Shown here in pieces: positions 1 through 64,000 of a stretch of DNA of 64,000 nucleotides; the first letter of the stretch is position 1; each line of letters starts with the position of its first letter. The stretch spans positions 122,202,001 through 122,266,000 of the forward strand of contig CM097883.1 in NCBI GenBank assembly GCA_044892505.1, given 5' to 3'. The notes under the pieces are model-generated. The model had not been told where the DNA came from. It did not search any database and saw only the letters and a list, made by a program, of their open reading frames with translations. The translations under genes were made by a program, and so were the position numbers. The DNA is from Schmidtea nova (taxonomy: Eukaryota).

Positions 1-447
1 AAATCAATAATGTTTTAATGAGACAATTTTCAGTTTTTGTAATATCACATTGCGAAAATATCTGTCTCAAGAAATCAAATCTCTTTGAATCTTCTCTGGC
101 ATTCTCTGATTTTCATCGGGATATCATTCCGGCTTTGCGATTTCAAGTTGAGAATAGTATCAAAATTGAAGTTCTCGCAGCTGCATTTTCTTAGCATTTA
201 ATAATCAATCAGCAGAAATATTGAATTCTCTGATTTACAGGACAGTTGAATACAATATGATCTCGATGCTAGATATTATTTCAAATGCTTTTTTTCTAAA
301 TTAAAAATAGAGCAATTCTCTGAATAAAGATTAGGATAATAAACTTTAATGACTTTCAAGGTAGTCAAGAAATGACTAACGGAAAAATGAATTACACAAA
401 ACAGAAAAATAATGATAATGCTCCCAATTTCGCAATAGAAATAATTT

Positions 448-3400
448 TTATGTGGTTGGAAGAAAACCAGTAGCATGAAAATGCCATGATTTGGCAGAGT
501 GCGAGATGTTACTAAGCGCACATGCTTTCAATAGATCGGGTATTTTCGAAATCTTTACACCCATTCTTTCAAGAACATCATTAGTTGCTGGTGGAACAGA
601 TCCTAAAGAACCAATTATACAAGTGTACAAGTCGACTGTAAAGTTTGGTTTAGCTGATTTGATTTTCAATTTTAGAGATTCATATTTTTCTATATTTCTT
701 TTATTGACATCATCAAAATTTGCTATTGTGTCAAAGGGACACTTTACGTCAACCATGAGAATTGTCTTTTTGTCATTGTTGGTAATAATTAAATCAACTC
801 GTTCTTTAGAGTCGCGAACTAACGAACATGCATGGTCCACTACAACAATCAATTTAGGGTCTTTTAAATGTTGAGTAATCTGTTCGAGACAGTCGTTGTG
901 ACGCGAAAGTGCAAGAATTTGATGAACTTTACAATTTTGTAGGACATGTAACAAAGTTTCTTCATCTTTATGACAACGTCGACAAATCCTCTCATCAGGT
1001 TTTCTATATGGTTTTGCGAAATTAGCTAGAGTGTTTGTTCTGGCACGATGGATGAATTTCCAAGAACCTTCACGCAATTTCCCTCTAAATATCGCTTTGT
1101 TTATGTCGGGAGATAAGCTATATGCTGATGAGCCACTTATGTTACTATTTTTCCATTTAGTAAAATAAGAGTCATAGAGAGCAAGGTGCAGAATCTTTGA
1201 GATGGCTTTTCGGTTTAAGCACTTCAATATAATTGTGCCATTTGTAATTGTTGTGAGACGAATGATGGGTTCGTTTTCCAACACTTCAAACGATATTGTT
1301 ATTTTGTGTGTCTTTTCAAAATGTTGAATTGCTGTGCGTGGTCGGTAAAATCGGGTTTTCTTTCCCGAATGTTGTTTAATCATGTTGGCTCCATTAATCC
1401 AACTGAAGCTTTCTTGTAGCGATGGGTTGTTAATTCCAAGTCGAGGCCCAGTTACAAACTTTAGGGAATCTATATTTATCTTTTTTGCCAAAGGACAGAT
1501 TGAAGTAAAAAGTCTAAAGAAATGACTGATGGTTTGTGTGTGATATTCGTCGAGTAGATCAATACAAGAAGCACCTCCATTTTCAATAGAGTTGTAAAAG
1601 TAGCTGATTTCAGAATGATCAGACAAATTCATCATTTTTCTTAAATACTTCCTAAGCTTTGTTGTACTATTACCGATATTAGCAGAAAGAGCCCTAATTT
1701 TAATTTCTCTTGTTCTAAATGGGAAAATTAGACGAGAGTGTATGAAAATCTTGTAAGCTTTCAGCTTTTGCCAGCCGTACAAGTCTGAGTCGGCAAGTTT
1801 CTTGGTATCACTAACCACCTTATCAAGGATGTCATAAGGACTTTGGTCAGGGTCTTCACCAATTGGTACTCCAAGATATTCATAAAATTCTTTATTTAAT
1901 AATTTCTTAATGATTGTATTATCGACAGTTATCTCACTTGTTGTATTGACACTTGGAAGTTGAATATATGCACATTTTTCTGGTCGATACTCAAAGCCTA
2001 TTTCAGATGCAGTGTCGTGTGCAATGTTTATTATCATTTGCAAGTCCTTAGCATTATTAGCAATAAGAGCAATATCGTCAGCATATGCAAGAACTTGAAT
2101 TGAAGATTCACCAAGTTTAAAAGGATTGACACTTGAAAGACTAACAGCTTGAAGAACAGGATTGATTGCTATTGCAAACAAGACCATTGAAAGAGGACAT
2201 CCTTGTTTAACTCCTTGTTTTATTGCAATGTTTGGTGTTACAATCGGACCACAGGTATAGAAGGAGCTTGTTTCAGTGTACAAAAGTTTCAAAATCTTAG
2301 TAAATTTCTCACTCATTCCAATATGACGCAAAATCGCCCACATGTAATCATGGGGTACACTACCAAAAGCGTCCTTAATGTCAAGAAATGCAATAGCAAC
2401 AGGTGTATTTTTACTGTATTTCGAGTGTTCAAGACAAGATGAAAGTATGGAATTGTGTTCAACACATCCATCATGAATAGAACCTCCTTTTTGTCCAACA
2501 TGAAGAACATTATTTAGATTCACCCACAGTGTCAAACGTCTAGCTAATATTGATGAGAATAATTTGTAAACAACAGATAACAAAGCAATTGGACGCCAAG
2601 AAGAGATTAAAGTGTATTTATCACCCTTGTCGTGTTTAGGAATCATTAACGTTTTGAAGGATTTCCAAACGTCTGGAATTGTATTTTCCCTAATGATTTT
2701 ATTAAATAAAAAGGTCAACAATTTACCCTCTGGATCAAGAATTGCAATGTCTTTATATTGAATTCCATCAAGCCCAGGAGAAGTATTATCAGCGTTTTTC
2801 AACTCATAGAGTACCTCTTTTTCACTGATAAAATTCAGATTTAGAATATTTAAAGATTTAATTGCAAATTTAAAAACTTTGTCATGATTCTTTAAAATAG
2901 GATCTCGATGACTAAAATTATCTATGTGATCTTTAATTGTTGGTCTATCCTTTATGTCGTCACTCATAAATATTTTATTTATTGTCTTTTTCATATTTTT
3001 ATTAAAAGATGACGCCAAGTTAGTATTAGATGGTTTGTCTTTATTTGTTTTGTTTCCTAAATATGGCCTACGTAATTTAGTTAAATTGACTTCTTCTTTA
3101 CTTTTGGCAATAGTAGTAATAATAAATTCCGTTATTTCGTTAACATTTGAATTTTGTAGATTTAACAAATGCTCATTTATCAAAGTTATACGTTGATTTA
3201 TTTTAAGTTTAACATGTTGCTTTTCAATTTGTAAAGGCGTTAATGGAATTTCCATACATTCTTTTACAGGTGGTAGGAGAGAATTTACAACATTACCAAT
3301 GTCATGCAAATTAATGTTTTCAAGAGACAAGTCTAGAGCGTAGTTCTTGATGAAAGCACAGGTGAGAACCCTGCTTACAAGACCAGAACCTCGAACATCA

Positions 3401-5010
3401 TGTGGACAATTACCAGTTTTGCTACAAAGACCAGGAGATTCTCGTATTTCATTGACTTTAGTTATTAAAGCTTTAGCAGTAGATAGGTAAGGAGCATTAT
3501 TCTCTAAAGTTGTTGGGTTTAATAAATAATGTTCATTATTGTTGTAGTCAATGACAAGCAGGATTTGTTGAGCTTGTGGTGGAGCAATAATTGAAAAAAC
3601 AACTTGTGCTTTAGTTAGACGATCAATATTTAAAAAATCATTCAAATATTGAGTGCAGTCATCTAATATTGCAGTGCAAATGGTATTGTTTAAAAATATG
3701 AACCTTTCACACAGATTTAAATTATTAAAATAATTTGTTAAAATATTATTCGTAATTTTAAAATTTAAAAAGTTTAGATTTAACGCCACTTGATCAAGTA
3801 TTTTGGAATGAATAGTGTCGAGCTTTTCAATTACTCTATCTCTATTGCAAATAGATCCTGAAATATATTGCTCCAAAAACATTATGAAAGTCGTGGCATG
3901 TTCTATTGGATCATCAGAAAACATTGAAGTTCGAAAAAGAGTATGACGATGTTGTTGAAATTTTATTGAATTTTCTAAGATAAATTTATTTAAATAATCT
4001 GTCATATTTTCTCCAATTCCCAGCAGTCTTTCAGTTATATTCGTAGAACGAACATCAAAAATATAACTGCAGCCAAGACTAATAGAACAAAGAAAGAGAC
4101 ACCAATAGTTATCATTTGGAACAATACTGATAATAATGCGAATATCCTTAAATTGTTTAAAAGTAACATTGTCTCTTATATAAATATTATTTTGATTAAT
4201 CAAATTAATTGTTAGTTCAGGAGAAAACACAAGCACACTTGGATCATTTTGAAACCACTTATTTAAGAGTGTAGAAACACAAGCTTTCTCGTTGTTAAGT
4301 TTTATTGGTTTAACAATGTTGTTATTTTGGTGAATATTCTTTTTAAGCGCCATTGCTTTATTTAAATTAATTTTATTAAGAAAATGATTCTTTGGCAATC
4401 CACCACCCGATAATTTGACATTGTGATTTGATTGACCTTTTTTAAAATCGTGGATCTGTTTTCTAATGTTCAAGATAAAATCATCAGGTAAACATTCCCA
4501 TTCTCCACTAACAATCATTGCGTATGCACAAATAAAAGGTCCACAATCAAAATCATTATTTTGATATTTGAGATTTTTAATTGGATTGTCAGTTATTTGG
4601 TTGTGACGTTTGAATTTATTATTTAATACTGAGTTTATTTTTAGAGCATTAACTTTGCTGTCTAATCTATTCCTATAATTAAAGATTGGATCAATAAAAT
4701 AAGAAGTCAAAGAAGTCTTGCAATAAACAAACAAGACCCAATGGCAATTATTAATATTGAGAGGACACAATATTACTTGGGATTCAAAAATTGTTTGAGG
4801 TATCGGAAAAATATCATCGGTCATATTTGAGCATAAAATACTTACAACAAAACATTTAATGAAAGCAAAACTAGGGTTGCTGATGTGACTTTCAAAGAAA
4901 TAGTCAATGTCATCATCAGTGAACCAACATTTTAAATCATGAGTGTCAAGAGTGCATTCTGCATCAGTCTCGTCAGACAATGCAGTACATGTAGAGGCTG
5001 ATGCAGGCAC
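448..5010 (-). CDS. ORF2: Ulp1/C48-like cysteine protease (plus two degenerate repeats), reverse transcriptase, CCHC zinc knuckle, restriction-like endonuclease
   Basis: WFTDDDI...CHW(H90)...IDP(D107)...YQNNDFDCG(C156); RT motifs SPGLDG, WRPIALL, FLDIKDAFGSV, GVKQGCPLS, YADD (2074-2085), YLG; CRRCHKDEETLLHVLQNC (931-984); RHND; VDLII...VDVKCPF...KY. The track start is GTG; the first ATG is codon 63. Confidence 0.95.
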   Translation of the reverse strand: MPASASTCTALSDETDAECTLDTHDLKCWFTDDDIDYFFESHISNPSFAFIKCFVVSILCSNMTDDIFPIPQTIFESQVILCPLNINNCHWVLFVYCKTSLTSYFIDPIFNYRNRLDSKVNALKINSVLNNKFKRHNQITDNPIKNLKYQNNDFDCGPFICAYAMIVSGEWECLPDDFILNIRKQIHDFKKGQSNHNVKLSGGGLPKNHFLNKINLNKAMALKKNIHQNNNIVKPIKLNNEKACVSTLLNKWFQNDPSVLVFSPELTINLINQNNIYIRDNVTFKQFKDIRIIISIVPNDNYWCLFLCSISLGCSYIFDVRSTNITERLLGIGENMTDYLNKFILENSIKFQQHRHTLFRTSMFSDDPIEHATTFIMFLEQYISGSICNRDRVIEKLDTIHSKILDQVALNLNFLNFKITNNILTNYFNNLNLCERFIFLNNTICTAILDDCTQYLNDFLNIDRLTKAQVVFSIIAPPQAQQILLVIDYNNNEHYLLNPTTLENNAPYLSTAKALITKVNEIRESPGLCSKTGNCPHDVRGSGLVSRVLTCAFIKNYALDLSLENINLHDIGNVVNSLLPPVKECMEIPLTPLQIEKQHVKLKINQRITLINEHLLNLQNSNVNEITEFIITTIAKSKEEVNLTKLRRPYLGNKTNKDKPSNTNLASSFNKNMKKTINKIFMSDDIKDRPTIKDHIDNFSHRDPILKNHDKVFKFAIKSLNILNLNFISEKEVLYELKNADNTSPGLDGIQYKDIAILDPEGKLLTFLFNKIIRENTIPDVWKSFKTLMIPKHDKGDKYTLISSWRPIALLSVVYKLFSSILARRLTLWVNLNNVLHVGQKGGSIHDGCVEHNSILSSCLEHSKYSKNTPVAIAFLDIKDAFGSVPHDYMWAILRHIGMSEKFTKILKLLYTETSSFYTCGPIVTPNIAIKQGVKQGCPLSMVLFAIAINPVLQAVSLSSVNPFKLGESSIQVLAYADDIALIANNAKDLQMIINIAHDTASEIGFEYRPEKCAYIQLPSVNTTSEITVDNTIIKKLLNKEFYEYLGVPIGEDPDQSPYDILDKVVSDTKKLADSDLYGWQKLKAYKIFIHSRLIFPFRTREIKIRALSANIGNSTTKLRKYLRKMMNLSDHSEISYFYNSIENGGASCIDLLDEYHTQTISHFFRLFTSICPLAKKINIDSLKFVTGPRLGINNPSLQESFSWINGANMIKQHSGKKTRFYRPRTAIQHFEKTHKITISFEVLENEPIIRLTTITNGTIILKCLNRKAISKILHLALYDSYFTKWKNSNISGSSAYSLSPDINKAIFRGKLREGSWKFIHRARTNTLANFAKPYRKPDERICRRCHKDEETLLHVLQNCKVHQILALSRHNDCLEQITQHLKDPKLIVVVDHACSLVRDSKERVDLIITNNDKKTILMVDVKCPFDTIANFDDVNKRNIEKYESLKLKIKSAKPNFTVDLYTCIIGSLGSVPPATNDVLERMGVKISKIPDLLKACALSNISHSAKSWHFHATGFLPTT

Positions 5011-5019
5011 ATCCCATCA
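4952..5019 (-). promoter_or_regulatory. Putative UGA readthrough signal: in-frame UGA followed 6 nt later by a stem-loop
   Basis: RNA GUGC-CUGCAUCAG...CUGAUGCAG-AAU-GCAC (9-bp perfect stem, 4959-4967 with 4998-5006, plus 4 bp beyond a 3-nt bulge); function is inferred. Confidence 0.5.
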
Positions 5020-7437
5020 TTTGGTGATCGCCTTTGATAGTTTATGGTCTTTTCTAGTAGTCATTTTTCTAATGTCTGTATTTTTAGGTGGTAAACAAGA
5101 TGTAGATTGCGCATCAATATCAGTTTCTAAGAGAGCCGATTTAATGATACCTGTATTATTTGAATCTACGACATTGGAGCTAACGCTAACATCTTTACAA
5201 GTGTCTTTAGAAATTTCAATAACATCAACAGATTCACTACTAGTCAGAAGATTTTCAAGAGAGTCAACAAGATCAAAGATAACTGAAGTCATTTCAGCAT
5301 TACAAATTTTACGACATTTAATTGGAACCTGAAAATAATCTATGTTCTTATTCAAAAATCTTTTCTTGTCTCTTATTATAAAGTATATCAGTCGTTTAGC
5401 CTTGATTATGTTAATGTCATCACACTCAGAACGGAATTCATTTATGTGTGAAAAGACAGAGTCTATTGCATTCATTTGGTTACTTTTTTGGGGAAACAAG
5501 TTATTAATTAATTTTAAAAATTTATTAATTCTTTTAATTGTATCTTGTGAAATTATATTTTTTAATTTATCAATCTCACAGGTCAGCATCCATTGTTTGA
5601 ATTTTATAAGTTTTTCCTGACAACTAATTCTAAAGTATGAAGACGAAGGTATTTTATCAACAAATTCAGAGCCCCACACTTCAAAAGAGTCAATAGTCAA
5701 GGAATCGCATTTAACACAGTCTATAACTGAATGAATAAGTAAGGAATTACGGAAATAATTGACAACGTAATTATCATAATTTATATTTCTTGAATATTTA
5801 ATATTACCTTTTAAGTTTAAATAATTAAGGTAATAAATTAATTCCACAATCTTAATAGGAGAAACGGGTAATGATAAAAGTTTATCTAAATGCTTATCAG
5901 TTCTAGACATTTCATGCAAATCAAATAACCCAATATTAAACATTATATCAGAGGCATTGCTAGAATCAGCTTCTTTCATCGCAGATTTACAATCAACAGT
6001 AAATTTACCATCTATAAATGAAATGTTCTTTGGAAAATCCTTATTTAATTTTAAACTATTAATTAAATTAATTAATTTATCAGGATTCTTTGAAATATTT
6101 TCAATAAAAATCATTTCTTTTAGTTCAGGGTAATCGAGATAGAGTTTATTTATTTGTGATCTTGTAAGATTATTTGAAATTAATTCAAAACCAGCATTAT
6201 GACAATTATCAGAAGTGGAAAAGTCTTTCATTATAAAGTCACCGTCAACATACCTTATTTCTGATTTAACAAGAAAGTCTGGCAATTGTTTTTGCAATTT
6301 TAACAAATCTAAGGCTTTATTAATAACGCTTCCTTTTTGAATTTCATTTTTAATAGAGACAGTTTCTGCCAATTTGCTTGAGAGAGCAAATAAAAATTTT
6401 TTTATTTCTAAAGGTGCAGGAATGAGGTTAGATGTAAAATTATCGGTAGCAATAATATCCGAAATAAATGTTTTTTTCTTATTTAGAATATTAAGGTTTT
6501 GAGGAAGTTGATTAGAGTTAGCCATTTTATTACTATTTAATTTAATCGAAGCACAAAAATTATTGTTTCGATAAAATATATGATCAAAATCCTCAACAAA
6601 CTTAAAATTTGAATTATTTATTAAAGAAAGTTCATAATTTATACGATCATATTTATTTACGGATTTCTTTAATTTTAATAGTTCTTTTAAACGTGGAAAA
6701 TTATTAATTAAATTGGTACGCTCATTTTTAGTTAAAATCCGGGGTAAAAAATCAAATTTAAATTCATCAATTTTAACATTTCTTTTCCCCTTATTTAGTG
6801 AAATTTTAACAGATTTTTTAATTGAAGTTTTACTAAAACTATCATCAGAAACTAGGTCTAAATTTTGACCGTCTGCTTCAGCGTAAGATTTATCAGAAGG
6901 TTTTGGTATATCATTTATATCATTAGAATTATTATTTAATTTTATATTACTATTTAATTTAGAAATATGATTATTTTTATTATTATTAAAATTATGAAAA
7001 TTAGGAGCATTATCAAAATTATTAACGTTTAAAGAATTCAAGATTCCAACAATCAAATCAAGTTTACCCTGAAAATCAACAAAGTTCTTCTCCAGAGCAA
7101 CCATTCGTTTGAAAAGTCCGTCATCAGAAGTTGGAGGAAAAGAAATTCCATCTGTTTTTTCAGGCAAAACATCCATTTTAGATTGTGTCTTGGGTAAATA
7201 ATTTGCCTGAAAAGCATTGAAATTTCTCTCAGGAATCTCCACTCGTCGGCCAGGTTCATCTTTAAGCATAGAGATTTCTTCTGATCTTTTCTTTAAAATA
7301 TCCATAAGAGATTGAGAAGATTGAATTTGTCTTCTCAGAAAATCAACGATTAGCATATTTTCATTTAGATTTGACTGATTACACAATAAATCATCAGAGT
7401 GACTCTGATTGGCCGATTGCATAATACTAGTGTGCAT
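5017..7437 (-). CDS. ORF1, 806 aa, function unknown (N-terminal coiled-coil-like and Asn-rich segments); in frame with ORF2
   Basis: ATG 32 nt from the element 5' end; open in copies 1-4; ends AAA TGA TGG GAT GTG in the ORF2 frame. Confidence 0.85.
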   Translation of the reverse strand: MHTSIMQSANQSHSDDLLCNQSNLNENMLIVDFLRRQIQSSQSLMDILKKRSEEISMLKDEPGRRVEIPERNFNAFQANYLPKTQSKMDVLPEKTDGISFPPTSDDGLFKRMVALEKNFVDFQGKLDLIVGILNSLNVNNFDNAPNFHNFNNNKNNHISKLNSNIKLNNNSNDINDIPKPSDKSYAEADGQNLDLVSDDSFSKTSIKKSVKISLNKGKRNVKIDEFKFDFLPRILTKNERTNLINNFPRLKELLKLKKSVNKYDRINYELSLINNSNFKFVEDFDHIFYRNNNFCASIKLNSNKMANSNQLPQNLNILNKKKTFISDIIATDNFTSNLIPAPLEIKKFLFALSSKLAETVSIKNEIQKGSVINKALDLLKLQKQLPDFLVKSEIRYVDGDFIMKDFSTSDNCHNAGFELISNNLTRSQINKLYLDYPELKEMIFIENISKNPDKLINLINSLKLNKDFPKNISFIDGKFTVDCKSAMKEADSSNASDIMFNIGLFDLHEMSRTDKHLDKLLSLPVSPIKIVELIYYLNYLNLKGNIKYSRNINYDNYVVNYFRNSLLIHSVIDCVKCDSLTIDSFEVWGSEFVDKIPSSSYFRISCQEKLIKFKQWMLTCEIDKLKNIISQDTIKRINKFLKLINNLFPQKSNQMNAIDSVFSHINEFRSECDDINIIKAKRLIYFIIRDKKRFLNKNIDYFQVPIKCRKICNAEMTSVIFDLVDSLENLLTSSESVDVIEISKDTCKDVSVSSNVVDSNNTGIIKSALLETDIDAQSTSCLPPKNTDIRKMTTRKDHKLSKAITK

Positions 7438-7469
7438 GTATGAGTAGGATTATTTTCTTTTTTCAACGA

Positions 7470-7508
7470 TTTACTAGACCAGTGCTCTAACCACTGAGCT
7501 ACGAAGGC
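7470..7508 (-). pseudogene. 5' half (nt 1-39) of interrupted tRNA-Thr(AGT); 7470-7478 is the 9-bp target duplication
   Basis: Identical to the corresponding part of the array tRNA and joined directly to the element 5' end. Confidence 0.93.
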
Positions 7509-7684
7509 TTGAAATTTGAGAGATTTGGATATAAATCTCTAAATTGGCATTCTGTACCGAAAAAATCAAAATCCAACCGATACACAAGTGTCGGACAATC
7601 AATAGGATTATTGTGTATAAATTTTTCTAATACGAGAAAGAAAAACGGACAAGATTAATGTTGATGTCATAAAATTTATTTAGG

Positions 7685-7690
7685 AAAAAA
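7685..7690 (-). terminator. Pol III terminator T6, repeated in every unit
   Basis: TTTTTT 2 nt after the discriminator base on the minus strand. Confidence 0.85.
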
Positions 7691-7692
7691 GT

Positions 7693-7765
7693 TGCCTTCG
7701 GTGAGAATTGAACTCACGACCCCTGGTTTACTAGACCAGTGCTCTAACCACTGAGCTACGAAGGC
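7693..7765 (-). tRNA. TRNAT-AGU: tRNA-Thr(AGT), first full-length copy, representative of the array
   Basis: GCCTTCG TA GCTC AGTGGTTA GAGC A CTGGT CTAGTAA ACCAG GGGTC GTGAG TTCAATT CTCAC CGAAGGC A folds as a 73-nt cloverleaf; A box TAGCTCAGTGG, B box GTTCAATTC. Confidence 0.97.
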
Positions 7766-10700
7766 TTGAAATTTGAGAGATTTGGATATAAATCTCTAAA
7801 TTGGCATTCTGTACCGAAAAAATCAAAATCCAACCGATACACAAGTGTCGGACAATCAATAGGATTATTGTGTATAAATTTTTCTAATACGAGAAACAAA
7901 AACGGACAAGATTAATGTTGATGTCATAAAATTTATTTAGGAAAAAAGTTGCCTTCGGTGAGAATTGAACTCACGACCCCTGGTTTACTAGACCAGTGCT
8001 CTAACCACTGAGCTACGAAGGCTTGAAATTTGAGAGATTTGGATATAAATCTCTAAATTGGCATTCTGTACCGAAAAAATCAAAATCCAACCGATACACA
8101 AGTGTCGGACAATCAATAGGATTATTGTGTATAAATTTTTCTAATACGAGAAACAAAAACGGACAAGATTAATGTTGATGTCATAAAATTTATTTAGGAA
8201 AAAAGTTGCCTTCGGTGAGAATTGAACTCACGACCCCTGGTTTACTAGACCAGTGCTCTAACCACTGAGCTACGAAGGCTTGAAATTTGAGAGATTTGGA
8301 TATAAATCTCTAAATTGGCATTCTGTACCGAAAAAATCAAAATCCAACCGATACACAAGTGTCGGACAATCAATAGGATTATTGTGTATAAATTTTTCTA
8401 ATACGAGAAACAAAAACGGACAAGATTAATGTTGATGTCATAAAATTTATTTAGGAAAAAAGTTGCCTTCGGTGAGAATTGAACTCACGACCCCTGGTTT
8501 ACTAGACCAGTGCTCTAACCACTGAGCTACGAAGGCTTGAAATTTGAGAGATTTGGATATAAATCTCTAAATTGGCATTCTGTACCGAAAAAATCAAAAT
8601 CCAACCGATACACAAGTGTCGGACAATCAATAGGATTATTGTGTATAAATTTTTCTAATACGAGAAACAAAACGGACAAGATTAATGTTGATGTCATAAA
8701 ATTTATTTAGGAAAAAAGTTGCCTTCGGTGAGAATTGAACTCACGACCCCTGGTTTACTAGACCAGTGCTCTAACCACTGAGCTACGAAGGCTTGAAATT
8801 TGAGAGATTTGGATATAAATCTCTAAATTGGCATTCTGTACCGAAAAAATCAAAATCCAACCGATACACAAGTGTCGGACAATCAATAGGATTATTGTGT
8901 ATAAATTTTTCTAATACGAGAAACAAAAACGGACAAGATTAATGTTGATGTCATAAAATTTATTTAGGAAAAAAGTTGCCTTCGGTGAGAATTGAACTCA
9001 CGACCCCTGGTTTACTAGACCAGTGCTCTAACCACTGAGCTACGAAGGCTTGAAATTTGAGAGATTTGGATATAAATCTCTAAATTGGCATTCTGTACCG
9101 AAAAAATCAAAATCCAACCGATACACAAGTGTCGGACAATCAATAGGATTATTGTGTATAAATTTTTCTAATACGAGAAACAAAAACGGACAAGATTAAT
9201 GTTGATGTCATAAAATTTATTTAGGAAAAAAGTTGCCTTCGGTGAGAATTGAACTCACGACCCCTGGTTTACTAGACCAGTGCTCTAACCACTGAGCTAC
9301 GAAGGCTTGAAATTTGAGAGATTTGGATATAAATCTCTAAATTGGCATTCTGTACCGAAAAAATCAAAATCCAACCGATACACAAGTGTCGGACAATCAA
9401 TAGGATTATTGTGTATAAATTTTTCTAATACGAGAAACAAAAACGGACAAGATTAATGTTGATGTCATAAAATTTATTTAGGAAAAAAGTTGCCTTCGGT
9501 GAGAATTGAACTCACGACCCCTGGTTTACTAGACCAGTGCTCTAACCACTGAGCTACGAAGGCTTGAAATTTGAGAGATTTGGATATAAATCTCTAAATT
9601 GGCATTCTGTACCGAAAAAATCAAAATCCAACCGATACACAAGTGTCGGACAATCAATAGGATTATTGTGTATAAATTTTTCTAATACGAGAAACAAAAA
9701 CGGACAAGATTAATGTTGATGTCATAAAATTTATTTAGGAAAAAAGTTGCCTTCGGTGAGAATTGAACTCACGACCCCTGGTTTACTAGACCAGTGCTCT
9801 AACCACTGAGCTACGAAGGCTTGAAATTTGAGAGATTTGGATATAAATCTCTAAATTGGCATTCTGTACCGAAAAAATCAAAATCCAACCGATACACAAG
9901 TGTCGGACAATCAATAGGATTATTGTGTATAAATTTTTCTAATACGAGAAACAAAAACGGACAAGATTAATGTTGATGTCATAAAATTTATTTAGGAAAA
10001 AAGTTGCCTTCGGTGAGAATTGAACTCACGACCCCTGGTTTACTAGACCAGTGCTCTAACCACTGAGCTACGAAGGCTTGAAATTTGAGAGATTTGGATA
10101 TAAATCTCTAAATTGGCATTCTGTACCGAAAAAATCAAAATCCAACCGATACACAAGTGTCGGACAATCAATAGGATTATTGTGTATAAATTTTTCTAAT
10201 ACGAGAAACAAAAACGGACAAGATTAATGTTGATGTCATAAAATTTATTTAGGAAAAAAGTTGCCTTCGGTGAGAATTGAACTCACGACCCCTGGTTTAC
10301 TAGACCAGTGCTCTAACCACTGAGCTACGAAGGCTTGAAATTTGAGAGATTTGGATATAAATCTCTAAATTGGCATTCTGTACCGAAAAAATCAAAATCC
10401 AACCGATACACAAGTGTCGGACAATCAATAGGATTATTGTGTATAAATTTTTCTAATACGAGAAACAAAACGGACAAGATTAATGTTGATGTCATAAAAT
10501 TTATTTAGGAAAAAAGTTGCCTTCGGTGAGAATTGAACTCACGACCCCTGGTTTACTAGACCAGTGCTCTAACCACTGAGCTACGAAGGCTTGAAATTTG
10601 AGAGATTTGGATATAAATCTCTAAATTGGCATTCTGTACCGAAAAAATCAAAATCCAACCGATACACAAGTGTCGGACAATCAATAGGATTATTGTGTAT

Positions 10701-13700
10701 AAATTTTTCTAATACGAGAAACAAAAACGGACAAGATTAATGTTGATGTCATAAAATTTATTTAGGAAAAAAGTTGCCTTCGGTGAGAATTGAACTCACG
10801 ACCCCTGGTTTACTAGACCAGTGCTCTAACCACTGAGCTACGAAGGCTTGAAATTTGAGAGATTTGGATATAAATCTCTAAATTGGCATTCTGTACCGAA
10901 AAAATCAAAATCCAACCGATACACAAGTGTCGGACAATCAATAGGATTATTGTGTATAAATTTTTCTAATACGAGAAACAAAAACGGACAAGATTAATGT
11001 TGATGTCATAAAATTTATTTAGGAAAAAAGTTGCCTTCGGTGAGAATTGAACTCACGACCCCTGGTTTACTAGACCAGTGCTCTAACCACTGAGCTACGA
11101 AGGCTTGAAATTTGAGAGATTTGGATATAAATCTCTAAATTGGCATTCTGTACCGAAAAAATCAAAATCCAACCGATACACAAGTGTCGGACAATCAATA
11201 GGATTATTGTGTATAAATTTTTCTAATACGAGAAACAAAAACGGACAAGATTAATGTTGATGTCATAAAATTTATTTAGGAAAAAAGTTGCCTTCGGTGA
11301 GAATTGAACTCACGACCCCTGGTTTACTAGACCAGTGCTCTAACCACTGAGCTACGAAGGCTTGAAATTTGAGAGATTTGGATATAAATCTCTAAATTGG
11401 CATTCTGTACCGAAAAAATCAAAATCCAACCGATACACAAGTGTCGGACAATCAATAGGATTATTGTGTATAAATTTTTCTAATACGAGAAACAAAAACG
11501 GACAAGATTAATGTTGATGTCATAAAATTTATTTAGGAAAAAAGTTGCCTTCGGTGAGAATTGAACTCACGACCCCTGGTTTACTAGACCAGTGCTCTAA
11601 CCACTGAGCTACGAAGGCTTGAAATTTGAGAGATTTGGATATAAATCTCTAAATTGGCATTCTGTACCGAAAAAATCAAAATCCAACCGATACACAAGTG
11701 TCGGACAATCAATAGGATTATTGTGTATAAATTTTTCTAATACGAGAAACAAAAACGGACAAGATTAATGTTGATGTCATAAAATTTATTTAGGAAAAAA
11801 GTTGCCTTCGGTGAGAATTGAACTCACGACCCCTGGTTTACTAGACCAGTGCTCTAACCACTGAGCTACGAAGGCTTGAAATTTGAGAGATTTGGATATA
11901 AATCTCTAAATTGGCATTCTGTACCGAAAAAATCAAAATCCAACCGATACACAAGTGTCGGACAATCAATAGGATTATTGTGTATAAATTTTTCTAATAC
12001 GAGAAACAAAAACGGACAAGATTAATGTTGATGTCATAAAATTTATTTAGGAAAAAAGTTGCCTTCGGTGAGAATTGAACTCACGACCCCTGGTTTACTA
12101 GACCAGTGCTCTAACCACTGAGCTACGAAGGCTTGAAATTTGAGAGATTTGGATATAAATCTCTAAATTGGCATTCTGTACCGAAAAAATCAAAATCCAA
12201 CCGATACACAAGTGTCGGACAATCAATAGGATTATTGTGTATAAATTTTTCTAATACGAGAAACAAAAACGGACAAGATTAATGTTGATGTCATAAAATT
12301 TATTTAGGAAAAAAGTTGCCTTCGGTGAGAATTGAACTCACGACCCCTGGTTTACTAGACCAGTGCTCTAACCACTGAGCTACGAAGGCTTGAAATTTGA
12401 GAGATTTGGATATAAATCTCTAAATTGGCATTCTGTACCGAAAAAATCAAAATCCAACCGATACACAAGTGTCGGACAATCAATAGGATTATTGTGTATA
12501 AATTTTTCTAATACGAGAAACAAAAACGGACAAGATTAATGTTGATGTCATAAAATTTATTTAGGAAAAAAGTTGCCTTCGGTGAGAATTGAACTCACGA
12601 CCCCTGGTTTACTAGACCAGTGCTCTAACCACTGAGCTACGAAGGCTTGAAATTTGAGAGATTTGGATATAAATCTCTAAATTGGCATTCTGTACCGAAA
12701 AAATCAAAATCCAACCGATACACAAGTGTCGGACAATCAATAGGATTATTGTGTATAAATTTTTCTAATACGAGAAACAAAAACGGACAAGATTAATGTT
12801 GATGTCATAAAATTTATTTAGGAAAAAAGTTGCCTTCGGTGAGAATTGAACTCACGACCCCTGGTTTACTAGACCAGTGCTCTAACCACTGAGCTACGAA
12901 GGCTTGAAATTTGAGAGATTTGGATATAAATCTCTAAATTGGCATTCTGTACCGAAAAAATCAAAATCCAACCGATACACAAGTGTCGGACAATCAATAG
13001 GATTATTGTGTATAAATTTTTCTAATACGAGAAACAAAAACGGACAAGATTAATGTTGATGTCATAAAATTTATTTAGGAAAAAAGTTGCCTTCGGTGAG
13101 AATTGAACTCACGACCCCTGGTTTACTAGACCAGTGCTCTAACCACTGAGCTACGAAGGCTTGAAATTTGAGAGATTTGGATATAAATCTCTAAATTGGC
13201 ATTCTGTACCGAAAAAATCAAAATCCAACCGATACACAAGTGTCGGACAATCAATAGGATTATTGTGTATAAATTTTTCTAATACGAGAAACAAAAACGG
13301 ACAAGATTAATGTTGATGTCATAAAATTTATTTAGGAAAAAAGTTGCCTTCGGTGAGAATTGAACTCACGACCCCTGGTTTACTAGACCAGTGCTCTAAC
13401 CACTGAGCTACGAAGGCTTGAAATTTGAGAGATTTGGATATAAATCTCTAAATTGGCATTCTGTACCGAAAAAATCAAAATCCAACCGATACACAAGTGT
13501 CGGACAATCAATAGGATTATTGTGTATAAATTTTTCTAATACGAGAAACAAAAACGGACAAGATTAATGTTGATGTCATAAAATTTATTTAGGAAAAAAG
13601 TTGCCTTCGGTGAGAATTGAACTCACGACCCCTGGTTTACTAGACCAGTGCTCTAACCACTGAGCTACGAAGGCTTGAAATTTGAGAGATTTGGATATAA

Positions 13701-14885
13701 ATCTCTAAATTGGCATTCTGTACCGAAAAAATCAAAATCCAACCGATACACAAGTGTCGGACAATCAATAGGATTATTGTGTATAAATTTTTCTAATACG
13801 AGAAACAAAACGGACAAGATTAATGTTGATGTCATAAAATTTATTTAGGAAAAAAGTTGCCTTCGGTGAGAATTGAACTCACGACCCCTGGTTTACTAGA
13901 CCAGTGCTCTAACCACTGAGCTACGAAGGCTTGAAATTTGAGAGATTTGGATATAAATCTCTAAATTGGCATTCTGTACCGAAAAAATCAAAATCCAACC
14001 GATACACAAGTGTCGGACAATCAATAGGATTATTGTGTATAAATTTTTCTAATACGAGAAACAAAAACGGACAAGATTAATGTTGATGTCATAAAATTTA
14101 TTTAGGAAAAAAGTTGCCTTCGGTGAGAATTGAACTCACGACCCCTGGTTTACTAGACCAGTGCTCTAACCACTGAGCTACGAAGGCTTGAAATTTGAGA
14201 GATTTGGATATAAATCTCTAAATTGGCATTCTGTACCGAAAAAATCAAAATCCAACCGATACACAAGTGTCGGACAATCAATAGGATTATTGTGTATAAA
14301 TTTTTCTAATACGAGAAACAAAAACGGACAAGATTAATGTTGATGTCATAAAATTTATTTAGGAAAAAAGTTGCCTTCGGTGAGAATTGAACTCACGACC
14401 CCTGGTTTACTAGACCAGTGCTCTAACCACTGAGCTACGAAGGCTTGAAATTTGAGAGATTTGGATATAAATCTCTAAATTGGCATTCTGTACCGAAAAA
14501 ATCAAAATCCAACCGATACACAAGTGTCGGACAATCAATAGGATTATTGTGTATAAATTTTTCTAATACGAGAAACAAAAACGGACAAGATTAATGTTGA
14601 TGTCATAAAATTTATTTAGGAAAAAAGTTGCCTTCGGTGAGAATTGAACTCACGACCCCTGGTTTACTAGACCAGTGCTCTAACCACTGAGCTACGAAGG
14701 CTTGAAATTTGAGAGATTTGGATATAAATCTCTAAATTGGCATTCTGTACCGAAAAAATCAAAATCCAACCGATACACAAGTGTCGGACAATCAATAGGA
14801 TTATTGTGTATAAATTTTTCTAATACGAGAAACAAAAACGGACAAGATTAATGTTGATGTCATAAAATTTATTTAGGAAAAAAGT

Positions 14886-14958
14886 TGCCTTCAGTGAGAA
14901 TTGAACTCACGACCCCTGGTTTACTAGTCCATTGCTCTAACCACTGAGCTACGAAGGC
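14886..14958 (-). tRNA. TRNAT-AGU: Variant tRNA-Thr(AGT) (C27A, T31A, C66T by sequential count); same allele at 15143-15215 and 17713-17785
   Basis: + strand ttcagtgag and actagtccattg instead of ttcggtgag and actagaccagtg; two anticodon-stem pairs are broken, so it may be non-functional. Confidence 0.75.
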
Positions 14959-15399
14959 TTGAAATTTGAGAGATTTGGATATAAATCTCTAAATTGGCAT
15001 TCTGTACCGAAAAAATCAAAATCCAACCGATACACAAGTGTCGGACAATCAATAGGATTATTGTGTATAAATTTTTCTAATACGAGAAACAAAAACGGAC
15101 AAGATTAATGTTGATGTCATAAAATTTATTTAGGAAAAAAGTTGCCTTCAGTGAGAATTGAACTCACGACCCCTGGTTTACTAGTCCATTGCTCTAACCA
15201 CTGAGCTACGAAGGCTTGAAATTTGAGAGATTTGGATATAAATCTCTAAATTGGCATTCTGTACCGAAAAAATCAAAATCCAACCGATACACAAGTGTCG
15301 GACAATCAATAGGATTATTGTGTATAAATTTTTCTAATACGAGAAACAAAAACGGACAAGATTAATGTTGATGTCATAAAATTTATTTAGGAAAAAAGT

Positions 15400-15472
15400 T
15401 GCCTTCAGTGAGAATTGAACTCACGACCCCTGGTTTACTAGTCCAGTGCTCTAACCACTGAGCTACGAAGGC
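15400..15472 (-). tRNA. TRNAT-AGU: Variant tRNA-Thr(AGT) (T31A, C66T); same allele at 17970-18042
   Basis: + strand ttcagtgag and actagtccagtg. Confidence 0.75.
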
Positions 15473-18400
15473 TTGAAATTTGAGAGATTTGGATATAAAT
15501 CTCTAAATTGGCATTCTGTACCGAAAAAATCAAAATCCAACCGATACACAAGTGTCGGACAATCAATAGGATTATTGTGTATAAATTTTTCTAATACGAG
15601 AAACAAAAACGGACAAGATTAATGTTGATGTCATAAAATTTATTTAGGAAAAAAGTTGCCTTCGGTGAGAATTGAACTCACGACCCCTGGTTTACTAGAC
15701 CAGTGCTCTAACCACTGAGCTACGAAGGCTTGAAATTTGAGAGATTTGGATATAAATCTCTAAATTGGCATTCTGTACCGAAAAAATCAAAATCCAACCG
15801 ATACACAAGTGTCGGACAATCAATAGGATTATTGTGTATAAATTTTTCTAATACGAGAAACAAAAACGGACAAGATTAATGTTGATGTCATAAAATTTAT
15901 TTAGGAAAAAAGTTGCCTTCGGTGAGAATTGAACTCACGACCCCTGGTTTACTAGACCAGTGCTCTAACCACTGAGCTACGAAGGCTTGAAATTTGAGAG
16001 ATTTGGATATAAATCTCTAAATTGGCATTCTGTACCGAAAAAATCAAAATCCAACCGATACACAAGTGTCGGACAATCAATAGGATTATTGTGTATAAAT
16101 TTTTCTAATACGAGAAACAAAAACGGACAAGATTAATGTTGATGTCATAAAATTTATTTAGGAAAAAAGTTGCCTTCGGTGAGAATTGAACTCACGACCC
16201 CTGGTTTACTAGACCAGTGCTCTAACCACTGAGCTACGAAGGCTTGAAATTTGAGAGATTTGGATATAAATCTCTAAATTGGCATTCTGTACCGAAAAAA
16301 TCAAAATCCAACCGATACACAAGTGTCGGACAATCAATAGGATTATTGTGTATAAATTTTTCTAATACGAGAAACAAAAACGGACAAGATTAATGTTGAT
16401 GTCATAAAATTTATTTAGGAAAAAAGTTGCCTTCGGTGAGAATTGAACTCACGACCCCTGGTTTACTAGACCAGTGCTCTAACCACTGAGCTACGAAGGC
16501 TTGAAATTTGAGTGATTTGGATATAAATCTCTAAATTGGCATTCTGTACCGAAAAAATCAAAATCCAACCGATACACAAGTGTCGGACAATCAATAGGAT
16601 TATTGTGTATAAATTTTTCTAATACGAGAAACAAAAACGGACAAGATTAATGTTGATGTCATAAAATTTATTTAGGAAAAAAGTTGCCTTCGGTGAGAAT
16701 TGAACTCACGACCCCTGGTTTACTAGACCAGTGCTCTAACCACTGAGCTACGAAGGCTTGAAATTTGAGAGATTTGGATATAAATCTCTAAATTGGCATT
16801 CTGTACCGAAAAAATCAAAATCCAACCGATACACAAGTGTCGGACAATCAATAGGATTATTGTGTATAAATTTTTCTAATACGAGAAACAAAAACGGACA
16901 AGATTAATGTTGATGTCATAAAATTTATTTAGGAAAAAAGTTGCCTTCGGTGAGAATTGAACTCACGACCCCTGGTTTACTAGACCAGTGCTCTAACCAC
17001 TGAGCTACGAAGGCTTGAAATTTGAGAGATTTGGATATAAATCTCTAAATTGGCATTCTGTACCGAAAAAATCAAAATCCAACCGATACACAAGTGTCGG
17101 ACAATCAATAGGATTATTGTGTATAAATTTTTCTAATACGAGAAACAAAAACGGACAAGATTAATGTTGATGTCATAAAATTTATTTAGGAAAAAAGTTG
17201 CCTTCGGTGAGAATTGAACTCACGACCCCTGGTTTACTAGACCAGTGCTCTAACCACTGAGCTACGAAGGCTTGAAATTTGAGAGATTTGGATATAAATC
17301 TCTAAATTGGCATTCTGTACCGAAAAAATCAAAATCCAACCGATACACAAGTGTCGGACAATCAATAGGATTATTGTGTATAAATTTTTCTAATACGAGA
17401 AACAAAAACGGACAAGATTAATGTTGATGTCATAAAATTTATTTAGGAAAAAAGTTGCCTTCGGTGAGAATTGAACTCACGACCCCTGGTTTACTAGACC
17501 AGTGCTCTAACCACTGAGCTACGAAGGCTTGAAATTTGAGAGATTTGGATATAAATCTCTAAATTGGCATTCTGTACCGAAAAAATCAAAATCCAACCGA
17601 TACACAAGTGTCGGACAATCAATAGGATTATTGTGTATAAATTTTTCTAATACGAGAAACAAAAACGGACAAGATTAATGTTGATGTCATAAAATTTATT
17701 TAGGAAAAAAGTTGCCTTCAGTGAGAATTGAACTCACGACCCCTGGTTTACTAGTCCATTGCTCTAACCACTGAGCTACGAAGGCTTGAAATTTGAGAGA
17801 TTTGGATATAAATCTCTAAATTGGCATTCTGTACCGAAAAAATCAAAATCCAACCGATACACAAGTGTCGGACAATCAATAGGATTATTGTGTATAAATT
17901 TTTCTAATACGAGAAACAAAAACGGACAAGATTAATGTTGATGTCATAAAATTTATTTAGGAAAAAAGTTGCCTTCAGTGAGAATTGAACTCACGACCCC
18001 TGGTTTACTAGTCCAGTGCTCTAACCACTGAGCTACGAAGGCTTGAAATTTGAGAGATTTGGATATAAATCTCTAAATTGGCATTCTGTACCGAAAAAAT
18101 CAAAATCCAACCGATACACAAGTGTCGGACAATCAATAGGATTATTGTGTATAAATTTTTCTAATACGAGAAACAAAAACGGACAAGATTAATGTTGATG
18201 TCATAAAATTTATTTAGGAAAAAAGTTGCCTTCGGTGAGAATTGAACTCACGACCCCTGGTTTACTAGACCAGTGCTCTAACCACTGAGCTACGAAGGCT
18301 TGAAATTTGAGAGATTTGGATATAAATCTCTAAATTGGCATTCTGTACCGAAAAAATCAAAATCCAACCGATACACAAGTGTCGGACAATCAATAGGATT

Positions 18401-21053
18401 ATTGTGTATAAATTTTTCTAATACGAGAAACAAAAACGGACAAGATTAATGTTGATGTCATAAAATTTATTTAGGAAAAAAGTTGCCTTCGGTGAGAATT
18501 GAACTCACGACCCCTGGTTTACTAGACCAGTGCTCTAACCACTGAGCTACGAAGGCTTGAAATTTGAGAGATTTGGATATAAATCTCTAAATTGGCATTC
18601 TGTACCGAAAAAATCAAAATCCAACCGATACACAAGTGTCGGACAATCAATAGGATTATTGTGTATAAATTTTTCTAATACGAGAAACAAAAACGGACAA
18701 GATTAATGTTGATGTCATAAAATTTATTTAGGAAAAAAGTTGCCTTCGGTGAGAATTGAACTCACGACCCCTGGTTTACTAGACCAGTGCTCTAACCACT
18801 GAGCTACGAAGGCTTGAAATTTGAGAGATTTGGATATAAATCTCTAAATTGGCATTCTGTACCGAAAAAATCAAAATCCAACCGATACACAAGTGTCGGA
18901 CAATCAATAGGATTATTGTGTATAAATTTTTCTAATACGAGAAACAAAAACGGACAAGATTAATGTTGATGTCATAAAATTTATTTAGGAAAAAAGTTGC
19001 CTTCGGTGAGAATTGAACTCACGACCCCTGGTTTACTAGACCAGTGCTCTAACCACTGAGCTACGAAGGCTTGAAATTTGAGTGATTTGGATATAAATCT
19101 CTAAATTGGCATTCTGTACCGAAAAAATCAAAATCCAACCGATACACAAGTGTCGGACAATCAATAGGATTATTGTGTATAAATTTTTCTAATACGAGAA
19201 ACAAAAACGGACAAGATTAATGTTGATGTCATAAAATTTATTTAGGAAAAAAGTTGCCTTCGGTGAGAATTGAACTCACGACCCCTGGTTTACTAGACCA
19301 GTGCTCTAACCACTGAGCTACGAAGGCTTGAAATTTGAGAGATTTGGATATAAATCTCTAAATTGGCATTCTGTACCGAAAAAATCAAAATCCAACCGAT
19401 ACACAAGTGTCGGACAATCAATAGGATTATTGTGTATAAATTTTTCTAATACGAGAAACAAAAACGGACAAGATTAATGTTGATGTCATAAAATTTATTT
19501 AGGAAAAAAGTTGCCTTCGGTGAGAATTGAACTCACGACCCCTGGTTTACTAGACCAGTGCTCTAACCACTGAGCTACGAAGGCTTGAAATTTGAGAGAT
19601 TTGGATATAAATCTCTAAATTGGCATTCTGTACCGAAAAAATCAAAATCCAACCGATACACAAGTGTCGGACAATCAATAGGATTATTGTGTATAAATTT
19701 TTCTAATACGAGAAACAAAAACGGACAAGATTAATGTTGATGTCATAAAATTTATTTAGGAAAAAAGTTGCCTTCGGTGAGAATTGAACTCACGACCCCT
19801 GGTTTACTAGACCAGTGCTCTAACCACTGAGCTACGAAGGCTTGAAATTTGAGAGATTTGGATATAAATCTCTAAATTGGCATTCTGTACCGAAAAAATC
19901 AAAATCCAACCGATACACAAGTGTCGGACAATCAATAGGATTATTGTGTATAAATTTTTCTAATACGAGAAACAAAAACGGACAAGATTAATGTTGATGT
20001 CATAAAATTTATTTAGGAAAAAAGTTGCCTTCGGTGAGAATTGAACTCACGACCCCTGGTTTACTAGACCAGTGCTCTAACCACTGAGCTACGAAGGCTT
20101 GAAATTTGAGAGATTTGGATATAAATCTCTAAATTGGCATTCTGTACCGAAAAAATCAAAATCCAACCGATACACAAGTGTCGGACAATCAATAGGATTA
20201 TTGTGTATAAATTTTTCTAATACGAGAAACAAAAACGGACAAGATTAATGTTGATGTCATAAAATTTATTTAGGAAAAAAGTTGCCTTCGGTGAGAATTG
20301 AACTCACGACCCCTGGTTTACTAGACCAGTGCTCTAACCACTGAGCTACGAAGGCTTGAAATTTGAGAGATTTGGATATAAATCTCTAAATTGGCATTCT
20401 GTACCGAAAAAATCAAAATCCAACCGATACACAAGTGTCGGACAATCAATAGGATTATTGTGTATAAATTTTTCTAATACGAGAAACAAAAACGGACAAG
20501 ATTAATGTTGATGTCATAAAATTTATTTAGGAAAAAAGTTGCCTTCGGTGAGAATTGAACTCACGACCCCTGGTTTACTAGACCAGTGCTCTAACCACTG
20601 AGCTACGAAGGCTTGAAATTTGAGAGATTTGGATATAAATCTCTAAATTGGCATTCTGTACCGAAAAAATCAAAATCCAACCGATACACAAGTGTCGGAC
20701 AATCAATAGGATTATTGTGTATAAATTTTTCTAATACGAGAAACAAAAACGGACAAGATTAATGTTGATGTCATAAAATTTATTTAGGAAAAAAGTTGCC
20801 TTCGGTGAGAATTGAACTCACGACCCCTGGTTTACTAGACCAGTGCTCTAACCACTGAGCTACGAAGGCTTGAAATTTGAGAGATTTGGATATAAATCTC
20901 TAAATTGGCATTCTGTACCGAAAAAATCAAAATCCAACCGATACACAAGTGTCGGACAATCAATAGGATTATTGTGTATAAATTTTTCTAATACGAGAAA
21001 CAAAAACGGACAAGATTAATGTTGATGTCATAAAATTTATTTAGGAAAAAAGT

Positions 21054-21126
21054 TGCCTTCGGTGAGAATTGAACTCACGACCCCTGGTTTACTAGACCAG
21101 TGCTCTAACCACTGAGCTACGAAGGC
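21054..21126 (-). tRNA. TRNAT-AGU: tRNA-Thr(AGT), last full-length copy of the array
   Basis: Identical to 7693-7765. Confidence 0.96.
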
Positions 21127-21310
21127 TTGAAATTTGAGAGATTTGGATATAAATCTCTAAATTGGCATTCTGTACCGAAAAAATCAAAATCCAACCGATA
21201 CACAAGTGTCGGACAATCAATAGGATTATTGTGTATAAATTTTTCTAATACGAGAAACAAAAACGGACAAGATTAATGTTGATGTCATAAAATTTATTTA
21301 GGAAAAAAGT

Positions 21311-21353
21311 TGCCTTCGGTGAGAATTGAACTCACGACCCCTGGTTTACTAGA
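21311..21353 (-). pseudogene. 3' half (nt 31-73) of the tRNA-Thr interrupted by copy 2; 21345-21353 is the TSD
   Basis: cccctgg-tttactaga joined directly to the element 3' end ttaaacatttatt. Confidence 0.93.
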
Positions 21354-21872
21354 TTAAACATTTATTATGATAACAAATTTTAGATTTTACACAAATGAGA
21401 CGGTTCAACTTGGAACCTGCCATTCAAATCAATAATGTTTTAATGAGACAATTTTCAGTTTTTGTAATATCACATTGCGAAAATATCTGTCTCAAGAAAT
21501 CAAATCTCTTTGAATCTTCTCTGGCATTCTCTGATTTTCATCGGGATATCATTCCGGCTTTGCGATTTCAAGTTGAGAATAGTATCAAAATTGAAGTTCT
21601 CGCAGCTGCATTTTCTTAGCATTTAATAATCAATCAGCAGAAATATTGAATTCTCTGATTTACAGGACAGTTGAATACAATATGATCTCGATGCTAGATA
21701 TTATTTCAAATGCTTTTTTTCTAAATTAAAAATAGAGCAATTCTCTGAATAAAGATTAGGATAATAAACTTTAATGACTTTCAAGGTAGTCAAGAAATGA
21801 CTAACGGAAAAATGAATTACACAAAACAGAAAAATAATGATAATGCTCCCAATTTCGCAATAGAAATAATTT

Positions 21873-24800
21873 TTATGTGGTTGGAAGAAAACCAGTAGCA
21901 TGAAAATGCCATGATTTGGCAGAGTGCGAGATGTTACTAAGCGCACATGCTTTCAATAGATCGGGTATTTTCGAAATCTTTACACCCATTCTTTCAAGAA
22001 CATCATTAGTTGCTGGTGGAACAGATCCTAAAGAACCAATTATACAAGTGTACAAGTCGACTGTAAAGTTTGGTTTAGCTGATTTGATTTTCAATTTTAG
22101 AGATTCATATTTTTCTATATTTCTTTTATTGACATCATCAAAATTTGCTATTGTGTCAAAGGGACACTTTACGTCAACCATGAGAATTGTCTTTTTGTCA
22201 TTGTTGGTAATAATTAAATCAACTCGTTCTTTAGAGTCGCGAACTAACGAACATGCATGGTCCACTACAACAATCAATTTAGGGTCTTTTAAATGTTGAG
22301 TAATCTGTTCGAGACAGTCGTTGTGACGCGAAAGTGCAAGAATTTGATGAACTTTACAATTTTGTAGGACATGTAACAAAGTTTCTTCATCTTTATGACA
22401 ACGTCGACAAATCCTCTCATCAGGTTTTCTATATGGTTTTGCGAAATTAGCTAGAGTGTTTGTTCTGGCACGATGGATGAATTTCCAAGAACCTTCACGC
22501 AATTTCCCTCTAAATATCGCTTTGTTTATGTCGGGAGATAAGCTATATGCTGATGAGCCACTTATGTTACTATTTTTCCATTTAGTAAAATAAGAGTCAT
22601 AGAGAGCAAGGTGCAGAATCTTTGAGATGGCTTTTCGGTTTAAGCACTTCAATATAATTGTGCCATTTGTAATTGTTGTGAGACGAATGATGGGTTCGTT
22701 TTCCAACACTTCAAACGATATTGTTATTTTGTGTGTCTTTTCAAAATATTGAATTGCTGTGCGTGGTCGGTAAAATCGGGTTTTCTTTCCCGAATGTTGT
22801 TTAATCATGTTGGCTCCATTAATCCAACTGAAGCTTTCTTGTAGCGATGGGTTGTTAATTCCAAGTCGAGGCCCAGTTACAAACTTTAGTGAATCTATAT
22901 TTATCTTTTTTGCCAAGGGACAGATTGAAGTAAAAAGTCTAAAGAAATGACTGATGGTTTGTGTGTGATATTCGTCGAGTAGATCAATACAAGAAGCACC
23001 TCCATTTTCAATAGAGTTGTAAAAGTAGCTGATTTCAGAATGATCAGACAAATTCATCATTTTTCTTAAATACTTCCTAAGCTTTGTTGTACTATTACCG
23101 ATATTAGCAGAAAGAGCACTAATTTTAATTTCTCTTGTTCTAAATGGGAAAATTAGACGAGAGTGTATGAAAATCTTGTAAGCTTTCAGCTTTTGCCAGC
23201 CGTACAAGTCTGAGTCGGCAAGTTTCTTGGTATCACTAACCACCTTATCAAGGATGTCATAAGGACTTTGGTCAGGGTCTTCACCTATTGGTACTCCAAG
23301 ATATTCATAAAATTCTTTATTTAATAATTTCTTAATGATTGTATTGTCGACAGTTATCTCACTTGTTGTATTGACACTTGGAAGTTGAATAAATGCACAT
23401 TTTTCTGGTCGATACTCAAAGCCTATTTCAGATGCAGTGTCATGTGCAATGTTTATTATCATTTGCAAGTCCTTAGCATTATTAGCAATAAGAGCAATAT
23501 CGTCAGCATATGCAAGAACTTGGATTGAAGATTCACCAAGTTTAAAAAGATTGACACTTGAAAGACTAACAGCTTGAAGAACAGGATTGATTGCTATTGC
23601 AAACAAGACCATTGAAAGAGGACATCCTTGTTTAACTCCTTGTTTTATTGCAATGTTTGGTGTTACAATCGGACCACAGGTATAGAAGGAGCTAGTTTCA
23701 GTGTACAAAAGTTTCAAAATCTTAGTAAATTTCTCACTCATTCCAATATGACGCAAAATCGCCCACATGTAATCATGAGGTACACTACCAAAAGCGTCCT
23801 TAATGTCAAGAAATGCAATAGCAACAGGTGTATTTTTACTGTATTTCGAGTGTTCAAGACAAGATGAAAGTATGGAATTGTGTTCAACACATCCATCATG
23901 AATAGAACCTCCTTTTTGTCCAACATGAAGAACATTATTTAGATTCACCCACAGTGTCAAACGTCTAGCTAAAATTGATGAGAATAATTTGTAAACAACA
24001 GATAACAAAGCAATTGGACGCCAAGATGAGATTAAAGTGTATTTATCACCCTTGTCGTGTTTAGGAATCATTAACGTTTTGAAGGTTTTCCAAACGTCTG
24101 GAATTGTATTTTCCCTAATGATTTTATTAAATAAAAAGGTCAACAATTTACCCTCTGGATCAAGAATTGCAATGTCTTTATATTGAATTCCATCAAGCCC
24201 AGGAGAAGTATTATCAGCGTTTTTCAACTCATAGAGTACCTCTTTTTCACTGATCAAATTCAGATTTAGAGTATTTAAAGATTTAATTGCAAATTTAAAA
24301 ACTTTGTCATGATTCTTTAAAATAGGATCTCGATGACTAAAATTATCTATGTGATCTTTAATTGTTGGTCTATCCTTTATGTCGTCACTCATAAATATTT
24401 TATTTATTGTCTTTTTCATATTTTTATTAAAAGATGACGCCAAGTTAGTATTAGATGGTTTGTCTTTATTTGTTTTGTTTCCTAAATATGGCCTACGTAA
24501 TTTAGTTAAATTGACTTCTTCTTTACTTTTGGCAATAGTAGTAATAATAAATTCCGTTATTTCGTTAACATTTGAATTTTGTAGATTTAACAAATGCTCA
24601 TTTATCAAAGTTATACGTTGATTTATTTTAAGTTTAACATGTTGCTTTTCAATTTGTAAAGGCGTTAATGGAATTTCCATACATTCTTTTACAGGTGGTA
24701 GGAGAGAATTTACAACATTACCAATGTCATGCAAATTAATGTTTTCAAGAGACAAGTCTAGAGCGTAGTTCTTGATGAAAGCACAGGTGAGAACCCTGCT

Positions 24801-26435
24801 TACAAGACCAGAACCTCGAACATCATGTGGACAATTACCAGTTTTGCTACAAAGACCAGGAGATTCTCGTATTTCATTGACTTTAGTTATTAAAGCTTTA
24901 GCAGTAGATAGGTAAGGAGCATTATTCTCTAAAGTTGTTGGGTTTAATAAATAATGTTCATTATTGTTGTAGTCAATGACAAGCAGGATTTGTTGAGCTT
25001 GTGGTGGAGCAATAATTGAAAAAACAACTTGTGCTTTAGTTAGACGATCAATATTTAAAAAATCATTCAAATATTGAGTGCAGTCATCTAATATTGCAGT
25101 GCAAATGGTATTGTTTAAAAATATGAACCTTTCACACAGATTTAAATTATTAAAATAATTTGTTAAAATATTATTCGTAATTTTAAAATTTAAAAAGTTT
25201 AGATTTAACGCCACTTGATCAAGTATTTTGGAATGAATAGTGTCGAGCTTTTCAATTACTCTATCTCTATTGCAAATAGATCCTGAAATATATTGCTCCA
25301 AAAACATTATGAAAGTCGTGGCATGTTCTATTGGATCATCAGAAAACATTGAAGTTCGAAAAAGAGTATGACGATGTTATTGAAATTTTATTGAATTTTC
25401 TAAGATAAATTTATTTAAATAATCTGTCATATTTTCTCCAATTCCCAGCAGTCTTTCAGTTATATTCGTAGAGCGAACGTCAAAAATATAACTGCAGCCA
25501 AGACTAATTGAACAAAGAAAGAGACACCAATAGTTATCATTTGGAACAATACTGATAATAATGCGAATATCCTTAAATTGTTTAAAAGTAACATTGTCTC
25601 TTATATAAATATTATTTTGATTAATCAAATTAATTGTTAGTTCAGGAGAAAACACAAGCACACTTGGATCATTTTGAAACCACTTATTTAAGAGTGTAGA
25701 AACACAAGCTTTCTCGTTGTTAAGTTTTATTGGTTTAACAATGTTGTTATTTTGGTGAATATTCTTTTTAAGCGCCATTGCTTTATTTAAATTAATTTTA
25801 TTAAGAAAATGATTCTTTGGCAATCCACCACCCGATAATTTGACATTGTGATTTGATTGACCTTTTTTAAAATCGTGGATCTGTTTTCTAATGTTCAAGA
25901 TAAAATCATCAGGTAAACATTCCCATTCTCCACTAACAATCATTGCGTATGCACAAATAAAAGGTCCACAATCAAAATCATTATTTTGATATTTGAGATT
26001 TTTAATTGGATTGTCAGTTATTTGGTTGTGACGTTTGAATTTATTATTTAATACTGAGTTTATTTTTAGAGCATTAACTTTGCTGTCTAATCTATTCCTA
26101 TAATTAAAGATTGGATCAATAAAATAAGACGTCAAAGAAGTCTTGCAATAAACAAACAAGACCCAATGGCAATTATTAATATTGAGAGGACACAATATTA
26201 CTTGGGATTCAAAAATTGTTTGAGGTATCGGAAAAATATCATCGGTCATATTTGAGCATAAAATACTTACAACAAAACATTTAATGAAAGCAAAACTAGG
26301 GTTGCTGATGTGACTTTCAAAGAAATAGTCAATGTCATCATCAGTGAACCAACATTTTAAATCATGAATGTCAAGAGTGCATTCTGCATCAGTCTCGTCA
26401 GACAATGCAGTACATGTAGAGGCTGATGCAGGCAC
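21873..26435 (-). pseudogene. ORF2 of copy 2, split by Q353*
   Basis: Track ORFs of 352 aa and 1158 aa are in the same frame; copy 1 has CAA at the equivalent position 3952-3954. Confidence 0.9.
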
Positions 26436-26441
26436 ATCCCA

Positions 26442-28862
26442 TCATTTGGTGATCGCCTTTGATAGTTTATGGTCTTTTCTAGTAGTCATTTTTCTAATGT
26501 CTGTATTTTTAGGTGGTAAACAAGATGTAGACTGCGCATCAATATCAGTTTCTAAGAGAGCCGATTTAATGATACCTGTATTATTTGAATCTGCGACATT
26601 GGAGCTAACGCTAACATCTTTACAAGTGTCTTTAGAAATTTCAATAACATCAACAGATTCACTACTAGTCAGAAGATTTTCAAGAGAGTCAACAAGATCA
26701 AAGATAACTGAAGTCATTTCAGCATTACAAATTTTACGACATTTAATCGGAACATGAAAATAATCTATGTTCTTATTCAAAAATCTTTTCTTGTCTCTTA
26801 TTATAAAGTATATCAGTCGTTTAGCCTTGATTATGTTAATGTCATCACACTCAGAACGGAATTCATTTATGTGTGAAAAGACAGAGTCTATTGCATTCAG
26901 TTGGTTACTTTTTTGGGGAAACAAGTTATTAATTAATTTTAAAAATTTATTAATTCTTTTAATTGTATCTTGTGAAATTATATTTTTTAATTTATCAATC
27001 TCACAGGTCAGCATCCATTGTTTGAATTTTATAAGTTTTTCCTGACAACTAATTCTAAAGTATGAAGACAAAGGTATTTTATCAACAAATTCAGAGCCCC
27101 ACACTTCAAAAGAGTCAATAGTCAAGGAATCGCATTTAACACAGTCTATAACTGAATGAATAAGTAAGGAATTACGGAAATAATTGACAACATAATTATC
27201 ATAATTTATATTTCTTGAATATTTAATATTACTTTTTAAGTTTAAATAATTAAGATAGTAAATTAATTCCACAATCTTAATAGGAGAAGCGGGTAATGAT
27301 AAAAGTTGATCTAAATGCTTATCAGTTCTACACATTTCATGCAAATCAAATAACCCAATATTAAACATTATATCAGAGGCATTGCTAGAATCAGCTTCTT
27401 TCATCGCAGATTTACAATCAACAGTAAATTTACCATCTATAAATGAAATGTTCTTTGGAAAATCCTTATTTAATTTTAAACTATTAATTAAATTAATTAA
27501 TTTATCAGGATTTTTTGAAATATTTTCAATAAAAATCATTTCTTTTAGTTCAGGGTAATCGAGATAGAGTTTATTTATTTGTGATCTTGTAAGATTATTT
27601 GAAATTAATTCAAAACCAGCATTATGACAATTATCAGAAGTGGAAAAGTCTTTCATTATAAAGTCACCGTCAACATACCTTATTTCTGATTTAACAAGAA
27701 AGTCTGGCAATTGTTTTTGCAATTTTAACAAATCTAAGGCTTTATTAATAACGCTTCCCTTTTGAATTTCATTTTTAATAGAGACAGTTTCTGCCAATTT
27801 GCTTGAGAGAGCAAATAAAAATTTTTTTATTTCTAAAGGTGCAGGAATGAGGTTAGATGTAAAATTATCGGTAGAAATAATATCCGAAATAAATGTTTTT
27901 TTCTTATTTAAAATATTAAGGTTTTGAGGAAGTTGATTAGAGTTAGCCATTTTATTACTATTTAATTTAATCGAAGCACAAAAATTATTGTTTCGATAAA
28001 ATATGTGATCAAAATCCTCAACAAACTTAAAATTTGAATTATTTATTAAAGAAAGTTCATAATTTATACGATCATATTTATTTACGGATTTCTTTAATTT
28101 TAATAGTTCTTTTAAACGTGGAAAATTATTAATTAAATTGGTACGCTCATTTTTAGTTAAAATCCGGGGTAAAAAATCAAATTTAAATTCATCAATTTTA
28201 ACATTTCTTTTCCCCTTATTTAGTGAAATTTTAACAGATTTTTTAATTAAAGTTTTACTAAAACTATCATCAGAAACTAGGTCTAAATTTTGACCGTCTG
28301 CTTCAGCGTAAGATTTATCAGAAGGTTTTGGTATATCATTTATATCATTAGAATTATTATTTAATTTTATATTACTATTTAATTTAGAAATATGATTATT
28401 TTTATTATTATTAAAATTATGAAAATTAGGAGCATTATCAAAATTATTAACGTTTAAAGAATTCAAGATTCCAACAATCAAATCAAGTTTACCCTGAAAA
28501 TCAACAAAGTTCTTCTCCAGAGCAACCATTCGTTTGAAAAGTCCGTCATCAGAAGTTGGAGGAAAAGAAATTCCATCTGATTTTTCAGGCAAAACATCCA
28601 TTTTAGATTGTGTCTTGGGTAAATAATTTGCCTGAAAAGCATTGAAATTTCTCTCAAGAATCTCCACTCGTCTGCCAGGTTCATCTTTAAGCATAGAGAT
28701 TTTTTCTGATCTTTTCTTTAAAATATCCATAAGACATTGAGAAGATTGAATTTGTCTTCTCAGAAAATCAACGATTAGCATATTTTCATTTAGATTTGAC
28801 TGATTACACAATAAATCATCAGGGTGACTCTGATTGGCCGATTGCATAATTCCAGTGTGCAT
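26442..28862 (-). CDS. ORF1 of copy 2 (806 aa)
   Basis: Near-identical to 5017-7437. Confidence 0.8.
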   Translation of the reverse strand: MHTGIMQSANQSHPDDLLCNQSNLNENMLIVDFLRRQIQSSQCLMDILKKRSEKISMLKDEPGRRVEILERNFNAFQANYLPKTQSKMDVLPEKSDGISFPPTSDDGLFKRMVALEKNFVDFQGKLDLIVGILNSLNVNNFDNAPNFHNFNNNKNNHISKLNSNIKLNNNSNDINDIPKPSDKSYAEADGQNLDLVSDDSFSKTLIKKSVKISLNKGKRNVKIDEFKFDFLPRILTKNERTNLINNFPRLKELLKLKKSVNKYDRINYELSLINNSNFKFVEDFDHIFYRNNNFCASIKLNSNKMANSNQLPQNLNILNKKKTFISDIISTDNFTSNLIPAPLEIKKFLFALSSKLAETVSIKNEIQKGSVINKALDLLKLQKQLPDFLVKSEIRYVDGDFIMKDFSTSDNCHNAGFELISNNLTRSQINKLYLDYPELKEMIFIENISKNPDKLINLINSLKLNKDFPKNISFIDGKFTVDCKSAMKEADSSNASDIMFNIGLFDLHEMCRTDKHLDQLLSLPASPIKIVELIYYLNYLNLKSNIKYSRNINYDNYVVNYFRNSLLIHSVIDCVKCDSLTIDSFEVWGSEFVDKIPLSSYFRISCQEKLIKFKQWMLTCEIDKLKNIISQDTIKRINKFLKLINNLFPQKSNQLNAIDSVFSHINEFRSECDDINIIKAKRLIYFIIRDKKRFLNKNIDYFHVPIKCRKICNAEMTSVIFDLVDSLENLLTSSESVDVIEISKDTCKDVSVSSNVADSNNTGIIKSALLETDIDAQSTSCLPPKNTDIRKMTTRKDHKLSKAITK

Positions 28863-28894
28863 GATTGAGTAGAATTATTTTCCTTTTTCAACGA

Positions 28895-29160
28895 TTTACT
28901 AGACCAGTGCTCTAACCACTGAGCTACGAAGGCTTGAAATTTGAGAGATTTGGATATAAATCTCTAAATTGGCATTCTGTACCGAAAAAATCAAAATCCA
29001 ACCGATACACAAGTGTCGGACAATCAATAGGATTATTGTGTATAAATTTTTCTAATACGAGAAACAAAAACGGACAAGATTAATGTTGATGTCATAAAAT
29101 TTATTTAGGAAAAAAGTTGCCTTCGGTGAGAATTGAACTCACGACCCCTGGTTTACTAGA
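28895..29160 (-). repeat. Single array spacer between copies 2 and 3, carrying two tRNA halves; same 266-bp block at 36663-36928 and 44432-44697
   Basis: One 257-bp unit plus the 9-bp TSD, beginning and ending with tttactaga. Confidence 0.93.
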
Positions 29161-29641
29161 TTAAACATTTATTATGATAACAAATTTTAGATTTTACACA
29201 AATGAGACGGTTCAACTTGGAACCTGCCATTCAAATCAATAATGTTTTAATGAGACAATTTTCAGTTTTTGTAATATCACATTGCGAAAATATCTGTCTC
29301 AAGAAATCAAATCTCTTTGAATCTTCTCTGGCATTCTCTGATTTTCATCGGGATATCATTCCGGCTTTGCGATTTCAAGTTGAGAATAGTATCAAAATTG
29401 AAGTTCTCGCAGCTGCATTTTTCTGATTTACAGGACAGTTGAATACAATATGATCTCGATGCTAGATATTATTTCAAATGCTTTTTTTCTAAATTAAAAA
29501 TAGAGCAATTCTCTGAATAAAGATTAGGATAATAAACTTTAATGACTTTCAAGGTAGTCAAGAAATGACTAACGGAAAAAATGAATTACACAAAACAGAA
29601 AAATAATGGTAATGCTCCTAATTTCGCAATAAAAATAATTT

Positions 29642-32600
29642 TTATGTGGTTGGAAGAAAACCAGTAGCATGAAAATGCCATGTTTTGGCAGAGTGCGAGA
29701 TGTTACTAAGCGCACATGCTTTCAATAGATCGGGTATTTTCGAAATCTTTACACCCATTTTTTCAAGAACATCATTAGTTGCTGGTGGAACAGATCCTAA
29801 AGAACCAATTATACAAGTGTACAAGTCAACTGTAAAGTTTGGTTTAGCTGATTTGATTTTCAATTTTAGAGATTCATATTTTTCTATATTTCTTTTATTG
29901 ACATCATCAAAATTTGCTATTGTGTCAAAGGGACACTTTACGTCAACCATGAGAATTGTCTTTTTGTCATTGTTGGTAATAATTAAATCAACTCGTTCTT
30001 TAGAGTCGCGAACTAACGAACATGCATGGTCCACTACAACAATCAATTTAGGGTCTTTTAAATGTTGAGTAATCTGTTCGAGACAGTCGTTGTGACGCGA
30101 AAGTGCAAGAATTTGATGAACTTTACAATTTTGTAGGACATGTAACAAAGTTTCTTCATCTTTATGACAACGTCGACAAATCCTCTCATCAGGTTTTCTA
30201 TATGGTTTTGCGAAATTAGCTAGAGTATTTGTTCTTGCACGATGGATGAATTTCCAAGAACCTTCACGCAATTTCCCTCTAAATATCGCTTTGTTTATGT
30301 CGGGAGATAAGCTATATGCTGATGACCCACTTATGTTACTATTTTTCCATTTAGTAAAATAAGAGTCATAGAGAGCAAGGTGCAAAATCTTTGAGATGGC
30401 TTTTCGGTTTAAGCACTTCAATATAATTGTGCCATTTGTAATTGTTGTGAGACGAATGATGGGTTCGTTTTCCAACACTTCAAACGATATTGTTATTTTG
30501 TGTGTCTTTTCAAAATATTGAATTGCTGTGCGTGGTCGGTAAAATCGGGTTTTCTTTCCCGAATGTTGTTTAATCATGTTGGCTCCATTAATCCAACTGA
30601 AGCTTTCTTGTAGCGATGGGTTGTTAATTCCAAGTCGAGGCCCAGTTACAAACTTTAGTGAATCTATATTTATCTTTTTTGCCAAGGGACAGATTGAAGT
30701 AAAAAGTCTAAAGAAATGACTGATGGTTTGTGTGTGATATTCGTCGAGTAGATCAATACAAGAAGCACCTCCATTTTCAATAGAGTTGTAAAAGTAGCTG
30801 ATTTCAGAATGATCAGACAAATTCATCATTTTTCTTAAATACTTCCTAAGCTTTGTTGTACTATTACCGATATTAGCAGAAAGAGCACTAATTTTAATTT
30901 CTCTTGTTCTAAATGGGAAAATTAGACGAGAGTGTATGAAAATCTTGTAAGCTTTCAGCTTTTGCCAGCCGTACAAGTCTGAGTCGGCAAGTTTCTTGGT
31001 ATCACTAACCACCTTATCAAGGATGTCATAAGGACTTTGGTCAGGGTCTTCACCTATTGGTACTCCAAGATATTCATAAAATTCTTTATTTAATAATTTC
31101 TTAATGATTGTATTGTCGACAGTTATCTCACTTGTTGTATTGACACTTGGAAGTTGAATAAATGCACATTTTTCTGGTCGATACTCAAAGCCTATTTCAG
31201 ATGCAGTGTCATGTGCAATGTTTATTATCATTTGCAAGTCCTTAGCATTATTAGCAATAAGAGCAATATCGTCAGCATATGCAAGAACTTGGATTGAAGA
31301 TTCACCAAGTTTAAAAAGATTGACACTTGAAAGACTAACAGCTTGAAGAACAGGATTGATTGCTATTGCAAACAAGACCATTGAAAGAGGACATCCTTGT
31401 TTAACTCCTTGTTTTATTGCAATGTTTGGTGTTACAATCGGACCACAGGTATAGAAGGAGCTAGTTTCAGTGTACAAAAGTTTCAAAATCTTAGTAAATT
31501 TCTCACTCATTCCAATATGACGCAAAATCGCCCACATGTAATCATGAGGTACACTACCAAAAGCGTCCTTAATGTCAAGAAATGCAATAGCAACAGGTGT
31601 ATTTTTACTGTATTTCGAGTGTTCAAGACAAGATGAAAGTATGGAATTGTGTTCAACACATCCATCATGAATAGAACCTCCTTTTGTCCAACATGAAGAA
31701 CATTATTTAGATTCACCCACAGTGTCAAACGTCTAGCTAAAATTGATGAGAATAATTTGTAAACAACAGATAACAAAGCAATTGGACGCCAAGATGAGAT
31801 TAAAGTGTATTTATCACCCTTGTCGTGTTTAGGAATCATTAACGTTTTGAAGGTTTTCCAAACGTCTGGAATTGTATTTTCCCTAATGATTTTATTAAAT
31901 AAAAAGGTCAACAATTTACCCTCTGGATCAAGAATTGCAATGTCTTTATATTGAATTCCATCAAGCCCAGGAGAAGTATTATCAGCGTTTTTCAACTCAT
32001 AGAGTACCTCTTTTTCACTGATCAAATTCAGATTTAGAGTATTTAAAGATTTAATTGCAAATTTAAAAACTTTGTCATGATTCTTTAAAATAGGATCTCG
32101 ATGACTAAAATTATCTATGTGATCTTTAATTGTTGGTCTATCCTTTATGTCGTCACTCATAAATATTTTATTTATTGTCTTTTTCATATTTTTATTAAAA
32201 GATGACGCCAAGTTAGTATTAGATGGTTTGTCTTTATTTGTTTTGTTTCCTAAATATGGCCTACGTAATTTAGTTAAATTGACTTCTTCTTTACTTTTGG
32301 CAATAGTAGTAATAATAAATTCCGTTATTTCGTTAACATTTGAATTTTGTAGATTTAACAAATGCTCATTTATCAAAGTTATACGTTGATTTATTTTAAG
32401 TTTAACATGTTGCTTTTCAATTTGTAAAGGCGTTAATGGAATTTCCATACATTCTTTTACAGGTGGTAGGAGAGAATTTACAACATTACCAATGTCATGC
32501 AAATTAATGTTTTCAAGAGACAAGTCTAGAGCGTAGTTCTTGATGAAAGCACAGGTGAGAACCCTGCTTACAAGACCAGAACCTCGAACATCATGTGGAC

Positions 32601-34203
32601 AATTACCAGTTTTGCTACAAAGACCAGGAGATTCTCGTATTTCATTGACTTTAGTTATTAAAGCTTTAGCAGTAGATAGGTAAGGAGCATTATTCTCTAA
32701 AGTTGTTGGGTTTAATAAATAATGTTCATTATTGTTGTAGTCAATGACAAGCAGGATTTGTTGAGCTTGTGGTGGAGCAATAATTGAAAAAACAACTTGT
32801 GCTTTAGTTAGACGATCAATATTTAAAAAATCATTCAAATATTGAGTGCAGTCATCTAATATTGCAGTGCAAATGGTATTGTTTAAAAATATGAAACTTT
32901 CACACAGATTTAAATTATTAAAATAATTTGTTAAAATATTATTCGTAATTTTAAAATTTAAAAAGTTTAGATTTAATGCCACTTGACCAAGTATTTTGGA
33001 ATGAATAGTGTCGAGCTTTTCAATTACTCTATCTCTATTGCAAATAGATCCTGAAATATATTGCTCCAAAAACATTATGAAAGTCGTGGCATGTTCTATT
33101 GGATCATCAGAAAACATTGAAGTTCGAAAAAGAGTATGACGATGTTATTGAAATTTTATTGAATTTTCTAAGATAAATTTATTTAAATAATCTGTCATAT
33201 TTTCTCCAATTCCCAGCAGTCTTTCAGTTATATTCGTAGAGCGAACGTCAAAAATATAACTGCAGCCAAGACTAATTGAACAAAGAAAGAGACACCAATA
33301 GTTATCATTTGGAACAATACTGATAATAATGCGAATATCCTTAAATTGTTTAAAAGTAACATTGTCTCTTATATAAATATTATTTTGATTAATCAAATTA
33401 ATTGTTAGTTCAGGAGAAAACACAAGCACACTTGGATCATTTTGAAACCACTTATTTAAGAGTGTAGAAACACAAGCTTTCTCGTTGTTAAGTTTTATTG
33501 GTTTAACAATGTTGTTATTTTGGTGAATATTCTTTTTAAGCGCCATTGCTTTATTTAAATTAATTTTATTAAGAAAATGATTCTTTGGCAATCCACCACC
33601 CGATAATTTGACATTGTGATTTGATTGACCTTTTTTAAAATCGTGGATCTGTTTTCTAATGTTCAAGATAAAATCATCAGGTAAACATTCCCATTCTCCA
33701 CTAACAATCATTGCGTATGCACAAATAAAAGGTCCACAATCAAAATCATTATTTTGATATTTGAGATTTTTAATTGGATTGTCAGTTATTTGGTTGTGAC
33801 GTTTGAATTTATTATTTAATACTGAGTTTATTTTTAGAGCATTAACTTTGCTGTCTAATCTATTCCTATAATTAAAGATTGGATCAATAAAATAAGACGT
33901 CAAAGAAGTCTTGCAATAAACAAACAAGACCCAATGGCAATTATTAATATTGAGAGGACACAATATTACTTGGGATTCAAAAATTGTTTGAGGTATCGGA
34001 AAAATATCATCGGTCATATTTGAGCATAAAATACTTACAACAAAACATTTAATGAAAGCAAAACTAGGGTTGCTGATGTGACTTTCAAAGAAATAGTCAA
34101 TGTCATCATCAGTGAACCAACATTTTAAATCATGAATGTCAAGAGTGCATTCTGCATCAGTCTCGTCAGACAATGCAGTACATGTAGAGGCTGATGCAGG
34201 CAC
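29642..34203 (-). pseudogene. ORF2 of copy 3, three fragments
   Basis: 352, 536 and 631 aa track ORFs. Confidence 0.9.
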
Positions 34204-34209
34204 ATCCCA

Positions 34210-36630
34210 TCATTTGGTGATCGCCTTTGATAGTTTATGGTCTTTTCTAGTAGTCATTTTTCTAATGTCTGTATTTTTAGGTGGTAAACAAGATGTAGAC
34301 TGCGCATCAATATCAGTTTCTAAGAGAGCCGATTTAATGATACCTGTATTATTTGAATCTGCGACATTGGAGCTAACGCTAACATCTTTACAAGTGTCTT
34401 TAGAAATTTCAATAACATCAACAGATTCACTACTAGTCAGAAGATTTTCAAGAGAGTCAACAAGATCAAAGATAACTGAAGTCATTTCAGCATTACAAAT
34501 TTTACGACATTTAATCGGAACATGAAAATAATCTATGTTCTTATTCAAAAATCTTTTCTTGTCTCTTATTATAAAGTATATCAGTCGTTTAGCCTTGATT
34601 ATGTTAATGTCATCACACTCAGAACGGAATTCATTTATGTGTGAAAAGACAGAGTCTATTGCATTCAGTTGGTTACTTTTTTGGGGAAACAAGTTATTAA
34701 TTAATTTTAAAAATTTATTAATTCTTTTAATTGTATCTTGTGAAATTATATTTTTTAATTTATCAATCTCACAGGTCAGCATCCATTGTTTGAATTTTAT
34801 AAGTTTTTCCTGACAACTAATTCTAAAGTATGAAGACGAAGGTATTTTATCAACAAATTCAGAGCCCCACACTTCAAAAGAGTCAATAGTCAAGGAATCG
34901 CATTTAACACAGTCTATAACTGAATGAATAAGTAAGGAATTACGGAAATAATTGACAACATAATTATCATAATTTATATTTCTTGAATATTTAATATTAC
35001 TTTTTAAGTTTAAATAATTAAGATAGTAAATTAATTCCACAATCTTAATAGGAGAAGCGGGTAATGATAAAAGTTGATCTAAATGCTTATCAGTTCTACA
35101 CATTTCATGCAAATCAAATAACCCAATATTAAACATTATATCAGAGGCATTGCTAGAATCAGCTTCTTTCATCGCAGATTTACAATCAACAGTAAATTTA
35201 CCATCTATAAATGAAATGTTCTTTGGAAAATCCTTATTTAATTTTAAACTATTAATTAAATTAATTAATTTATCAGGATTTTTTGAAATATTTTCAATAA
35301 AAATCATTTCTTTTAGTTCAGGGTAATCGAGATAGAGTTTATTTATTTGTGATCTTGTAAGATTATTTGAAATTAATTCAAAACCAGCATTATGACAATT
35401 ATCAGAAGTGGAAAAGTCTTTCATTATAAAGTCACCGTCAACATACCTTATTTCTGATTTAACAAGAAAGTCTGGCAATTGTTTTTGCAATTTTAACAAA
35501 TCTAAGGCTTTATTAATAACGCTTCCCTTTTGAATTTCATTTTTAATAGAGACAGTTTCTGCCAATTTGCTTGAGAGAGCAAATAAAAATTTTTTTATTT
35601 CTAAAGGTGCAGGAATGAGGTTAGATGTAAAATTATCGGTAGAAATAATATCCGAAATAAATGTTTTTTTCTTATTTAAAATATTAAGGTTTTGAGGAAG
35701 TTGATTAGAGTTAGCCATTTTATTACTATTTAATTTAATCGAAGCACAAAAATTATTGTTTCGATAAAATATGTGATCAAAATCCTCAACAAACTTAAAA
35801 TTTGAATTATTTATTAAAGAAAGTTCATAATTTATACGATCATATTTATTTACGGATTTCTTTAATTTTAATAGTTCTTTTAAACGTGGAAAATTATTAA
35901 TTAAATTGGTACGCTCATTTTTAGTTAAAATCCGGGGTAAAAAATCAAATTTAAATTCATCAATTTTAACATTTCTTTTCCCCTTATTTAGTGAAATTTT
36001 AACAGATTTTTTAATTAAAGTTTTACTAAAACTATCATCAGAAACTAGGTCTAAATTTTGACCGTCTGCTTCAGCGTAAGATTTATCAGAAGGTTTTGGT
36101 ATATCATTTATATCATTAGAATTATTATTTAATTTTATATTACTATTTAATTTAGAAATATGATTATTTTTATTATTATTAAAATTATGAAAATTAGGAG
36201 CATTATCAAAATTATTAACGTTTAAAGAATTCAAGATTCCAACAATCAAATCAAGTTTACCCTGAAAATCAACAAAGTTCTTCTCCAGAGCAACCATTCG
36301 TTTGAAAAGTCCGTCATCAGAAGTTGGAGGAAAAGAAATTCCATCTGATTTTTCAGGCAAAACATCCATTTTAGATTGTGTCTTGGGTAAATAATTTGCC
36401 TGAAAAGCATTGAAATTTCTCTCAAGAATCTCCACTCGTCTGCCAGGTTCATCTTTAAGCATAGAGATTTTTTCTGATCTTTTCTTTAAAATATCCATAA
36501 GACATTGAGAAGATTGAATTTGTCTTCTCAGAAAATCAACGATTAGCATATTTTCATTTAGATTTGACTGATTACACAATAAATCATCAGGGTGACTCTG
36601 ATTGGCCGATTGCATAATTCCAGTGTGCAT
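34210..36630 (-). CDS. ORF1 of copy 3 (806 aa)
   Basis: Near-identical to the other copies. Confidence 0.8.
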   Translation of the reverse strand: MHTGIMQSANQSHPDDLLCNQSNLNENMLIVDFLRRQIQSSQCLMDILKKRSEKISMLKDEPGRRVEILERNFNAFQANYLPKTQSKMDVLPEKSDGISFPPTSDDGLFKRMVALEKNFVDFQGKLDLIVGILNSLNVNNFDNAPNFHNFNNNKNNHISKLNSNIKLNNNSNDINDIPKPSDKSYAEADGQNLDLVSDDSFSKTLIKKSVKISLNKGKRNVKIDEFKFDFLPRILTKNERTNLINNFPRLKELLKLKKSVNKYDRINYELSLINNSNFKFVEDFDHIFYRNNNFCASIKLNSNKMANSNQLPQNLNILNKKKTFISDIISTDNFTSNLIPAPLEIKKFLFALSSKLAETVSIKNEIQKGSVINKALDLLKLQKQLPDFLVKSEIRYVDGDFIMKDFSTSDNCHNAGFELISNNLTRSQINKLYLDYPELKEMIFIENISKNPDKLINLINSLKLNKDFPKNISFIDGKFTVDCKSAMKEADSSNASDIMFNIGLFDLHEMCRTDKHLDQLLSLPASPIKIVELIYYLNYLNLKSNIKYSRNINYDNYVVNYFRNSLLIHSVIDCVKCDSLTIDSFEVWGSEFVDKIPSSSYFRISCQEKLIKFKQWMLTCEIDKLKNIISQDTIKRINKFLKLINNLFPQKSNQLNAIDSVFSHINEFRSECDDINIIKAKRLIYFIIRDKKRFLNKNIDYFHVPIKCRKICNAEMTSVIFDLVDSLENLLTSSESVDVIEISKDTCKDVSVSSNVADSNNTGIIKSALLETDIDAQSTSCLPPKNTDIRKMTTRKDHKLSKAITK

Positions 36631-37409
36631 GATTGAGTAGAATTATTTTCCTTTTTCAACGATTTACTAGACCAGTGCTCTAACCACTGAGCTACGAAGG
36701 CTTGAAATTTGAGAGATTTGGATATAAATCTCTAAATTGGCATTCTGTACCGAAAAAATCAAAATCCAACCGATACACAAGTGTCGGACAATCAATAGGA
36801 TTATTGTGTATAAATTTTTCTAATACGAGAAACAAAAACGGACAAGATTAATGTTGATGTCATAAAATTTATTTAGGAAAAAAGTTGCCTTCGGTGAGAA
36901 TTGAACTCACGACCCCTGGTTTACTAGATTAAACATTTATTATGATAACAAATTTTAGATTTTACACAAATGAGACGGTTCAACTTGGAACCTGCCATTC
37001 AAATCAATAATGTTTTAATGAGACAATTTTCAGTTTTTGTAATATCACATTGCGAAAATATCTGTCTCAAGAAATCAAATCTCTTTGAATCTTCTCTGGC
37101 ATTCTCTGATTTTCATCGGGATATCATTCCGGCTTTGCGATTTCAAGTTGAGAATAGTATCAAAATTGAAGTTCTCGCAGCTGCATTTTTCTGATTTACA
37201 GGACAGTTGAATACAATATGATCTCGATGCTAGATATTATTTCAAATGCTTTTTTTCTAAATTAAAAATAGAGCAATTCTCTGAATAAAGATTAGGATAA
37301 TAAACTTTAATGACTTTCAAGGTAGTCAAGAAATGACTAACGGAAAAAATGAATTACACAAAACAGAAAAATAATGGTAATGCTCCTAATTTCGCAATAA
37401 AAATAATTT

Positions 37410-40400
37410 TTATGTGGTTGGAAGAAAACCAGTAGCATGAAAATGCCATGTTTTGGCAGAGTGCGAGATGTTACTAAGCGCACATGCTTTCAATAGATCG
37501 GGTATTTTCGAAATCTTTACACCCATTTTTTCAAGAACATCATTAGTTGCTGGTGGAACAGATCCTAAAGAACCAATTATACAAGTGTACAAGTCAACTG
37601 TAAAGTTTGGTTTAGCTGATTTGATTTTCAATTTTAGAGATTCATATTTTTCTATATTTCTTTTATTGACATCATCAAAATTTGCTATTGTGTCAAAGGG
37701 ACACTTTACGTCAACCATGAGAATTGTCTTTTTGTCATTGTTGGTAATAATTAAATCAACTCGTTCTTTAGAGTCGCGAACTAACGAACATGCATGGTCC
37801 ACTACAACAATCAATTTAGGGTCTTTTAAATGTTGAGTAATCTGTTCGAGACAGTCGTTGTGACGCGAAAGTGCAAGAATTTGATGAACTTTACAATTTT
37901 GTAGGACATGTAACAAAGTTTCTTCATCTTTATGACAACGTCGACAAATCCTCTCATCAGGTTTTCTATATGGTTTTGCGAAATTAGCTAGAGTATTTGT
38001 TCTTGCACGATGGATGAATTTCCAAGAACCTTCACGCAATTTCCCTCTAAATATCGCTTTGTTTATGTCGGGAGATAAGCTATATGCTGATGACCCACTT
38101 ATGTTACTATTTTTCCATTTAGTAAAATAAGAGTCATAGAGAGCAAGGTGCAAAATCTTTGAGATGGCTTTTCGGTTTAAGCACTTCAATATAATTGTGC
38201 CATTTGTAATTGTTGTGAGACGAATGATGGGTTCGTTTTCCAACACTTCAAACGATATTGTTATTTTGTGTGTCTTTTCAAAATATTGAATTGCTGTGCG
38301 TGGTCGGTAAAATCGGGTTTTCTTTCCCGAATGTTGTTTAATCATGTTGGCTCCATTAATCCAACTGAAGCTTTCTTGTAGCGATGGGTTGTTAATTCCA
38401 AGTCGAGGCCCAGTTACAAACTTTAGTGAATCTATATTTATCTTTTTTGCCAAGGGACAGATTGAAGTAAAAAGTCTAAAGAAATGACTGATGGTTTGTG
38501 TGTGATATTCGTCGAGTAGATCAATACAAGAAGCACCTCCATTTTCAATAGAGTTGTAAAAGTAGCTGATTTCAGAATGATCAGACAAATTCATCATTTT
38601 TCTTAAATACTTCCTAAGCTTTGTTGTACTATTACCGATATTAGCAGAAAGAGCACTAATTTTAATTTCTCTTGTTCTAAATGGGAAAATTAGACGAGAG
38701 TGTATGAAAATCTTGTAAGCTTTCAGCTTTTGCCAGCCGTACAAGTCTGAGTCGGCAAGTTTCTTGGTATCACTAACCACCTTATCAAGGATGTCATAAG
38801 GACTTTGGTCAGGGTCTTCACCTATTGGTACTCCAAGATATTCATAAAATTCTTTATTTAATAATTTCTTAATGATTGTATTGTCGACAGTTATCTCACT
38901 TGTTGTATTGACACTTGGAAGTTGAATAAATGCACATTTTTCTGGTCGATACTCAAAGCCTATTTCAGATGCAGTGTCATGTGCAATGTTTATTATCATT
39001 TGCAAGTCCTTAGCATTATTAGCAATAAGAGCAATATCGTCAGCATATGCAAGAACTTGGATTGAAGATTCACCAAGTTTAAAAGGATTGACACTTGAAA
39101 GACTAACAGCTTGAAGAACAGGATTGATTGCTATTGCAAACAAGACCATTGAAAGAGGATATCCTTGTTTAACTCCTTGTTTTATTGCAATGTTTGGTGT
39201 TACAATCGGACCACAGGTATAGAAGGAGCTAGTTTCAGTGTACAAAAGTTTCAAAATCTTAGTAAATTTCTCACTCATTCCAATATGACGCAAAATCGCC
39301 CACATGTAATCATGAGGTACACTACCAAAAGCGTCCTTAATGTCAAGAAATGCAATAGCAACAGGTGTATTTTTACTGTATTTCGAGTGTTCAAGACAAG
39401 ATGAAAGTATGGAATTGTGTTCAACACATCCATCATGAATAGAACCTCCTTTTTGTCCAACATGAAGAACATTATTTAGATTCACCCACAGTGTCAAACG
39501 TCTAGCTAAAATTGATGAGAATAATTTGTAAACAACAGATAACAAAGCAATTGGACGCCAAGATGAGATTAAAGTGTATTTATCACCCTTGTCGTGTTTA
39601 GGAATCATTAACGTTTTGAAGGTTTTCCAAACGTCTGGAATTGTATTTTCCCTAATGATTTTATTAAATAAAAAGGTCAACAATTTACCCTCTGGATCAA
39701 GAATTGCAATGTCTTTATATTGAATTCCATCAAGCCCAGGAGAAGTATTATCAGCGTTTTTCAACTCATAGAGTACCTCTTTTTCACTGATCAAATTCAG
39801 ATTTAGAGTATTTAAAGATTTAATTGCAAATTTAAAAACTTTGTCATGATTCTTTAAAATAGGATCTCGATGACTAAAATTATCTATGTGATCTTTAATT
39901 GTTGGTCTATCCTTTATGTCGTCACTCATAAATATTTTATTTATTGTCTTTTTCATATTTTTATTAAAAGATGACGCCAAGTTAGTATTAGATGGTTTGT
40001 CTTTATTTGTTTTGTTTCCTAAATATGGCCTACGTAATTTAGTTAAATTGACTTCTTCTTTACTTTTGGCAATAGTAGTAATAATAAATTCCGTTATTTC
40101 GTTAACATTTGAATTTTGTAGATTTAACAAATGCTCATTTATCAAAGTTATACGTTGATTTATTTTAAGTTTAACATGTTGCTTTTCAATTTGTAAAGGC
40201 GTTAATGGAATTTCCATACATTCTTTTACAGGTGGTAGGAGAGAATTTACAACATTACCAATGTCATGCAAATTAATGTTTTCAAGAGACAAGTCTAGAG
40301 CGTAGTTCTTGATGAAAGCACAGGTGAGAACCCTGCTTACAAGACCAGAACCTCGAACATCATGTGGACAATTACCAGTTTTGCTACAAAGACCAGGAGA

Positions 40401-41972
40401 TTCTCGTATTTCATTGACTTTAGTTATTAAAGCTTTAGCAGTAGATAGGTAAGGAGCATTATTCTCTAAAGTTGTTGGGTTTAATAAATAATGTTCATTA
40501 TTGTTGTAGTCAATGACAAGCAGGATTTGTTGAGCTTGTGGTGGAGCAATAATTGAAAAAACAACTTGTGCTTTAGTTAGACGATCAATATTTAAAAAAT
40601 CATTCAAATATTGAGTGCAGTCATCTAATATTGCAGTGCAAATGGTATTGTTTAAAAATATGAAACTTTCACACAGATTTAAATTATTAAAATAATTTGT
40701 TAAAATATTATTCGTAATTTTAAAATTTAAAAAGTTTAGATTTAATGCCACTTGACCAAGTATTTTGGAATGAATAGTGTCGAGCTTTTCAATTACTCTA
40801 TCTCTATTGCAAATAGATCCTGAAATATATTGCTCCAAAAACATTATGAAAGTCGTGGCATGTTCTATTGGATCATCAGAAAACATTGAAGTTCGAAAAA
40901 GAGTATGACGATGTTATTGAAATTTTATTGAATTTTCTAAGATAAATTTATTTAAATAATCTGTCATATTTTCTCCAATTCCCAGCAGTCTTTCAGTTAT
41001 ATTCGTAGAGCGAACGTCAAAAATATAACTGCAGCCAAGACTAATTGAACAAAGAAAGAGACACCAATAGTTATCATTTGGAACAATACTGATAATAATG
41101 CGAATATCCTTAAATTGTTTAAAAGTAACATTGTCTCTTATATAAATATTATTTTGATTAATCAAATTAATTGTTAGTTCAGGAGAAAACACAAGCACAC
41201 TTGGATCATTTTGAAACCACTTATTTAAGAGTGTAGAAACACAAGCTTTCTCGTTGTTAAGTTTTATTGGTTTAACAATGTTGTTATTTTGGTGAATATT
41301 CTTTTTAAGCGCCATTGCTTTATTTAAATTAATTTTATTAAGAAAATGATTCTTTGGCAATCCACCACCCGATAATTTGACATTGTGATTTGATTGACCT
41401 TTTTTAAAATCGTGGATCTGTTTTCTAATGTTCAAGATAAAATCATCAGGTAAACATTCCCATTCTCCACTAACAATCATTGCGTATGCACAAATAAAAG
41501 GTCCACAATCAAAATCATTATTTTGATATTTGAGATTTTTAATTGGATTGTCAGTTATTTGGTTGTGACGTTTGAATTTATTATTTAATACTGAGTTTAT
41601 TTTTAGAGCATTAACTTTGCTGTCTAATCTATTCCTATAATTAAAGATTGGATCAATAAAATAAGACGTCAAAGAAGTCTTGCAATAAACAAACAAGACC
41701 CAATGGCAATTATTAATATTGAGAGGACACAATATTACTTGGGATTCAAAAATTGTTTGAGGTATCGGAAAAATATCATCGGTCATATTTGAGCATAAAA
41801 TACTTACAACAAAACATTTAATGAAAGCAAAACTAGGGTTGCTGATGTGACTTTCAAAGAAATAGTCAATGTCATCATCAGTGAACCAACATTTTAAATC
41901 ATGAATGTCAAGAGTGCATTCTGCATCAGTCTCGTCAGACAATGCAGTACATGTAGAGGCTGATGCAGGCAC
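37410..41972 (-). pseudogene. ORF2 of copy 4, split by Q353*
   Basis: 352 and 1158 aa track ORFs. Confidence 0.9.
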
Positions 41973-41978
41973 ATCCCA

Positions 41979-44399
41979 TCATTTGGTGATCGCCTTTGAT
42001 AGTTTATGGTCTTTTCTAGTAGTCATTTTTCTAATGTCTGTATTTTTAGGTGGTAAACAAGATGTAGACTGCGCATCAATATCAGTTTCTAAGAGAGCCG
42101 ATTTAATGATACCTGTATTATTTGAATCTGCGACATTGGAGCTAACGCTAACATCTTTACAAGTGTCTTTAGAAATTTCAATAACATCAACAGATTCACT
42201 ACTAGTCAGAAGATTTTCAAGAGAGTCAACAAGATCAAAGATAACTGAAGTCATTTCAGCATTACAAATTTTACGACATTTAATCGGAACATGAAAATAA
42301 TCTATGTTCTTATTCAAAAATCTTTTCTTGTCTCTTATTATAAAGTATATCAGTCGTTTAGCCTTGATTATGTTAATGTCATCACACTCAGAACGGAATT
42401 CATTTATGTGTGAAAAGACAGAGTCTATTGCATTCAGTTGGTTACTTTTTTGGGGAAACAAGTTATTAATTAATTTTAAAAATTTATTAATTCTTTTAAT
42501 TGTATCTTGTGAAATTATATTTTTTAATTTATCAATCTCACAGGTCAGCATCCATTGTTTGAATTTTATAAGTTTTTCCTGACAACTAATTCTAAAGTAT
42601 GAAGACGAAGGTATTTTATCAACAAATTCAGAGCCCCACACTTCAAAAGAGTCAATAGTCAAGGAATCGCATTTAACACAGTCTATAACTGAATGAATAA
42701 GTAAGGAATTACGGAAATAATTGACAACATAATTATCATAATTTATATTTCTTGAATATTTAATATTACTTTTTAAGTTTAAATAATTAAGATAGTAAAT
42801 TAATTCCACAATCTTAATAGGAGAAGCGGGTAATGATAAAAGTTGATCTAAATGCTTATCAGTTCTACACATTTCATGCAAATCAAATAACCCAATATTA
42901 AACATTATATCAGAGGCATTGCTAGAATCAGCTTCTTTCATCGCAGATTTACAATCAACAGTAAATTTACCATCTATAAATGAAATGTTCTTTGGAAAAT
43001 CCTTATTTAATTTTAAACTATTAATTAAATTAATTAATTTATCAGGATTTTTTGAAATATTTTCAATAAAAATCATTTCTTTTAGTTCAGGGTAATCGAG
43101 ATAGAGTTTATTTATTTGTGATCTTGTAAGATTATTTGAAATTAATTCAAAACCAGCATTATGACAATTATCAGAAGTGGAAAAGTCTTTCATTATAAAG
43201 TCACCGTCAACATACCTTATTTCTGATTTAACAAGAAAGTCTGGCAATTGTTTTTGCAATTTTAACAAATCTAAGGCTTTATTAATAACGCTTCCCTTTT
43301 GAATTTCATTTTTAATAGAGACAGTTTCTGCCAATTTGCTTGAGAGAGCAAATAAAAATTTTTTTATTTCTAAAGGTGCAGGAATGAGGTTAGATGTAAA
43401 ATTATCGGTAGAAATAATATCCGAAATAAATGTTTTTTTCTTATTTAAAATATTAAGGTTTTGAGGAAGTTGATTAGAGTTAGCCATTTTATTACTATTT
43501 AATTTAATCGAAGCACAAAAATTATTGTTTCGATAAAATATGTGATCAAAATCCTCAACAAACTTAAAATTTGAATTATTTATTAAAGAAAGTTCATAAT
43601 TTATACGATCATATTTATTTACGGATTTCTTTAATTTTAATAGTTCTTTTAAACGTGGAAAATTATTAATTAAATTGGTACGCTCATTTTTAGTTAAAAT
43701 CCGGGGTAAAAAATCAAATTTAAATTCATCAATTTTAACATTTCTTTTCCCCTTATTTAGTGAAATTTTAACAGATTTTTTAATTAAAGTTTTACTAAAA
43801 CTATCATCAGAAACTAGGTCTAAATTTTGACCGTCTGCTTCAGCGTAAGATTTATCAGAAGGTTTTGGTATATCATTTATATCATTAGAATTATTATTTA
43901 ATTTTATATTACTATTTAATTTAGAAATATGATTATTTTTATTATTATTAAAATTATGAAAATTAGGAGCATTATCAAAATTATTAACGTTTAAAGAATT
44001 CAAGATTCCAACAATCAAATCAAGTTTACCCTGAAAATCAACAAAGTTCTTCTCCAGAGCAACCATTCGTTTGAAAAGTCCGTCATCAGAAGTTGGAGGA
44101 AAAGAAATTCCATCTGATTTTTCAGGCAAAACATCCATTTTAGATTGTGTCTTGGGTAAATAATTTGCCTGAAAAGCATTGAAATTTCTCTCAAGAATCT
44201 CCACTCGTCTGCCAGGTTCATCTTTAAGCATAGAGATTTTTTCTGATCTTTTCTTTAAAATATCCATAAGACATTGAGAAGATTGAATTTGTCTTCTCAG
44301 AAAATCAACGATTAGCATATTTTCATTTAGATTTGACTGATTACACAATAAATCATCAGGGTGACTCTGATTGGCCGATTGCATAATTCCAGTGTGCAT
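41979..44399 (-). CDS. ORF1 of copy 4 (806 aa)
   Basis: Same protein as copy 3 ORF1 in the track. Confidence 0.8.
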   Translation of the reverse strand: MHTGIMQSANQSHPDDLLCNQSNLNENMLIVDFLRRQIQSSQCLMDILKKRSEKISMLKDEPGRRVEILERNFNAFQANYLPKTQSKMDVLPEKSDGISFPPTSDDGLFKRMVALEKNFVDFQGKLDLIVGILNSLNVNNFDNAPNFHNFNNNKNNHISKLNSNIKLNNNSNDINDIPKPSDKSYAEADGQNLDLVSDDSFSKTLIKKSVKISLNKGKRNVKIDEFKFDFLPRILTKNERTNLINNFPRLKELLKLKKSVNKYDRINYELSLINNSNFKFVEDFDHIFYRNNNFCASIKLNSNKMANSNQLPQNLNILNKKKTFISDIISTDNFTSNLIPAPLEIKKFLFALSSKLAETVSIKNEIQKGSVINKALDLLKLQKQLPDFLVKSEIRYVDGDFIMKDFSTSDNCHNAGFELISNNLTRSQINKLYLDYPELKEMIFIENISKNPDKLINLINSLKLNKDFPKNISFIDGKFTVDCKSAMKEADSSNASDIMFNIGLFDLHEMCRTDKHLDQLLSLPASPIKIVELIYYLNYLNLKSNIKYSRNINYDNYVVNYFRNSLLIHSVIDCVKCDSLTIDSFEVWGSEFVDKIPSSSYFRISCQEKLIKFKQWMLTCEIDKLKNIISQDTIKRINKFLKLINNLFPQKSNQLNAIDSVFSHINEFRSECDDINIIKAKRLIYFIIRDKKRFLNKNIDYFHVPIKCRKICNAEMTSVIFDLVDSLENLLTSSESVDVIEISKDTCKDVSVSSNVADSNNTGIIKSALLETDIDAQSTSCLPPKNTDIRKMTTRKDHKLSKAITK

Positions 44400-44697
44400 G
44401 ATTGAGTAGAATTATTTTCCTTTTTCAACGATTTACTAGACCAGTGCTCTAACCACTGAGCTACGAAGGCTTGAAATTTGAGAGATTTGGATATAAATCT
44501 CTAAATTGGCATTCTGTACCGAAAAAATCAAAATCCAACCGATACACAAGTGTCGGACAATCAATAGGATTATTGTGTATAAATTTTTCTAATACGAGAA
44601 ACAAAAACGGACAAGATTAATGTTGATGTCATAAAATTTATTTAGGAAAAAAGTTGCCTTCGGTGAGAATTGAACTCACGACCCCTGGTTTACTAGA

Positions 44698-46041
44698 TTA
44701 AACATTTATTATGATAACAAATTTTAGATTGTACACAAATGAGTCGGTTCAACTTGGAACCTGCCATTCAAATCAATAATGTTTTAATGAGACAATTTTC
44801 AGTTTTTGTAATATCACATTGCGAAAATCACATTGCGAGATTAAAGTGTATTTATCACCCTTGTCGTGTTTAGGAATCATTAACGTTTTGAAGGATTTCC
44901 AAACGTCTGGAATTGTATTTTCCCTAATGATTTTATTAAATAAAAAGGTCAACAATTTACCCTCTGGATCAAGAATTGCAATGTCTTTATATTGAATTCC
45001 ATCAAGCCCAGGAGAAGTATTATCAGCGTTTTTCAACTCATAGAGTACCTCTTTTTCACTGATCAAATTCAGATTTAGAATATTTAAAGATTTAATTGCA
45101 AATTTAAAAACTTTGTCATGATTCTTTAAAATAGGATCTCGATGACTAAAATTATCTATGTGATCTTTAATTGTTGGTCTATCCTTTATGTCGTCACTCA
45201 TAAATATTTTATTTATTGTCTTTTTCATATTTTTATTAAAAGATGACGCCAAGTTAGTATTAGATGGTTTGTCTTTATTTGTTTTGTCTCCTAAATATGG
45301 CCTACGTAATTTAGTTAAATTGACTTCTTCTTTACTTTTGGCAATAGTAGTAATAATAAATTCCGTTATTTCGTTAACATTTGAATTTTGTAGATTTAAC
45401 AAATGCTCATTTATCAAAGTTATACGTTGATTTATTTTAAGTTTAACATGTTGTTTTTCAATTTGTAAAGGCGTTAATGGAATTTCCATACATTTTTTTA
45501 CAAGTGGTAGGAGAGAATTTATAACATTACCAATCTCATGCAAATTAATGTTTTCAAGAGACAAGTCTAGAGCGTAGTTCTTGATGAAAGCACAGATGAG
45601 AACCCTGCTTACAAGACCAGAACCTCGAACATCATGTGGACAATTACCAGTTTTGCTAGAAAGACCAGAAGATTCTCTTATTTCATTGATTTTAGTTATT
45701 AAAGCTTTAGCAGTAGATAAATAAGGAGCATTATTCTCTAAAGTTGTTTGGTTTAATAAATAATGTTCATTATTGTTGTAGTCGATGACAAGCAGGATTT
45801 GTTGAGCTTGTGGGGAGCAATAATTGAAAAAACAACTTGTGCTTTAGTTAGACGATCAATATTTAAAAAATCATTCAAATATTGAGTGCAGTCATCTAAT
45901 ATTGCAGTGCAAATTGTATTGTTTAAAAATATGAAATTTTCACACAAATTTAAATTATTAAAATAATTTGTTAAAATATTATTCGTAATTTTAAAATTTA
46001 AAAAGTTTAGATTTATTGCCACTTGACCAAGTATTTTGGAA
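44698..46041 (-). mobile_element. Retrotransposon copy 5, internally deleted (~2.5 kb) and 5'-truncated remnant
   Basis: Normal 3' junction after tttactaga (44689-44697); 3' UTR fused at ~44827-44838 to RT N-terminal sequence; homology stops at gtattttggaa (46041). Confidence 0.9.
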
Positions 46042-46063
46042 GAAACAATTTTTAGAAGAAACA

Positions 46064-46938
46064 ATGGAGGAAAATCAATTAATGGAAGCGGCCGAAGCAA
46101 ACGAAACGGTAGAAGCGGTGGAAGCGGTGGAATTTTGTCAAATAGGATGAAATATTATAGAACCACACCCAGTTATTGAACGTGATTTTAGGGGCTCGCA
46201 TCAAATTTTGAGAATTGACACTAGTGTCTTCAATATAAATAAAATTATATTTCCTCCTTCTTTAATAATTAAATTAAAATAAATAATTAATGAAATAGGT
46301 CATGTCAAAATTCAATTTGGTATTTGTGTTGAATTTGAGAAAGAAGGAGAAATTAAAATAAATAATACATCAAATAGCGCAAAGCCCTTGACACTGTCAT
46401 TTTTTGATGAAGGGATAAAAACAATAAATGAAAAGATATCATCAATGAGAGAATTAGGTAGTAGTTGGATTCTTAAAAGAATTACAGAAATTAGTTTTAT
46501 TGTTAAAAAAATTACAAATATAAGTAGATTAGCTTCTAGAAGTGATATAAAAACACCAGAAGAATTAGTTAGAAAGAAATGTATAGTAAATGTAAAAAAT
46601 AAAGATAATTTATGTTTTTTTTACAGTATTTTGATAATATTAAAATATGAATCAATAAATCGACATAGAGAAAGAGTTTCAAACTATAATGAGTTTTTGA
46701 CGGGCTTCGATTATGAATTATCAAAAATGCCTATGAAATTAAATAATATTAGGAAATTCGAAGCAAAGAATCCAGGATTAATTATTAATGTATTGACTTA
46801 TAATCCATCAGCTTCATTTAATCATGATGATTATTTTAAAACATCCACATTTGGATATCATTCATCGATCAAAAATGAAAGATGGCAAAATTATAAATTT
46901 ATTATTATTAAACGAAGGAAAATATTACCACTATGTAG
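46064..46938 (+). pseudogene. N-terminal part of a Polinton/Maverick-type protein-primed DNA polymerase B
   Basis: GHVKIQFGICVEF, GSSWILKRI, KKCIVNVKNKDNLCFFYSIL, KFEAKNPGLIINV, and ...NEGKYYHYV at the break; stops and frameshifts present. Confidence 0.75.
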
Positions 46939-46941
46939 GCT

Positions 46942-48855
46942 AGATGGTTTCTCTTATTATGGCGTTACAAATTCGTCTTATTCGACAAAGTATAAATAAA
47001 CTAGGATACAAGCTGCCAAAAAATTCAACGAGCACGATGGAATTGGTAAAAAGTTATTACGAAAAAATCAAAATAGAAATTGTAGAACGATTACAGTCCA
47101 AAATTTCGATTGGAAAACGATTTTTGCTGTCTGTAGATGAATGGACAAGCATCAAAAATAGAAGATATTGCAATATTATTTTATATGATAACAATGAAAA
47201 TTACAATCTTGGTTTAGCAAGAATAACTGGAAAATGCGATGCAAAAAATATCCAGGAAATAATAAGAAAACGATTAAATGAGTTCAAGGTAGATTTTGAT
47301 CATCATATTTTATGTTCAATCAACGATGGTGCAGCAGTAATGAAAAAATATAATAGAGAAAGTCTAATTGAACCGGTATTATGCTTAAACCATGCATTAT
47401 ATTTATCAGTGACAAAGTTTTTATACCAAAAATATGTTGCTGTTGATGAAACTGATCAGAGTTCAATTGAAAATGAGGAAGACATTATTTTAGAAGAGGA
47501 ATATGACAGTGACGCTGATATTGAGGATGGTGATTCGGTTGAACCAGATGACCAGATGGTAATTGAGAAGATAAACGAGGTAATTGATAATGGTGTATAT
47601 AGTCATTCAATTTTTTTCATTCAATTGCATGCCTTACGCAGCATCATTAATTATTTTCGATTATCGTCATTAAAAATGATTTTTTACAAGAGAAGATAAA
47701 AACCCGACTTGGCAAAGAACTGGAATGAAAAATAGATATAAAGACACGTTGGAATTCCATAGATCCCATGATAGAAAGATATTTACAAGTAAAAGAAGAA
47801 GTAAAAGAAGCCTTAGAATATTTTTATTCTCTTCATTTATTAGCTCCAATAGACGAGAAATATTTGATAAACATCCAAAAGATTTTAGAGCCAGTACGCA
47901 TAGCCGCAGAAGCCTTAGCAAGAAATGATGCTACACTATTTACCGCGGAAAGTGTAATTGAATTGTTATGTTCAACTTTGGAAAAAAATAGCGATTCACC
48001 AATATCCTCTAACTTCTTAGTTTGTTTGAAAAGAGAAATTAATAAAAGACGTAATATTAAATTATTGTCTCTTGTACAGTATATGCTTCATCCAAAAAAT
48101 TTAATGAAACGAAATGTTCACTTTGATTACTGTTCGAAGTTAACGACAGTGGCATTTGGGAAAAAAATAATTGAAAGATTATTCAAATCAGATGAGCAAG
48201 CAGAATCAGATTCAGAAGAGAATGACGAGCCTGAACTTTTAAATACTGACTTGAAATCTCAATTTCAAAAAGCTATTTCTACAGCTATGGTTTCCATTTC
48301 CAGTAAACCAGAAGGACTATCATCATCAGTCCAGAAAGAGTTTTTATTTTTTGAAGTATCCGGAGAAAAAAGTCATAATCTCACACTGTTGTTCGAAGCT
48401 CTGCAAACCGCAAAACCAACCTCAATGAATCTGACAATGAAGGTTAAAGGTTTAAAGGTTAAAAAGTTTTGACAATGAAAAAACATTCTCCATAGCGAGC
48501 CGAGTTTGTACTAAAATAAGAACTAGGTTATCGGATGAAAATTTGCACATTATCGTTTTCCTTAAATATTTCTTTTTGAAACAAAATGGTAAATAGATTA
48601 ACATTTCTTTTGAAATGTTGGGTAAATTATAAAAAAAAATTTATAATTTAAATTTTTGTATTTGTTATTTTCTTGAATAATTTTTTTTGTTCGTTTTTTG
48701 TATGAAATAAATATATTGTAATGTTTTTCTTTCACTTAAACCGTGATTTTCTGTTAAAAAGTGTATCACCGAAATTTACCGGTTTTTACCGGTAATAAGA
48801 TTGAAAATTTACCGTTTACCGGTAAAAGAAAACATACGGTAATTGAGGATATGTA
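46942..48855 (+). mobile_element. hAT DNA transposon, 5'-truncated, disrupted transposase; right TIR 48845-48855, flank GCCTACTC 48856-48863
   Basis: LSVDEWTS, NDGAAVM, CLNHAL, RWNS-region and C-terminal hAT dimerisation-like segment; ACCGGTAA subterminal repeats; inverted homology to 56167-62053. Confidence 0.88.
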
Positions 48856-49310
48856 GCCTACTCGATCAATGATTAATCAGTAGCCCAACAATTTCATTAC
48901 AAATCATATTCAACCGAATCAAATCTTTCAGCCTCAGCATCAGTTTCCTGGCTCCATGAAATTGTGTTTCCGCAATATCAATCATATTCTAATCAAAAAT
49001 TGTCCATTTATACTACCAATAATAAGCCAATACAACGGAATGTTAACCACATGAATTATCAACATCGAGCAGCACCAAATGTTAATGCGCAAATGCAAAT
49101 TCAACAACAACATCAAATATTTCAACCGACTAGTTTTATGAATACAAATGCTTCAAATCACCAAAGCGACATATCAGGAATTAACAATACGACAGCAGCG
49201 TCAATTTCAAGCAATCAACTGAATGATAATATGCTTATCGATGTAAATATGGCAATACGTAACATTTATTATCTTACTATAGATAAAATTTTATTTATAT
49301 TTACGATAAT

Positions 49311-49312
<2 letters not shown>

Positions 49313-49382
<70 letters not shown>
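49313..49382. repeat. (TA)35 microsatellite
   Basis: Direct reading. Confidence 0.95.
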
Positions 49383-49387
<5 letters not shown>

Positions 49388-51387
49388 AATAAATTTATTT
49401 ATAAAATTACCCTTCCCAATTTCTCTACCACACCCTTCTTTCGCCATTCTTCTGCCCTTTACTTACAATCCGCACCCACAATCCTAACCAAGATCCAACC
49501 CTACGATAATGGGTCTTTCTTCAAAACCACACCGATACCATCAGCCTATGTCCTCACGCGTTTTAATCGCAGAATACGAGAAATCGTTGTTACATCCGAT
49601 CTACACACCGACATTGTCACATCGCTTCGCATTGACAAGACATCATTCTACGTGTCGTGCAATGGTTTTTTAGTTTCTTCTTCCACTCAATTGCAATCTA
49701 ATTCAATCTTAGACCTCAATTGTTGCATCCTAGGAGGCTGTCGAACAACAACAGAGCCATCTTCCTCATCCGCGTTCTGCTTCATTCTCTTTTTTCTGGA
49801 CCCGGACGGTACACTTTTCTCGTGGTTTCGGATCGTTGAAGCGCTTATGTCTTCCTCTCCAAAATCACGAGCAGATTACCTCCTCGACAGTTTGACTGCC
49901 AAATTAATAGCCGAACTAGCCCCGAAAATCGCTAATGCTCTTGACGCAAGAAATCAACATGAAAGCCTAAAAAATCTCATTACAATCAAACAAACCTCTT
50001 CACAGACCCAGGCTTTAAAAAACCTTTGGCAACATTCTTCATTAGAAAAGAGCGAAGAAAGCACGTTTTTAAGAGATAAAGAAGCAGCTGTAATCAAATA
50101 AAATATTACAATATTATTCCCTTTTCATTGTTGTGTTATCCGTAAGATTTACAGTCCTGCAGTCAAACGCTGTATGGCAACCAAAATTACAGGCCCCATA
50201 ATCACTAATGGATTCCATTAGCGAGGCTTATGTGAGATGGAAAAAGTTGAATTACCAAGATACAAGATTTAAATCCATTATCAAAATAAAGTTCTGTGAA
50301 ATAAAAATTCTGAATTTAGGAATCGTCGCATTTAACTACTCTAATTTTCCTTTTAACATCAATAGCCGACCTAAATGCGATAGACGGTGAGTATAACTTT
50401 AATTTTAAATAAATTGTAATCGTCTTACAATTTTCCCTTGTACAAACTGAATGAATTGCAGTTGAATTAAATTGGATAAAACTTAATACAAAATTTGTGT
50501 AGCAGTGACTAGGGAAATATTTGTTGACGGTAGTACATAAAATAATATCATTTGCAGAATAAAATTATAAAAATCCAAAAACCATTTTAATTAATAAACA
50601 TTTTAAATTTGTAGATTGAAAAAATGTTCAGTTATCTGCAAATCAATTTGGGAGATAAGAAGAGAGAGGAGTCGACCCCAAACCAAGAATCAAAACAAAA
50701 CCCAACGATATATGACAATTATCTAGTTGTGGCCATGCCACTAAAGTGTATCACCCTGATCTCGTGAAGGAGATTTTGCGGGAGCACCAACAATCCTTTA
50801 CGAACACAGGAGAAAAACCATCCTTTAGCCTATTCAGAGATAGTCCCAATGAGTTCATCAAGCACGGAAGCCAAGAATGGCCGATAGACTTCGAATGGCA
50901 ATATCCGGCAGATTGCCAAAAGTATTTTGTGGCGTCTCCAAGTGAGATTCCGGGCTGGTACATTATCAAATAAACAGGAACAATTTAACAGGGTGAATTT
51001 TGGCAAATGGGCAGATTTGTTTTCAATCCTGCCCCCTCCAACGAATCTAACGAATCCACGTTCTGTCCCTCTTAACCGAATTGATTGAATTGTGTCATTG
51101 AACTTTCAAAAATCATTGTTTGTGTTGTCACTTTGGTTATAAAAATATTAACTTTGTGTTTTCGTTATTTTTACCAGGTTTATGAATTTTCTTTGATTTT
51201 GTGTAGGAATAACCAATAACTTAGTTTGATAATTAATAAAATACTGAAATTTCCCTGACAAGTGGTAAATGAGAGAAAGATGAGGTTTTACAAGATATCT
51301 TTGAGTTATAAATTATTTGTAGTATAAATTATTTGTAGACGAGGAGTGAGCTAAAGTGAGAAAAGGTTACAAGGAGATAAAATAAAT

Positions 51388-52205
51388 TCTGCACCTGACA
51401 TCATATTTAATATCGGTCTATTTGATTTCGTTGACATGTCAAAAAGTGACACAGATTTAAAATATCTTTTAGTAAAGGAAATCTGTCATTTTTAAACTGT
51501 TGACATTGTATTTTATCTCAATTATTTGGGATTTACAGGGTCTTCGAAATTTCTTCAAAATCAAACATATGCTGAATACATTAGAAATTACATTAGGAAC
51601 TGTAGTTTGGTAACTTCTATTTGTTCTTTAAATGATATTTATTTGCTTTATAAAATTTTTGATGACTTTGATATTTGGAGGTCAGAAATTGTCGAAAAGA
51701 TCCCAAAATCGTCATATTATTTTTTAAGTTGTCAAGAAAAGCTTCTTAAACTGAAGCAATGGATGATAACTGGTGAAATTAATAAAATTCACAATTAAAT
51801 TTCTCCACAAACGACATAGATTGTTAACATCTTTCTTGACAATATTGACGCAAAACCACTAAATACATCAGATCACACTAAAATAATAAATAAGTAAATG
51901 CAATTCTTAAATAATATCAAATTATTGGATGATGTACATGGACTAAAATCAAAACGGTTCATTTATTTTGTAATGAGAGATCTTAAGAGATTTCAAACTA
52001 AAGATAAAAGGATTTGACTCTTTGAAAACAGAAAGAAACATTGCACGTAATAATTTTTAAAATAATCTCGGATATTATCAAAGAACTGACACTAACTATC
52101 AATAATGATAATAATGAATTGCAAATCGCAAAATCTAATGATGACATTCTTGATCCTGTTGAAACTATCAATACTTAAGAAATTATACTGAAAATGACGA
52201 GATCA
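51388..52205 (+). pseudogene. Diverged relic of the retrotransposon ORF1 C-terminal half
   Basis: APDIIFNIGLFD vs ASDIMFNIGLFD; SCQEKLLKLKQWM vs SCQEKLIKFKQWM; KSKRFIYFVMRDLKRF vs KAKRLIYFIIRDKKRF; many stops. Confidence 0.8.
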
Positions 52206-52259
52206 AATGTATTAAATGTGGAAATACATTTGAAAATTGTATAGTAATAAAAAAAGAAG

Positions 52260-53400
52260 TATTTTTGAAAAGGATTTTTGGTCTGGGATTTTAAACAGGG
52301 AATTTTGGTCTGGGTTTTTTGTACAGGATTTTCCACTCCCAGATTTTTTAGGGCAAAAAGGGACTCTGGGTTTTTGTACTGAAAAAATATTTGTCGATGT
52401 TTTGTATAGGATTTTCTACTCTGAGATTTTCCTCAGGCAAAAAGGAACACTGGTAATTTTGAATTAAATTATAAATTTTAATGGTAAATAAAAACACGTG
52501 TAAATTTTTTAAACAAGTAAAATACATTGAATTATTTTTAAACTGGATTTTCTACTCACAGATTTTTCTCGGGCAAAAAAGGGCTCTGGTAATTTTGAAC
52601 TGAAATTTAAATTTTAATAGTAAATAAAAAACACGTGTAAATTTTTTAAACAAGTAAATTATCTTTAAACTATTTTGAATAGGACTTTCAATTCCTGCAA
52701 TTTCTAGGGCAAAAAGGGACACTGGTAATTTTGAACAGAAATTTTTAATAAAGATTTAAGAAAATGGTATTAAACATGTGGTTAAACTAAATAGGTAATA
52801 AAACATGGAGAATTTTACAAAGACAAAAGAATGACGTAATATTTAAAATTTAATAAAAAAGGGTTAAATTAAGGCAAAGTCAGAGTTGAAATGACATAAA
52901 ATGGAAATTTTAAACTTATTTTTGTTTGGAAAATCTGGGAGTTGGTAAATTTAAAAGTAAAATTTTTAAAGTAAAATTTTTTAGAATAAAATTTTTATAT
53001 AATTTAAATTTTTATAAAATCTTAAACTAAATACAATAAAATTTTTTATACTGAAATTTTCAAGAGATTTTTATGGTAAATAAAAACACATGTAAATTTA
53101 TAAAAATGTTAAATAGATTTAAATGGTTAAATTTCTATGGTAAAATAAGCAAAGATAAAATAAGGTAAAAAAGTCAATAAAACATGGAGATTTTTACAAA
53201 GACAAAATAATGACATAATATAAAATTTTACAAATAAATACTAAAATAAGTCAGAGTCAGAGTCTAAATGACACAATATGGAAATTTAAAAAATAAATAC
53301 TAAAATAAGACAAAGTCAGAGTTGAAATGACATAATATGCAAATTTTAAAATTATTTTTTTGGGAAATCAGAGTTGGTAAATTTTTAAATACAAAGTTTT
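52260..53400. repeat. AT-rich non-coding region with imperfect direct repeats
   Basis: GGCAAAAAGGG-N-CTCTGG-type motif near 52331, 52436, 52571, 52707; AAAACACGTGTAAATTTTTT twice; AAAGTCAGAGTTGAAATGACATAA twice. Confidence 0.65.
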
Positions 53401-53514
53401 TTCACAAAATGAAATTCTTTCTCACAAAATGAAATTTTTAAACCAATAAAAGTCTTAACAAATAAAATTTTTTACCAAATAAAAATTAAACAATAAATTT
53501 TCATTTAAAATTTA

Positions 53515-56166
53515 TTAAGAAATATAATCTTCTTTAAACTCTTCTTGAAAATCTTTTTGAAAATCTTCTTCAAACTCTTCTGGAAAATTTCTTTCTGAAC
53601 TGTTATTAGATTTTACGAAATTAATATTAATATTAGTATCTTTATAATGTCCGTATGGACAACTATTATTTTTTCCCAACCAAACCCTTTTATCATCTTT
53701 ATTAGTTAGAGCTATTTTTGAATATTTAAAACTACATAGCTGATGATTTTTGTATCGATTCTAAATTGAGGTACATTAAATACGGTGTCATTCAAATAAC
53801 AATCACGGTAAGACTCATGTAAGCTTTTAAACAATTTGGTTTTCCTAATAAGCTGTAACATTTAAGACTAAGGGAAACCCACTCATCATATCCTTCATCC
53901 TTGCTCTCATCTTTGAATTTACCTATTACTGAGTCAAATTTCTTTGAATATAATAGATGATCATTTGAATAATTTGACGTATCTAACAAGTTATCATTTT
54001 TCATATCATTTTTCATATCATTTTTCCTATCATTTTTCATATCATTTAATAATATTTCTAATTTTTAATTTTTAATTTCCAGAAAAAAAGAATCTGTATC
54101 GCCCGCTACAATATTTATTTGACAACTATATTTGTCACGATATTTTTGTAAATCTATGTATTGTAATTCATAAATTCTAAGTTTTGATAAATCAAGTACA
54201 GATTGTCCAATGTAACTTGGTCTATCTAAATATATTGAATCAGGATTTAATAATGCAGCTACTAAATTGTCATCAATTTTAATTGATTTTTTAAAAGTAG
54301 GTTTCGATGAATAGGTTACAAATATTTTCTCAGTTGAACATAATCTTATATTCATTCTCTTTTTAAGATGTTCCACTTTTTTTGCCATAAAAACTATTAT
54401 TCAATAATTTATAATAGTTTTTATCTAATGTATTGATACTTTTTGCCCGTAATTCAGTATTCGTATCTATGTATTTTTTGAAAATATGTATTTGCTTAAA
54501 TTTTACAGCTCTATTTATTTTGGTGACTTTCACTCCAAGTGACGAATGTAATTTTAATAAACGCCAATGAATTACATAATTCTTTTTAGGGAAATGTGTC
54601 AGCAATAATTTTTAACTTTAGATCTTCTAGGTTCTATTTTCTCAGCGGCAACTGGGAAATCATCTAACGTGTCGCGAATTTCAGTAGGTATTTCCAAATC
54701 TACCTCTAAAGTGTAACCATAAGACAAAGATTCAAGATCAAGATTAATGCAATCAAGTAAAATATTATCTAAATTATCAGACACCCAACTAAATTCACCA
54801 CATGGTAAAGCTTGGCTCAACGCCCATCCGTAAAGATTATTAATATCAATATATAATAATTCGGTGTTTTCGTCAGTTTTTACAAAGTGTTTATTTACAA
54901 AAGTCAAACCTCCTCGAATTCCACCATCATAAAAGCTAAACATTTCATTTTCAGTAATTAATTCTATTGGTTCATCTAAAGTTATTAAAGAAGACGACCA
55001 AGACATTCCAGGAATACCAAAATAATTTATTGGTTCTAATTTATTATGAGCTTAAGACTTCAAACGAAATTGTTGAAAGAAATCAGCCAAAAGAAAACAG
55101 TCAAGTTTCAAGGAAATCATCATCTAGTCTAAAAGATTAACACATCTTGTTTCAGTCCAAATAAGTTGTGCCTTAAGATATTCATCGTCTGTAAAACCTT
55201 CTCAAATAGATGGCAATTCATAAGTGTTTTCAAGAACTTCTAAGCTTGTTGCAAAGCTATATGGAAATATACCCTTTTCAGAAACTATAGTTCCATCGAA
55301 AACAGAATTTGTCAATGGTAAAGAATTCAAAGTTTTTACTGCCTTGGTCAAAGAATCATTTACAAACTGGTAGGAATCTATAAATCTTAAACTAATTTTG
55401 TCAACATGAACTATAAGAGATATAAATTTTTCAGATGAAATTGGTATACAACTCAAAGACTAATTTTTAAATTTATTTAATCCATGTTTAAGAATATGGT
55501 GCAAATCATATCCTTTCAAGTTATGAAAAACTATTGGTAAAGTTTTTTTTATTTTTCTATTTATATTACAGTTCGAACAAGCAGCTCCTAAATATTTCCC
55601 TGTAAAATGATCATGGTCTCTTACTGAGTCAACAATATATTTTAAACAAAGATAACAAGAAGTGCTATTTGTAAATTGTTCCTGTTTAATGTTTGTTAAT
55701 TTAGTCATTTTTTATTACCATTTTTAATATAATACGAAAGAACTTTATATAAAGTTATTTCTTCAACCGCTTTGAAATATTTCTCTACACAATCAAGACC
55801 TATAAATTGAACATATGATGTAGTTCCCTCAAAGTTATTTTTTAATAAAAGCCCTTCCGAAATAGGCAAATTTTTTTGAAAATGTACAGTATCTTTGGGT
55901 AAAATAGATTCAAAGTCTGCATATATTACAAATGGTGGTGTAATTGTTTTAGACCAATGAGTAAATTTTAAGAATTTATTTTCTGGGAAAGTATATAATG
56001 TTGTTCCTAGTTGATTTTTTCTACAAAGATTTTCATGTTTTTCTAAAGATTGTAGATTAGGAAACCCATTTAAATATCTTATGCGCCATTCACTTCTTAT
56101 TCTAAAATTACAATCAGAGTATTGGTTGCAGTTCATTAATCTCTTTATATTTGTTATGGCTACATA
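53515..56166 (-). pseudogene. Central and C-terminal part of the Polinton-type pPolB, frameshifted
   Basis: ExoI YADFES, VRDHDHFTGKYLGAACSNCN, ExoII FHNLKGYD, LRFIDSYQF, KGIFPYS, motif A YIDINNLYG, motif B KLLNNSFYGK, motif C GDTDS, GKFKDE, DDKR...PYGHY. Confidence 0.9.
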
Positions 56167-57829
56167 TACATATCCTCAATGTTTTCTTTTACCGGTAAAC
56201 GGTAAATTTTCAATCTTATTACCGGTAAAAACCGGTAAATTTCGGTGATACACTTTTTAACAGAAAATCACGGTTTAAGTGAAAGAAAAACATTACAATA
56301 TATTTATTTCATACAAAAAACGAACAAAAAAAATTATTCAAGAAAATAACAAATACAAAAATTTAAATTATAAATTTTTTTTTATAATTTACACAACATT
56401 TAAAAAGAAATGTTAATCTATTTACCATTTTGTTTCAAAAAGAAATATTTAAGGAAAACGATAATGTGCAAATTTTCATCCGATAACCTAGTTCTTATTT
56501 TTGTACAAACTCGGCTCGCTATGGAGAATGTTCTTTCATTGTCTGTAGAGGTTGGTTTTGCGGTTTGCAGAGCTTCGAACAACAGTGTGAGATTATGACT
56601 TTTTTCTCCGGATACTTCAAAAAATAAAAACTCTTTCTGGACTGATGATGATAGTCCTTCTGGTTTACTGGAAATGGAAACCATAGCTGTAGAAATAGCT
56701 TTTTGAAATTGAGATTTCAAGTCAGTATTTAAAAGTTCAGGCTCGTCATTCTCTTCTGAATCTGATTCTGCTTGCTCATCTGATTTGAATAATCTTTCAA
56801 TTATTTTTTACCCTAATGCCACTGTCGTTAACTTCGAACAGTAATCAAAGTGAACATTTCGTTTCATTAAATTTTTTGGATGAAGCATATACTGTACAAG
56901 AGACAATAATTTAATATTACGTCTTTTATTAATTTCTCTTTTCAAACAAACTAAGAAGTTAGAGGATATTGGTGAATCGCTATTTTTTTCCAAAGTTGAA
57001 CATAACAATTCAATTACACTTTCCGCGGTAAATAGTGTAGCATTATTTCTTGCTAAGGCTTCTGCGGCTATGCGTACTGGCTCTAAAATTTTTTGGATGT
57101 TTATCAAATATTTCTCGTCTATTGGAGCTAATAAATGAAGAGAATAAAAATATTCTAAGGCTTCTTTTACTTCTTCTTTTACTTGTAAATATCTTTCTGT
57201 CATGGGATCTATGGAATTCCAACGTGTCTTTATATCTATTTTTAATTCCAGTTCTTTGCCAAGTCGGGTTTTTATCTTCTCTTGTAAAAAATCATTTTTA
57301 ATGACGATAATCGAAAATAATTAATGACGCTGCGTAAGGCTTGCAATTGAATGAAAAAATTGAATGACTATATACACCATTATCAATTACCTCGTTTATC
57401 TTCTCAATTACCATCTGGTCATCTGGTTCAACCGAATCACCATCCTCAATATCAGCGTCACTGTCATATTCCTCTTCTAAAATAATGTCTTCCTCATTTT
57501 CAATTGAACTCTGATCAGTTTCATCAACAGCAACATATTTTTGGTATAAAAACTTTGTCACTGATAAATATAATGCATGGTTTAAGCATAATACCGGTTC
57601 AACTAGACTTTCTCTATTATATTTTTGCATTACTGCTGCACCATCGTTGATTGAACATAAAATATGATGATCAAAATTTACCTTGAACTCATTTAATCGT
57701 TTTCTTATTATTTCCTGGATATTTTTTGCATCGCATTTTCCAGTTATTCTTGCTAAACCAAGATTGTAATTTTCATTGTTATCATATAAAATAATATTGC
57801 AATATCTTCTATTTTTGATGCTTGTCCAT

Positions 57830-60800
57830 TAGGGTGGTCCTTAATTTTGAAAAGTTGAAATCCTGTGCTCCCACCTCATAGAATTGTTTGTTATTATGAC
57901 AGGATGCTGTGCTAATTTTATTTTTATTTTTGGATGATGTTTAGAGGTCGCCCAAGCTTTGGAATTGGAAATTCATCAAAATCGCTGCAAATGAGCTTCT
58001 AGAAACTATTTTTTATTTTCTCACTACTTATTTTGGTCAGTTCTGTTAGTTAGTTGATCCCAAACAATTAATTTAACCTCTAATAAATAATCTTTGTTGA
58101 TCAATAATACTGTCTGATTAGGAATTTGCAGTTTTATTAAGTTTTCTATGAAATGGCGTCATCTTTTTGGTGAGTAAACTTTTTCATGTGTTGTATGTTT
58201 TAGCTGCTGCTTTGCCATTCAAAACATTCACTTATTATGCACTATTTGCCATTTTTTAGGCCAGAAAGTAAACATTCCACATGTAGACACAGTGACACAC
58301 CAGTGTTAGTGTAATATTGTATTGTATGATATGTTGTTGTTGTGATGTAGTGAAGAATTTGATATAACAACACGAAGTCAAACTGCAGTTTATCTACTGG
58401 GTCAACCCACTACTGTGCTTTCTACTCTCAGACTTGCATCAAATGGTGAAGCATTGGGTTTGTTTTTCCATCACCACCTAACCCATGGTCTGCAGACACG
58501 ACAGGCATCAGCACATGTGATCGAACAGGTGACTGGAATTTGGAACAAGGCCCGCATACCGACATGTCGCAAAGACCATGCAATCACCAAGCTGGAGCAA
58601 CTATTCAAAGATTGGACACAGCTAAAAAAGCACAAAGATCGCAAGACAGAGCTCCATGTTGCCAGAGAAGATGAGTTTTGCGCCAAAATGAAGAATCTTT
58701 TTGACATTGCACATGCCGACGCCCTAACGACTATGAAGATCGAGGAAGATAGAGAATTTCTGCTGGCACAGCGAGAACCAGGACGACGAGGTTACCTTGG
58801 ATTAGTTGATAGAGCATTAGCTGAAAAGGAAGAGAGAAAAGCAGTCAGAATAAACTTGGAGAGGAAGAGACGTGAAAGAGCAGAAAGCGAGGCATCCGTT
58901 AGCACAATGGTTGCAGGATTTGGCAGCAGTAGTGAAGATGACAATAAACCTGAATCGGACACAGATAAGCCTGCTGAGTTCTCATCACCTCGCCGTAAGA
59001 AAAGCAGAGCAGCAACAAATGTGATTACCCCAAAGTTAGCAGCTGCCTTGGATCGTACCAAGTTGAGTGACAGAAAGGCTACGTTTGTCATTGCTGCGGC
59101 AGCTCAGAGCCTTGGGCATGATATTGATGAACTCATTATAAATCGGAGTTCTATAAAGCGTCACCGCGAGAAATACAGAGCTGAAATGGCAGCTGCATTA
59201 AAGGAAGATTTGTCTAGTGATGTTCCTTTGGTGGTACATTGGGATGGCAAACTAATGGTCGATCTCACTGGGAAGGATCACGTTGATCGCCTCCCTATAA
59301 TTGTGACCGGCTTTGGGGTGTGTCAGCTATTGAAGGTGAGCAAGATGTCTGGTGGAACAGGTGAGAACCAGTCATCTGCAGTGGTCCAGGCACTGAATGA
59401 GTGGAATGTGCAGGATCGTGTGGTAGGATTGTGCTTTGATACAACTAGTTCCAACACTGGTATCCACAACGGTGCCTGTGTTCTGATAGAACAGAAGCTA
59501 GGCAAGGACTTACTACACTTTGCCTGTCGCCACCACATTATGGAACTGTTGGCAGGAGCCGCATTTACAGTAAGTCTTGCACCATCATCTGCTCCTGAAA
59601 TCCTTCTGTTCAAGAGATTTCAACAAAAGTGGTCAATCGTCGACCACAGTAACTACCAGACGGGAGCTAATTTGAATGAAATACCTGACGTGGTGAAGAA
59701 CGAAGTAATGGAATTTGCACACAGGCAGCTGCTTCGTGACAACGTCCGAGATGACTACAGAGAATTCATTGAATTATCTATCATATTTCTTGGTGGCTTA
59801 CCCCATCGTGGGATTCATTTTATGGCACCTGGTGCAATGCACCATGCGAGATGGATGTCGAAAGTGATCTACTCACTCAAAGTGTGGATGTTTCGCTCAC
59901 AATTCAAGCTCACATCGTTCGAGGAGAAAGGACTTCTCCACATGTGCATCTTTGCAGTGGTTATATACCTCAAGGCCTGGTTCACTGCACCACTGGCTTC
60001 CAGTGCGCCTCGAAATGATCTGCAACTGCTTCAAGATTTGCACAATTACAAGCGTTACAATGAGAAAATCTCTATCGCAACATCCAAAAAACTTGAGCAT
60101 CATCTTTGGTATTTGTCGGAAGATTTAGTGGGTCTTGCCTTCTTCGATCCCGATGTACCGGTCGATACAAAACGTCAAATGGTGAAAGCACTGAATTACT
60201 GTAGCAAGGATGCCGTCGACAAAGTACTTCTACCAAAAGGTCTGAAACGCATCACAATGTCTGCAAGCAGTGCATGCAACTACAGTTTGGAGGATTTCAT
60301 AACTGTCAGATCTCAGGAATTCTTTGATAAGCTCCATATTTCTCAAGACTTCTTGAATTACGATCCGGACACTTGGGAAACTCGACAGGAGTACACAGAT
60401 GGCATGTTGATCGTGTCTAAGCTACTAGTCACCAATGATAATGCAGAACGTGGAGTTGCCCTTGTTCAGGAGCTAAACAAGTGTATCACATACGATGAGG
60501 ACCAGTTTCAGTTTCTGCTGCAAGTTGTGGCAGACCATCGTCGTCAGTATGCAACCTGTCAGAAGTCGTTATTACATTGACTTAGTTGCGGAATGCGGAG
60601 TGCGGACATCGTCTTTGGTTGGACCGACTGACACTGACAGTCTAGAACATTTATTCCTATAAATAAATCTTAACAATAGATTCTGTACATTACGGAGTTT
60701 CATATTTCCTAGTCATTTAATAACATAATAAAACGTTACCAATTTCAGTTTAGTAATAAAAATACTATACTATGCTCAAGTCAAATTTTTTGGTCATTTT

Positions 60801-60954
60801 AATAAATTGTGAGCTGTTGGGCGACCTCTAAACATTATCTGATCATTAAAAAAATTTGCACAGTATCTTATGGCATCAAATGGAACATTTTAAAAGGGTG
60901 GGAGACATCCAATTGTGAGAAAAAAATATTACCATTGGTCTAAGGACCACCCTA
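57830..60954 (+). mobile_element. Apparently intact DNA transposon (hAT superfamily, probably hATm group), 3125 bp
   Basis: Perfect 14-bp TIR TAGGGTGGTCCTTA; 8-bp TSD TTGTCCAT (57822-57829, 60955-60962); uninterrupted transposase ORF. Group assignment is from memory of the motifs. Confidence 0.92.
58415..60580 (+). CDS. DDE transposase, 721+ aa; probable short 5' exon at 58153-58169 and intron 58170-58350
   Basis: HWDGKL, CFDTTSSNTG, ACRHHIMEL, ARWM, HLWYL, NDNAERGV; the frame is open back to the acceptor tgtag at 58350; ATGGCGTCATCTTTTTG/gtgagt is phase-compatible (MASSFCEEFDITTRSQTAVYLLG). Confidence 0.85.
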   Translation: MLSTLRLASNGEALGLFFHHHLTHGLQTRQASAHVIEQVTGIWNKARIPTCRKDHAITKLEQLFKDWTQLKKHKDRKTELHVAREDEFCAKMKNLFDIAHADALTTMKIEEDREFLLAQREPGRRGYLGLVDRALAEKEERKAVRINLERKRRERAESEASVSTMVAGFGSSSEDDNKPESDTDKPAEFSSPRRKKSRAATNVITPKLAAALDRTKLSDRKATFVIAAAAQSLGHDIDELIINRSSIKRHREKYRAEMAAALKEDLSSDVPLVVHWDGKLMVDLTGKDHVDRLPIIVTGFGVCQLLKVSKMSGGTGENQSSAVVQALNEWNVQDRVVGLCFDTTSSNTGIHNGACVLIEQKLGKDLLHFACRHHIMELLAGAAFTVSLAPSSAPEILLFKRFQQKWSIVDHSNYQTGANLNEIPDVVKNEVMEFAHRQLLRDNVRDDYREFIELSIIFLGGLPHRGIHFMAPGAMHHARWMSKVIYSLKVWMFRSQFKLTSFEEKGLLHMCIFAVVIYLKAWFTAPLASSAPRNDLQLLQDLHNYKRYNEKISIATSKKLEHHLWYLSEDLVGLAFFDPDVPVDTKRQMVKALNYCSKDAVDKVLLPKGLKRITMSASSACNYSLEDFITVRSQEFFDKLHISQDFLNYDPDTWETRQEYTDGMLIVSKLLVTNDNAERGVALVQELNKCITYDEDQFQFLLQVVADHRRQYATCQKSLLH

Positions 60955-61632
60955 TTGTCCATTCATCTACAGACAGCGAAAATCGTTTTCCAATCGAAAT
61001 TTTGGACTGTAATCGTTCTACAATTTCTATTTTGATTTTTTCGTAATAACTTTTTACCAATTCCATCGTGCCCGTTGAATTTTTTGGCAGCTTGTATCCT
61101 AGTTTATTTATACTTTGTCAAATAAAAGACGAATTTGTAACGCCATAATAAGAGAAACCATCTGAAGCAATTAGTCTAGACACAATCTCTTCTAAAGTTT
61201 CACGTTGTAAATAGCTGGATATTAATAATTTCTCCTTTTTAAATGTAGAGGCAGAAGTACTAGGACCTGCATCATTATCAGCTGCTTTTTTTATTAGAAT
61301 TTTATGTACAAGTTTAAGGTGCGAAATCATTCCACTTGTGGAATCGCCATCACATTTAATAGATTTTTTACATAATTTGCACATGGCTTCTTTATTACTA
61401 TCTTTTCGCTTTTCAAAATGCTCCCAAACATTTGAAGAACCCATATTCTGTTTAAACAATATTCTATTTATTAAAAAATATTTATTTTCTTTTAATATAA
61501 ATCTATTTTAATAATAAATCATAGATAAAAATTATATTACTTACGAACTGTTGTATGCTTTTATTCTATGTATTACGATATATTATTAATGTTAAAAACC
61601 AATATTAATTTTTTTAATCACGATCACACCAC

Positions 61633-61902
61633 AAACCAGACAAGACAAGACAGAACAATTGACAAAACAAATTTTTCCGTCATAAAAAAAACATAATAGA
61701 GAGACTAACGCTACTTTTTTATTTTAAATAAAAAAGAGTAGTCTAGCAGCACAGCTTACTCTCTTTTATTTAAAATAATTAAAAATGCTGCTAGCCTACT
61801 CTTCTTTATTTAAAATAAAAAAGTAACGTTATTCTCTCTATTATGTTTTTTTTATGACGGAAAAAATTCTTTTTTCAAATGTTCTGTCTTGTCTTTTGGT
61901 TT
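61633..61902. repeat. Long imperfect inverted repeat (~270 bp) inside the hAT 5' region
   Basis: aagacaagacagaaca...ttttccgtcataaaaaaaacataatagagag...ctagcagca mirrored by tgctgctag...ctctctattatgttttttttatgacggaaaa...tgttctgtcttgtctt. Confidence 0.85.
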
Positions 61903-62100
61903 ACACATCTTATTATTTTGTACGCTCTTTTCTATTTTGCACAATTACCGCATTACCGGTAAAATGGTAAATATTTTTACCGGTAAACGGTAACGTAAAA
62001 AATGTGCAATTTACCGGTAAACGGTAAAGGTTTTTACCGGTAGAGGATCTTTAGAGTAGGCATATATTTTTATGTGACTGAAACATTGGACTGTTATCAT

Positions 62101-62598
62101 GCCACTATTGTTGTGGCTGTTGCTGGGATTGTTGCTGTTGAACATGGACGTTTGACGAATGACGATACACAGGATATGATGAATGATACTGTGGCACATT
62201 TTACTGATCAAAGTTGTCAGTTTTGACACCAATTGTAGAACCTGTGATTTTGGTTGCCATATAGCGTTTGACAGCAGCACTGTAAATCTTTCGGATAACA
62301 CAACAATGAGAAGGAAATAATATTGTAAAATTTTATTTGACTACAGCTGCCACTATTGTTGTGGCTGTTGCTGGGATTGTTGCTGTTGAACATGGACGTT
62401 TGACGAATGACGATACACAGGATATGATGATTGATACTGTGGCACATTTTGCTGATCAAAGTTGTCAGTTTTGACACCAATTGTAGGACCTGTGATTTTG
62501 GTTGCCATATAGCATTTGACAGCAGGACTGTAAATCTTTCGGATAACACAACAATGAGAAGGAAATAATATTGTAACATTTTATTTGATGACAGCTGC
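62101..62598. repeat. Imperfect tandem duplication, period 248 bp
   Basis: gccactattgttgtggctgttgctggg at 62101 and 62349, with continued alignment. Confidence 0.85.
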
Positions 62599-62771
62599 TT
62601 TTTATCTCTTCAAAAACGTGCTTTCTTCGCTCTTTTCTAATGACAGCATTCAATGGTTAGATTCTCGGCTTTAATTGGTGCAGCTTGCATTTTTTGTAAA
62701 TTCTAGTTAGAAAAAATGCCACTTAGGTTATTTAAACAAACTTGTTATTTTGGTAAATCTTCATATTTTTC

Positions 62772-62778
<7 letters not shown>

Positions 62779-62814
<36 letters not shown>
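62779..62814. repeat. (TA)18 microsatellite
   Basis: Direct reading. Confidence 0.95.
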
Positions 62815-62817
<3 letters not shown>

Positions 62818-63309
62818 GACGGATGCAATACAGCAATCTTGAATTTAATTGACTCCCTTCCCCAATTACCGGCGTGATGTCAGCACTAGAAGGCATTGTA
62901 GCTAAGTGGATTTAGAGTGTATTTCTCCTCTCACTACTAGTTGTGGTGTTGTTGCGTCAACTGAGTTTATCTCTCACTTAATGGATTTGCTGTCCCTCTC
63001 GTTTTTGCAATCGGGATGAGAAATTCTACTTTCTCTGTACTATTGTAGAGTCGGAGTGGTTTTCAATCTGCGTGGTCGACATCAACTTCTCCGATTCGTT
63101 CTAATATCTACGAGAATTTAATTTATCGAACATTTTATAGGTGGTTGATTAAACATTTTCCGTTATCATGACAATTTGATTTTTCCCTCTGGGCATATTC
63201 TCAGTTAATTTTGTTTTCTTATCCTTAGCGGGTATCGAGTTCGATGAGGAAAAATTAGTAATTTATGATGTAGTGTTGATATGAAATGGAGTTGTTCAGA
63301 TTTAACTAT

Positions 63310-63628
63310 GTTGAGGCTCATGCAGGAACATCCCATCATTTGGTGATCGCCTTTGATAATTTAAGGTTTTTTCTAGTGTATGTACTTGTTTACAGAAGAT
63401 GTAGATTTTGCGTCAATATCAGTATTAAACGGTGGGTTTTATTTTACTTTTATTGTTTGAATCAATGACACTGGTACTAACGCTAACCTCTTTACAAATG
63501 TCGTCATTAATTTCAGTAACGTCATTAGTTTTAGAACAAGTTTAACGATTTTCAAGAGAGTAAATAAGATCAAATATTACTGAAGTCATTTCAGTAGTGC
63601 TAATTTTCCGACATTTATTTCGATCTTG
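63310..63628 (-). pseudogene. Diverged relic of the retrotransposon ORF1 end and ORF1/ORF2 junction
   Basis: KCRKISTTEMTSVIFDLIYSLEN vs KCRKICNAEMTSVIFDLVDSLEN; junction reads ACC AAA TGA TGG GAT GTT CCT GCA. Confidence 0.85.
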
Positions 63629-63635
63629 AATGGCA

Positions 63636-64000
63636 CAGTGCCCCGAGATCTTATGGGGCTCGGGGCCCTCCCCGAAAATGTAAAAAAAATAAAAATAAAA
63701 CTCGTGTTTCCGATTTTCCCTTATCAGACTCCGTATGTGATTTTTTTATTTATAAAAAAAAAATACTTCTTGACAGCATCACCAGTTGTTATTAGCAAGA
63801 GAAAATATTAATTAAATAAATAAATCAGATTAATATTAAAAATATTTATTTAAAAATATTTAACGATCGATCGGTAATAAAACATGTCAGACAAACGTGT
63901 TTATCTAAGTGGAGCGCTCAAACGTAAGTGAAAAGTTGAAAAGAAAGAAAAAGAATTAGTTAACAGTCAGAACATGAATTTGTTTAAATTGGGATTTATA
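63636..64000 (+). mobile_element. Possible left end of another hAT-like transposon
   Basis: GC-rich start CAGTGCCCCGAG truncating the relic; ATG at 63884 gives MSDKRVYLSGALKRK, resembling the SGAxKRK N-terminus of some hAT transposases; the other end is not visible. Confidence 0.35.

What the first reader, a model, noticed from the sequence alone, without database searches (positions are those of the whole stretch)
1..46041. Site-specific RLE retrotransposon that targets the tRNA-Thr(AGT) anticodon loop in a tandem array
Seen: all 8 visible element/tRNA junctions (7470, 21353, 28895, 29160, 36663, 36928, 44432, 44697) fall at the same 9-bp site, with the element co-oriented with the tRNA. Known: RT+CCHC+RLE with an N-terminal Ulp1 protease is the architecture of NeSL-group elements (NeSL-1 targets C. 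elegans SL1 genes), and RLE elements typically parasitise multicopy RNA genes. I recall tRNA-array-targeting RLE families being catalogued in planarians but cannot verify this. The tRNA-Thr target and this two-ORF layout may be undescribed. Copy 1 is coding-intact, so it is a candidate for a sequence-specific insertion tool.
Basis: partly seen in the sequence, partly recalled or inferred. Interest (0 to 1): 0.9.

Follow-up and report, generated by a model that had tools for sequence, protein, structure and literature searches.

The report
Retrotransposon aimed at tRNA-Thr anticodon loop
A 7.5-kb jumping gene of the R2/NeSL kind sits at exactly the same spot, the anticodon loop, in several copies of a tandemly repeated threonine-tRNA gene. 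This habit is already described for related flatworm elements, but this one seems to make its enzyme by reading through a stop codon, which I did not find described.

Summary
There are 53 intact tRNA-Thr(AGT) genes in a 257-bp tandem array. Four full-length element copies (about 7.5 kb) and one fragment are co-oriented with the tRNA. All 8 visible junctions lie at one site, with a duplication of up to 9 bp covering tRNA positions 31-39.

The 8 junctions are not 8 events. Copies 2-4 share one ORF2 stop and identical 265-bp spacers, so they look like DNA-level duplicates. Copy 1 differs from copy 2 mostly by synonymous changes (dN/dS 0.26), and copy 5 is older and truncated. I count about three independent hits.

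ORF2 carries Ulp1, RT, CCHC and a restriction-like endonuclease, and matches solved R2 proteins. A relative at 41% identity sits in a tRNA-Val gene. Kojima and Jurka (2015) already list tRNA-Arg and tRNA-Glu specific planarian LIN elements and a tRNA-Pro specific NeSL-1_TV. This is therefore a new member of a known kind.

Three points are new in this report:
- ORF1 and ORF2 share one frame, split by a single UGA followed by a covarying hairpin. This holds in all 12 elements compared and suggests programmed readthrough.
- ORF2 starts with three tandem Ulp1-like domains, of which only the first is catalytic.
- No zinc finger or Myb domain was found upstream of the RT.

The parts
7471..21353 (-). 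Tandem array of tRNA-Thr(AGT) genes with a 257-bp unit. It holds 53 intact genes plus the half-genes next to copies 1 and 2.
1..7470 (-). Element copy 1. Its 5' end is at 7470 (or 7469, because one A is ambiguous). About the last 72 nt of its 3' UTR lie beyond the window start. Both ORFs are intact.
7438..7470 (-). Copy 1 5' UTR, only 33 nt. It differs from copy 2 at 4 of 33 positions.
5017..7437 (-). Copy 1 ORF1, 806 codons, ending in the TGA at 5017-5019. It has no Pfam, PDB-sequence or PDB-fold match. It is 31% identical to the ORF1 of relatives L001 and L002.
4952..5019 (-). In-frame UGA plus downstream hairpin. Core arms are 4998-5006 and 4959-4967; outer arms are 5007-5010 and 4952-4955. 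This is the candidate readthrough signal. The stretch is identical in c1-c4.
448..5016 (-). Copy 1 ORF2, in frame with ORF1 and intact. There is no in-frame AUG in the first 64 codons after the UGA.
4426..4938 (-). ORF2 Ulp1-like domain A (aa 25-195). H90, D107, Q150 and C156 are invariant in 13 of 13 sequences. It is followed by the invariant G202-G203 in a disordered linker.
3271..4293 (-). ORF2 Ulp1-like domains B (aa 240-420) and C (aa 421-580). Both lack the catalytic Cys. Domain C has Ser at that position in 12 of 13 sequences.
1570..2832 (-). ORF2 reverse transcriptase with thumb (aa 727-1147). The ADD triplet of the active-site box is invariant.
556..990 (-). ORF2 CCHC zinc knuckle (C1343, C1346, H1355, C1360) and restriction-like endonuclease (R1404, D1406, D1421, K1423). 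All are invariant in 13 of 13 sequences.
21354..28895 (-). Element copy 2, full length (7542 bp). ORF1 (26442-28862) is intact. ORF2 (21873-26441) is broken by one in-frame stop.
29161..36663 (-). Element copy 3. ORF1 (34210-36630) is intact. ORF2 (29642-34209) is broken twice: the stop shared with c2 and c4, plus one single-base frameshift. It shares a 3' UTR deletion with c4.
36929..44432 (-). Element copy 4. ORF1 (41979-44399) is intact. ORF2 (37410-41978) is broken by the one shared in-frame stop. It differs from c3 by 2 substitutions and 1 indel.
44698..46044 (-). Element copy 5, a fragment. It is 5'-truncated, with one large internal deletion and two single-base indels, and is about 98% identical to the other copies. 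Its 3' junction is at the same tRNA site. Its 5' side abuts non-tRNA DNA, which is the end of the array.
28896..29160 (-). Interstitial 265-bp tRNA unit between c2 and c3. Identical units lie at 36664-36928 and 44433-44697. Each holds the 3' part of a tRNA, a spacer, and the 5' part of a tRNA.

Best explanation
This is a sequence-specific non-LTR retrotransposon of the restriction-like-endonuclease (R2/NeSL) type. Its target is the tRNA-Thr(AGT) gene.

Shown:
- Every visible junction lies at tRNA positions 31-39, with a duplication of up to 9 bp and the same orientation as the tRNA.
- ORF2 has an active-looking Ulp1 protease, two degenerate Ulp1-like domains, an RT, a CCHC knuckle and an RLE whose key residues are invariant among relatives.
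- ORF1 and ORF2 share one frame and are split by a single UGA followed by a covarying hairpin.

Inferred:
- The endonuclease nicks the antisense strand between positions 30 and 31, and that 3'-OH primes reverse transcription of the element RNA (target-primed reverse transcription).
- The sense strand is cut about 9 nt downstream, between positions 39 and 40, which gives the duplication.
- Most ribosomes stop at the UGA and make ORF1 protein. A fraction read through and make an ORF1-ORF2 polyprotein, in the manner of gag-pol.
- The Ulp1 domain cuts this polyprotein, possibly at the invariant L/I-x-G-G in the linker after the protease.
- Transcription is by Pol II rather than Pol III. T4 runs begin 129 nt into the element, and an AATAAA hexamer lies 8-13 nt before the 3' end.
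- After insertion, unequal crossing-over in the array copied a dead element (c2 to c3 and c4), as happens with R2 in rDNA.
For: Junctions and target duplication.

Domains: Pfam RVT_1 7.6e-28 and Peptidase_C48 4.9e-8. R2 protein structures 9nl2, 9nl3, 9dou and 8gh6 match both the RT and the CCHC+RLE region. Catalytic residues are invariant in 13 of 13 sequences.

Independent events:
- c1 against c2 has 24.5 synonymous and 24.5 non-synonymous differences. dN/dS is 0.26 overall and 0.15 in ORF2, with p = 7e-6, and still 0.0017 if 30% of neutral changes were synonymous.
- The differences are unevenly spread: 5' UTR 4 of 33, ORF1 27 of 2421, ORF2 23 of 4569, 3' UTR 0 of 447.
- c5 is about 2% diverged and truncated differently.

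The family targets tRNA genes:
- Relative L003 (41% identity) ends in the D-loop of a tRNA-Val(AAC) gene, followed by intact tRNA-Val genes.
- Planarian LIN15_SM (tRNA-Arg), LIN25_SM (tRNA-Glu) and NeSL-1_TV (tRNA-Pro) are published (PMC4640811). The LIN15_SM and LIN25_SM 3' termini resemble ours.

Readthrough:
- In 12 of 12 elements ORF1 and ORF2 are in frame with exactly one stop. That stop is always TGA, while the ORF2 stops are TAA in 7 and TGA in 5.
- 11 of 12 have no AUG in the first 50 codons after the stop.
- RNAalifold predicts a 9-bp helix. In the 13-pair structure counted (that helix plus a 4-bp outer helix), 89% of cells are paired, against 16-37% when partners are slid. 6 pairs change on both sides, and 0 of 500 shuffles reach the covariation score.

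Ulp1 triplication.

DNA-level duplication of c2-c4: shared stop, identical spacers, adjacent units.
Against: - Only one locus of one genome is visible, so genome-wide specificity is not shown.
- The 5' junctions of c1 and c2-c4 are identical. That fits precise joining but also common descent.
- c2 against c3 and c4 also gives dN/dS of 0.2-0.3 on 11-13 differences, which is unexpected for dead duplicates. Gene conversion or chance could explain it.
- Readthrough is inferred from sequence only, and the hairpin arms also encode conserved residues. In the window the hairpin's folding z-score is only -1.9.
- No RT phylogeny with NeSL, R5, LIN or Utopia could be built, so clade placement rests on architecture, target type and 3'-end likeness.
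- No DNA-binding domain was identified, so how the target is recognised is unknown.
Confidence: 0.8

Rival explanations
1. There was one chance insertion into the array, and unequal crossing-over then spread it. The element has no real preference for the tRNA-Thr site.
For: c2-c4 do look like DNA-level duplicates: they share an ORF2 stop, have identical 265-bp spacers and sit in adjacent units. The 5' junction is identical in c1 and c2-c4. Only one locus is visible.
Against: The differences between c1 and c2 are biased towards synonymous sites (dN/dS 0.26, p 7e-6) and are unevenly spread. Neutral decay of one insertion would not give that. c5 is 2% diverged and truncated differently. Relatives and published planarian LIN families also sit inside tRNA genes.
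Confidence: 0.05
2. ORF2 is not made by UGA readthrough. It could be made by termination-reinitiation, by non-AUG or internal initiation, or from a separate RNA. The conserved hairpin would then serve another role, such as binding the element's own protein.
For: No translation data exist. The hairpin arms overlap conserved codons, and the window's fold z-score is modest. Other non-LTR elements use coupling or reinitiation between ORFs (my own knowledge of L1 and SART1, not checked here).
Against: The same frame and exactly one stop occur in 12 of 12 elements, down to 26% ORF2 identity. The stop is always UGA and is followed by C in 9 of 12. Amino-acid conservation starts right after the stop, and there is no AUG before the protease domain in most elements. 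The helix starts about 10 nt after the stop and shows compensatory changes.
Confidence: 0.15
3. The run of near-identical copies c2-c4 is an assembly artefact of a repetitive region. Fewer copies exist in the real chromosome.
For: c3 and c4 differ by 2 substitutions and 1 indel over 7.5 kb, and their spacers are identical. Tandem arrays are hard to assemble.
Against: c2, c3 and c4 each carry private differences, including a frameshift found only in c3 and a 3' UTR deletion absent from c2. A collapsed or duplicated consensus would not show that. The window has no N runs.
Confidence: 0.05

Closest known systems
Planarian LIN15_SM (tRNA-Arg) and LIN25_SM (tRNA-Glu), in the R5/LIN lineage of the NeSL clade (Kojima and Jurka 2015, PMC4640811)
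   Same: Both are RLE-type non-LTR elements inserted inside tRNA genes and co-oriented with them. Both lack an A-tail and have an AT-rich 3' terminus ending ...AATAAA-N-TTTTAA. The alignment score of our terminus to theirs exceeds all 500 shuffles. LIN15_SM also inserts just upstream of the anticodon stem. The window is AT-rich (68%), like planarian DNA.
   Different: The target here is tRNA-Thr(AGT), with the junction in the anticodon loop. I could not obtain the LIN protein sequences, so their identity to ours, their ORF layout and the presence of Ulp1 or a UGA are unknown. The source organism of the window is not known to me.
NeSL-1 of Caenorhabditis elegans and Utopia-1_TSP (NeSL clade)
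   Same: These have an Ulp1-like cysteine protease N-terminal to the RT, a C-terminal zinc knuckle plus RLE, and a multicopy small-RNA gene as target (PMC4640811).
   Different: Their targets are the spliced-leader or U2 snRNA genes. Utopia families carry 1-3 N-terminal zinc fingers, and none was found here. Three tandem Ulp1-like domains and a UGA-split frame are not mentioned in the text I read.
R2 elements (R2Bm, R2Tg and other solved R2 proteins)
   Same: These are the best solved-structure matches for both the RT (E 7.7e-42) and the CCHC+RLE region (E 1.8e-5). Both insert by target-primed reverse transcription into a tandem multicopy RNA gene, and their copies are reshuffled by unequal crossing-over.
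   Different: R2 has a single ORF with N-terminal zinc-finger and Myb DNA-binding domains and no protease. It targets 28S rDNA and is co-transcribed, then freed by a 5' ribozyme. No ribozyme family was found here at E up to 1, and the 5' UTR is only 33 nt.
Retroviral gag-pol stop-codon readthrough (for example the murine leukaemia virus type) and alphavirus-type UGA-C readthrough
   Same: An in-frame stop separates a structural ORF from the protease and polymerase ORF, and an RNA structure lies a few nucleotides downstream (my own knowledge of those systems; features here).
   Different: The element class is different (non-LTR). The structure here is a simple hairpin as far as tested, not a demonstrated pseudoknot. 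No translation data exist.

Membership tests
RLE-type (R2-group/NeSL-group) non-LTR retrotransposons | Reverse transcriptase of the non-LTR type | tested here: met
   Pfam RVT_1 at 7.6e-28. R2 protein structures match at E 7.7e-42 over aa 727-1147. The ADD triplet is invariant.
RLE-type (R2-group/NeSL-group) non-LTR retrotransposons | C-terminal CCHC zinc knuckle followed by a PD-(D/E)xK restriction-like endonuclease, with no N-terminal APE endonuclease | tested here: met
   aa 1341-1485 align to the R2 CCHC+RLE region (E 1.8e-5). C1343, C1346, H1355, C1360, R1404, D1406, D1421 and K1423 are invariant in 13 of 13 sequences. There is no Exo_endo_phos hit.
RLE-type (R2-group/NeSL-group) non-LTR retrotransposons | No LTRs, occasional 5' truncation, and target-site duplication or deletion at a fixed site | tested here: met
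   The termini are unique. c5 is 5'-truncated. The duplication is up to 9 bp.
NeSL clade (including NeSL-1, Utopia, R5/LIN) | RT phylogeny groups the element with NeSL, R5, LIN or Utopia rather than R2, R4, CRE or HERO | not testable with these tools
   No NeSL, R5, LIN or Utopia protein came back from any search, and Repbase is not available.
NeSL clade (including NeSL-1, Utopia, R5/LIN) | Ulp1-like cysteine protease upstream of the RT (in NeSL proper and Utopia-1_TSP) | tested here: met
   Pfam C48. Foldseek matches Ulp1, SENP and NEDP1 at probability 1.0. The catalytic H, D, Q and C are invariant.
NeSL clade (including NeSL-1, Utopia, R5/LIN) | N-terminal zinc finger(s) (general in Utopia) | tested here: not met
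   No zinc-finger Pfam hit and no CCHH or CCHC pattern outside aa 1343-1360.
tRNA-gene-specific members of the R5/LIN lineage | 3' junctions of independent copies fall at one position inside a tRNA gene | tested here: met
   Four 3' junctions and four 5' junctions lie at one site, representing about 3 independent events. A genome-wide census was not possible.
Programmed stop-codon readthrough signals | In-frame leaky stop, conserved across relatives, with a conserved downstream RNA structure and no independent start for the downstream ORF | tested here: met
Programmed stop-codon readthrough signals | A readthrough protein is actually made | not testable with these tools
   This needs ribosome profiling or proteomics of the source organism.

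The most novel reading that the evidence does not exclude
This lineage of tRNA-gene-specific RLE retrotransposons expresses its enzyme as an ORF1-ORF2 polyprotein by programmed UGA readthrough driven by a 3' hairpin. A built-in Ulp1 protease then processes the polyprotein. The element finds its tRNA target without the zinc-finger and Myb domains used by R2, perhaps through the two dead Ulp1-like domains or through the fold-orphan ORF1. That would be a retrovirus-like gag-pol expression strategy and a new target-recognition solution within non-LTR elements. I did not find either described in the literature I could search.
Probability: 0.45. Interest if true: 0.65.

Novelty: new member of a known kind. 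Interest (0 to 1): 0.5.

Why it matters
Site-specific RLE retrotransposons are the model for target-primed reverse transcription, so each new target and protein architecture shows how specificity is built.

This element is a clean natural example. It has exact junctions in the anticodon loop of a tandem tRNA gene and an uninterrupted copy next to decayed ones. About a dozen relatives at 26-49% ORF2 identity allow comparative inference.

The comparison shows three things that seem worth a specialist's attention:
- a conserved UGA plus hairpin between ORF1 and ORF2;
- a triplicated Ulp1 module with only one live active site;
- the absence of the usual N-terminal DNA-binding domains.

It also shows, within one window, how array recombination inflates the apparent number of insertions. 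That matters for anyone who counts junctions as evidence of specificity.

Tried and rejected
- **5' ribozyme.** I looked for an R2-style ribozyme or any other RNA family. Rfam at gathering score over 21-64 kb and at E up to 1 over 6700-7800 found only tRNA.
- **Pol III co-transcription from the tRNA A box.** Rejected as the route to full-length RNA, because T4 runs start at element position 129 and there are 82 in all.
- **ORF1 annotation.** Pfam, PDB sequences, the word-indexed protein search and Foldseek all gave nothing. Only the exhaustive HMMER search found 16 relatives.
- **Wider target survey.** The JGI metagenome scan returned 80 loci, but they are distant RT-only relatives (36% identity or less) and none of the 19 I scanned carries an intact tRNA. 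It was uninformative.
- **Short 3' flanks of L009 (15 nt) and L001 (10 nt).** Rfam could not confirm them as tRNA D-arms, so I leave them as 'D-arm-like, unverified'.
- **Direct BLASTP between the three Ulp1-like segments.** Not significant. Profile-profile comparison was needed.
- **RT phylogeny.** Not possible, because no reference NeSL, R5 or Utopia sequences are within reach.
- **Source organism.** Not determined, because the tools mask it. I call it 'planarian-like' only by analogy.
- **Selenocysteine or a variant genetic code as the meaning of the UGA.** Rejected, because the UGA is the only in-frame stop in about 2,330 codons and occurs once per element in all 12.


Full report
**1. Observation**

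The window has no N runs and is 68% A+T. ARAGORN finds 53 intact tRNA-Thr(AGT) genes on the - strand between 7693 and 21126. TRF reports a 257-bp unit, 54 copies, 99% matches, over 7470-21353.

I read the - strand at each junction:
- The four 5' junctions (7470, 28895, 36663, 44432) are all ...ggtctagtaa|atcgttgaaaaa.
- The four 3' junctions (21353, 29160, 36928, 44697) are all ...aaatgtttaa|tctagtaaacc.

The uninterrupted gene reads ...ggtctagtaaaccagg. The duplicated target is therefore TCTAGTAA plus an ambiguous ninth A. With the anticodon at positions 34-36, the duplication covers positions 31-39, which is the seven-base anticodon loop plus its closing pair. The element and the tRNA are co-oriented.

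**2. How many events**

Pairwise BLAST gives these identities:

| Pair | Identity | Notes |
|---|---|---|
| c1 vs c2 | 99.28% | 54 mismatches, no gaps |
| c2 vs c3 or c4 | 99.77% | |
| c3 vs c4 | 99.96% | |
| c5 vs all others | about 98% | |

The state of each copy is as follows:
- c1: ORF1 and ORF2 intact.
- c2 and c4: one in-frame stop each in ORF2.
- c3: the same stop plus one single-base frameshift.
- c1-c4: ORF1 intact.
- c5: a 5'-truncated fragment with one large internal deletion and two single-base indels.

c2-c4 share the same stop, lie in adjacent units, and are separated by three identical 265-bp units. I therefore read c2-c4 as one insertion multiplied by unequal crossing-over.

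c1 and c2 did not diverge as dead DNA:
- There are 24.5 synonymous against 24.5 non-synonymous differences over 1423 and 5558 sites. dN/dS is 0.26 overall and 0.15 in ORF2, with p = 7e-6. The p value is still 0.0017 if 30% of neutral changes were synonymous.
- The differences are unevenly spread: 5' UTR 4 of 33, ORF1 27 of 2421, ORF2 23 of 4569, 3' UTR 0 of 447.

That is the signature of two diverged active lineages, and so of separate insertions. Counting c5, the window supports about three independent hits at one nucleotide position.

A small unexplained point remains. c2 against c3 and c4 also gives dN/dS of 0.2-0.3, but on only 11-13 differences.

**3. The proteins**

ORF2 is 1520 codons as listed (1522 codons after the UGA). 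Its features are:
- Pfam Peptidase_C48 at aa 72-168 and RVT_1 at aa 790-1049.
- Against solved structures, the best hits are R2 proteins (9nl2, 9nl3, 9dou, 8gh6). They match over the RT (aa 727-1147, E 7.7e-42) and over the CCHC+RLE region (aa 1341-1485, E 1.8e-5).
- In an alignment with 12 relatives at 26-49% identity, the following are invariant: the protease H90, D107, Q150 and C156; the RT ADD triplet; the knuckle C1343, C1346, H1355 and C1360; and the nuclease R1404, D1406, D1421 and K1423.

An AlphaFold model of aa 1-760 has mean pLDDT 69, with the domains at 80-90. It shows three consecutive domains with the same strand and helix order. Foldseek matches it to Ulp1, SENP and NEDP1 at probability 1.0. 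Profile-profile comparison confirms the triplication:

| Comparison | Probability | E-value |
|---|---|---|
| Domain A vs C | 97.6% | 2.7e-12 |
| Domain B vs C | 94.9% | 4.5e-8 |
| Domain A vs B | 75% | 2.5e-5 |
| Domain A or B vs linker (control) | 0.1% | 0.5-0.6 |

Only domain A keeps the catalytic residues. Domain C has Ser in 12 of 13 sequences where the Cys should be.

After domain A lies a disordered linker. It contains G202-G203, invariant in 13 of 13 sequences, preceded by L or I at position 200 in 10 of 13. CE-clan proteases are known to cut at Gly-Gly (established knowledge), so I propose this as a cleavage site. That is an inference.

No zinc finger or Myb domain was found upstream of the RT.

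ORF1 (806 aa) has no Pfam or PDB match. It has only 16 relatives among 1.84 billion representative proteins and is 31% identical to the ORF1 of L001 and L002. Its model shows N-terminal helices, three small alpha/beta modules and a helical C-terminal domain (pLDDT 80-95 over most of aa 340-730). The model has no PDB fold match.

**4. One frame, one UGA**

In copy 1 and in all 11 relatives I fetched (L001-L011):
- ORF1 and ORF2 are in the same frame and separated by exactly one stop.
- That stop is always TGA and is followed by C in 9 of 12. The ORF2 stops are TAA in 7 and TGA in 5.
- In 11 of 12 there is no in-frame ATG within 50 codons after the stop. In several, the first ATG lies beyond the catalytic His.

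Starting about 10 nt after the stop, RNAalifold predicts a 9-bp helix. I counted pairs on a 13-pair structure made of that helix plus a 4-bp outer helix. In it, 89% of cells are paired, against 16-37% when the 3' partners are slid. Six pairs change on both sides; the pair at alignment columns 34 and 89 is UA in 6 sequences, CG in 5 and GC in 1. None of 500 shuffles reaches the covariation score.

In the window the hairpin folds at -26 kcal/mol with z = -1.9. It is identical in c1-c4.

I conclude that the 'two-ORF layout' is a candidate programmed UGA readthrough that would give an ORF1-ORF2 polyprotein. My library searches found no description of this for non-LTR elements, but the library is incomplete.

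**5. Relatives and their targets**

- L003 (41% identity) ends ...aaataaatttttcg|cggttatcacg... This continues as the exact 3' part of a tRNA-Val(AAC) gene from the D-loop onward. Rfam tRNA scores it at 22.7 bits (E 0.015). Intact tRNA-Val AAC, CAC and TAC genes follow in the same orientation.
- L001 and L009 end in 10 and 15 nt that look like tRNA D-arms. I could not confirm this with a tool.
- L004 has the 3' part of a metazoan SRP RNA gene about 200 nt upstream of its ORF1.
- Kojima and Jurka 2015 report NeSL-1_TV as tRNA-Pro specific and planarian LIN15_SM and LIN25_SM as tRNA-Arg and tRNA-Glu specific.
- Their S6 Fig shows LIN15_SM and LIN25_SM 3' termini very like ours. The alignment scores, 17 and 15, exceed all 500 shuffles.
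- An AATAAA hexamer lies 8-13 nt before the 3' end in the window. It is also visible in L001, L003, L009 and LIN25_SM.

**6. Mechanism**

This section is inference. It rests on the established R2 model of target-primed reverse transcription.
- The RLE nicks the antisense strand between positions 30 and 31.
- That 3'-OH primes cDNA synthesis at the 3' end of the element RNA.
- The sense strand is cut 8-9 nt downstream, and fill-in gives the duplication.
- Pol III cannot make the full RNA, because the first T4 run is at element position 129.
- No ribozyme family was found at the 33-nt 5' UTR.
- Pol II with the AATAAA signal is therefore the more likely route. It would also leave a few target nucleotides on the RNA 3' end to pair with the nicked target.

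How the protein recognises the site is unknown.

**7. Known or new**

The kind is known: NeSL-clade RLE elements specific for tRNA genes. The tRNA-Thr(AGT) anticodon-loop target is not among the targets named in the paper I read. I could not check Repbase or Dfam.

The UGA-hairpin signal, the triple Ulp1 module and the lack of N-terminal zinc fingers are shared by the whole set of relatives. They may be undescribed.

My verdict is a new member of a known kind, with interest 0.5.

**8. Surroundings**

Beyond c5 the array ends in non-tRNA DNA. The region 46-64 kb is transposon debris:
- pieces of a protein-primed DNA polymerase B gene on the - strand;
- an endonuclease-VII-like piece;
- a hAT dimerisation piece;
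- a BED finger;
- a 721-codon ORF with no family match, in a stretch richer in G+C (0.39-0.46 against about 0.22-0.36 elsewhere in this flank).

**9. Slips and limits**

- While judging the 15-nt flank of L009, I recalled tRNA-Leu and tRNA-Ser D-arm letters from memory in my reasoning. That breaks the rule against sequences from memory. I stopped, sent none of them to any tool, and rest no claim on them.
- The raw BLAST table shows alignment block ends that reveal where the deletions of c5 and of the c3/c4 3' UTR lie.
- I used the tool-printed consensus lines for nothing. All conservation figures come from per-column counts.

Noticed in passing
window 4952-5019 (-); also L001-L011 at their ORF1/ORF2 boundaries: A single in-frame TGA separates ORF1 from ORF2 in 12 of 12 elements, followed by a covarying 9-bp hairpin. 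The downstream ORF has no AUG of its own. This is a candidate programmed readthrough.
   Followed up: yes
window 3271-4938 (-), ORF2 aa 25-580: There are three tandem Ulp1-like domains. Only the first keeps His, Asp, Gln and Cys. The third has a conserved Ser (12 of 13 sequences) at the Cys position.
   Followed up: yes
window 4399-4413 (-), ORF2 aa 200-204: An invariant Gly-Gly (13 of 13) preceded by Leu or Ile (10 of 13) lies in a predicted disordered linker just after the live protease. It is a possible self-cleavage site.
   Followed up: partly
L004 1-115: The 5' flank of a relative (43% identity) is the 3' part of a metazoan SRP (7SL) RNA gene (60.5 bits, E 8e-15), ending about 200 nt before its ORF1. 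This may be another Pol III gene neighbourhood, or a coincidence.
   Followed up: no
L003 7043-8315: A relative is inserted in the D-loop of a tRNA-Val(AAC) gene. Intact tRNA-Val AAC, CAC and TAC genes follow at 250-450-bp spacing, so this is a mixed-isoacceptor cluster rather than a uniform array.
   Followed up: partly
window 21354-21366 and the matching 3' ends of c3-c5; L001, L003, L009: An AATAAA hexamer lies 8-13 nt before the A-tail-less 3' end. It is also present in relatives and in the published LIN25_SM terminus. This fits Pol II 3'-end formation in the downstream tRNA flank.
   Followed up: partly
window 46045-46400: The 5' side of the truncated copy 5 abuts non-tRNA DNA, so the tRNA array ends there. 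No tRNA 5' half lies beyond it.
   Followed up: partly
window c2 (21354-28895) against c3 and c4: The 11-13 coding differences between copies that share an inactivating stop are still enriched for synonymous changes (dN/dS 0.2-0.3, p 0.01-0.03). Gene conversion from live copies, trans-mobilisation or chance could explain it. It remains unexplained.
   Followed up: no
window 54065-55708 (-): Several short ORFs match different parts of a protein-primed DNA polymerase B (PF03175), and one matches endonuclease VII. This is a polymerase gene broken into at least three pieces, probably from a decayed large DNA transposon.
   Followed up: partly
window 56418-56720 (-) and 61118-61459 (-): A hAT C-terminal dimerisation fragment (E 1e-3) and a BED zinc finger (E 1.5e-9). 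These are further transposon debris.
   Followed up: no
window 58415-60580 (+): An uninterrupted 721-codon ORF has no Pfam match. It lies in a stretch with G+C of 0.39-0.46, against about 0.22-0.36 in the rest of this flank. Its origin is unknown.
   Followed up: partly
window 52408-52744 and 62100-62598: Short tandem repeats: a 136-bp unit in 2.5 copies at 82% matches, and a 248-bp unit in 2 copies at 96% matches.
   Followed up: no

Follow-up and report, generated by a model that had tools for sequence, protein, structure and literature searches.

A catalytic Ulp1-like protease domain, two dead copies and a candidate Gly-Gly self-cleavage site in a tRNA-targeting non-LTR retrotransposon of Schmidtea nova

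Does a LINE-type element mature its reverse transcriptase by proteolysis? The locus described here raises this question for a step that is usually linked to LTR elements and retroviruses. It lies in a 64,000-nucleotide window of Schmidtea nova (GCA_044892505.1, contig CM097883.1, positions 122,202,001 to 122,266,000), and all coordinates below are those of this whole stretch (Table 1). The element, which targets tRNA genes, belongs to the RLE-type (R2 group) non-LTR retrotransposons: its reverse transcriptase is followed by a CCHC knuckle and a restriction-like endonuclease, and it inserts site-specifically in a multicopy gene. Its 5' end is at 7469 on the minus strand and the target-site duplication falls in the anticodon loop of tRNA-Thr(AGT), at tRNA nt 31-39. 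Each of three further copies in the window also occupies a tRNA-Thr unit.

Table 1. Features of the element and its target, with positions in the 64,000-nucleotide window
Feature	Position	Strand	Evidence
ORF2, 1522 aa stop to stop (P0001)	448..5016	-	ORF translation, Pfam, motifs
Restriction-like endonuclease	about 472-819	-	motif D..DVK and alignment
CCHC knuckle	about 931-984	-	motif CRRC..H..C and alignment
Reverse transcriptase	1864-2643	-	Pfam RVT_1, E 7.6e-28
Domain 3, aa 412-580, dead Ulp1-fold copy	3277..3783	-	hhalign, structural match, columns
Domain 2, aa 243-411, degenerate Ulp1-fold copy	3784..4290	-	hhalign and predicted topology
Linker, aa 193-242, predicted disordered, basic (net +9 here)	4291..4440	-	AlphaFold2 pLDDT; charges
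LSGGG, aa 202-206, candidate self-cleavage site, predicted cut after G205	4399..4413	-	motif; cleavage inferred
Domain 1, aa 29-192, Ulp1/C48-fold cysteine protease	4441..4932	-	Pfam PF02902, phmmer, AlphaFold2 model
C158	4543-4545	-	catalytic Cys
Q152	4561-4563	-	catalytic Gln
D109	4690-4692	-	catalytic Asp
H92	4741-4743	-	catalytic His
ORF1/ORF2 junction, TGA then predicted RNA hairpin	4948..5019	-	RNA fold prediction
ORF1, 810 aa stop to stop	5017..7449	-	closes with TGA 5017-5019, in frame with ORF2
9-bp target-site duplication	7470..7478	-	5' and 3' junctions of element copies
Host target array, 53 intact tRNA-Thr(AGT) genes, spacing ~257 bp	7693..21126	-	ARAGORN
Three more near-identical element copies (99% identity)	21354..44442	-	blastn, translations, codon comparison

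ORF2 encodes three Ulp1-like domains ahead of the reverse transcriptase, knuckle and endonuclease, and its N-terminus has no zinc fingers. ORF1 contains no GG; Pfam assigned it no family and the Atlas gave no usable match. The in-frame TGA between the two frames is genuine in all four full copies. The hairpin predicted behind it has 9 uninterrupted pairs and 8 more (-26 kcal/mol, z -1.77; 11 of 200 shuffles fold equally well). The junction letters are preserved in a degenerate element copy that is 75% identical, and relatives show amino-acid covariation at the ORF1/ORF2 junction. We regard the TGA and hairpin as a candidate recoding or reinitiation signal: readthrough into an ORF1-ORF2 polyprotein is possible, or ORF2 may instead start from its codon-3 GTG. 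All three further copies carry a TAA at ORF2 codon 355, inside domain 2. A changed genetic code for the TGA and this TAA was considered and rejected, since ORF2 of the first copy has no internal stop and terminates in TAA, and the longest contig of run X1 across the region leaves both codon 355 and the TGA unchanged, its 11 differences falling elsewhere.

The original prediction placed three tandem Ulp1-like domains here, the first alone catalytic, and this is borne out by profile alignment, predicted topology, structural matching and column counts. Domain 1 is recognised by Pfam as Peptidase_C48 (PF02902, E 4.9e-8; 33.5 bits in P0001 against a cut-off of 20.7, and 39.6 bits when scanned alone), and phmmer aligns it with yeast Ulp1 (1euv, E 0.0028). 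Its catalytic residues run in the order His-Asp-Gln-Cys and are invariant among the rows that have the position (H 12/12, D 13/13, Q 14/14, C 14/14). The same four residues had been picked out beforehand, under numbers two too low (H90, D107, Q150 and C156) because they were counted from the GTG at codon 3. The AlphaFold2 model was built with a 26-row alignment and has a pLDDT of 85; a single-sequence model (pLDDT 31) was set aside. Model residues 1-175 match NEDP1 with Z 18.4 (rmsd 2.8, 167 aligned), and domain 1 matches SENP5 and Ulp1 with Z 17.7 and 17.5. With an intact tetrad and a modelled Ulp1/SENP fold, domain 1 is an active-type clan-CE (Ulp1-like) protease whose proteolysis is itself predicted.

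Homology among the three domains was tested by hhalign of clade alignments, with 20 comparisons against other ORF2 segments as controls. Domains 1 and 2 aligned with E 9.7e-5 over 107 columns (probability 58%), domains 1 and 3 with 3.2e-6 over 154 columns (88%), and domains 2 and 3 with 3.3e-7 over 107 columns (93%), against E of at least 0.03 in all 20 controls. Scanned alone, neither domain 2 nor domain 3 matched a Pfam family. In the AlphaFold2 model, a check proposed for blocks 2 and 3 from the outset, both have the order of helices and strands seen in domain 1. Domain 2 is the weakest block, its alignment to domain 1 being limited to its first ~110 residues; it aligns with the Pfam-positive dead domain of two-domain relatives at E 1.5e-9. 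Its region of the whole-chain model returned only unrelated folds (Z < 5) in a search that gives one best alignment per chain, which domain 1 took. As originally read, its catalytic His position is a Tyr and the catalytic Cys is missing; the position is His in 0/14 rows.

Domain 3 is better preserved than had been thought. It extends to about residue 580 (3277) rather than ending at 3376, and its conservation goes beyond a hydrophobic pattern: N418 is found in 13/13 rows, P501 in 13/14, S544-G545 in 12/12 and C553 in 12/12. Mean pairwise identity is 34%, against 33% for domain 1, so that the two are equally conserved. The best match of model residues 393-560 is the SdeA DUB domain, at a middling Z of 6.8 (rmsd 3.7, 134 aligned), and Atlas matches for aa 240-585 are C48-bearing clusters (0.93), with the family on 16-17% of members. 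The Cys position is Ser in 10 of 12 rows and Asn in two, the Asp position is Asn, and the His position, His in 9/13 rows, is Gln here. Judged from the alignments and the model, domains 2 and 3 are divergent, catalytically dead duplicates of domain 1.

Behind domain 1, the linker contains VKLSGGG (4399-4419, minus strand). Its LSGG is the sole [LMI]xGG in ORF1 and ORF2, in agreement with the claim that it is unique in the polyprotein, and LSGG/G fits both forms of the adenovirus protease consensus, (M/I/L)XGG/X and (M/I/L)XGX/G, as given in PMC4246237. The model has a pLDDT below 50 at residues 176-218, and the predicted disorder would therefore leave the site accessible. Across relatives (mean RT identity 54%) linker length ranges between 19 and 50 aa, yet the motif persists, at a distance fixed relative to domain 1 and not to domain 2. 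All 22 proteins that have a dead domain behind the active one carry GG (18) or GxG (4) at +38 to +52 from the catalytic Cys, and in the window +35..+56 GG or GxG is found in 2/14 single-domain RT relatives, GG only in 18/22 versus 1/14; other 22-aa windows of the same proteins give GG in 30/1014 and GG or GxG in 53/1014, all of these counts coming from kin rather than independent proteins and from a window chosen after the motif was seen. The exceptions to GG are all GxG, in agreement with the second adenovirus form.

P4 was left out of site anchoring. It is hydrophobic in 17/26 sites (Leu 11, Ile 3, Tyr 3), compared to 27% in linkers; Leu or Ile at 14/26 gives a strict fit to the adenovirus-protease consensus in the anchored register, and Thr, Arg, Lys or Asp stands there in 6/26, two of the three closest relatives among them. 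These three read THGGG, NSGGG and RKGGG, and we rejected the idea of an invariant LxGG: many sites have Leu at P4, but not all do. The original proposal of the Gly-Gly as a candidate self-cleavage site is nonetheless supported, its position being conserved across divergent relatives. Forms with dead domains may have had one or two origins; our RT tree was made by a quick method from 53 rows with no named NeSL, Utopia, R5 or LIN reference, and the RT relatives from the protein search include nematode and arthropod proteins, none carrying element names. A metagenome scan gave 4 loci, three with stand-alone Ulp1-like genes and none with an RT-linked copy, and a search for long relatives, covering proteins of 2698-5000 aa, gave none.

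We consider it probable, though by no means assured, that the protease releases itself from the RT-endonuclease, and that the latter would retain the dead copies. The ORF2 protease would cut its own polyprotein once, after the Gly-Gly of the disordered linker, to give a protease of ~200 aa and a 1317-aa D2-D3-RT-endonuclease; if the TGA is read through, the freed piece would be an ORF1-protease fusion. In one relative the tether spans just 38 residues counted from the catalytic Cys, so short that cleavage in trans seems likelier than cleavage in cis. On the RT-endonuclease, the dead copies would remain as non-catalytic binding or scaffold modules, in the place where related elements have zinc fingers. 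Host SUMO, NEDD8 or ubiquitin conjugates may be further, putative substrates of the freed protease.

Glycines conserved at a domain boundary can also serve as a hinge. A rather unlikely alternative is that the Gly-Gly is such a hinge or cap, never cut, and that an RT-tethered domain 1 acts solely as a host-directed isopeptidase (for SUMO, NEDD8 or ubiquitin) that relieves silencing of the target array. Cellular Ulp1, SENP and NEDP1 are the nearest folds to domain 1 (Z 15-18, catalytic order shared, 16-21% identity). These enzymes require a folded ubiquitin-like domain ahead of the GG, and our candidate site has none, which argues against self-cleavage. Domain 1 also retains both Trp of the Gly-Gly tunnel, and its W31, D34 and W93 align with the WLND- and HW-motif residues of yeast Ulp1. 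GG is absent from the window in 13/14 single-domain relatives, where the protease must therefore be kept without self-cleavage. A hinge, however, leaves unexplained both the hydrophobic P4 and the alternation of GG with GxG, in a disordered linker of variable length where spacing is held from domain 1 rather than domain 2. In Drosophila, according to PMC7676866, repression of retrotransposon-interrupted rDNA units needs SUMO, but Ulp1 knockdown raised R1/R2 expression, so that extra isopeptidase need not derepress.

Catalytically dead Ulp1 traps SUMO conjugates, and the original prediction had cast the dead repeats as SUMO-binding modules. It is tempting to suppose that they trap SUMO or another Ubl and so anchor the RT-endonuclease at tRNA genes whose chromatin is SUMOylated, which would be compatible with self-cleavage. 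The retained fold, a constraint on domain 3 equal to that on domain 1, an ORF2 without N-terminal zinc fingers for targeting, and a domain 3 net charge of 0 to -11 (neutral to acidic), which speaks against plain DNA binding, all favour this idea. Against it, the equivalents of W31, D34 and W93 are missing or variable in both blocks, which leaves SUMO binding unsupported: the W31 position is Arg, Lys, Asn or Gln in domain 3 and unaligned in domain 2, and Trp occupies the W93 position in 6/14 domain 2 rows and 0/13 domain 3 rows. Moreover, the relatives P0008 and P0010 dispense with domain 2 (D1 and D3 only), and domain 3 has its own signature (N418, N500-P501, S544-G545, S548, C553), unlike that of domain 1. 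We therefore hold trapping to be unlikely.

We give little credence to the Gly-Gly peptide being an auto-inhibitory pseudo-substrate in the domain 1 active site, or being cut by a host Ubl protease instead. Either would account, with no product formed, for a sequence that resembles a substrate and keeps its spacing from domain 1, but P1-P1' is an ordinary scissile Gly-Gly/Gly-X with nothing to block cleavage, the motif adjoins an invariant active site in all cases counted, and host SENP and USP enzymes require a folded Ubl domain. That domain 3 is a re-tooled Ser-His-Asn hydrolase and not dead is highly improbable: Ser (10/12), His (9/13) and Asn or Asp (12/13) do occur at the catalytic positions, but the His position is Gln here and Leu, Lys or Tyr in three other rows, two rows have Asn in place of Ser, and the oxyanion Gln position varies.

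Among the systems that this element most resembles, a Ulp1-like domain is known from NeSL and Utopia-1_TSP (NeSL clade; Kojima and Jurka 2015); the available text of that paper (PMC4640811) describes one protease domain, in nematode elements with spliced-leader or U2 genes as their targets, and contains no mention that we found of dead repeats, of a cleavage site or of a substrate for the domain. The element here, by contrast, combines one intact and two dead domains in tandem with a conserved GG site; its ORF1 is separate, and it targets tRNA-Thr genes. The same text places LIN25_SM (tRNA-Glu) and LIN15_SM (tRNA-Arg) in the R5/LIN flatworm lineage, whose NeSL-related RLE elements have tRNA genes as insertion sites; by eye, and in the 3' ends alone, our element's end (…ATAATAAATGTTTAA) resembles that of LIN25_SM, whereas here the element enters tRNA-Thr(AGT) at the anticodon loop and duplicates 9 bp. 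ASFV pS273R (Z 10.7), adenovirus AVP (10.3) and poxvirus I7L (11.0) share the fold of domain 1. Each of these is a protein in its own right and matures virion proteins, unlike the present case, in which protease and putative site share one chain and the product would be an RT-endonuclease. The R5 layout has two ORFs. Polyprotein processing at Gly-Gly-X is described for ASFV S273R, which is related to SUMO proteases (PMC4584293). Among the solved Ulp1/SENP/NEDP1 structures listed, none is a tandem of dead copies, and in the openly accessible literature, as distinct from subscription papers and Repbase entries, our searches met with no retrotransposon for which tandem dead Ulp1 domains or a GG site had been described.

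The element furnishes its own candidate substrate, a single motif whose conserved features are those recognised by viral clan-CE proteases. Its history is one of protease duplication followed by catalytic loss, with related lineages bearing one and two dead copies, and the dead copies may represent a new kind of module that directs insertion to tRNA genes. A fuller composite, in which hairpin-stimulated UGA readthrough, a captured SUMO-protease maturing the polyprotein at an adenovirus-type Gly-Gly, and dead duplicates replacing zinc fingers to steer the RT-endonuclease to tRNA genes all act together, strikes us as distinctly unlikely; if true, it would mean that retrovirus-like expression was adopted by a non-LTR retrotransposon lineage.

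The element is an RLE-type, site-specific non-LTR retrotransposon. Within the 64-kb window, in which 53 intact tRNA-Thr(AGT) genes are arrayed, this 7.5-kb minus-strand element is present as four near-complete copies and one truncated copy (98–99% identity), and every full copy sits inside a tRNA anticodon loop, where 9 bp of the target are duplicated. In copy 1, ORF1 terminates in TGA and shares its frame with ORF2. Pfam identifies a C48 protease domain and an RT in ORF2, and sequence motifs place a CCHC knuckle and, behind it, a restriction-like endonuclease after them. The leader 5' of ORF1 is just ~30 nt, and ORF1 itself has no Pfam family, usable Atlas match or visible zinc finger. Copies 2–4 have in common a TAA at ORF2 codon 355. 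The main contig of the sequencing run X1 shares seven substitutions with copies 3 and 4 in this region, yet lacks the stop at codon 355. One of the two degenerate relatives in the window is an ORF1 fragment on the + strand (42% identity).

Positions of the element, its relatives and neighbouring features in the window
Feature	Positions	Strand	Remarks
ORF2, copy 1	448-5016	-	
Gly-Gly site (LSGGG)	4399-4413	-	ORF2 aa 202-206
Hairpin after ORF1 TGA	4948-5019	-	predicted RNA fold, z -1.77, marginal
ORF1, copy 1	5017-7449	-	810 aa
Insertion points of element	7469 and 21354	-	tRNA-Thr(AGT) anticodon loop, 9-bp duplication
Copies 2-4	21354-44442	-	additional frameshift in copy 3 near 31700
Copy with 5' and 3' deletions	44773-46154	-	begins near domain 3; early RT fused to 3' untranslated end
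Degenerate relatives of element	63308-63630 and 51388-52005		
Other ORFs and fragments	46283-48472, 54599-57828, 58346-60580, 61118-61507		tentatively labelled from motifs: two copies of broken hAT-like transposase pieces; Polinton-type DNA-polymerase-like fragments; a 744-aa transposase-like ORF, GC higher; a BED-finger-like ORF

The first domain of ORF2 (D1, aa 29-192) exceeds the Pfam cut-off for C48 and matches yeast Ulp1 in sequence, and its model aligned to NEDP1, SENP5 and Ulp1 with Z 17.5–18.4. Because D2 (aa 243-411) and D3 (aa 412-580), scanned alone against Pfam, matched no family, we gathered relatives for profile comparison: 3 full-length proteins from an N-terminal search, 62 from a representative search and the best 120 of 128 from an RT search. 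Profiles from 14 proteins with the three-block layout joined D1 to D2 (E 9.7e-5), D1 to D3 (E 3.2e-6) and D2 to D3 (E 3.3e-7), whereas E stayed at or above 0.03 in all 20 control comparisons. Five further relatives form a second group with only one dead copy, which is less decayed; Pfam places two C48 stretches in three of the five and a different clan-CE family in one more. This copy links all blocks, with E 5e-16 to D1, 1.9e-13 to D3 and 1.5e-9 to D2.

The AlphaFold2 model (26 rows; mean pLDDT 85, pTM 0.45) has the same order of structural elements in the three domains, and aa 198–240 are predicted to form a disordered linker. In structural searches, the best row for the D3 region was a clan-CE deubiquitinase domain (Z 6.8), and no clan-CE row fell on the D2 region, each chain's best alignment being taken by domain 1. 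An Atlas search with aa 240–585 alone returned C48-bearing clusters, a lead only. The profile E-values and matching predicted topology bear out the three tandem Ulp1-like domains of the original prediction. Its motif positions also agree, with residue numbers 2 higher in the ORF2 stop-to-stop frame. The tandem-domain feature is real: the ORF2 N-terminus comprises an intact protease and two dead paralogues.

That only the first domain is catalytic, as had been proposed, agrees with the 14-row alignment, where H92, D109, Q152 and C158 of D1 are invariant wherever covered and the catalytic Cys is lost from the other two. In D2, the His occurs in 0 of 14 rows and the Cys is absent. The Cys position of D3 holds Ser in 10 rows and Asn in two; its His position keeps His in 9 of 13 rows and is Gln in this element. 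Across 11 full-length members, pairwise identity averages 33% for D1, 24% for D2, 34% for D3 and 54% for RT, and since D3 matches D1 in this respect, we judge from the sequences that it is under real constraint. D2 is absent from the relatives P0008 and P0010. In an RT tree (quick method, midpoint root), P0008 is nested within the three-domain clade (support values: clade 99, subgroup 93), which suggests that D2 was lost in its lineage.

The TGA at the ORF1/ORF2 junction is present in all four full copies and in the X1 main contig. Translation from the first in-frame ATG, M65, would leave out the first helix, which is conserved, and ORF2 therefore requires either readthrough or initiation at a non-AUG codon. 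Most database relatives start with MPA, as called by gene callers, where the element has GTG at codon 3. The second degenerate relative (75% overall identity) keeps the junction near letter-for-letter with GTT replacing GTG, and this leans towards readthrough. The arms of the hairpin encode PAS and DAE. Compared by eye at the protein level, Ser is paired with Asp in P0001 (this element), P0003, P0004 and P0066, and Pro with Gly in P0009, P0068, P0069 and P0070, the pairings that the hairpin demands; the fit is poorer in two PAT/GAE cases, and five rows have no clear match. These pairings hint that the hairpin is a conserved RNA signal for recoding or reinitiation.

Single Ulp1-like domains are already known from NeSL and Utopia-1_TSP, and tRNA genes are the targets of LIN15_SM and LIN25_SM from planarians; the accessible part of that study (PMC4640811) does not name tRNA-Thr as a target. 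By eye, the 3' end of LIN25_SM is similar to that of our element. Named reference elements are not among the rows of the RT tree. No account of dead tandem Ulp1 copies or of the Gly-Gly site was found in the open literature, as far as its accessible text goes; the original descriptions of NeSL-1 and R5, like other subscription papers and the Repbase entries, lie outside this scope and may bear on the point.

LSGG, first noticed as the only LxGG of the polyprotein, is the single [LMI]xGG across ORF1 and ORF2. In 22 proteins a recognisable dead domain comes after an active one; GG occurs in 18 of these and GxG in the remaining four, within +35 to +56 of the catalytic Cys, in rows that are kin and a window fixed after the motif was seen; the actual range is +38 to +52. 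GG was found in 30 of 1014 other windows of the same proteins, and single-Ulp1 relatives with the domain ahead of the RT region have GG in 1/14 and either form in 2/14. These counts leave out proteins ending near the window or lacking a matched Cys, and the second of two GxG was scored for P0008. At 26 sites (the 22 proteins plus four fragments showing the motif), the P4 residues are Leu (11), Ile (3), Tyr (3), Asn/Gln (3) and Thr/Arg/Lys/Asp (6). Three single-Ulp1 relatives with long N-termini (P0076, P0098, P0101) have LSGG, LKAGG and LRGGG upstream of the protease, adjoining zinc-finger regions; these may be cleavage sites on its other side.

A conserved, substrate-like motif lies in the predicted disordered linker. 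Adenovirus protease cuts at (M/I/L)XGG/X or (M/I/L)XGX/G and also accepts Gln or Asn at P4, according to the accessible text of PMC4246237, and ASFV S273R, one of a set of enzymes related to SUMO proteases, cleaves polyproteins at Gly-Gly-X in that of PMC4584293. The GG and GxG sites of the retrotransposons match both adenovirus forms, which we regard as the best argument for a substrate sequence over a hinge. It seems reasonably probable that D1 cleaves its own chain after G205, detaching itself from D2-D3-RT-endonuclease. A single cut is predicted because in 11 of 14 full-length proteins the stretch from the site to the RT contains no other GG, and ORF1 of the element has none.

D1 could also plausibly act as a host-directed isopeptidase. 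In the accessible part of a Drosophila study, SUMO represses retrotransposon-interrupted rDNA, but R1/R2 expression rises on Ulp1 knockdown (PMC7676866). The dead repeats had been envisaged as SUMO-binding modules. Certain Trp and Asp residues of Ulp1 serve SUMO binding, and because those shared by D1 and Ulp1 are missing from the dead copies, a SUMO trap is not favoured and that part of the original prediction is not supported. Because the linker is long and basic (net +5 to +15) both here and in the four closest relatives, the new N-terminus that self-cleavage by D1 would create might include a nuclear or nucleic-acid-binding signal.

What the first reader, a model, noticed from the sequence alone, without database searches (positions are those of the whole stretch)
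21341..21357. The TSD is the anticodon loop plus its closing pair, and both inferred nicks fall at the symmetric motif A^CCAG
Seen: the target is the dyad CTGG-N9-CCAG (the anticodon stem) and the TSD is N9 = TCTAGTAAA (tRNA nt 31-39). Under standard TPRT geometry the first nick is +strand ctggtttactagA^CCAG and the second is -strand CTGGTCTAGTAAA^CCAG. Both cut immediately 5' of CCAG. Inference: the endonuclease reads the tRNA stem palindrome, or an extruded hairpin, symmetrically. This differs from the asymmetric site recognition described for R2.
Basis: partly seen in the sequence, partly recalled or inferred. Interest (0 to 1): 0.8.

Follow-up and report, generated by a model that had tools for sequence, protein, structure and literature searches.

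The report
tRNA-Thr-specific retrotransposon, 9-bp duplication
A jumping gene of a known kind (NeSL/R2-like, with a restriction-like endonuclease) sits in the anticodon stem-loop of threonine tRNA genes and duplicates 9 bases there. The mirror-image position of the two inferred cuts is real as geometry, but nothing yet shows that the enzyme reads the site symmetrically.

Summary
**Observation: confirmed.**
- The window holds a tandem array of tRNA-Thr(AGT) genes on the minus strand, with a 257-bp period.
- Five copies of one roughly 7.5-kb non-LTR retrotransposon lie in it, in the tRNA orientation.
- Every junction reads ...CTGG TCTAGTAAA | element | TCTAGTAAA CCAG...
- Intact genes carry the 9-mer once. 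It is tRNA nt 31-39: the anticodon loop plus its closing pair.
- Under target-primed reverse transcription, both inferred nicks fall just 5' of CCAG, one on each strand.

**Interpretation: only partly supported.**
- Symmetric reading of the stem palindrome, or of an extruded hairpin, has no direct support.
- B, C and D share one premature stop, so as few as two insertion events may underlie all the junctions.
- Relatives (27-51% identical ORF2) place their 3' junction in tRNA D-loops or in a satellite repeat.
- Where both ends of a relative are known, the duplication is about 40 or 70-72 bp and has no mirrored motif.
- The 17-nt DNA hairpin is worth only -2.3 to -2.7 kcal/mol.
- A symmetric pair of nicks is still rare under a uniform null (0.6-0.8%).

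**Novelty.** tRNA-targeting NeSL-like elements are already published. This one is a new member of a known kind.

The parts
7693..21126 (-). Tandem array of 53 intact tRNA-Thr(AGT) genes, 257-bp period. This is the uninterrupted target.
   Evidence: ARAGORN. 44 of 57 units are identical. Rfam tRNA hit.
21084..21100 (-). Reference empty site: the dyad CTGG-TCTAGTAAA-CCAG (tRNA nt 27-43) in the intact gene next to copy B
21341..21344 (-). CCAG half-site (tRNA nt 40-43) next to the 3' copy of the duplication of element B
21345..21353 (-). 3' copy of the 9-bp target-site duplication TCTAGTAAA of element B
21354..28894 (-). Element copy B, full length (7541 bp). It has a 32-nt 5' UTR, a 519-nt 3' UTR, no poly(A), and ends ...GTTTAA.
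28895..28903 (-). 5' copy of the 9-bp duplication of element B
28904..28907 (-). CTGG half-site (tRNA nt 27-30) upstream of element B
26442..28862 (-). ORF1 of copy B (806 aa). No detectable relatives or domains. It ends in the conserved in-frame TGA.
21873..26441 (-). ORF2 of copy B, given as one part: Ulp1-like protease, RT, CCHC knuckle and restriction-like endonuclease. Broken by one premature stop in this copy.
   Evidence: Relatives have one ORF of about 1500 aa.
25932..26222 (-). Ulp1/C48 peptidase domain of ORF2
   Evidence: Pfam PF02902, E 5.6e-09. PDB 1euv.
23289..24068 (-). Reverse transcriptase domain of ORF2
   Evidence: Pfam PF00078, E 3.4e-29. R2 structures 9nl2/9nl3, E 1e-51/1e-44.
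21981..22409 (-). CCHC knuckle plus restriction-like endonuclease (RH..., D, D-x-K)
   Evidence: Aligned to the endonuclease region of R2 structures. Key residues are the same in 12 of 12 relatives.
1..7469 (-). Element copy A. Its 3' side is cut by the window edge (about 72 nt of 3' UTR missing). Both ORFs are open (ORF1 5017-7437, ORF2 448-5016).
7470..7478 (-). 5' copy of the 9-bp duplication of element A
29161..36662 (-). Element copy C, flanked by TCTAGTAAA at 29152-29160 and 36663-36671. ORF2 has one premature stop (the one shared with B and D) and one frameshift.
36929..44431 (-). Element copy D, flanked by TCTAGTAAA at 36920-36928 and 44432-44440. ORF2 has one premature stop (shared with B and C).
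44698..46044 (-). Element fragment E. The 3' end is intact, with TCTAGTAAA at 44689-44697. It has one internal deletion and lacks the 5' part, and no tRNA 5' half lies upstream.

Best explanation
**What it is.** A site-specific non-LTR retrotransposon of the NeSL/R2 group. ORF1 is followed by an ORF2 carrying a Ulp1-like protease, a reverse transcriptase, a CCHC knuckle and a restriction-like endonuclease. Its target is the tRNA-Thr(AGT) gene.

**Shown**
- The element and its domains.
- Its orientation.
- A 9-bp, target-derived duplication of tRNA nt 31-39 at every junction.

**Inferred from target-primed reverse transcription**
- The antisense strand is nicked between nt 30 and 31, and primes cDNA synthesis from the element's 3' end.
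- The sense strand is opened between nt 39 and 40.
- This leaves 9-nt 3' overhangs that are filled in.

**My reading of the symmetry**
- Both nicks lie 5' of CCAG because the two cuts bracket the inner 9 bp of a stem dyad that every tRNA gene has.
- The positions are most likely set as in R2. A protein anchored asymmetrically on the tRNA gene makes the first nick. The second nick is placed at a fixed short distance, possibly by a second subunit.
- A local preference of the endonuclease for the CCAG context may contribute. It is not needed to explain the data.
For: - **Domains and homology to solved R2 proteins**, including the endonuclease region.
- **Relatives with Ulp1 and RT in one ORF of about 1500 aa:**
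- **Junctions:** identical and exact at four 5' and four 3' ends. There is a single 9-mer in 50 or more intact genes.
- **3' boundary:** the element's 3' terminus aligns with those of relatives up to the junction. The sequences then diverge into each relative's own target. The flanking repeat is therefore target sequence, not a conserved element end.
- **First-nick position varies among relatives:** tRNA-Val nt 14/15 (L007), the tRNA-Phe D-loop (L008), a satellite repeat (L003).
- **Duplication length varies:**
  - 9 bp here.
  - 70-72 bp in L003.
  - About 40 bp in LIN15_SM.
  - 9 bp in R8 and 13 bp in R4.
  - 126 bp in R9.
- **No mirrored motif in the other cases:** L003 and LIN15_SM show none at their two junctions.
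- **R2 precedent:**
  - The bound protein sits on upstream DNA.
  - A second subunit nicks the second strand without sequence-specific recognition.
- **Published precedent for the target class:** NeSL-related families specific for tRNA-Pro, tRNA-Arg and tRNA-Glu, with 3' ends ending ...tttttaa like this one.
Against: - A pair of nicks with 4 or more identical bases 3' of each cut is expected in only 0.6-0.8% of random (nick, stagger) combinations in this tRNA. Pure coincidence is therefore not comfortable.
- No zinc-finger or Myb DNA-binding domain of the R2 type was detected in ORF1 or in the N-terminal half of ORF2. The asymmetric anchor is assumed, not seen.
- No 5' junction is available for the D-loop-targeting relatives. 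Whether their cuts are also mirrored about a hairpin is unknown.
Confidence: 0.6

Rival explanations
1. **Symmetric half-site reading.** The endonuclease contacts CCAG on each strand of duplex DNA and cuts just 5' of it. It does so either as two protomers related by the dyad or as one protomer rebinding after a 180-degree turn. The 9-bp stagger would then be dictated by the spacing of the two half-sites.
For: - Both inferred nicks are A^CCAG.
- Such symmetry is rare under a uniform null.
- CCAG occurs only at these two places on the two strands of the tRNA gene.
- The endonuclease has the PD-(D/E)xK-type residues of restriction enzymes.
- A two-subunit mechanism for the two nicks is now documented for R2.
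Against: - There is one target only, and possibly just two independent insertion events.
- Nick contexts in relatives share no CCAG-like motif.
- L003 and LIN15_SM have long duplications with no mirrored sequence.
- A 4-bp half-site could not by itself give tRNA-Thr specificity.
Confidence: 0.2
2. **Structure-specific cutting.** The anticodon stem-loop is extruded from the duplex as a hairpin or small cruciform. Each hairpin is then cut at the same place in its 3' arm, in the manner of a junction-resolving enzyme.
For: - R2 protein cleaves an open four-way DNA junction in a resolvase-like reaction, and that model has been extended to elements that make 9-13 bp duplications.
- Both strands of the 17-mer can fold.
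Against: - The hairpins are worth only -2.3 and -2.7 kcal/mol, with 5-6 bp stems. That is far less than the 17 bp of duplex they would replace.
- From general knowledge, cruciform extrusion needs longer arms and short spacers.
- The cuts lie near the loop, not at the base where a four-way junction would be.
Confidence: 0.05
3. **The duplication is inherited, not remade at each insertion.** The element RNA carries flanking tRNA sequence from a co-transcript. New copies are joined through base-pairing with the target on both sides, or copies spread within the array by unequal crossing-over. In either case the junctions do not report where the enzyme cuts today.
For: - B, C and D sit in consecutive 257-bp units and share one premature stop. 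C and D differ by 2 substitutions.
- All 5' junctions are identical, and no ordinary 5'-truncated copy is seen.
- In R2, cDNA pairing with upstream target DNA is the favoured way to form the 5' junction.
- The 5' UTR is only 32 nt, which fits transcription from upstream.
Against: - A and B differ by 54 substitutions, while the tRNA units around them are identical. That fits separate insertions better than one ancient duplication.
- No ribozyme or other processing signal was found.
- Even on this view, the first event needed a 9-bp stagger at these positions.
Confidence: 0.15

Closest known systems
NeSL-related tRNA-gene-specific families: LIN15_SM (tRNA-Arg) and LIN25_SM (tRNA-Glu) of the planarian Schmidtea mediterranea, and NeSL-1_TV (tRNA-Pro). 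Source: Kojima and Jurka 2015, PMC4640811.
   Same: - Restriction-like-endonuclease non-LTR elements inserted in tRNA genes in the gene's orientation.
- No poly(A).
- The 3' ends finish ...ataataa(a)(n)gttttaa / ...tttttaa, much like ...ataataaatgtttaa here (read by eye from machine-read text).
- AT-rich host.
   Different: - The target here is tRNA-Thr(AGT), and the site is inside the anticodon stem-loop.
- The published families join at the D-arm or at the D/anticodon-stem boundary.
- LIN15_SM appears to duplicate about 40 bp, against 9 bp here.
- No phylogeny was run, so how close the relationship is remains untested.
NeSL-1 of Caenorhabditis elegans and Utopia-1_TSP
   Same: A Ulp1-like cysteine protease lies upstream of the RT in the same protein, with a C-terminal CCHC knuckle and restriction-like endonuclease.
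   Different: - Their targets are spliced-leader and U2 snRNA genes.
- They have N-terminal zinc fingers, which were not detected here.
- This element has a separate 806-aa ORF1.
R2 (28S rDNA-specific). Solved structures: 9nl2, 9nl3, 9dou, 8gh6.
   Same: - RT and endonuclease align (E 1e-51, with the endonuclease stretch at 1e-05).
- Insertion is by target-primed reverse transcription into a multicopy RNA gene.
- The 3' junction is precise.
   Different: - In R2 the second nick lies 2 bp upstream of the first, giving a small deletion.
- R2 binds its target through N-terminal zinc fingers and a Myb domain.
- R2 has a single ORF and no protease.
R8 (Hydra, 9-bp duplication), R4 (13 bp) and R9 (126 bp)
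   Same: Restriction-like-endonuclease elements that make target-site duplications. R8 has the same 9-bp length.
   Different: - Their targets are rRNA genes.
- No report was found of a dyad at their sites.
Dada DNA transposons
   Same: They also target tRNA genes, with hot spots around the anticodon arm and the A box.
   Different: - They are DNA transposons with a transposase and 6-7 bp duplications.
- At the anticodon arm they insert opposite to the tRNA orientation.
- They are unrelated in mechanism.

Membership tests
Non-LTR retrotransposon with restriction-like endonuclease (R2 group in the broad sense) | Reverse transcriptase of the non-LTR type | tested here: met
   PF00078, E 3.4e-29. 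Best PDB matches are R2 proteins, E 1e-51. YADD is conserved.
Non-LTR retrotransposon with restriction-like endonuclease (R2 group in the broad sense) | C-terminal CCHC knuckle followed by a PD-(D/E)xK-type endonuclease | tested here: met
   The region aligns to the endonuclease of R2 structures. C, C, H, C, RH, D and D-x-K are the same in 12 of 12 relatives.
Non-LTR retrotransposon with restriction-like endonuclease (R2 group in the broad sense) | No LTRs or terminal inverted repeats; fixed 3' end; insertion in one orientation at one site of a multicopy gene | tested here: met
   Five copies share the same site and orientation. The 3' ends align with those of relatives.
NeSL clade / planarian LIN families | Ulp1-like cysteine protease upstream of the RT | tested here: met
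   PF02902, E 5.6e-09. PDB Ulp1 1euv. The same architecture is seen in relatives and is described for NeSL.
NeSL clade / planarian LIN families | Placement inside the clade in an RT phylogeny with reference NeSL, Utopia, LIN and R2 sequences | not tested
   No reference NeSL or LIN protein sequences were available through the tools. The only named hits were R2 and LINE-1 structures.
NeSL clade / planarian LIN families | N-terminal zinc-finger motifs | tested here: not met
   No zinc-finger or Myb family was found in ORF1 or the N-terminal half of ORF2 by Pfam or by PDB sequence search. Divergent motifs could have been missed.
R2 proper | Insertion at the conserved 28S rDNA site, with the second nick 2 bp upstream | tested here: not met
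   The target is tRNA-Thr, and the 9-bp duplication implies a second nick 9 bp downstream.
Palindrome-cutting (type II-like) endonuclease behaviour | Two-fold symmetric recognition of both half-sites, with mirrored cuts | tested here: inconclusive
   The mirrored cut positions are inferred. Recognition itself cannot be read from sequence, and relatives show no such pattern.

The most novel reading that the evidence does not exclude
In this lineage the restriction-like endonuclease acts as a true two-fold symmetric cutter. Two protomers, or one that rebinds, each recognise CCAG on opposite strands of the anticodon-stem dyad. The tRNA's own palindrome would then set a precise 9-bp stagger. That would be a target-recognition mode not described for any non-LTR retrotransposon.
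Probability: 0.2. Interest if true: 0.65.

Novelty: new member of a known kind. Interest (0 to 1): 0.4.

Why it matters
[quoted passage not shown] How the second strand is opened, and what sets the length of the duplication, are open questions.

**What this element offers.**
- A family that lands in a short, fully defined, perfectly dyad-symmetric site.
- A short, exact duplication, while its relatives make 40-70 bp duplications elsewhere in tRNA genes. This gives a natural comparison set for those questions.

**If the symmetry proves meaningful.** It would show that a restriction-like endonuclease of a retrotransposon can use a palindrome the way restriction enzymes do.

**If it does not.** The finding is one more tRNA-specific NeSL-like family.

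Tried and rejected
- **Other copies of this element:** an exact look-up of ORF1 found nothing on record. The best ORF2 relative is only 51% identical. No further junctions from the same or a sister species could be obtained.
- **ORF1 relatives, to reach more 5' junctions:** none by word search, Pfam or PDB.
- **Contigs of eleven relatives and twelve metagenome loci:**
  - Only L003 has both ends.
  - L001, L007 and L008 give 3' junctions only.
  - L002 and L006 have ends I could not place with confidence.
  - The rest stop inside the element.
- **Ribozyme or other processing RNA at the element's ends:** no Rfam match apart from the tRNA.
- **Flanking tRNA units as markers of independent insertion versus array duplication:** uninformative, because the units between and beside the elements are identical to the majority unit.
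- **Natural half-site variants in the array (C27A in three units, T31A in two):** none carries an element, but the numbers are far too small to mean anything.
- **DNA transposon or LTR element:** rejected. There is no transposase or integrase and there are no terminal repeats, and the protein is an R2-like RT with endonuclease.
- **Alternative genetic code to explain the in-frame TGA after ORF1:** not pursued. The stop and its downstream context are conserved in eight elements from different samples.
- **Not run:** the exhaustive protein search and structure prediction. Neither bears on where the cuts fall.

Full report
**1. What is at the coordinates**

The window carries a tandem array of tRNA-Thr(AGT) genes on the minus strand. 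There are 53 intact genes between 7693 and 21126, with a 257-bp period. Forty-four of 57 repeat units are identical.

The intact gene contains CTGGTCTAGTAAACCAG. ARAGORN places the anticodon at position 34. The 5-bp anticodon stem is therefore nt 27-31/39-43, and TCTAGTAAA is nt 31-39: the 7-nt loop plus the T31-A39 closing pair. The 17-mer is present 50 times at one mismatch or fewer and never in shuffles.

The finding's interval, 21341-21357, is the 3' junction of one inserted element. It covers the complement of CCAG, then the complement of the 9-mer, then the element's last four bases.

**2. The inserted element**

A self-comparison shows five copies of one element, all in the tRNA orientation (with bounds refined).

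| Copy | Window coordinates | State |
|---|---|---|
| A | 1-7469 | 3' side cut by the window edge |
| B | 21354-28894 | full length, 7541 bp |
| C | 29161-36662 | full length |
| D | 36929-44431 | full length |
| E | 44698 to about 46044 | fragment |

- B, C and D occupy consecutive 257-bp units.
- ORF2 carries a Ulp1-like peptidase, a reverse transcriptase, a CCHC knuckle and a restriction-like endonuclease.
- Its best matches among solved structures are R2 proteins (E 1e-51), and the endonuclease stretch aligns as well.
- The cysteines and histidine of the knuckle, the RH, and the D and D-x-K residues are identical in all 12 aligned relatives.
- ORF1 (806 aa) has no detectable relatives or domains.
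- The element has a 32-nt 5' UTR, a 519-nt 3' UTR and no poly(A).

State of the copies:
- A has both reading frames open.
- B, C and D share one premature stop in ORF2.
- C has one frameshift in addition.
- E has one internal deletion and lacks its 5' part.

The in-frame TGA that ends ORF1 is not a break. It is conserved in seven relatives together with the following GTGCCTGCA.

**3. The duplication**

- All four 5' junctions read ...CTGGTCTAGTAAA|TCGTTGAAAAA.
- All four 3' junctions read ...AATGTTTAA|TCTAGTAAACCAG.
- The bases just outside the 9-mer differ between the two sides, so the repeat is exactly 9 bp.
- The last 70 nt or so of the element align with the 3' ends of relatives up to the junction. 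The sequences then diverge into each relative's own target. The repeat is therefore target sequence, not a conserved element terminus.

**4. The geometry**

- The element's sense strand is the window minus strand.
- In target-primed reverse transcription the primer is then the + strand end ...TTTACTAGA-3'. In an empty site that end is followed by CCAG.
- The upstream flank ends ...GTAAA-3' on the tRNA strand, again followed by CCAG.
Both inferred nicks lie immediately 5' of CCAG, and the cuts leave 9-nt 3' overhangs.
- It follows automatically once the duplication equals the inner 9 bp of a dyad.
- I counted how often such symmetry would arise if the first nick and the stagger were drawn at random in this tRNA. 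The result is 0.6-0.8% for four or more shared bases and about 2% for three.
- That is suggestive. It is also one post-hoc observation under a crude null.

**5. How many independent events**

- A and B differ by 54 substitutions, while the tRNA units around them are identical. This fits separate insertions.
- B, C and D share a premature stop. C and D differ by two substitutions and one indel. They could be DNA-level duplicates or copies of one defective source.
- The identical junctions may therefore reflect as few as two events.

**6. Relatives**

ORF2 has relatives at 27-51% identity with the same Ulp1-RT-endonuclease architecture, all from unnamed assemblies.

| Relative | Where it sits | Source |
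|---|---|---|
| L007 | Joins a tRNA-Val at nt 15, in the D-loop, next to three intact tRNA-Val genes | |
| L008 | Joins a tRNA-Phe in the D-loop | |
| L001 | Ends against 10 bases that look like a D-arm, where the contig stops | |
| L003 | Sits in a roughly 200-bp tandem repeat, flanked by a 70-72 bp duplication | |

The literature already describes NeSL-related families specific for tRNA-Pro (Trichomonas) and for tRNA-Arg and tRNA-Glu (the planarian Schmidtea) (PMC4640811). Its supplementary figure shows:
- 3' ends ending ...tttttaa, much like the end here;
- a LIN15_SM 3' junction near nt 25;
- a LIN15_SM 5' junction near nt 65, that is, a duplication of about 40 bp (machine-read text, so approximate).

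In neither L003 nor LIN15_SM do the two junctions mirror each other. The nick contexts of the relatives share no CCAG-like motif. The family therefore targets tRNA genes in general. The site within the gene and the stagger both change from lineage to lineage.

**7. Hairpin extrusion**

- As single-stranded DNA, the 17-mer folds with only -2.3 kcal/mol on the tRNA strand and -2.7 kcal/mol on the complement.
- That is far too little to displace 17 bp of duplex.
- The cuts lie near the loop rather than at the base of the stem, where a four-way junction would be.
- A resolvase-like step on a branched intermediate is documented for R2 and has been extended in a model to elements with 9-13 bp duplications.
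- That model concerns an intermediate made during integration, not a pre-formed cruciform.

**8. Comparison with R2**

- In R2 the protein stays bound to upstream DNA through zinc fingers and a Myb domain. The second nick lies 2 bp upstream of the first.
- In avian R2 a second subunit makes that nick. It is recruited mainly by protein contacts and does not recognise DNA sequence. When this nick fails, large duplications result.
No R2-type DNA-binding domains were detected here.
- A two-subunit reaction is no longer foreign to R2.
- Duplications of 9 bp (R8), 13 bp (R4) and 126 bp (R9) are known in the group.

**9. Verdict**

The element is a tRNA-Thr(AGT)-specific member of the NeSL-like, restriction-like-endonuclease retrotransposons: a known kind with a new target and an unusually short, exact duplication for its relatives.

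| Reading | My probability |
|---|---|
| Asymmetric anchoring on the tRNA gene with a fixed 9-bp stagger that happens to bracket the loop | about 0.6 |
| Symmetric half-site reading | about 0.2 |
| Duplication carried along with the element, or spread by array recombination | about 0.15 |
| Extruded hairpin | about 0.05 |

**10. Limits**

- The source organism is not identified. A flatworm is suggested only by the likeness to planarian LIN families and by the AT-rich sequence.
- No RT phylogeny was run.
- No 5' junction of a D-loop-targeting relative was available.

Noticed in passing
window 26420-26450 (-); also L001, L002, L003, L004, L006, L007 and L021 at the ORF1/ORF2 boundary: ORF1 always ends in an in-frame TGA. 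Two codons later comes the conserved GTGCCTGCA (Val-Pro-Ala), which opens ORF2 in the same frame. This was seen in this element and in seven relatives. It looks like a native stop-codon readthrough or reinitiation signal rather than a defect.
   Followed up: partly
window 1-7469 (-): Copy A has both reading frames open (ORF1 806 aa, ORF2 about 1520 aa). Copies B, C and D share one premature stop in ORF2, and C has one more frameshift. A differs from B by 54 substitutions, although the tRNA units around both are identical.
   Followed up: yes
window 7470-21353 and the units at 28895-29160, 36663-36928 and 44432-44697: The tRNA-Thr array is extremely homogeneous: 44 of 57 units are identical. 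A few variant units carry C27A (three units) or T31A (two units) in the anticodon stem, and three units are 256 bp long. None of the variant units carries an element.
   Followed up: partly
window 21354-21425 (-); L001 6925-6995; L003 7470-7515: The last 70 nt or so of the 3' UTR are conserved across relatives that are only 41-51% identical in protein. The conserved parts are a GGTTC...GAACC hairpin and an AAATTTGTTAT box about 17 nt before the end. This region is a candidate protein-binding 3' element.
   Followed up: partly
window 29161-36662 and 36929-44431: Copies C and D share a 39-nt deletion in the 3' UTR relative to A and B. They differ from each other by only two substitutions and one indel, which suggests a very recent common origin.
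   Followed up: partly
window 44698-46100: Fragment E closes the array. Its 3' end and duplication are intact, it has one internal deletion, and its 5' part is missing. Unrelated sequence lies upstream instead of a tRNA 5' half.
   Followed up: partly
window 63308-63617: A 310-bp stretch is 75% identical to part of the element's ORF2 region. It is probably a remnant of a different family of the same group.
   Followed up: no
window 58415-60580 (+): An open frame of 721 codons lies in a locally GC-richer stretch (43% against about 30%). It has no Pfam match, and what it is was not determined.
   Followed up: no
L003 1-140 and 7515-8223: The target of relative P0004 is a tandem repeat of about 200 bp with no Rfam match. 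The element is flanked by a 70-72 bp duplication of it.
   Followed up: partly
L022 3193-6698: A relative of the element is followed by piggyBac-like (DDE_Tnp_1_7) and Tc1-like (DDE_3) transposase genes. This suggests nested insertions in that contig.
   Followed up: no
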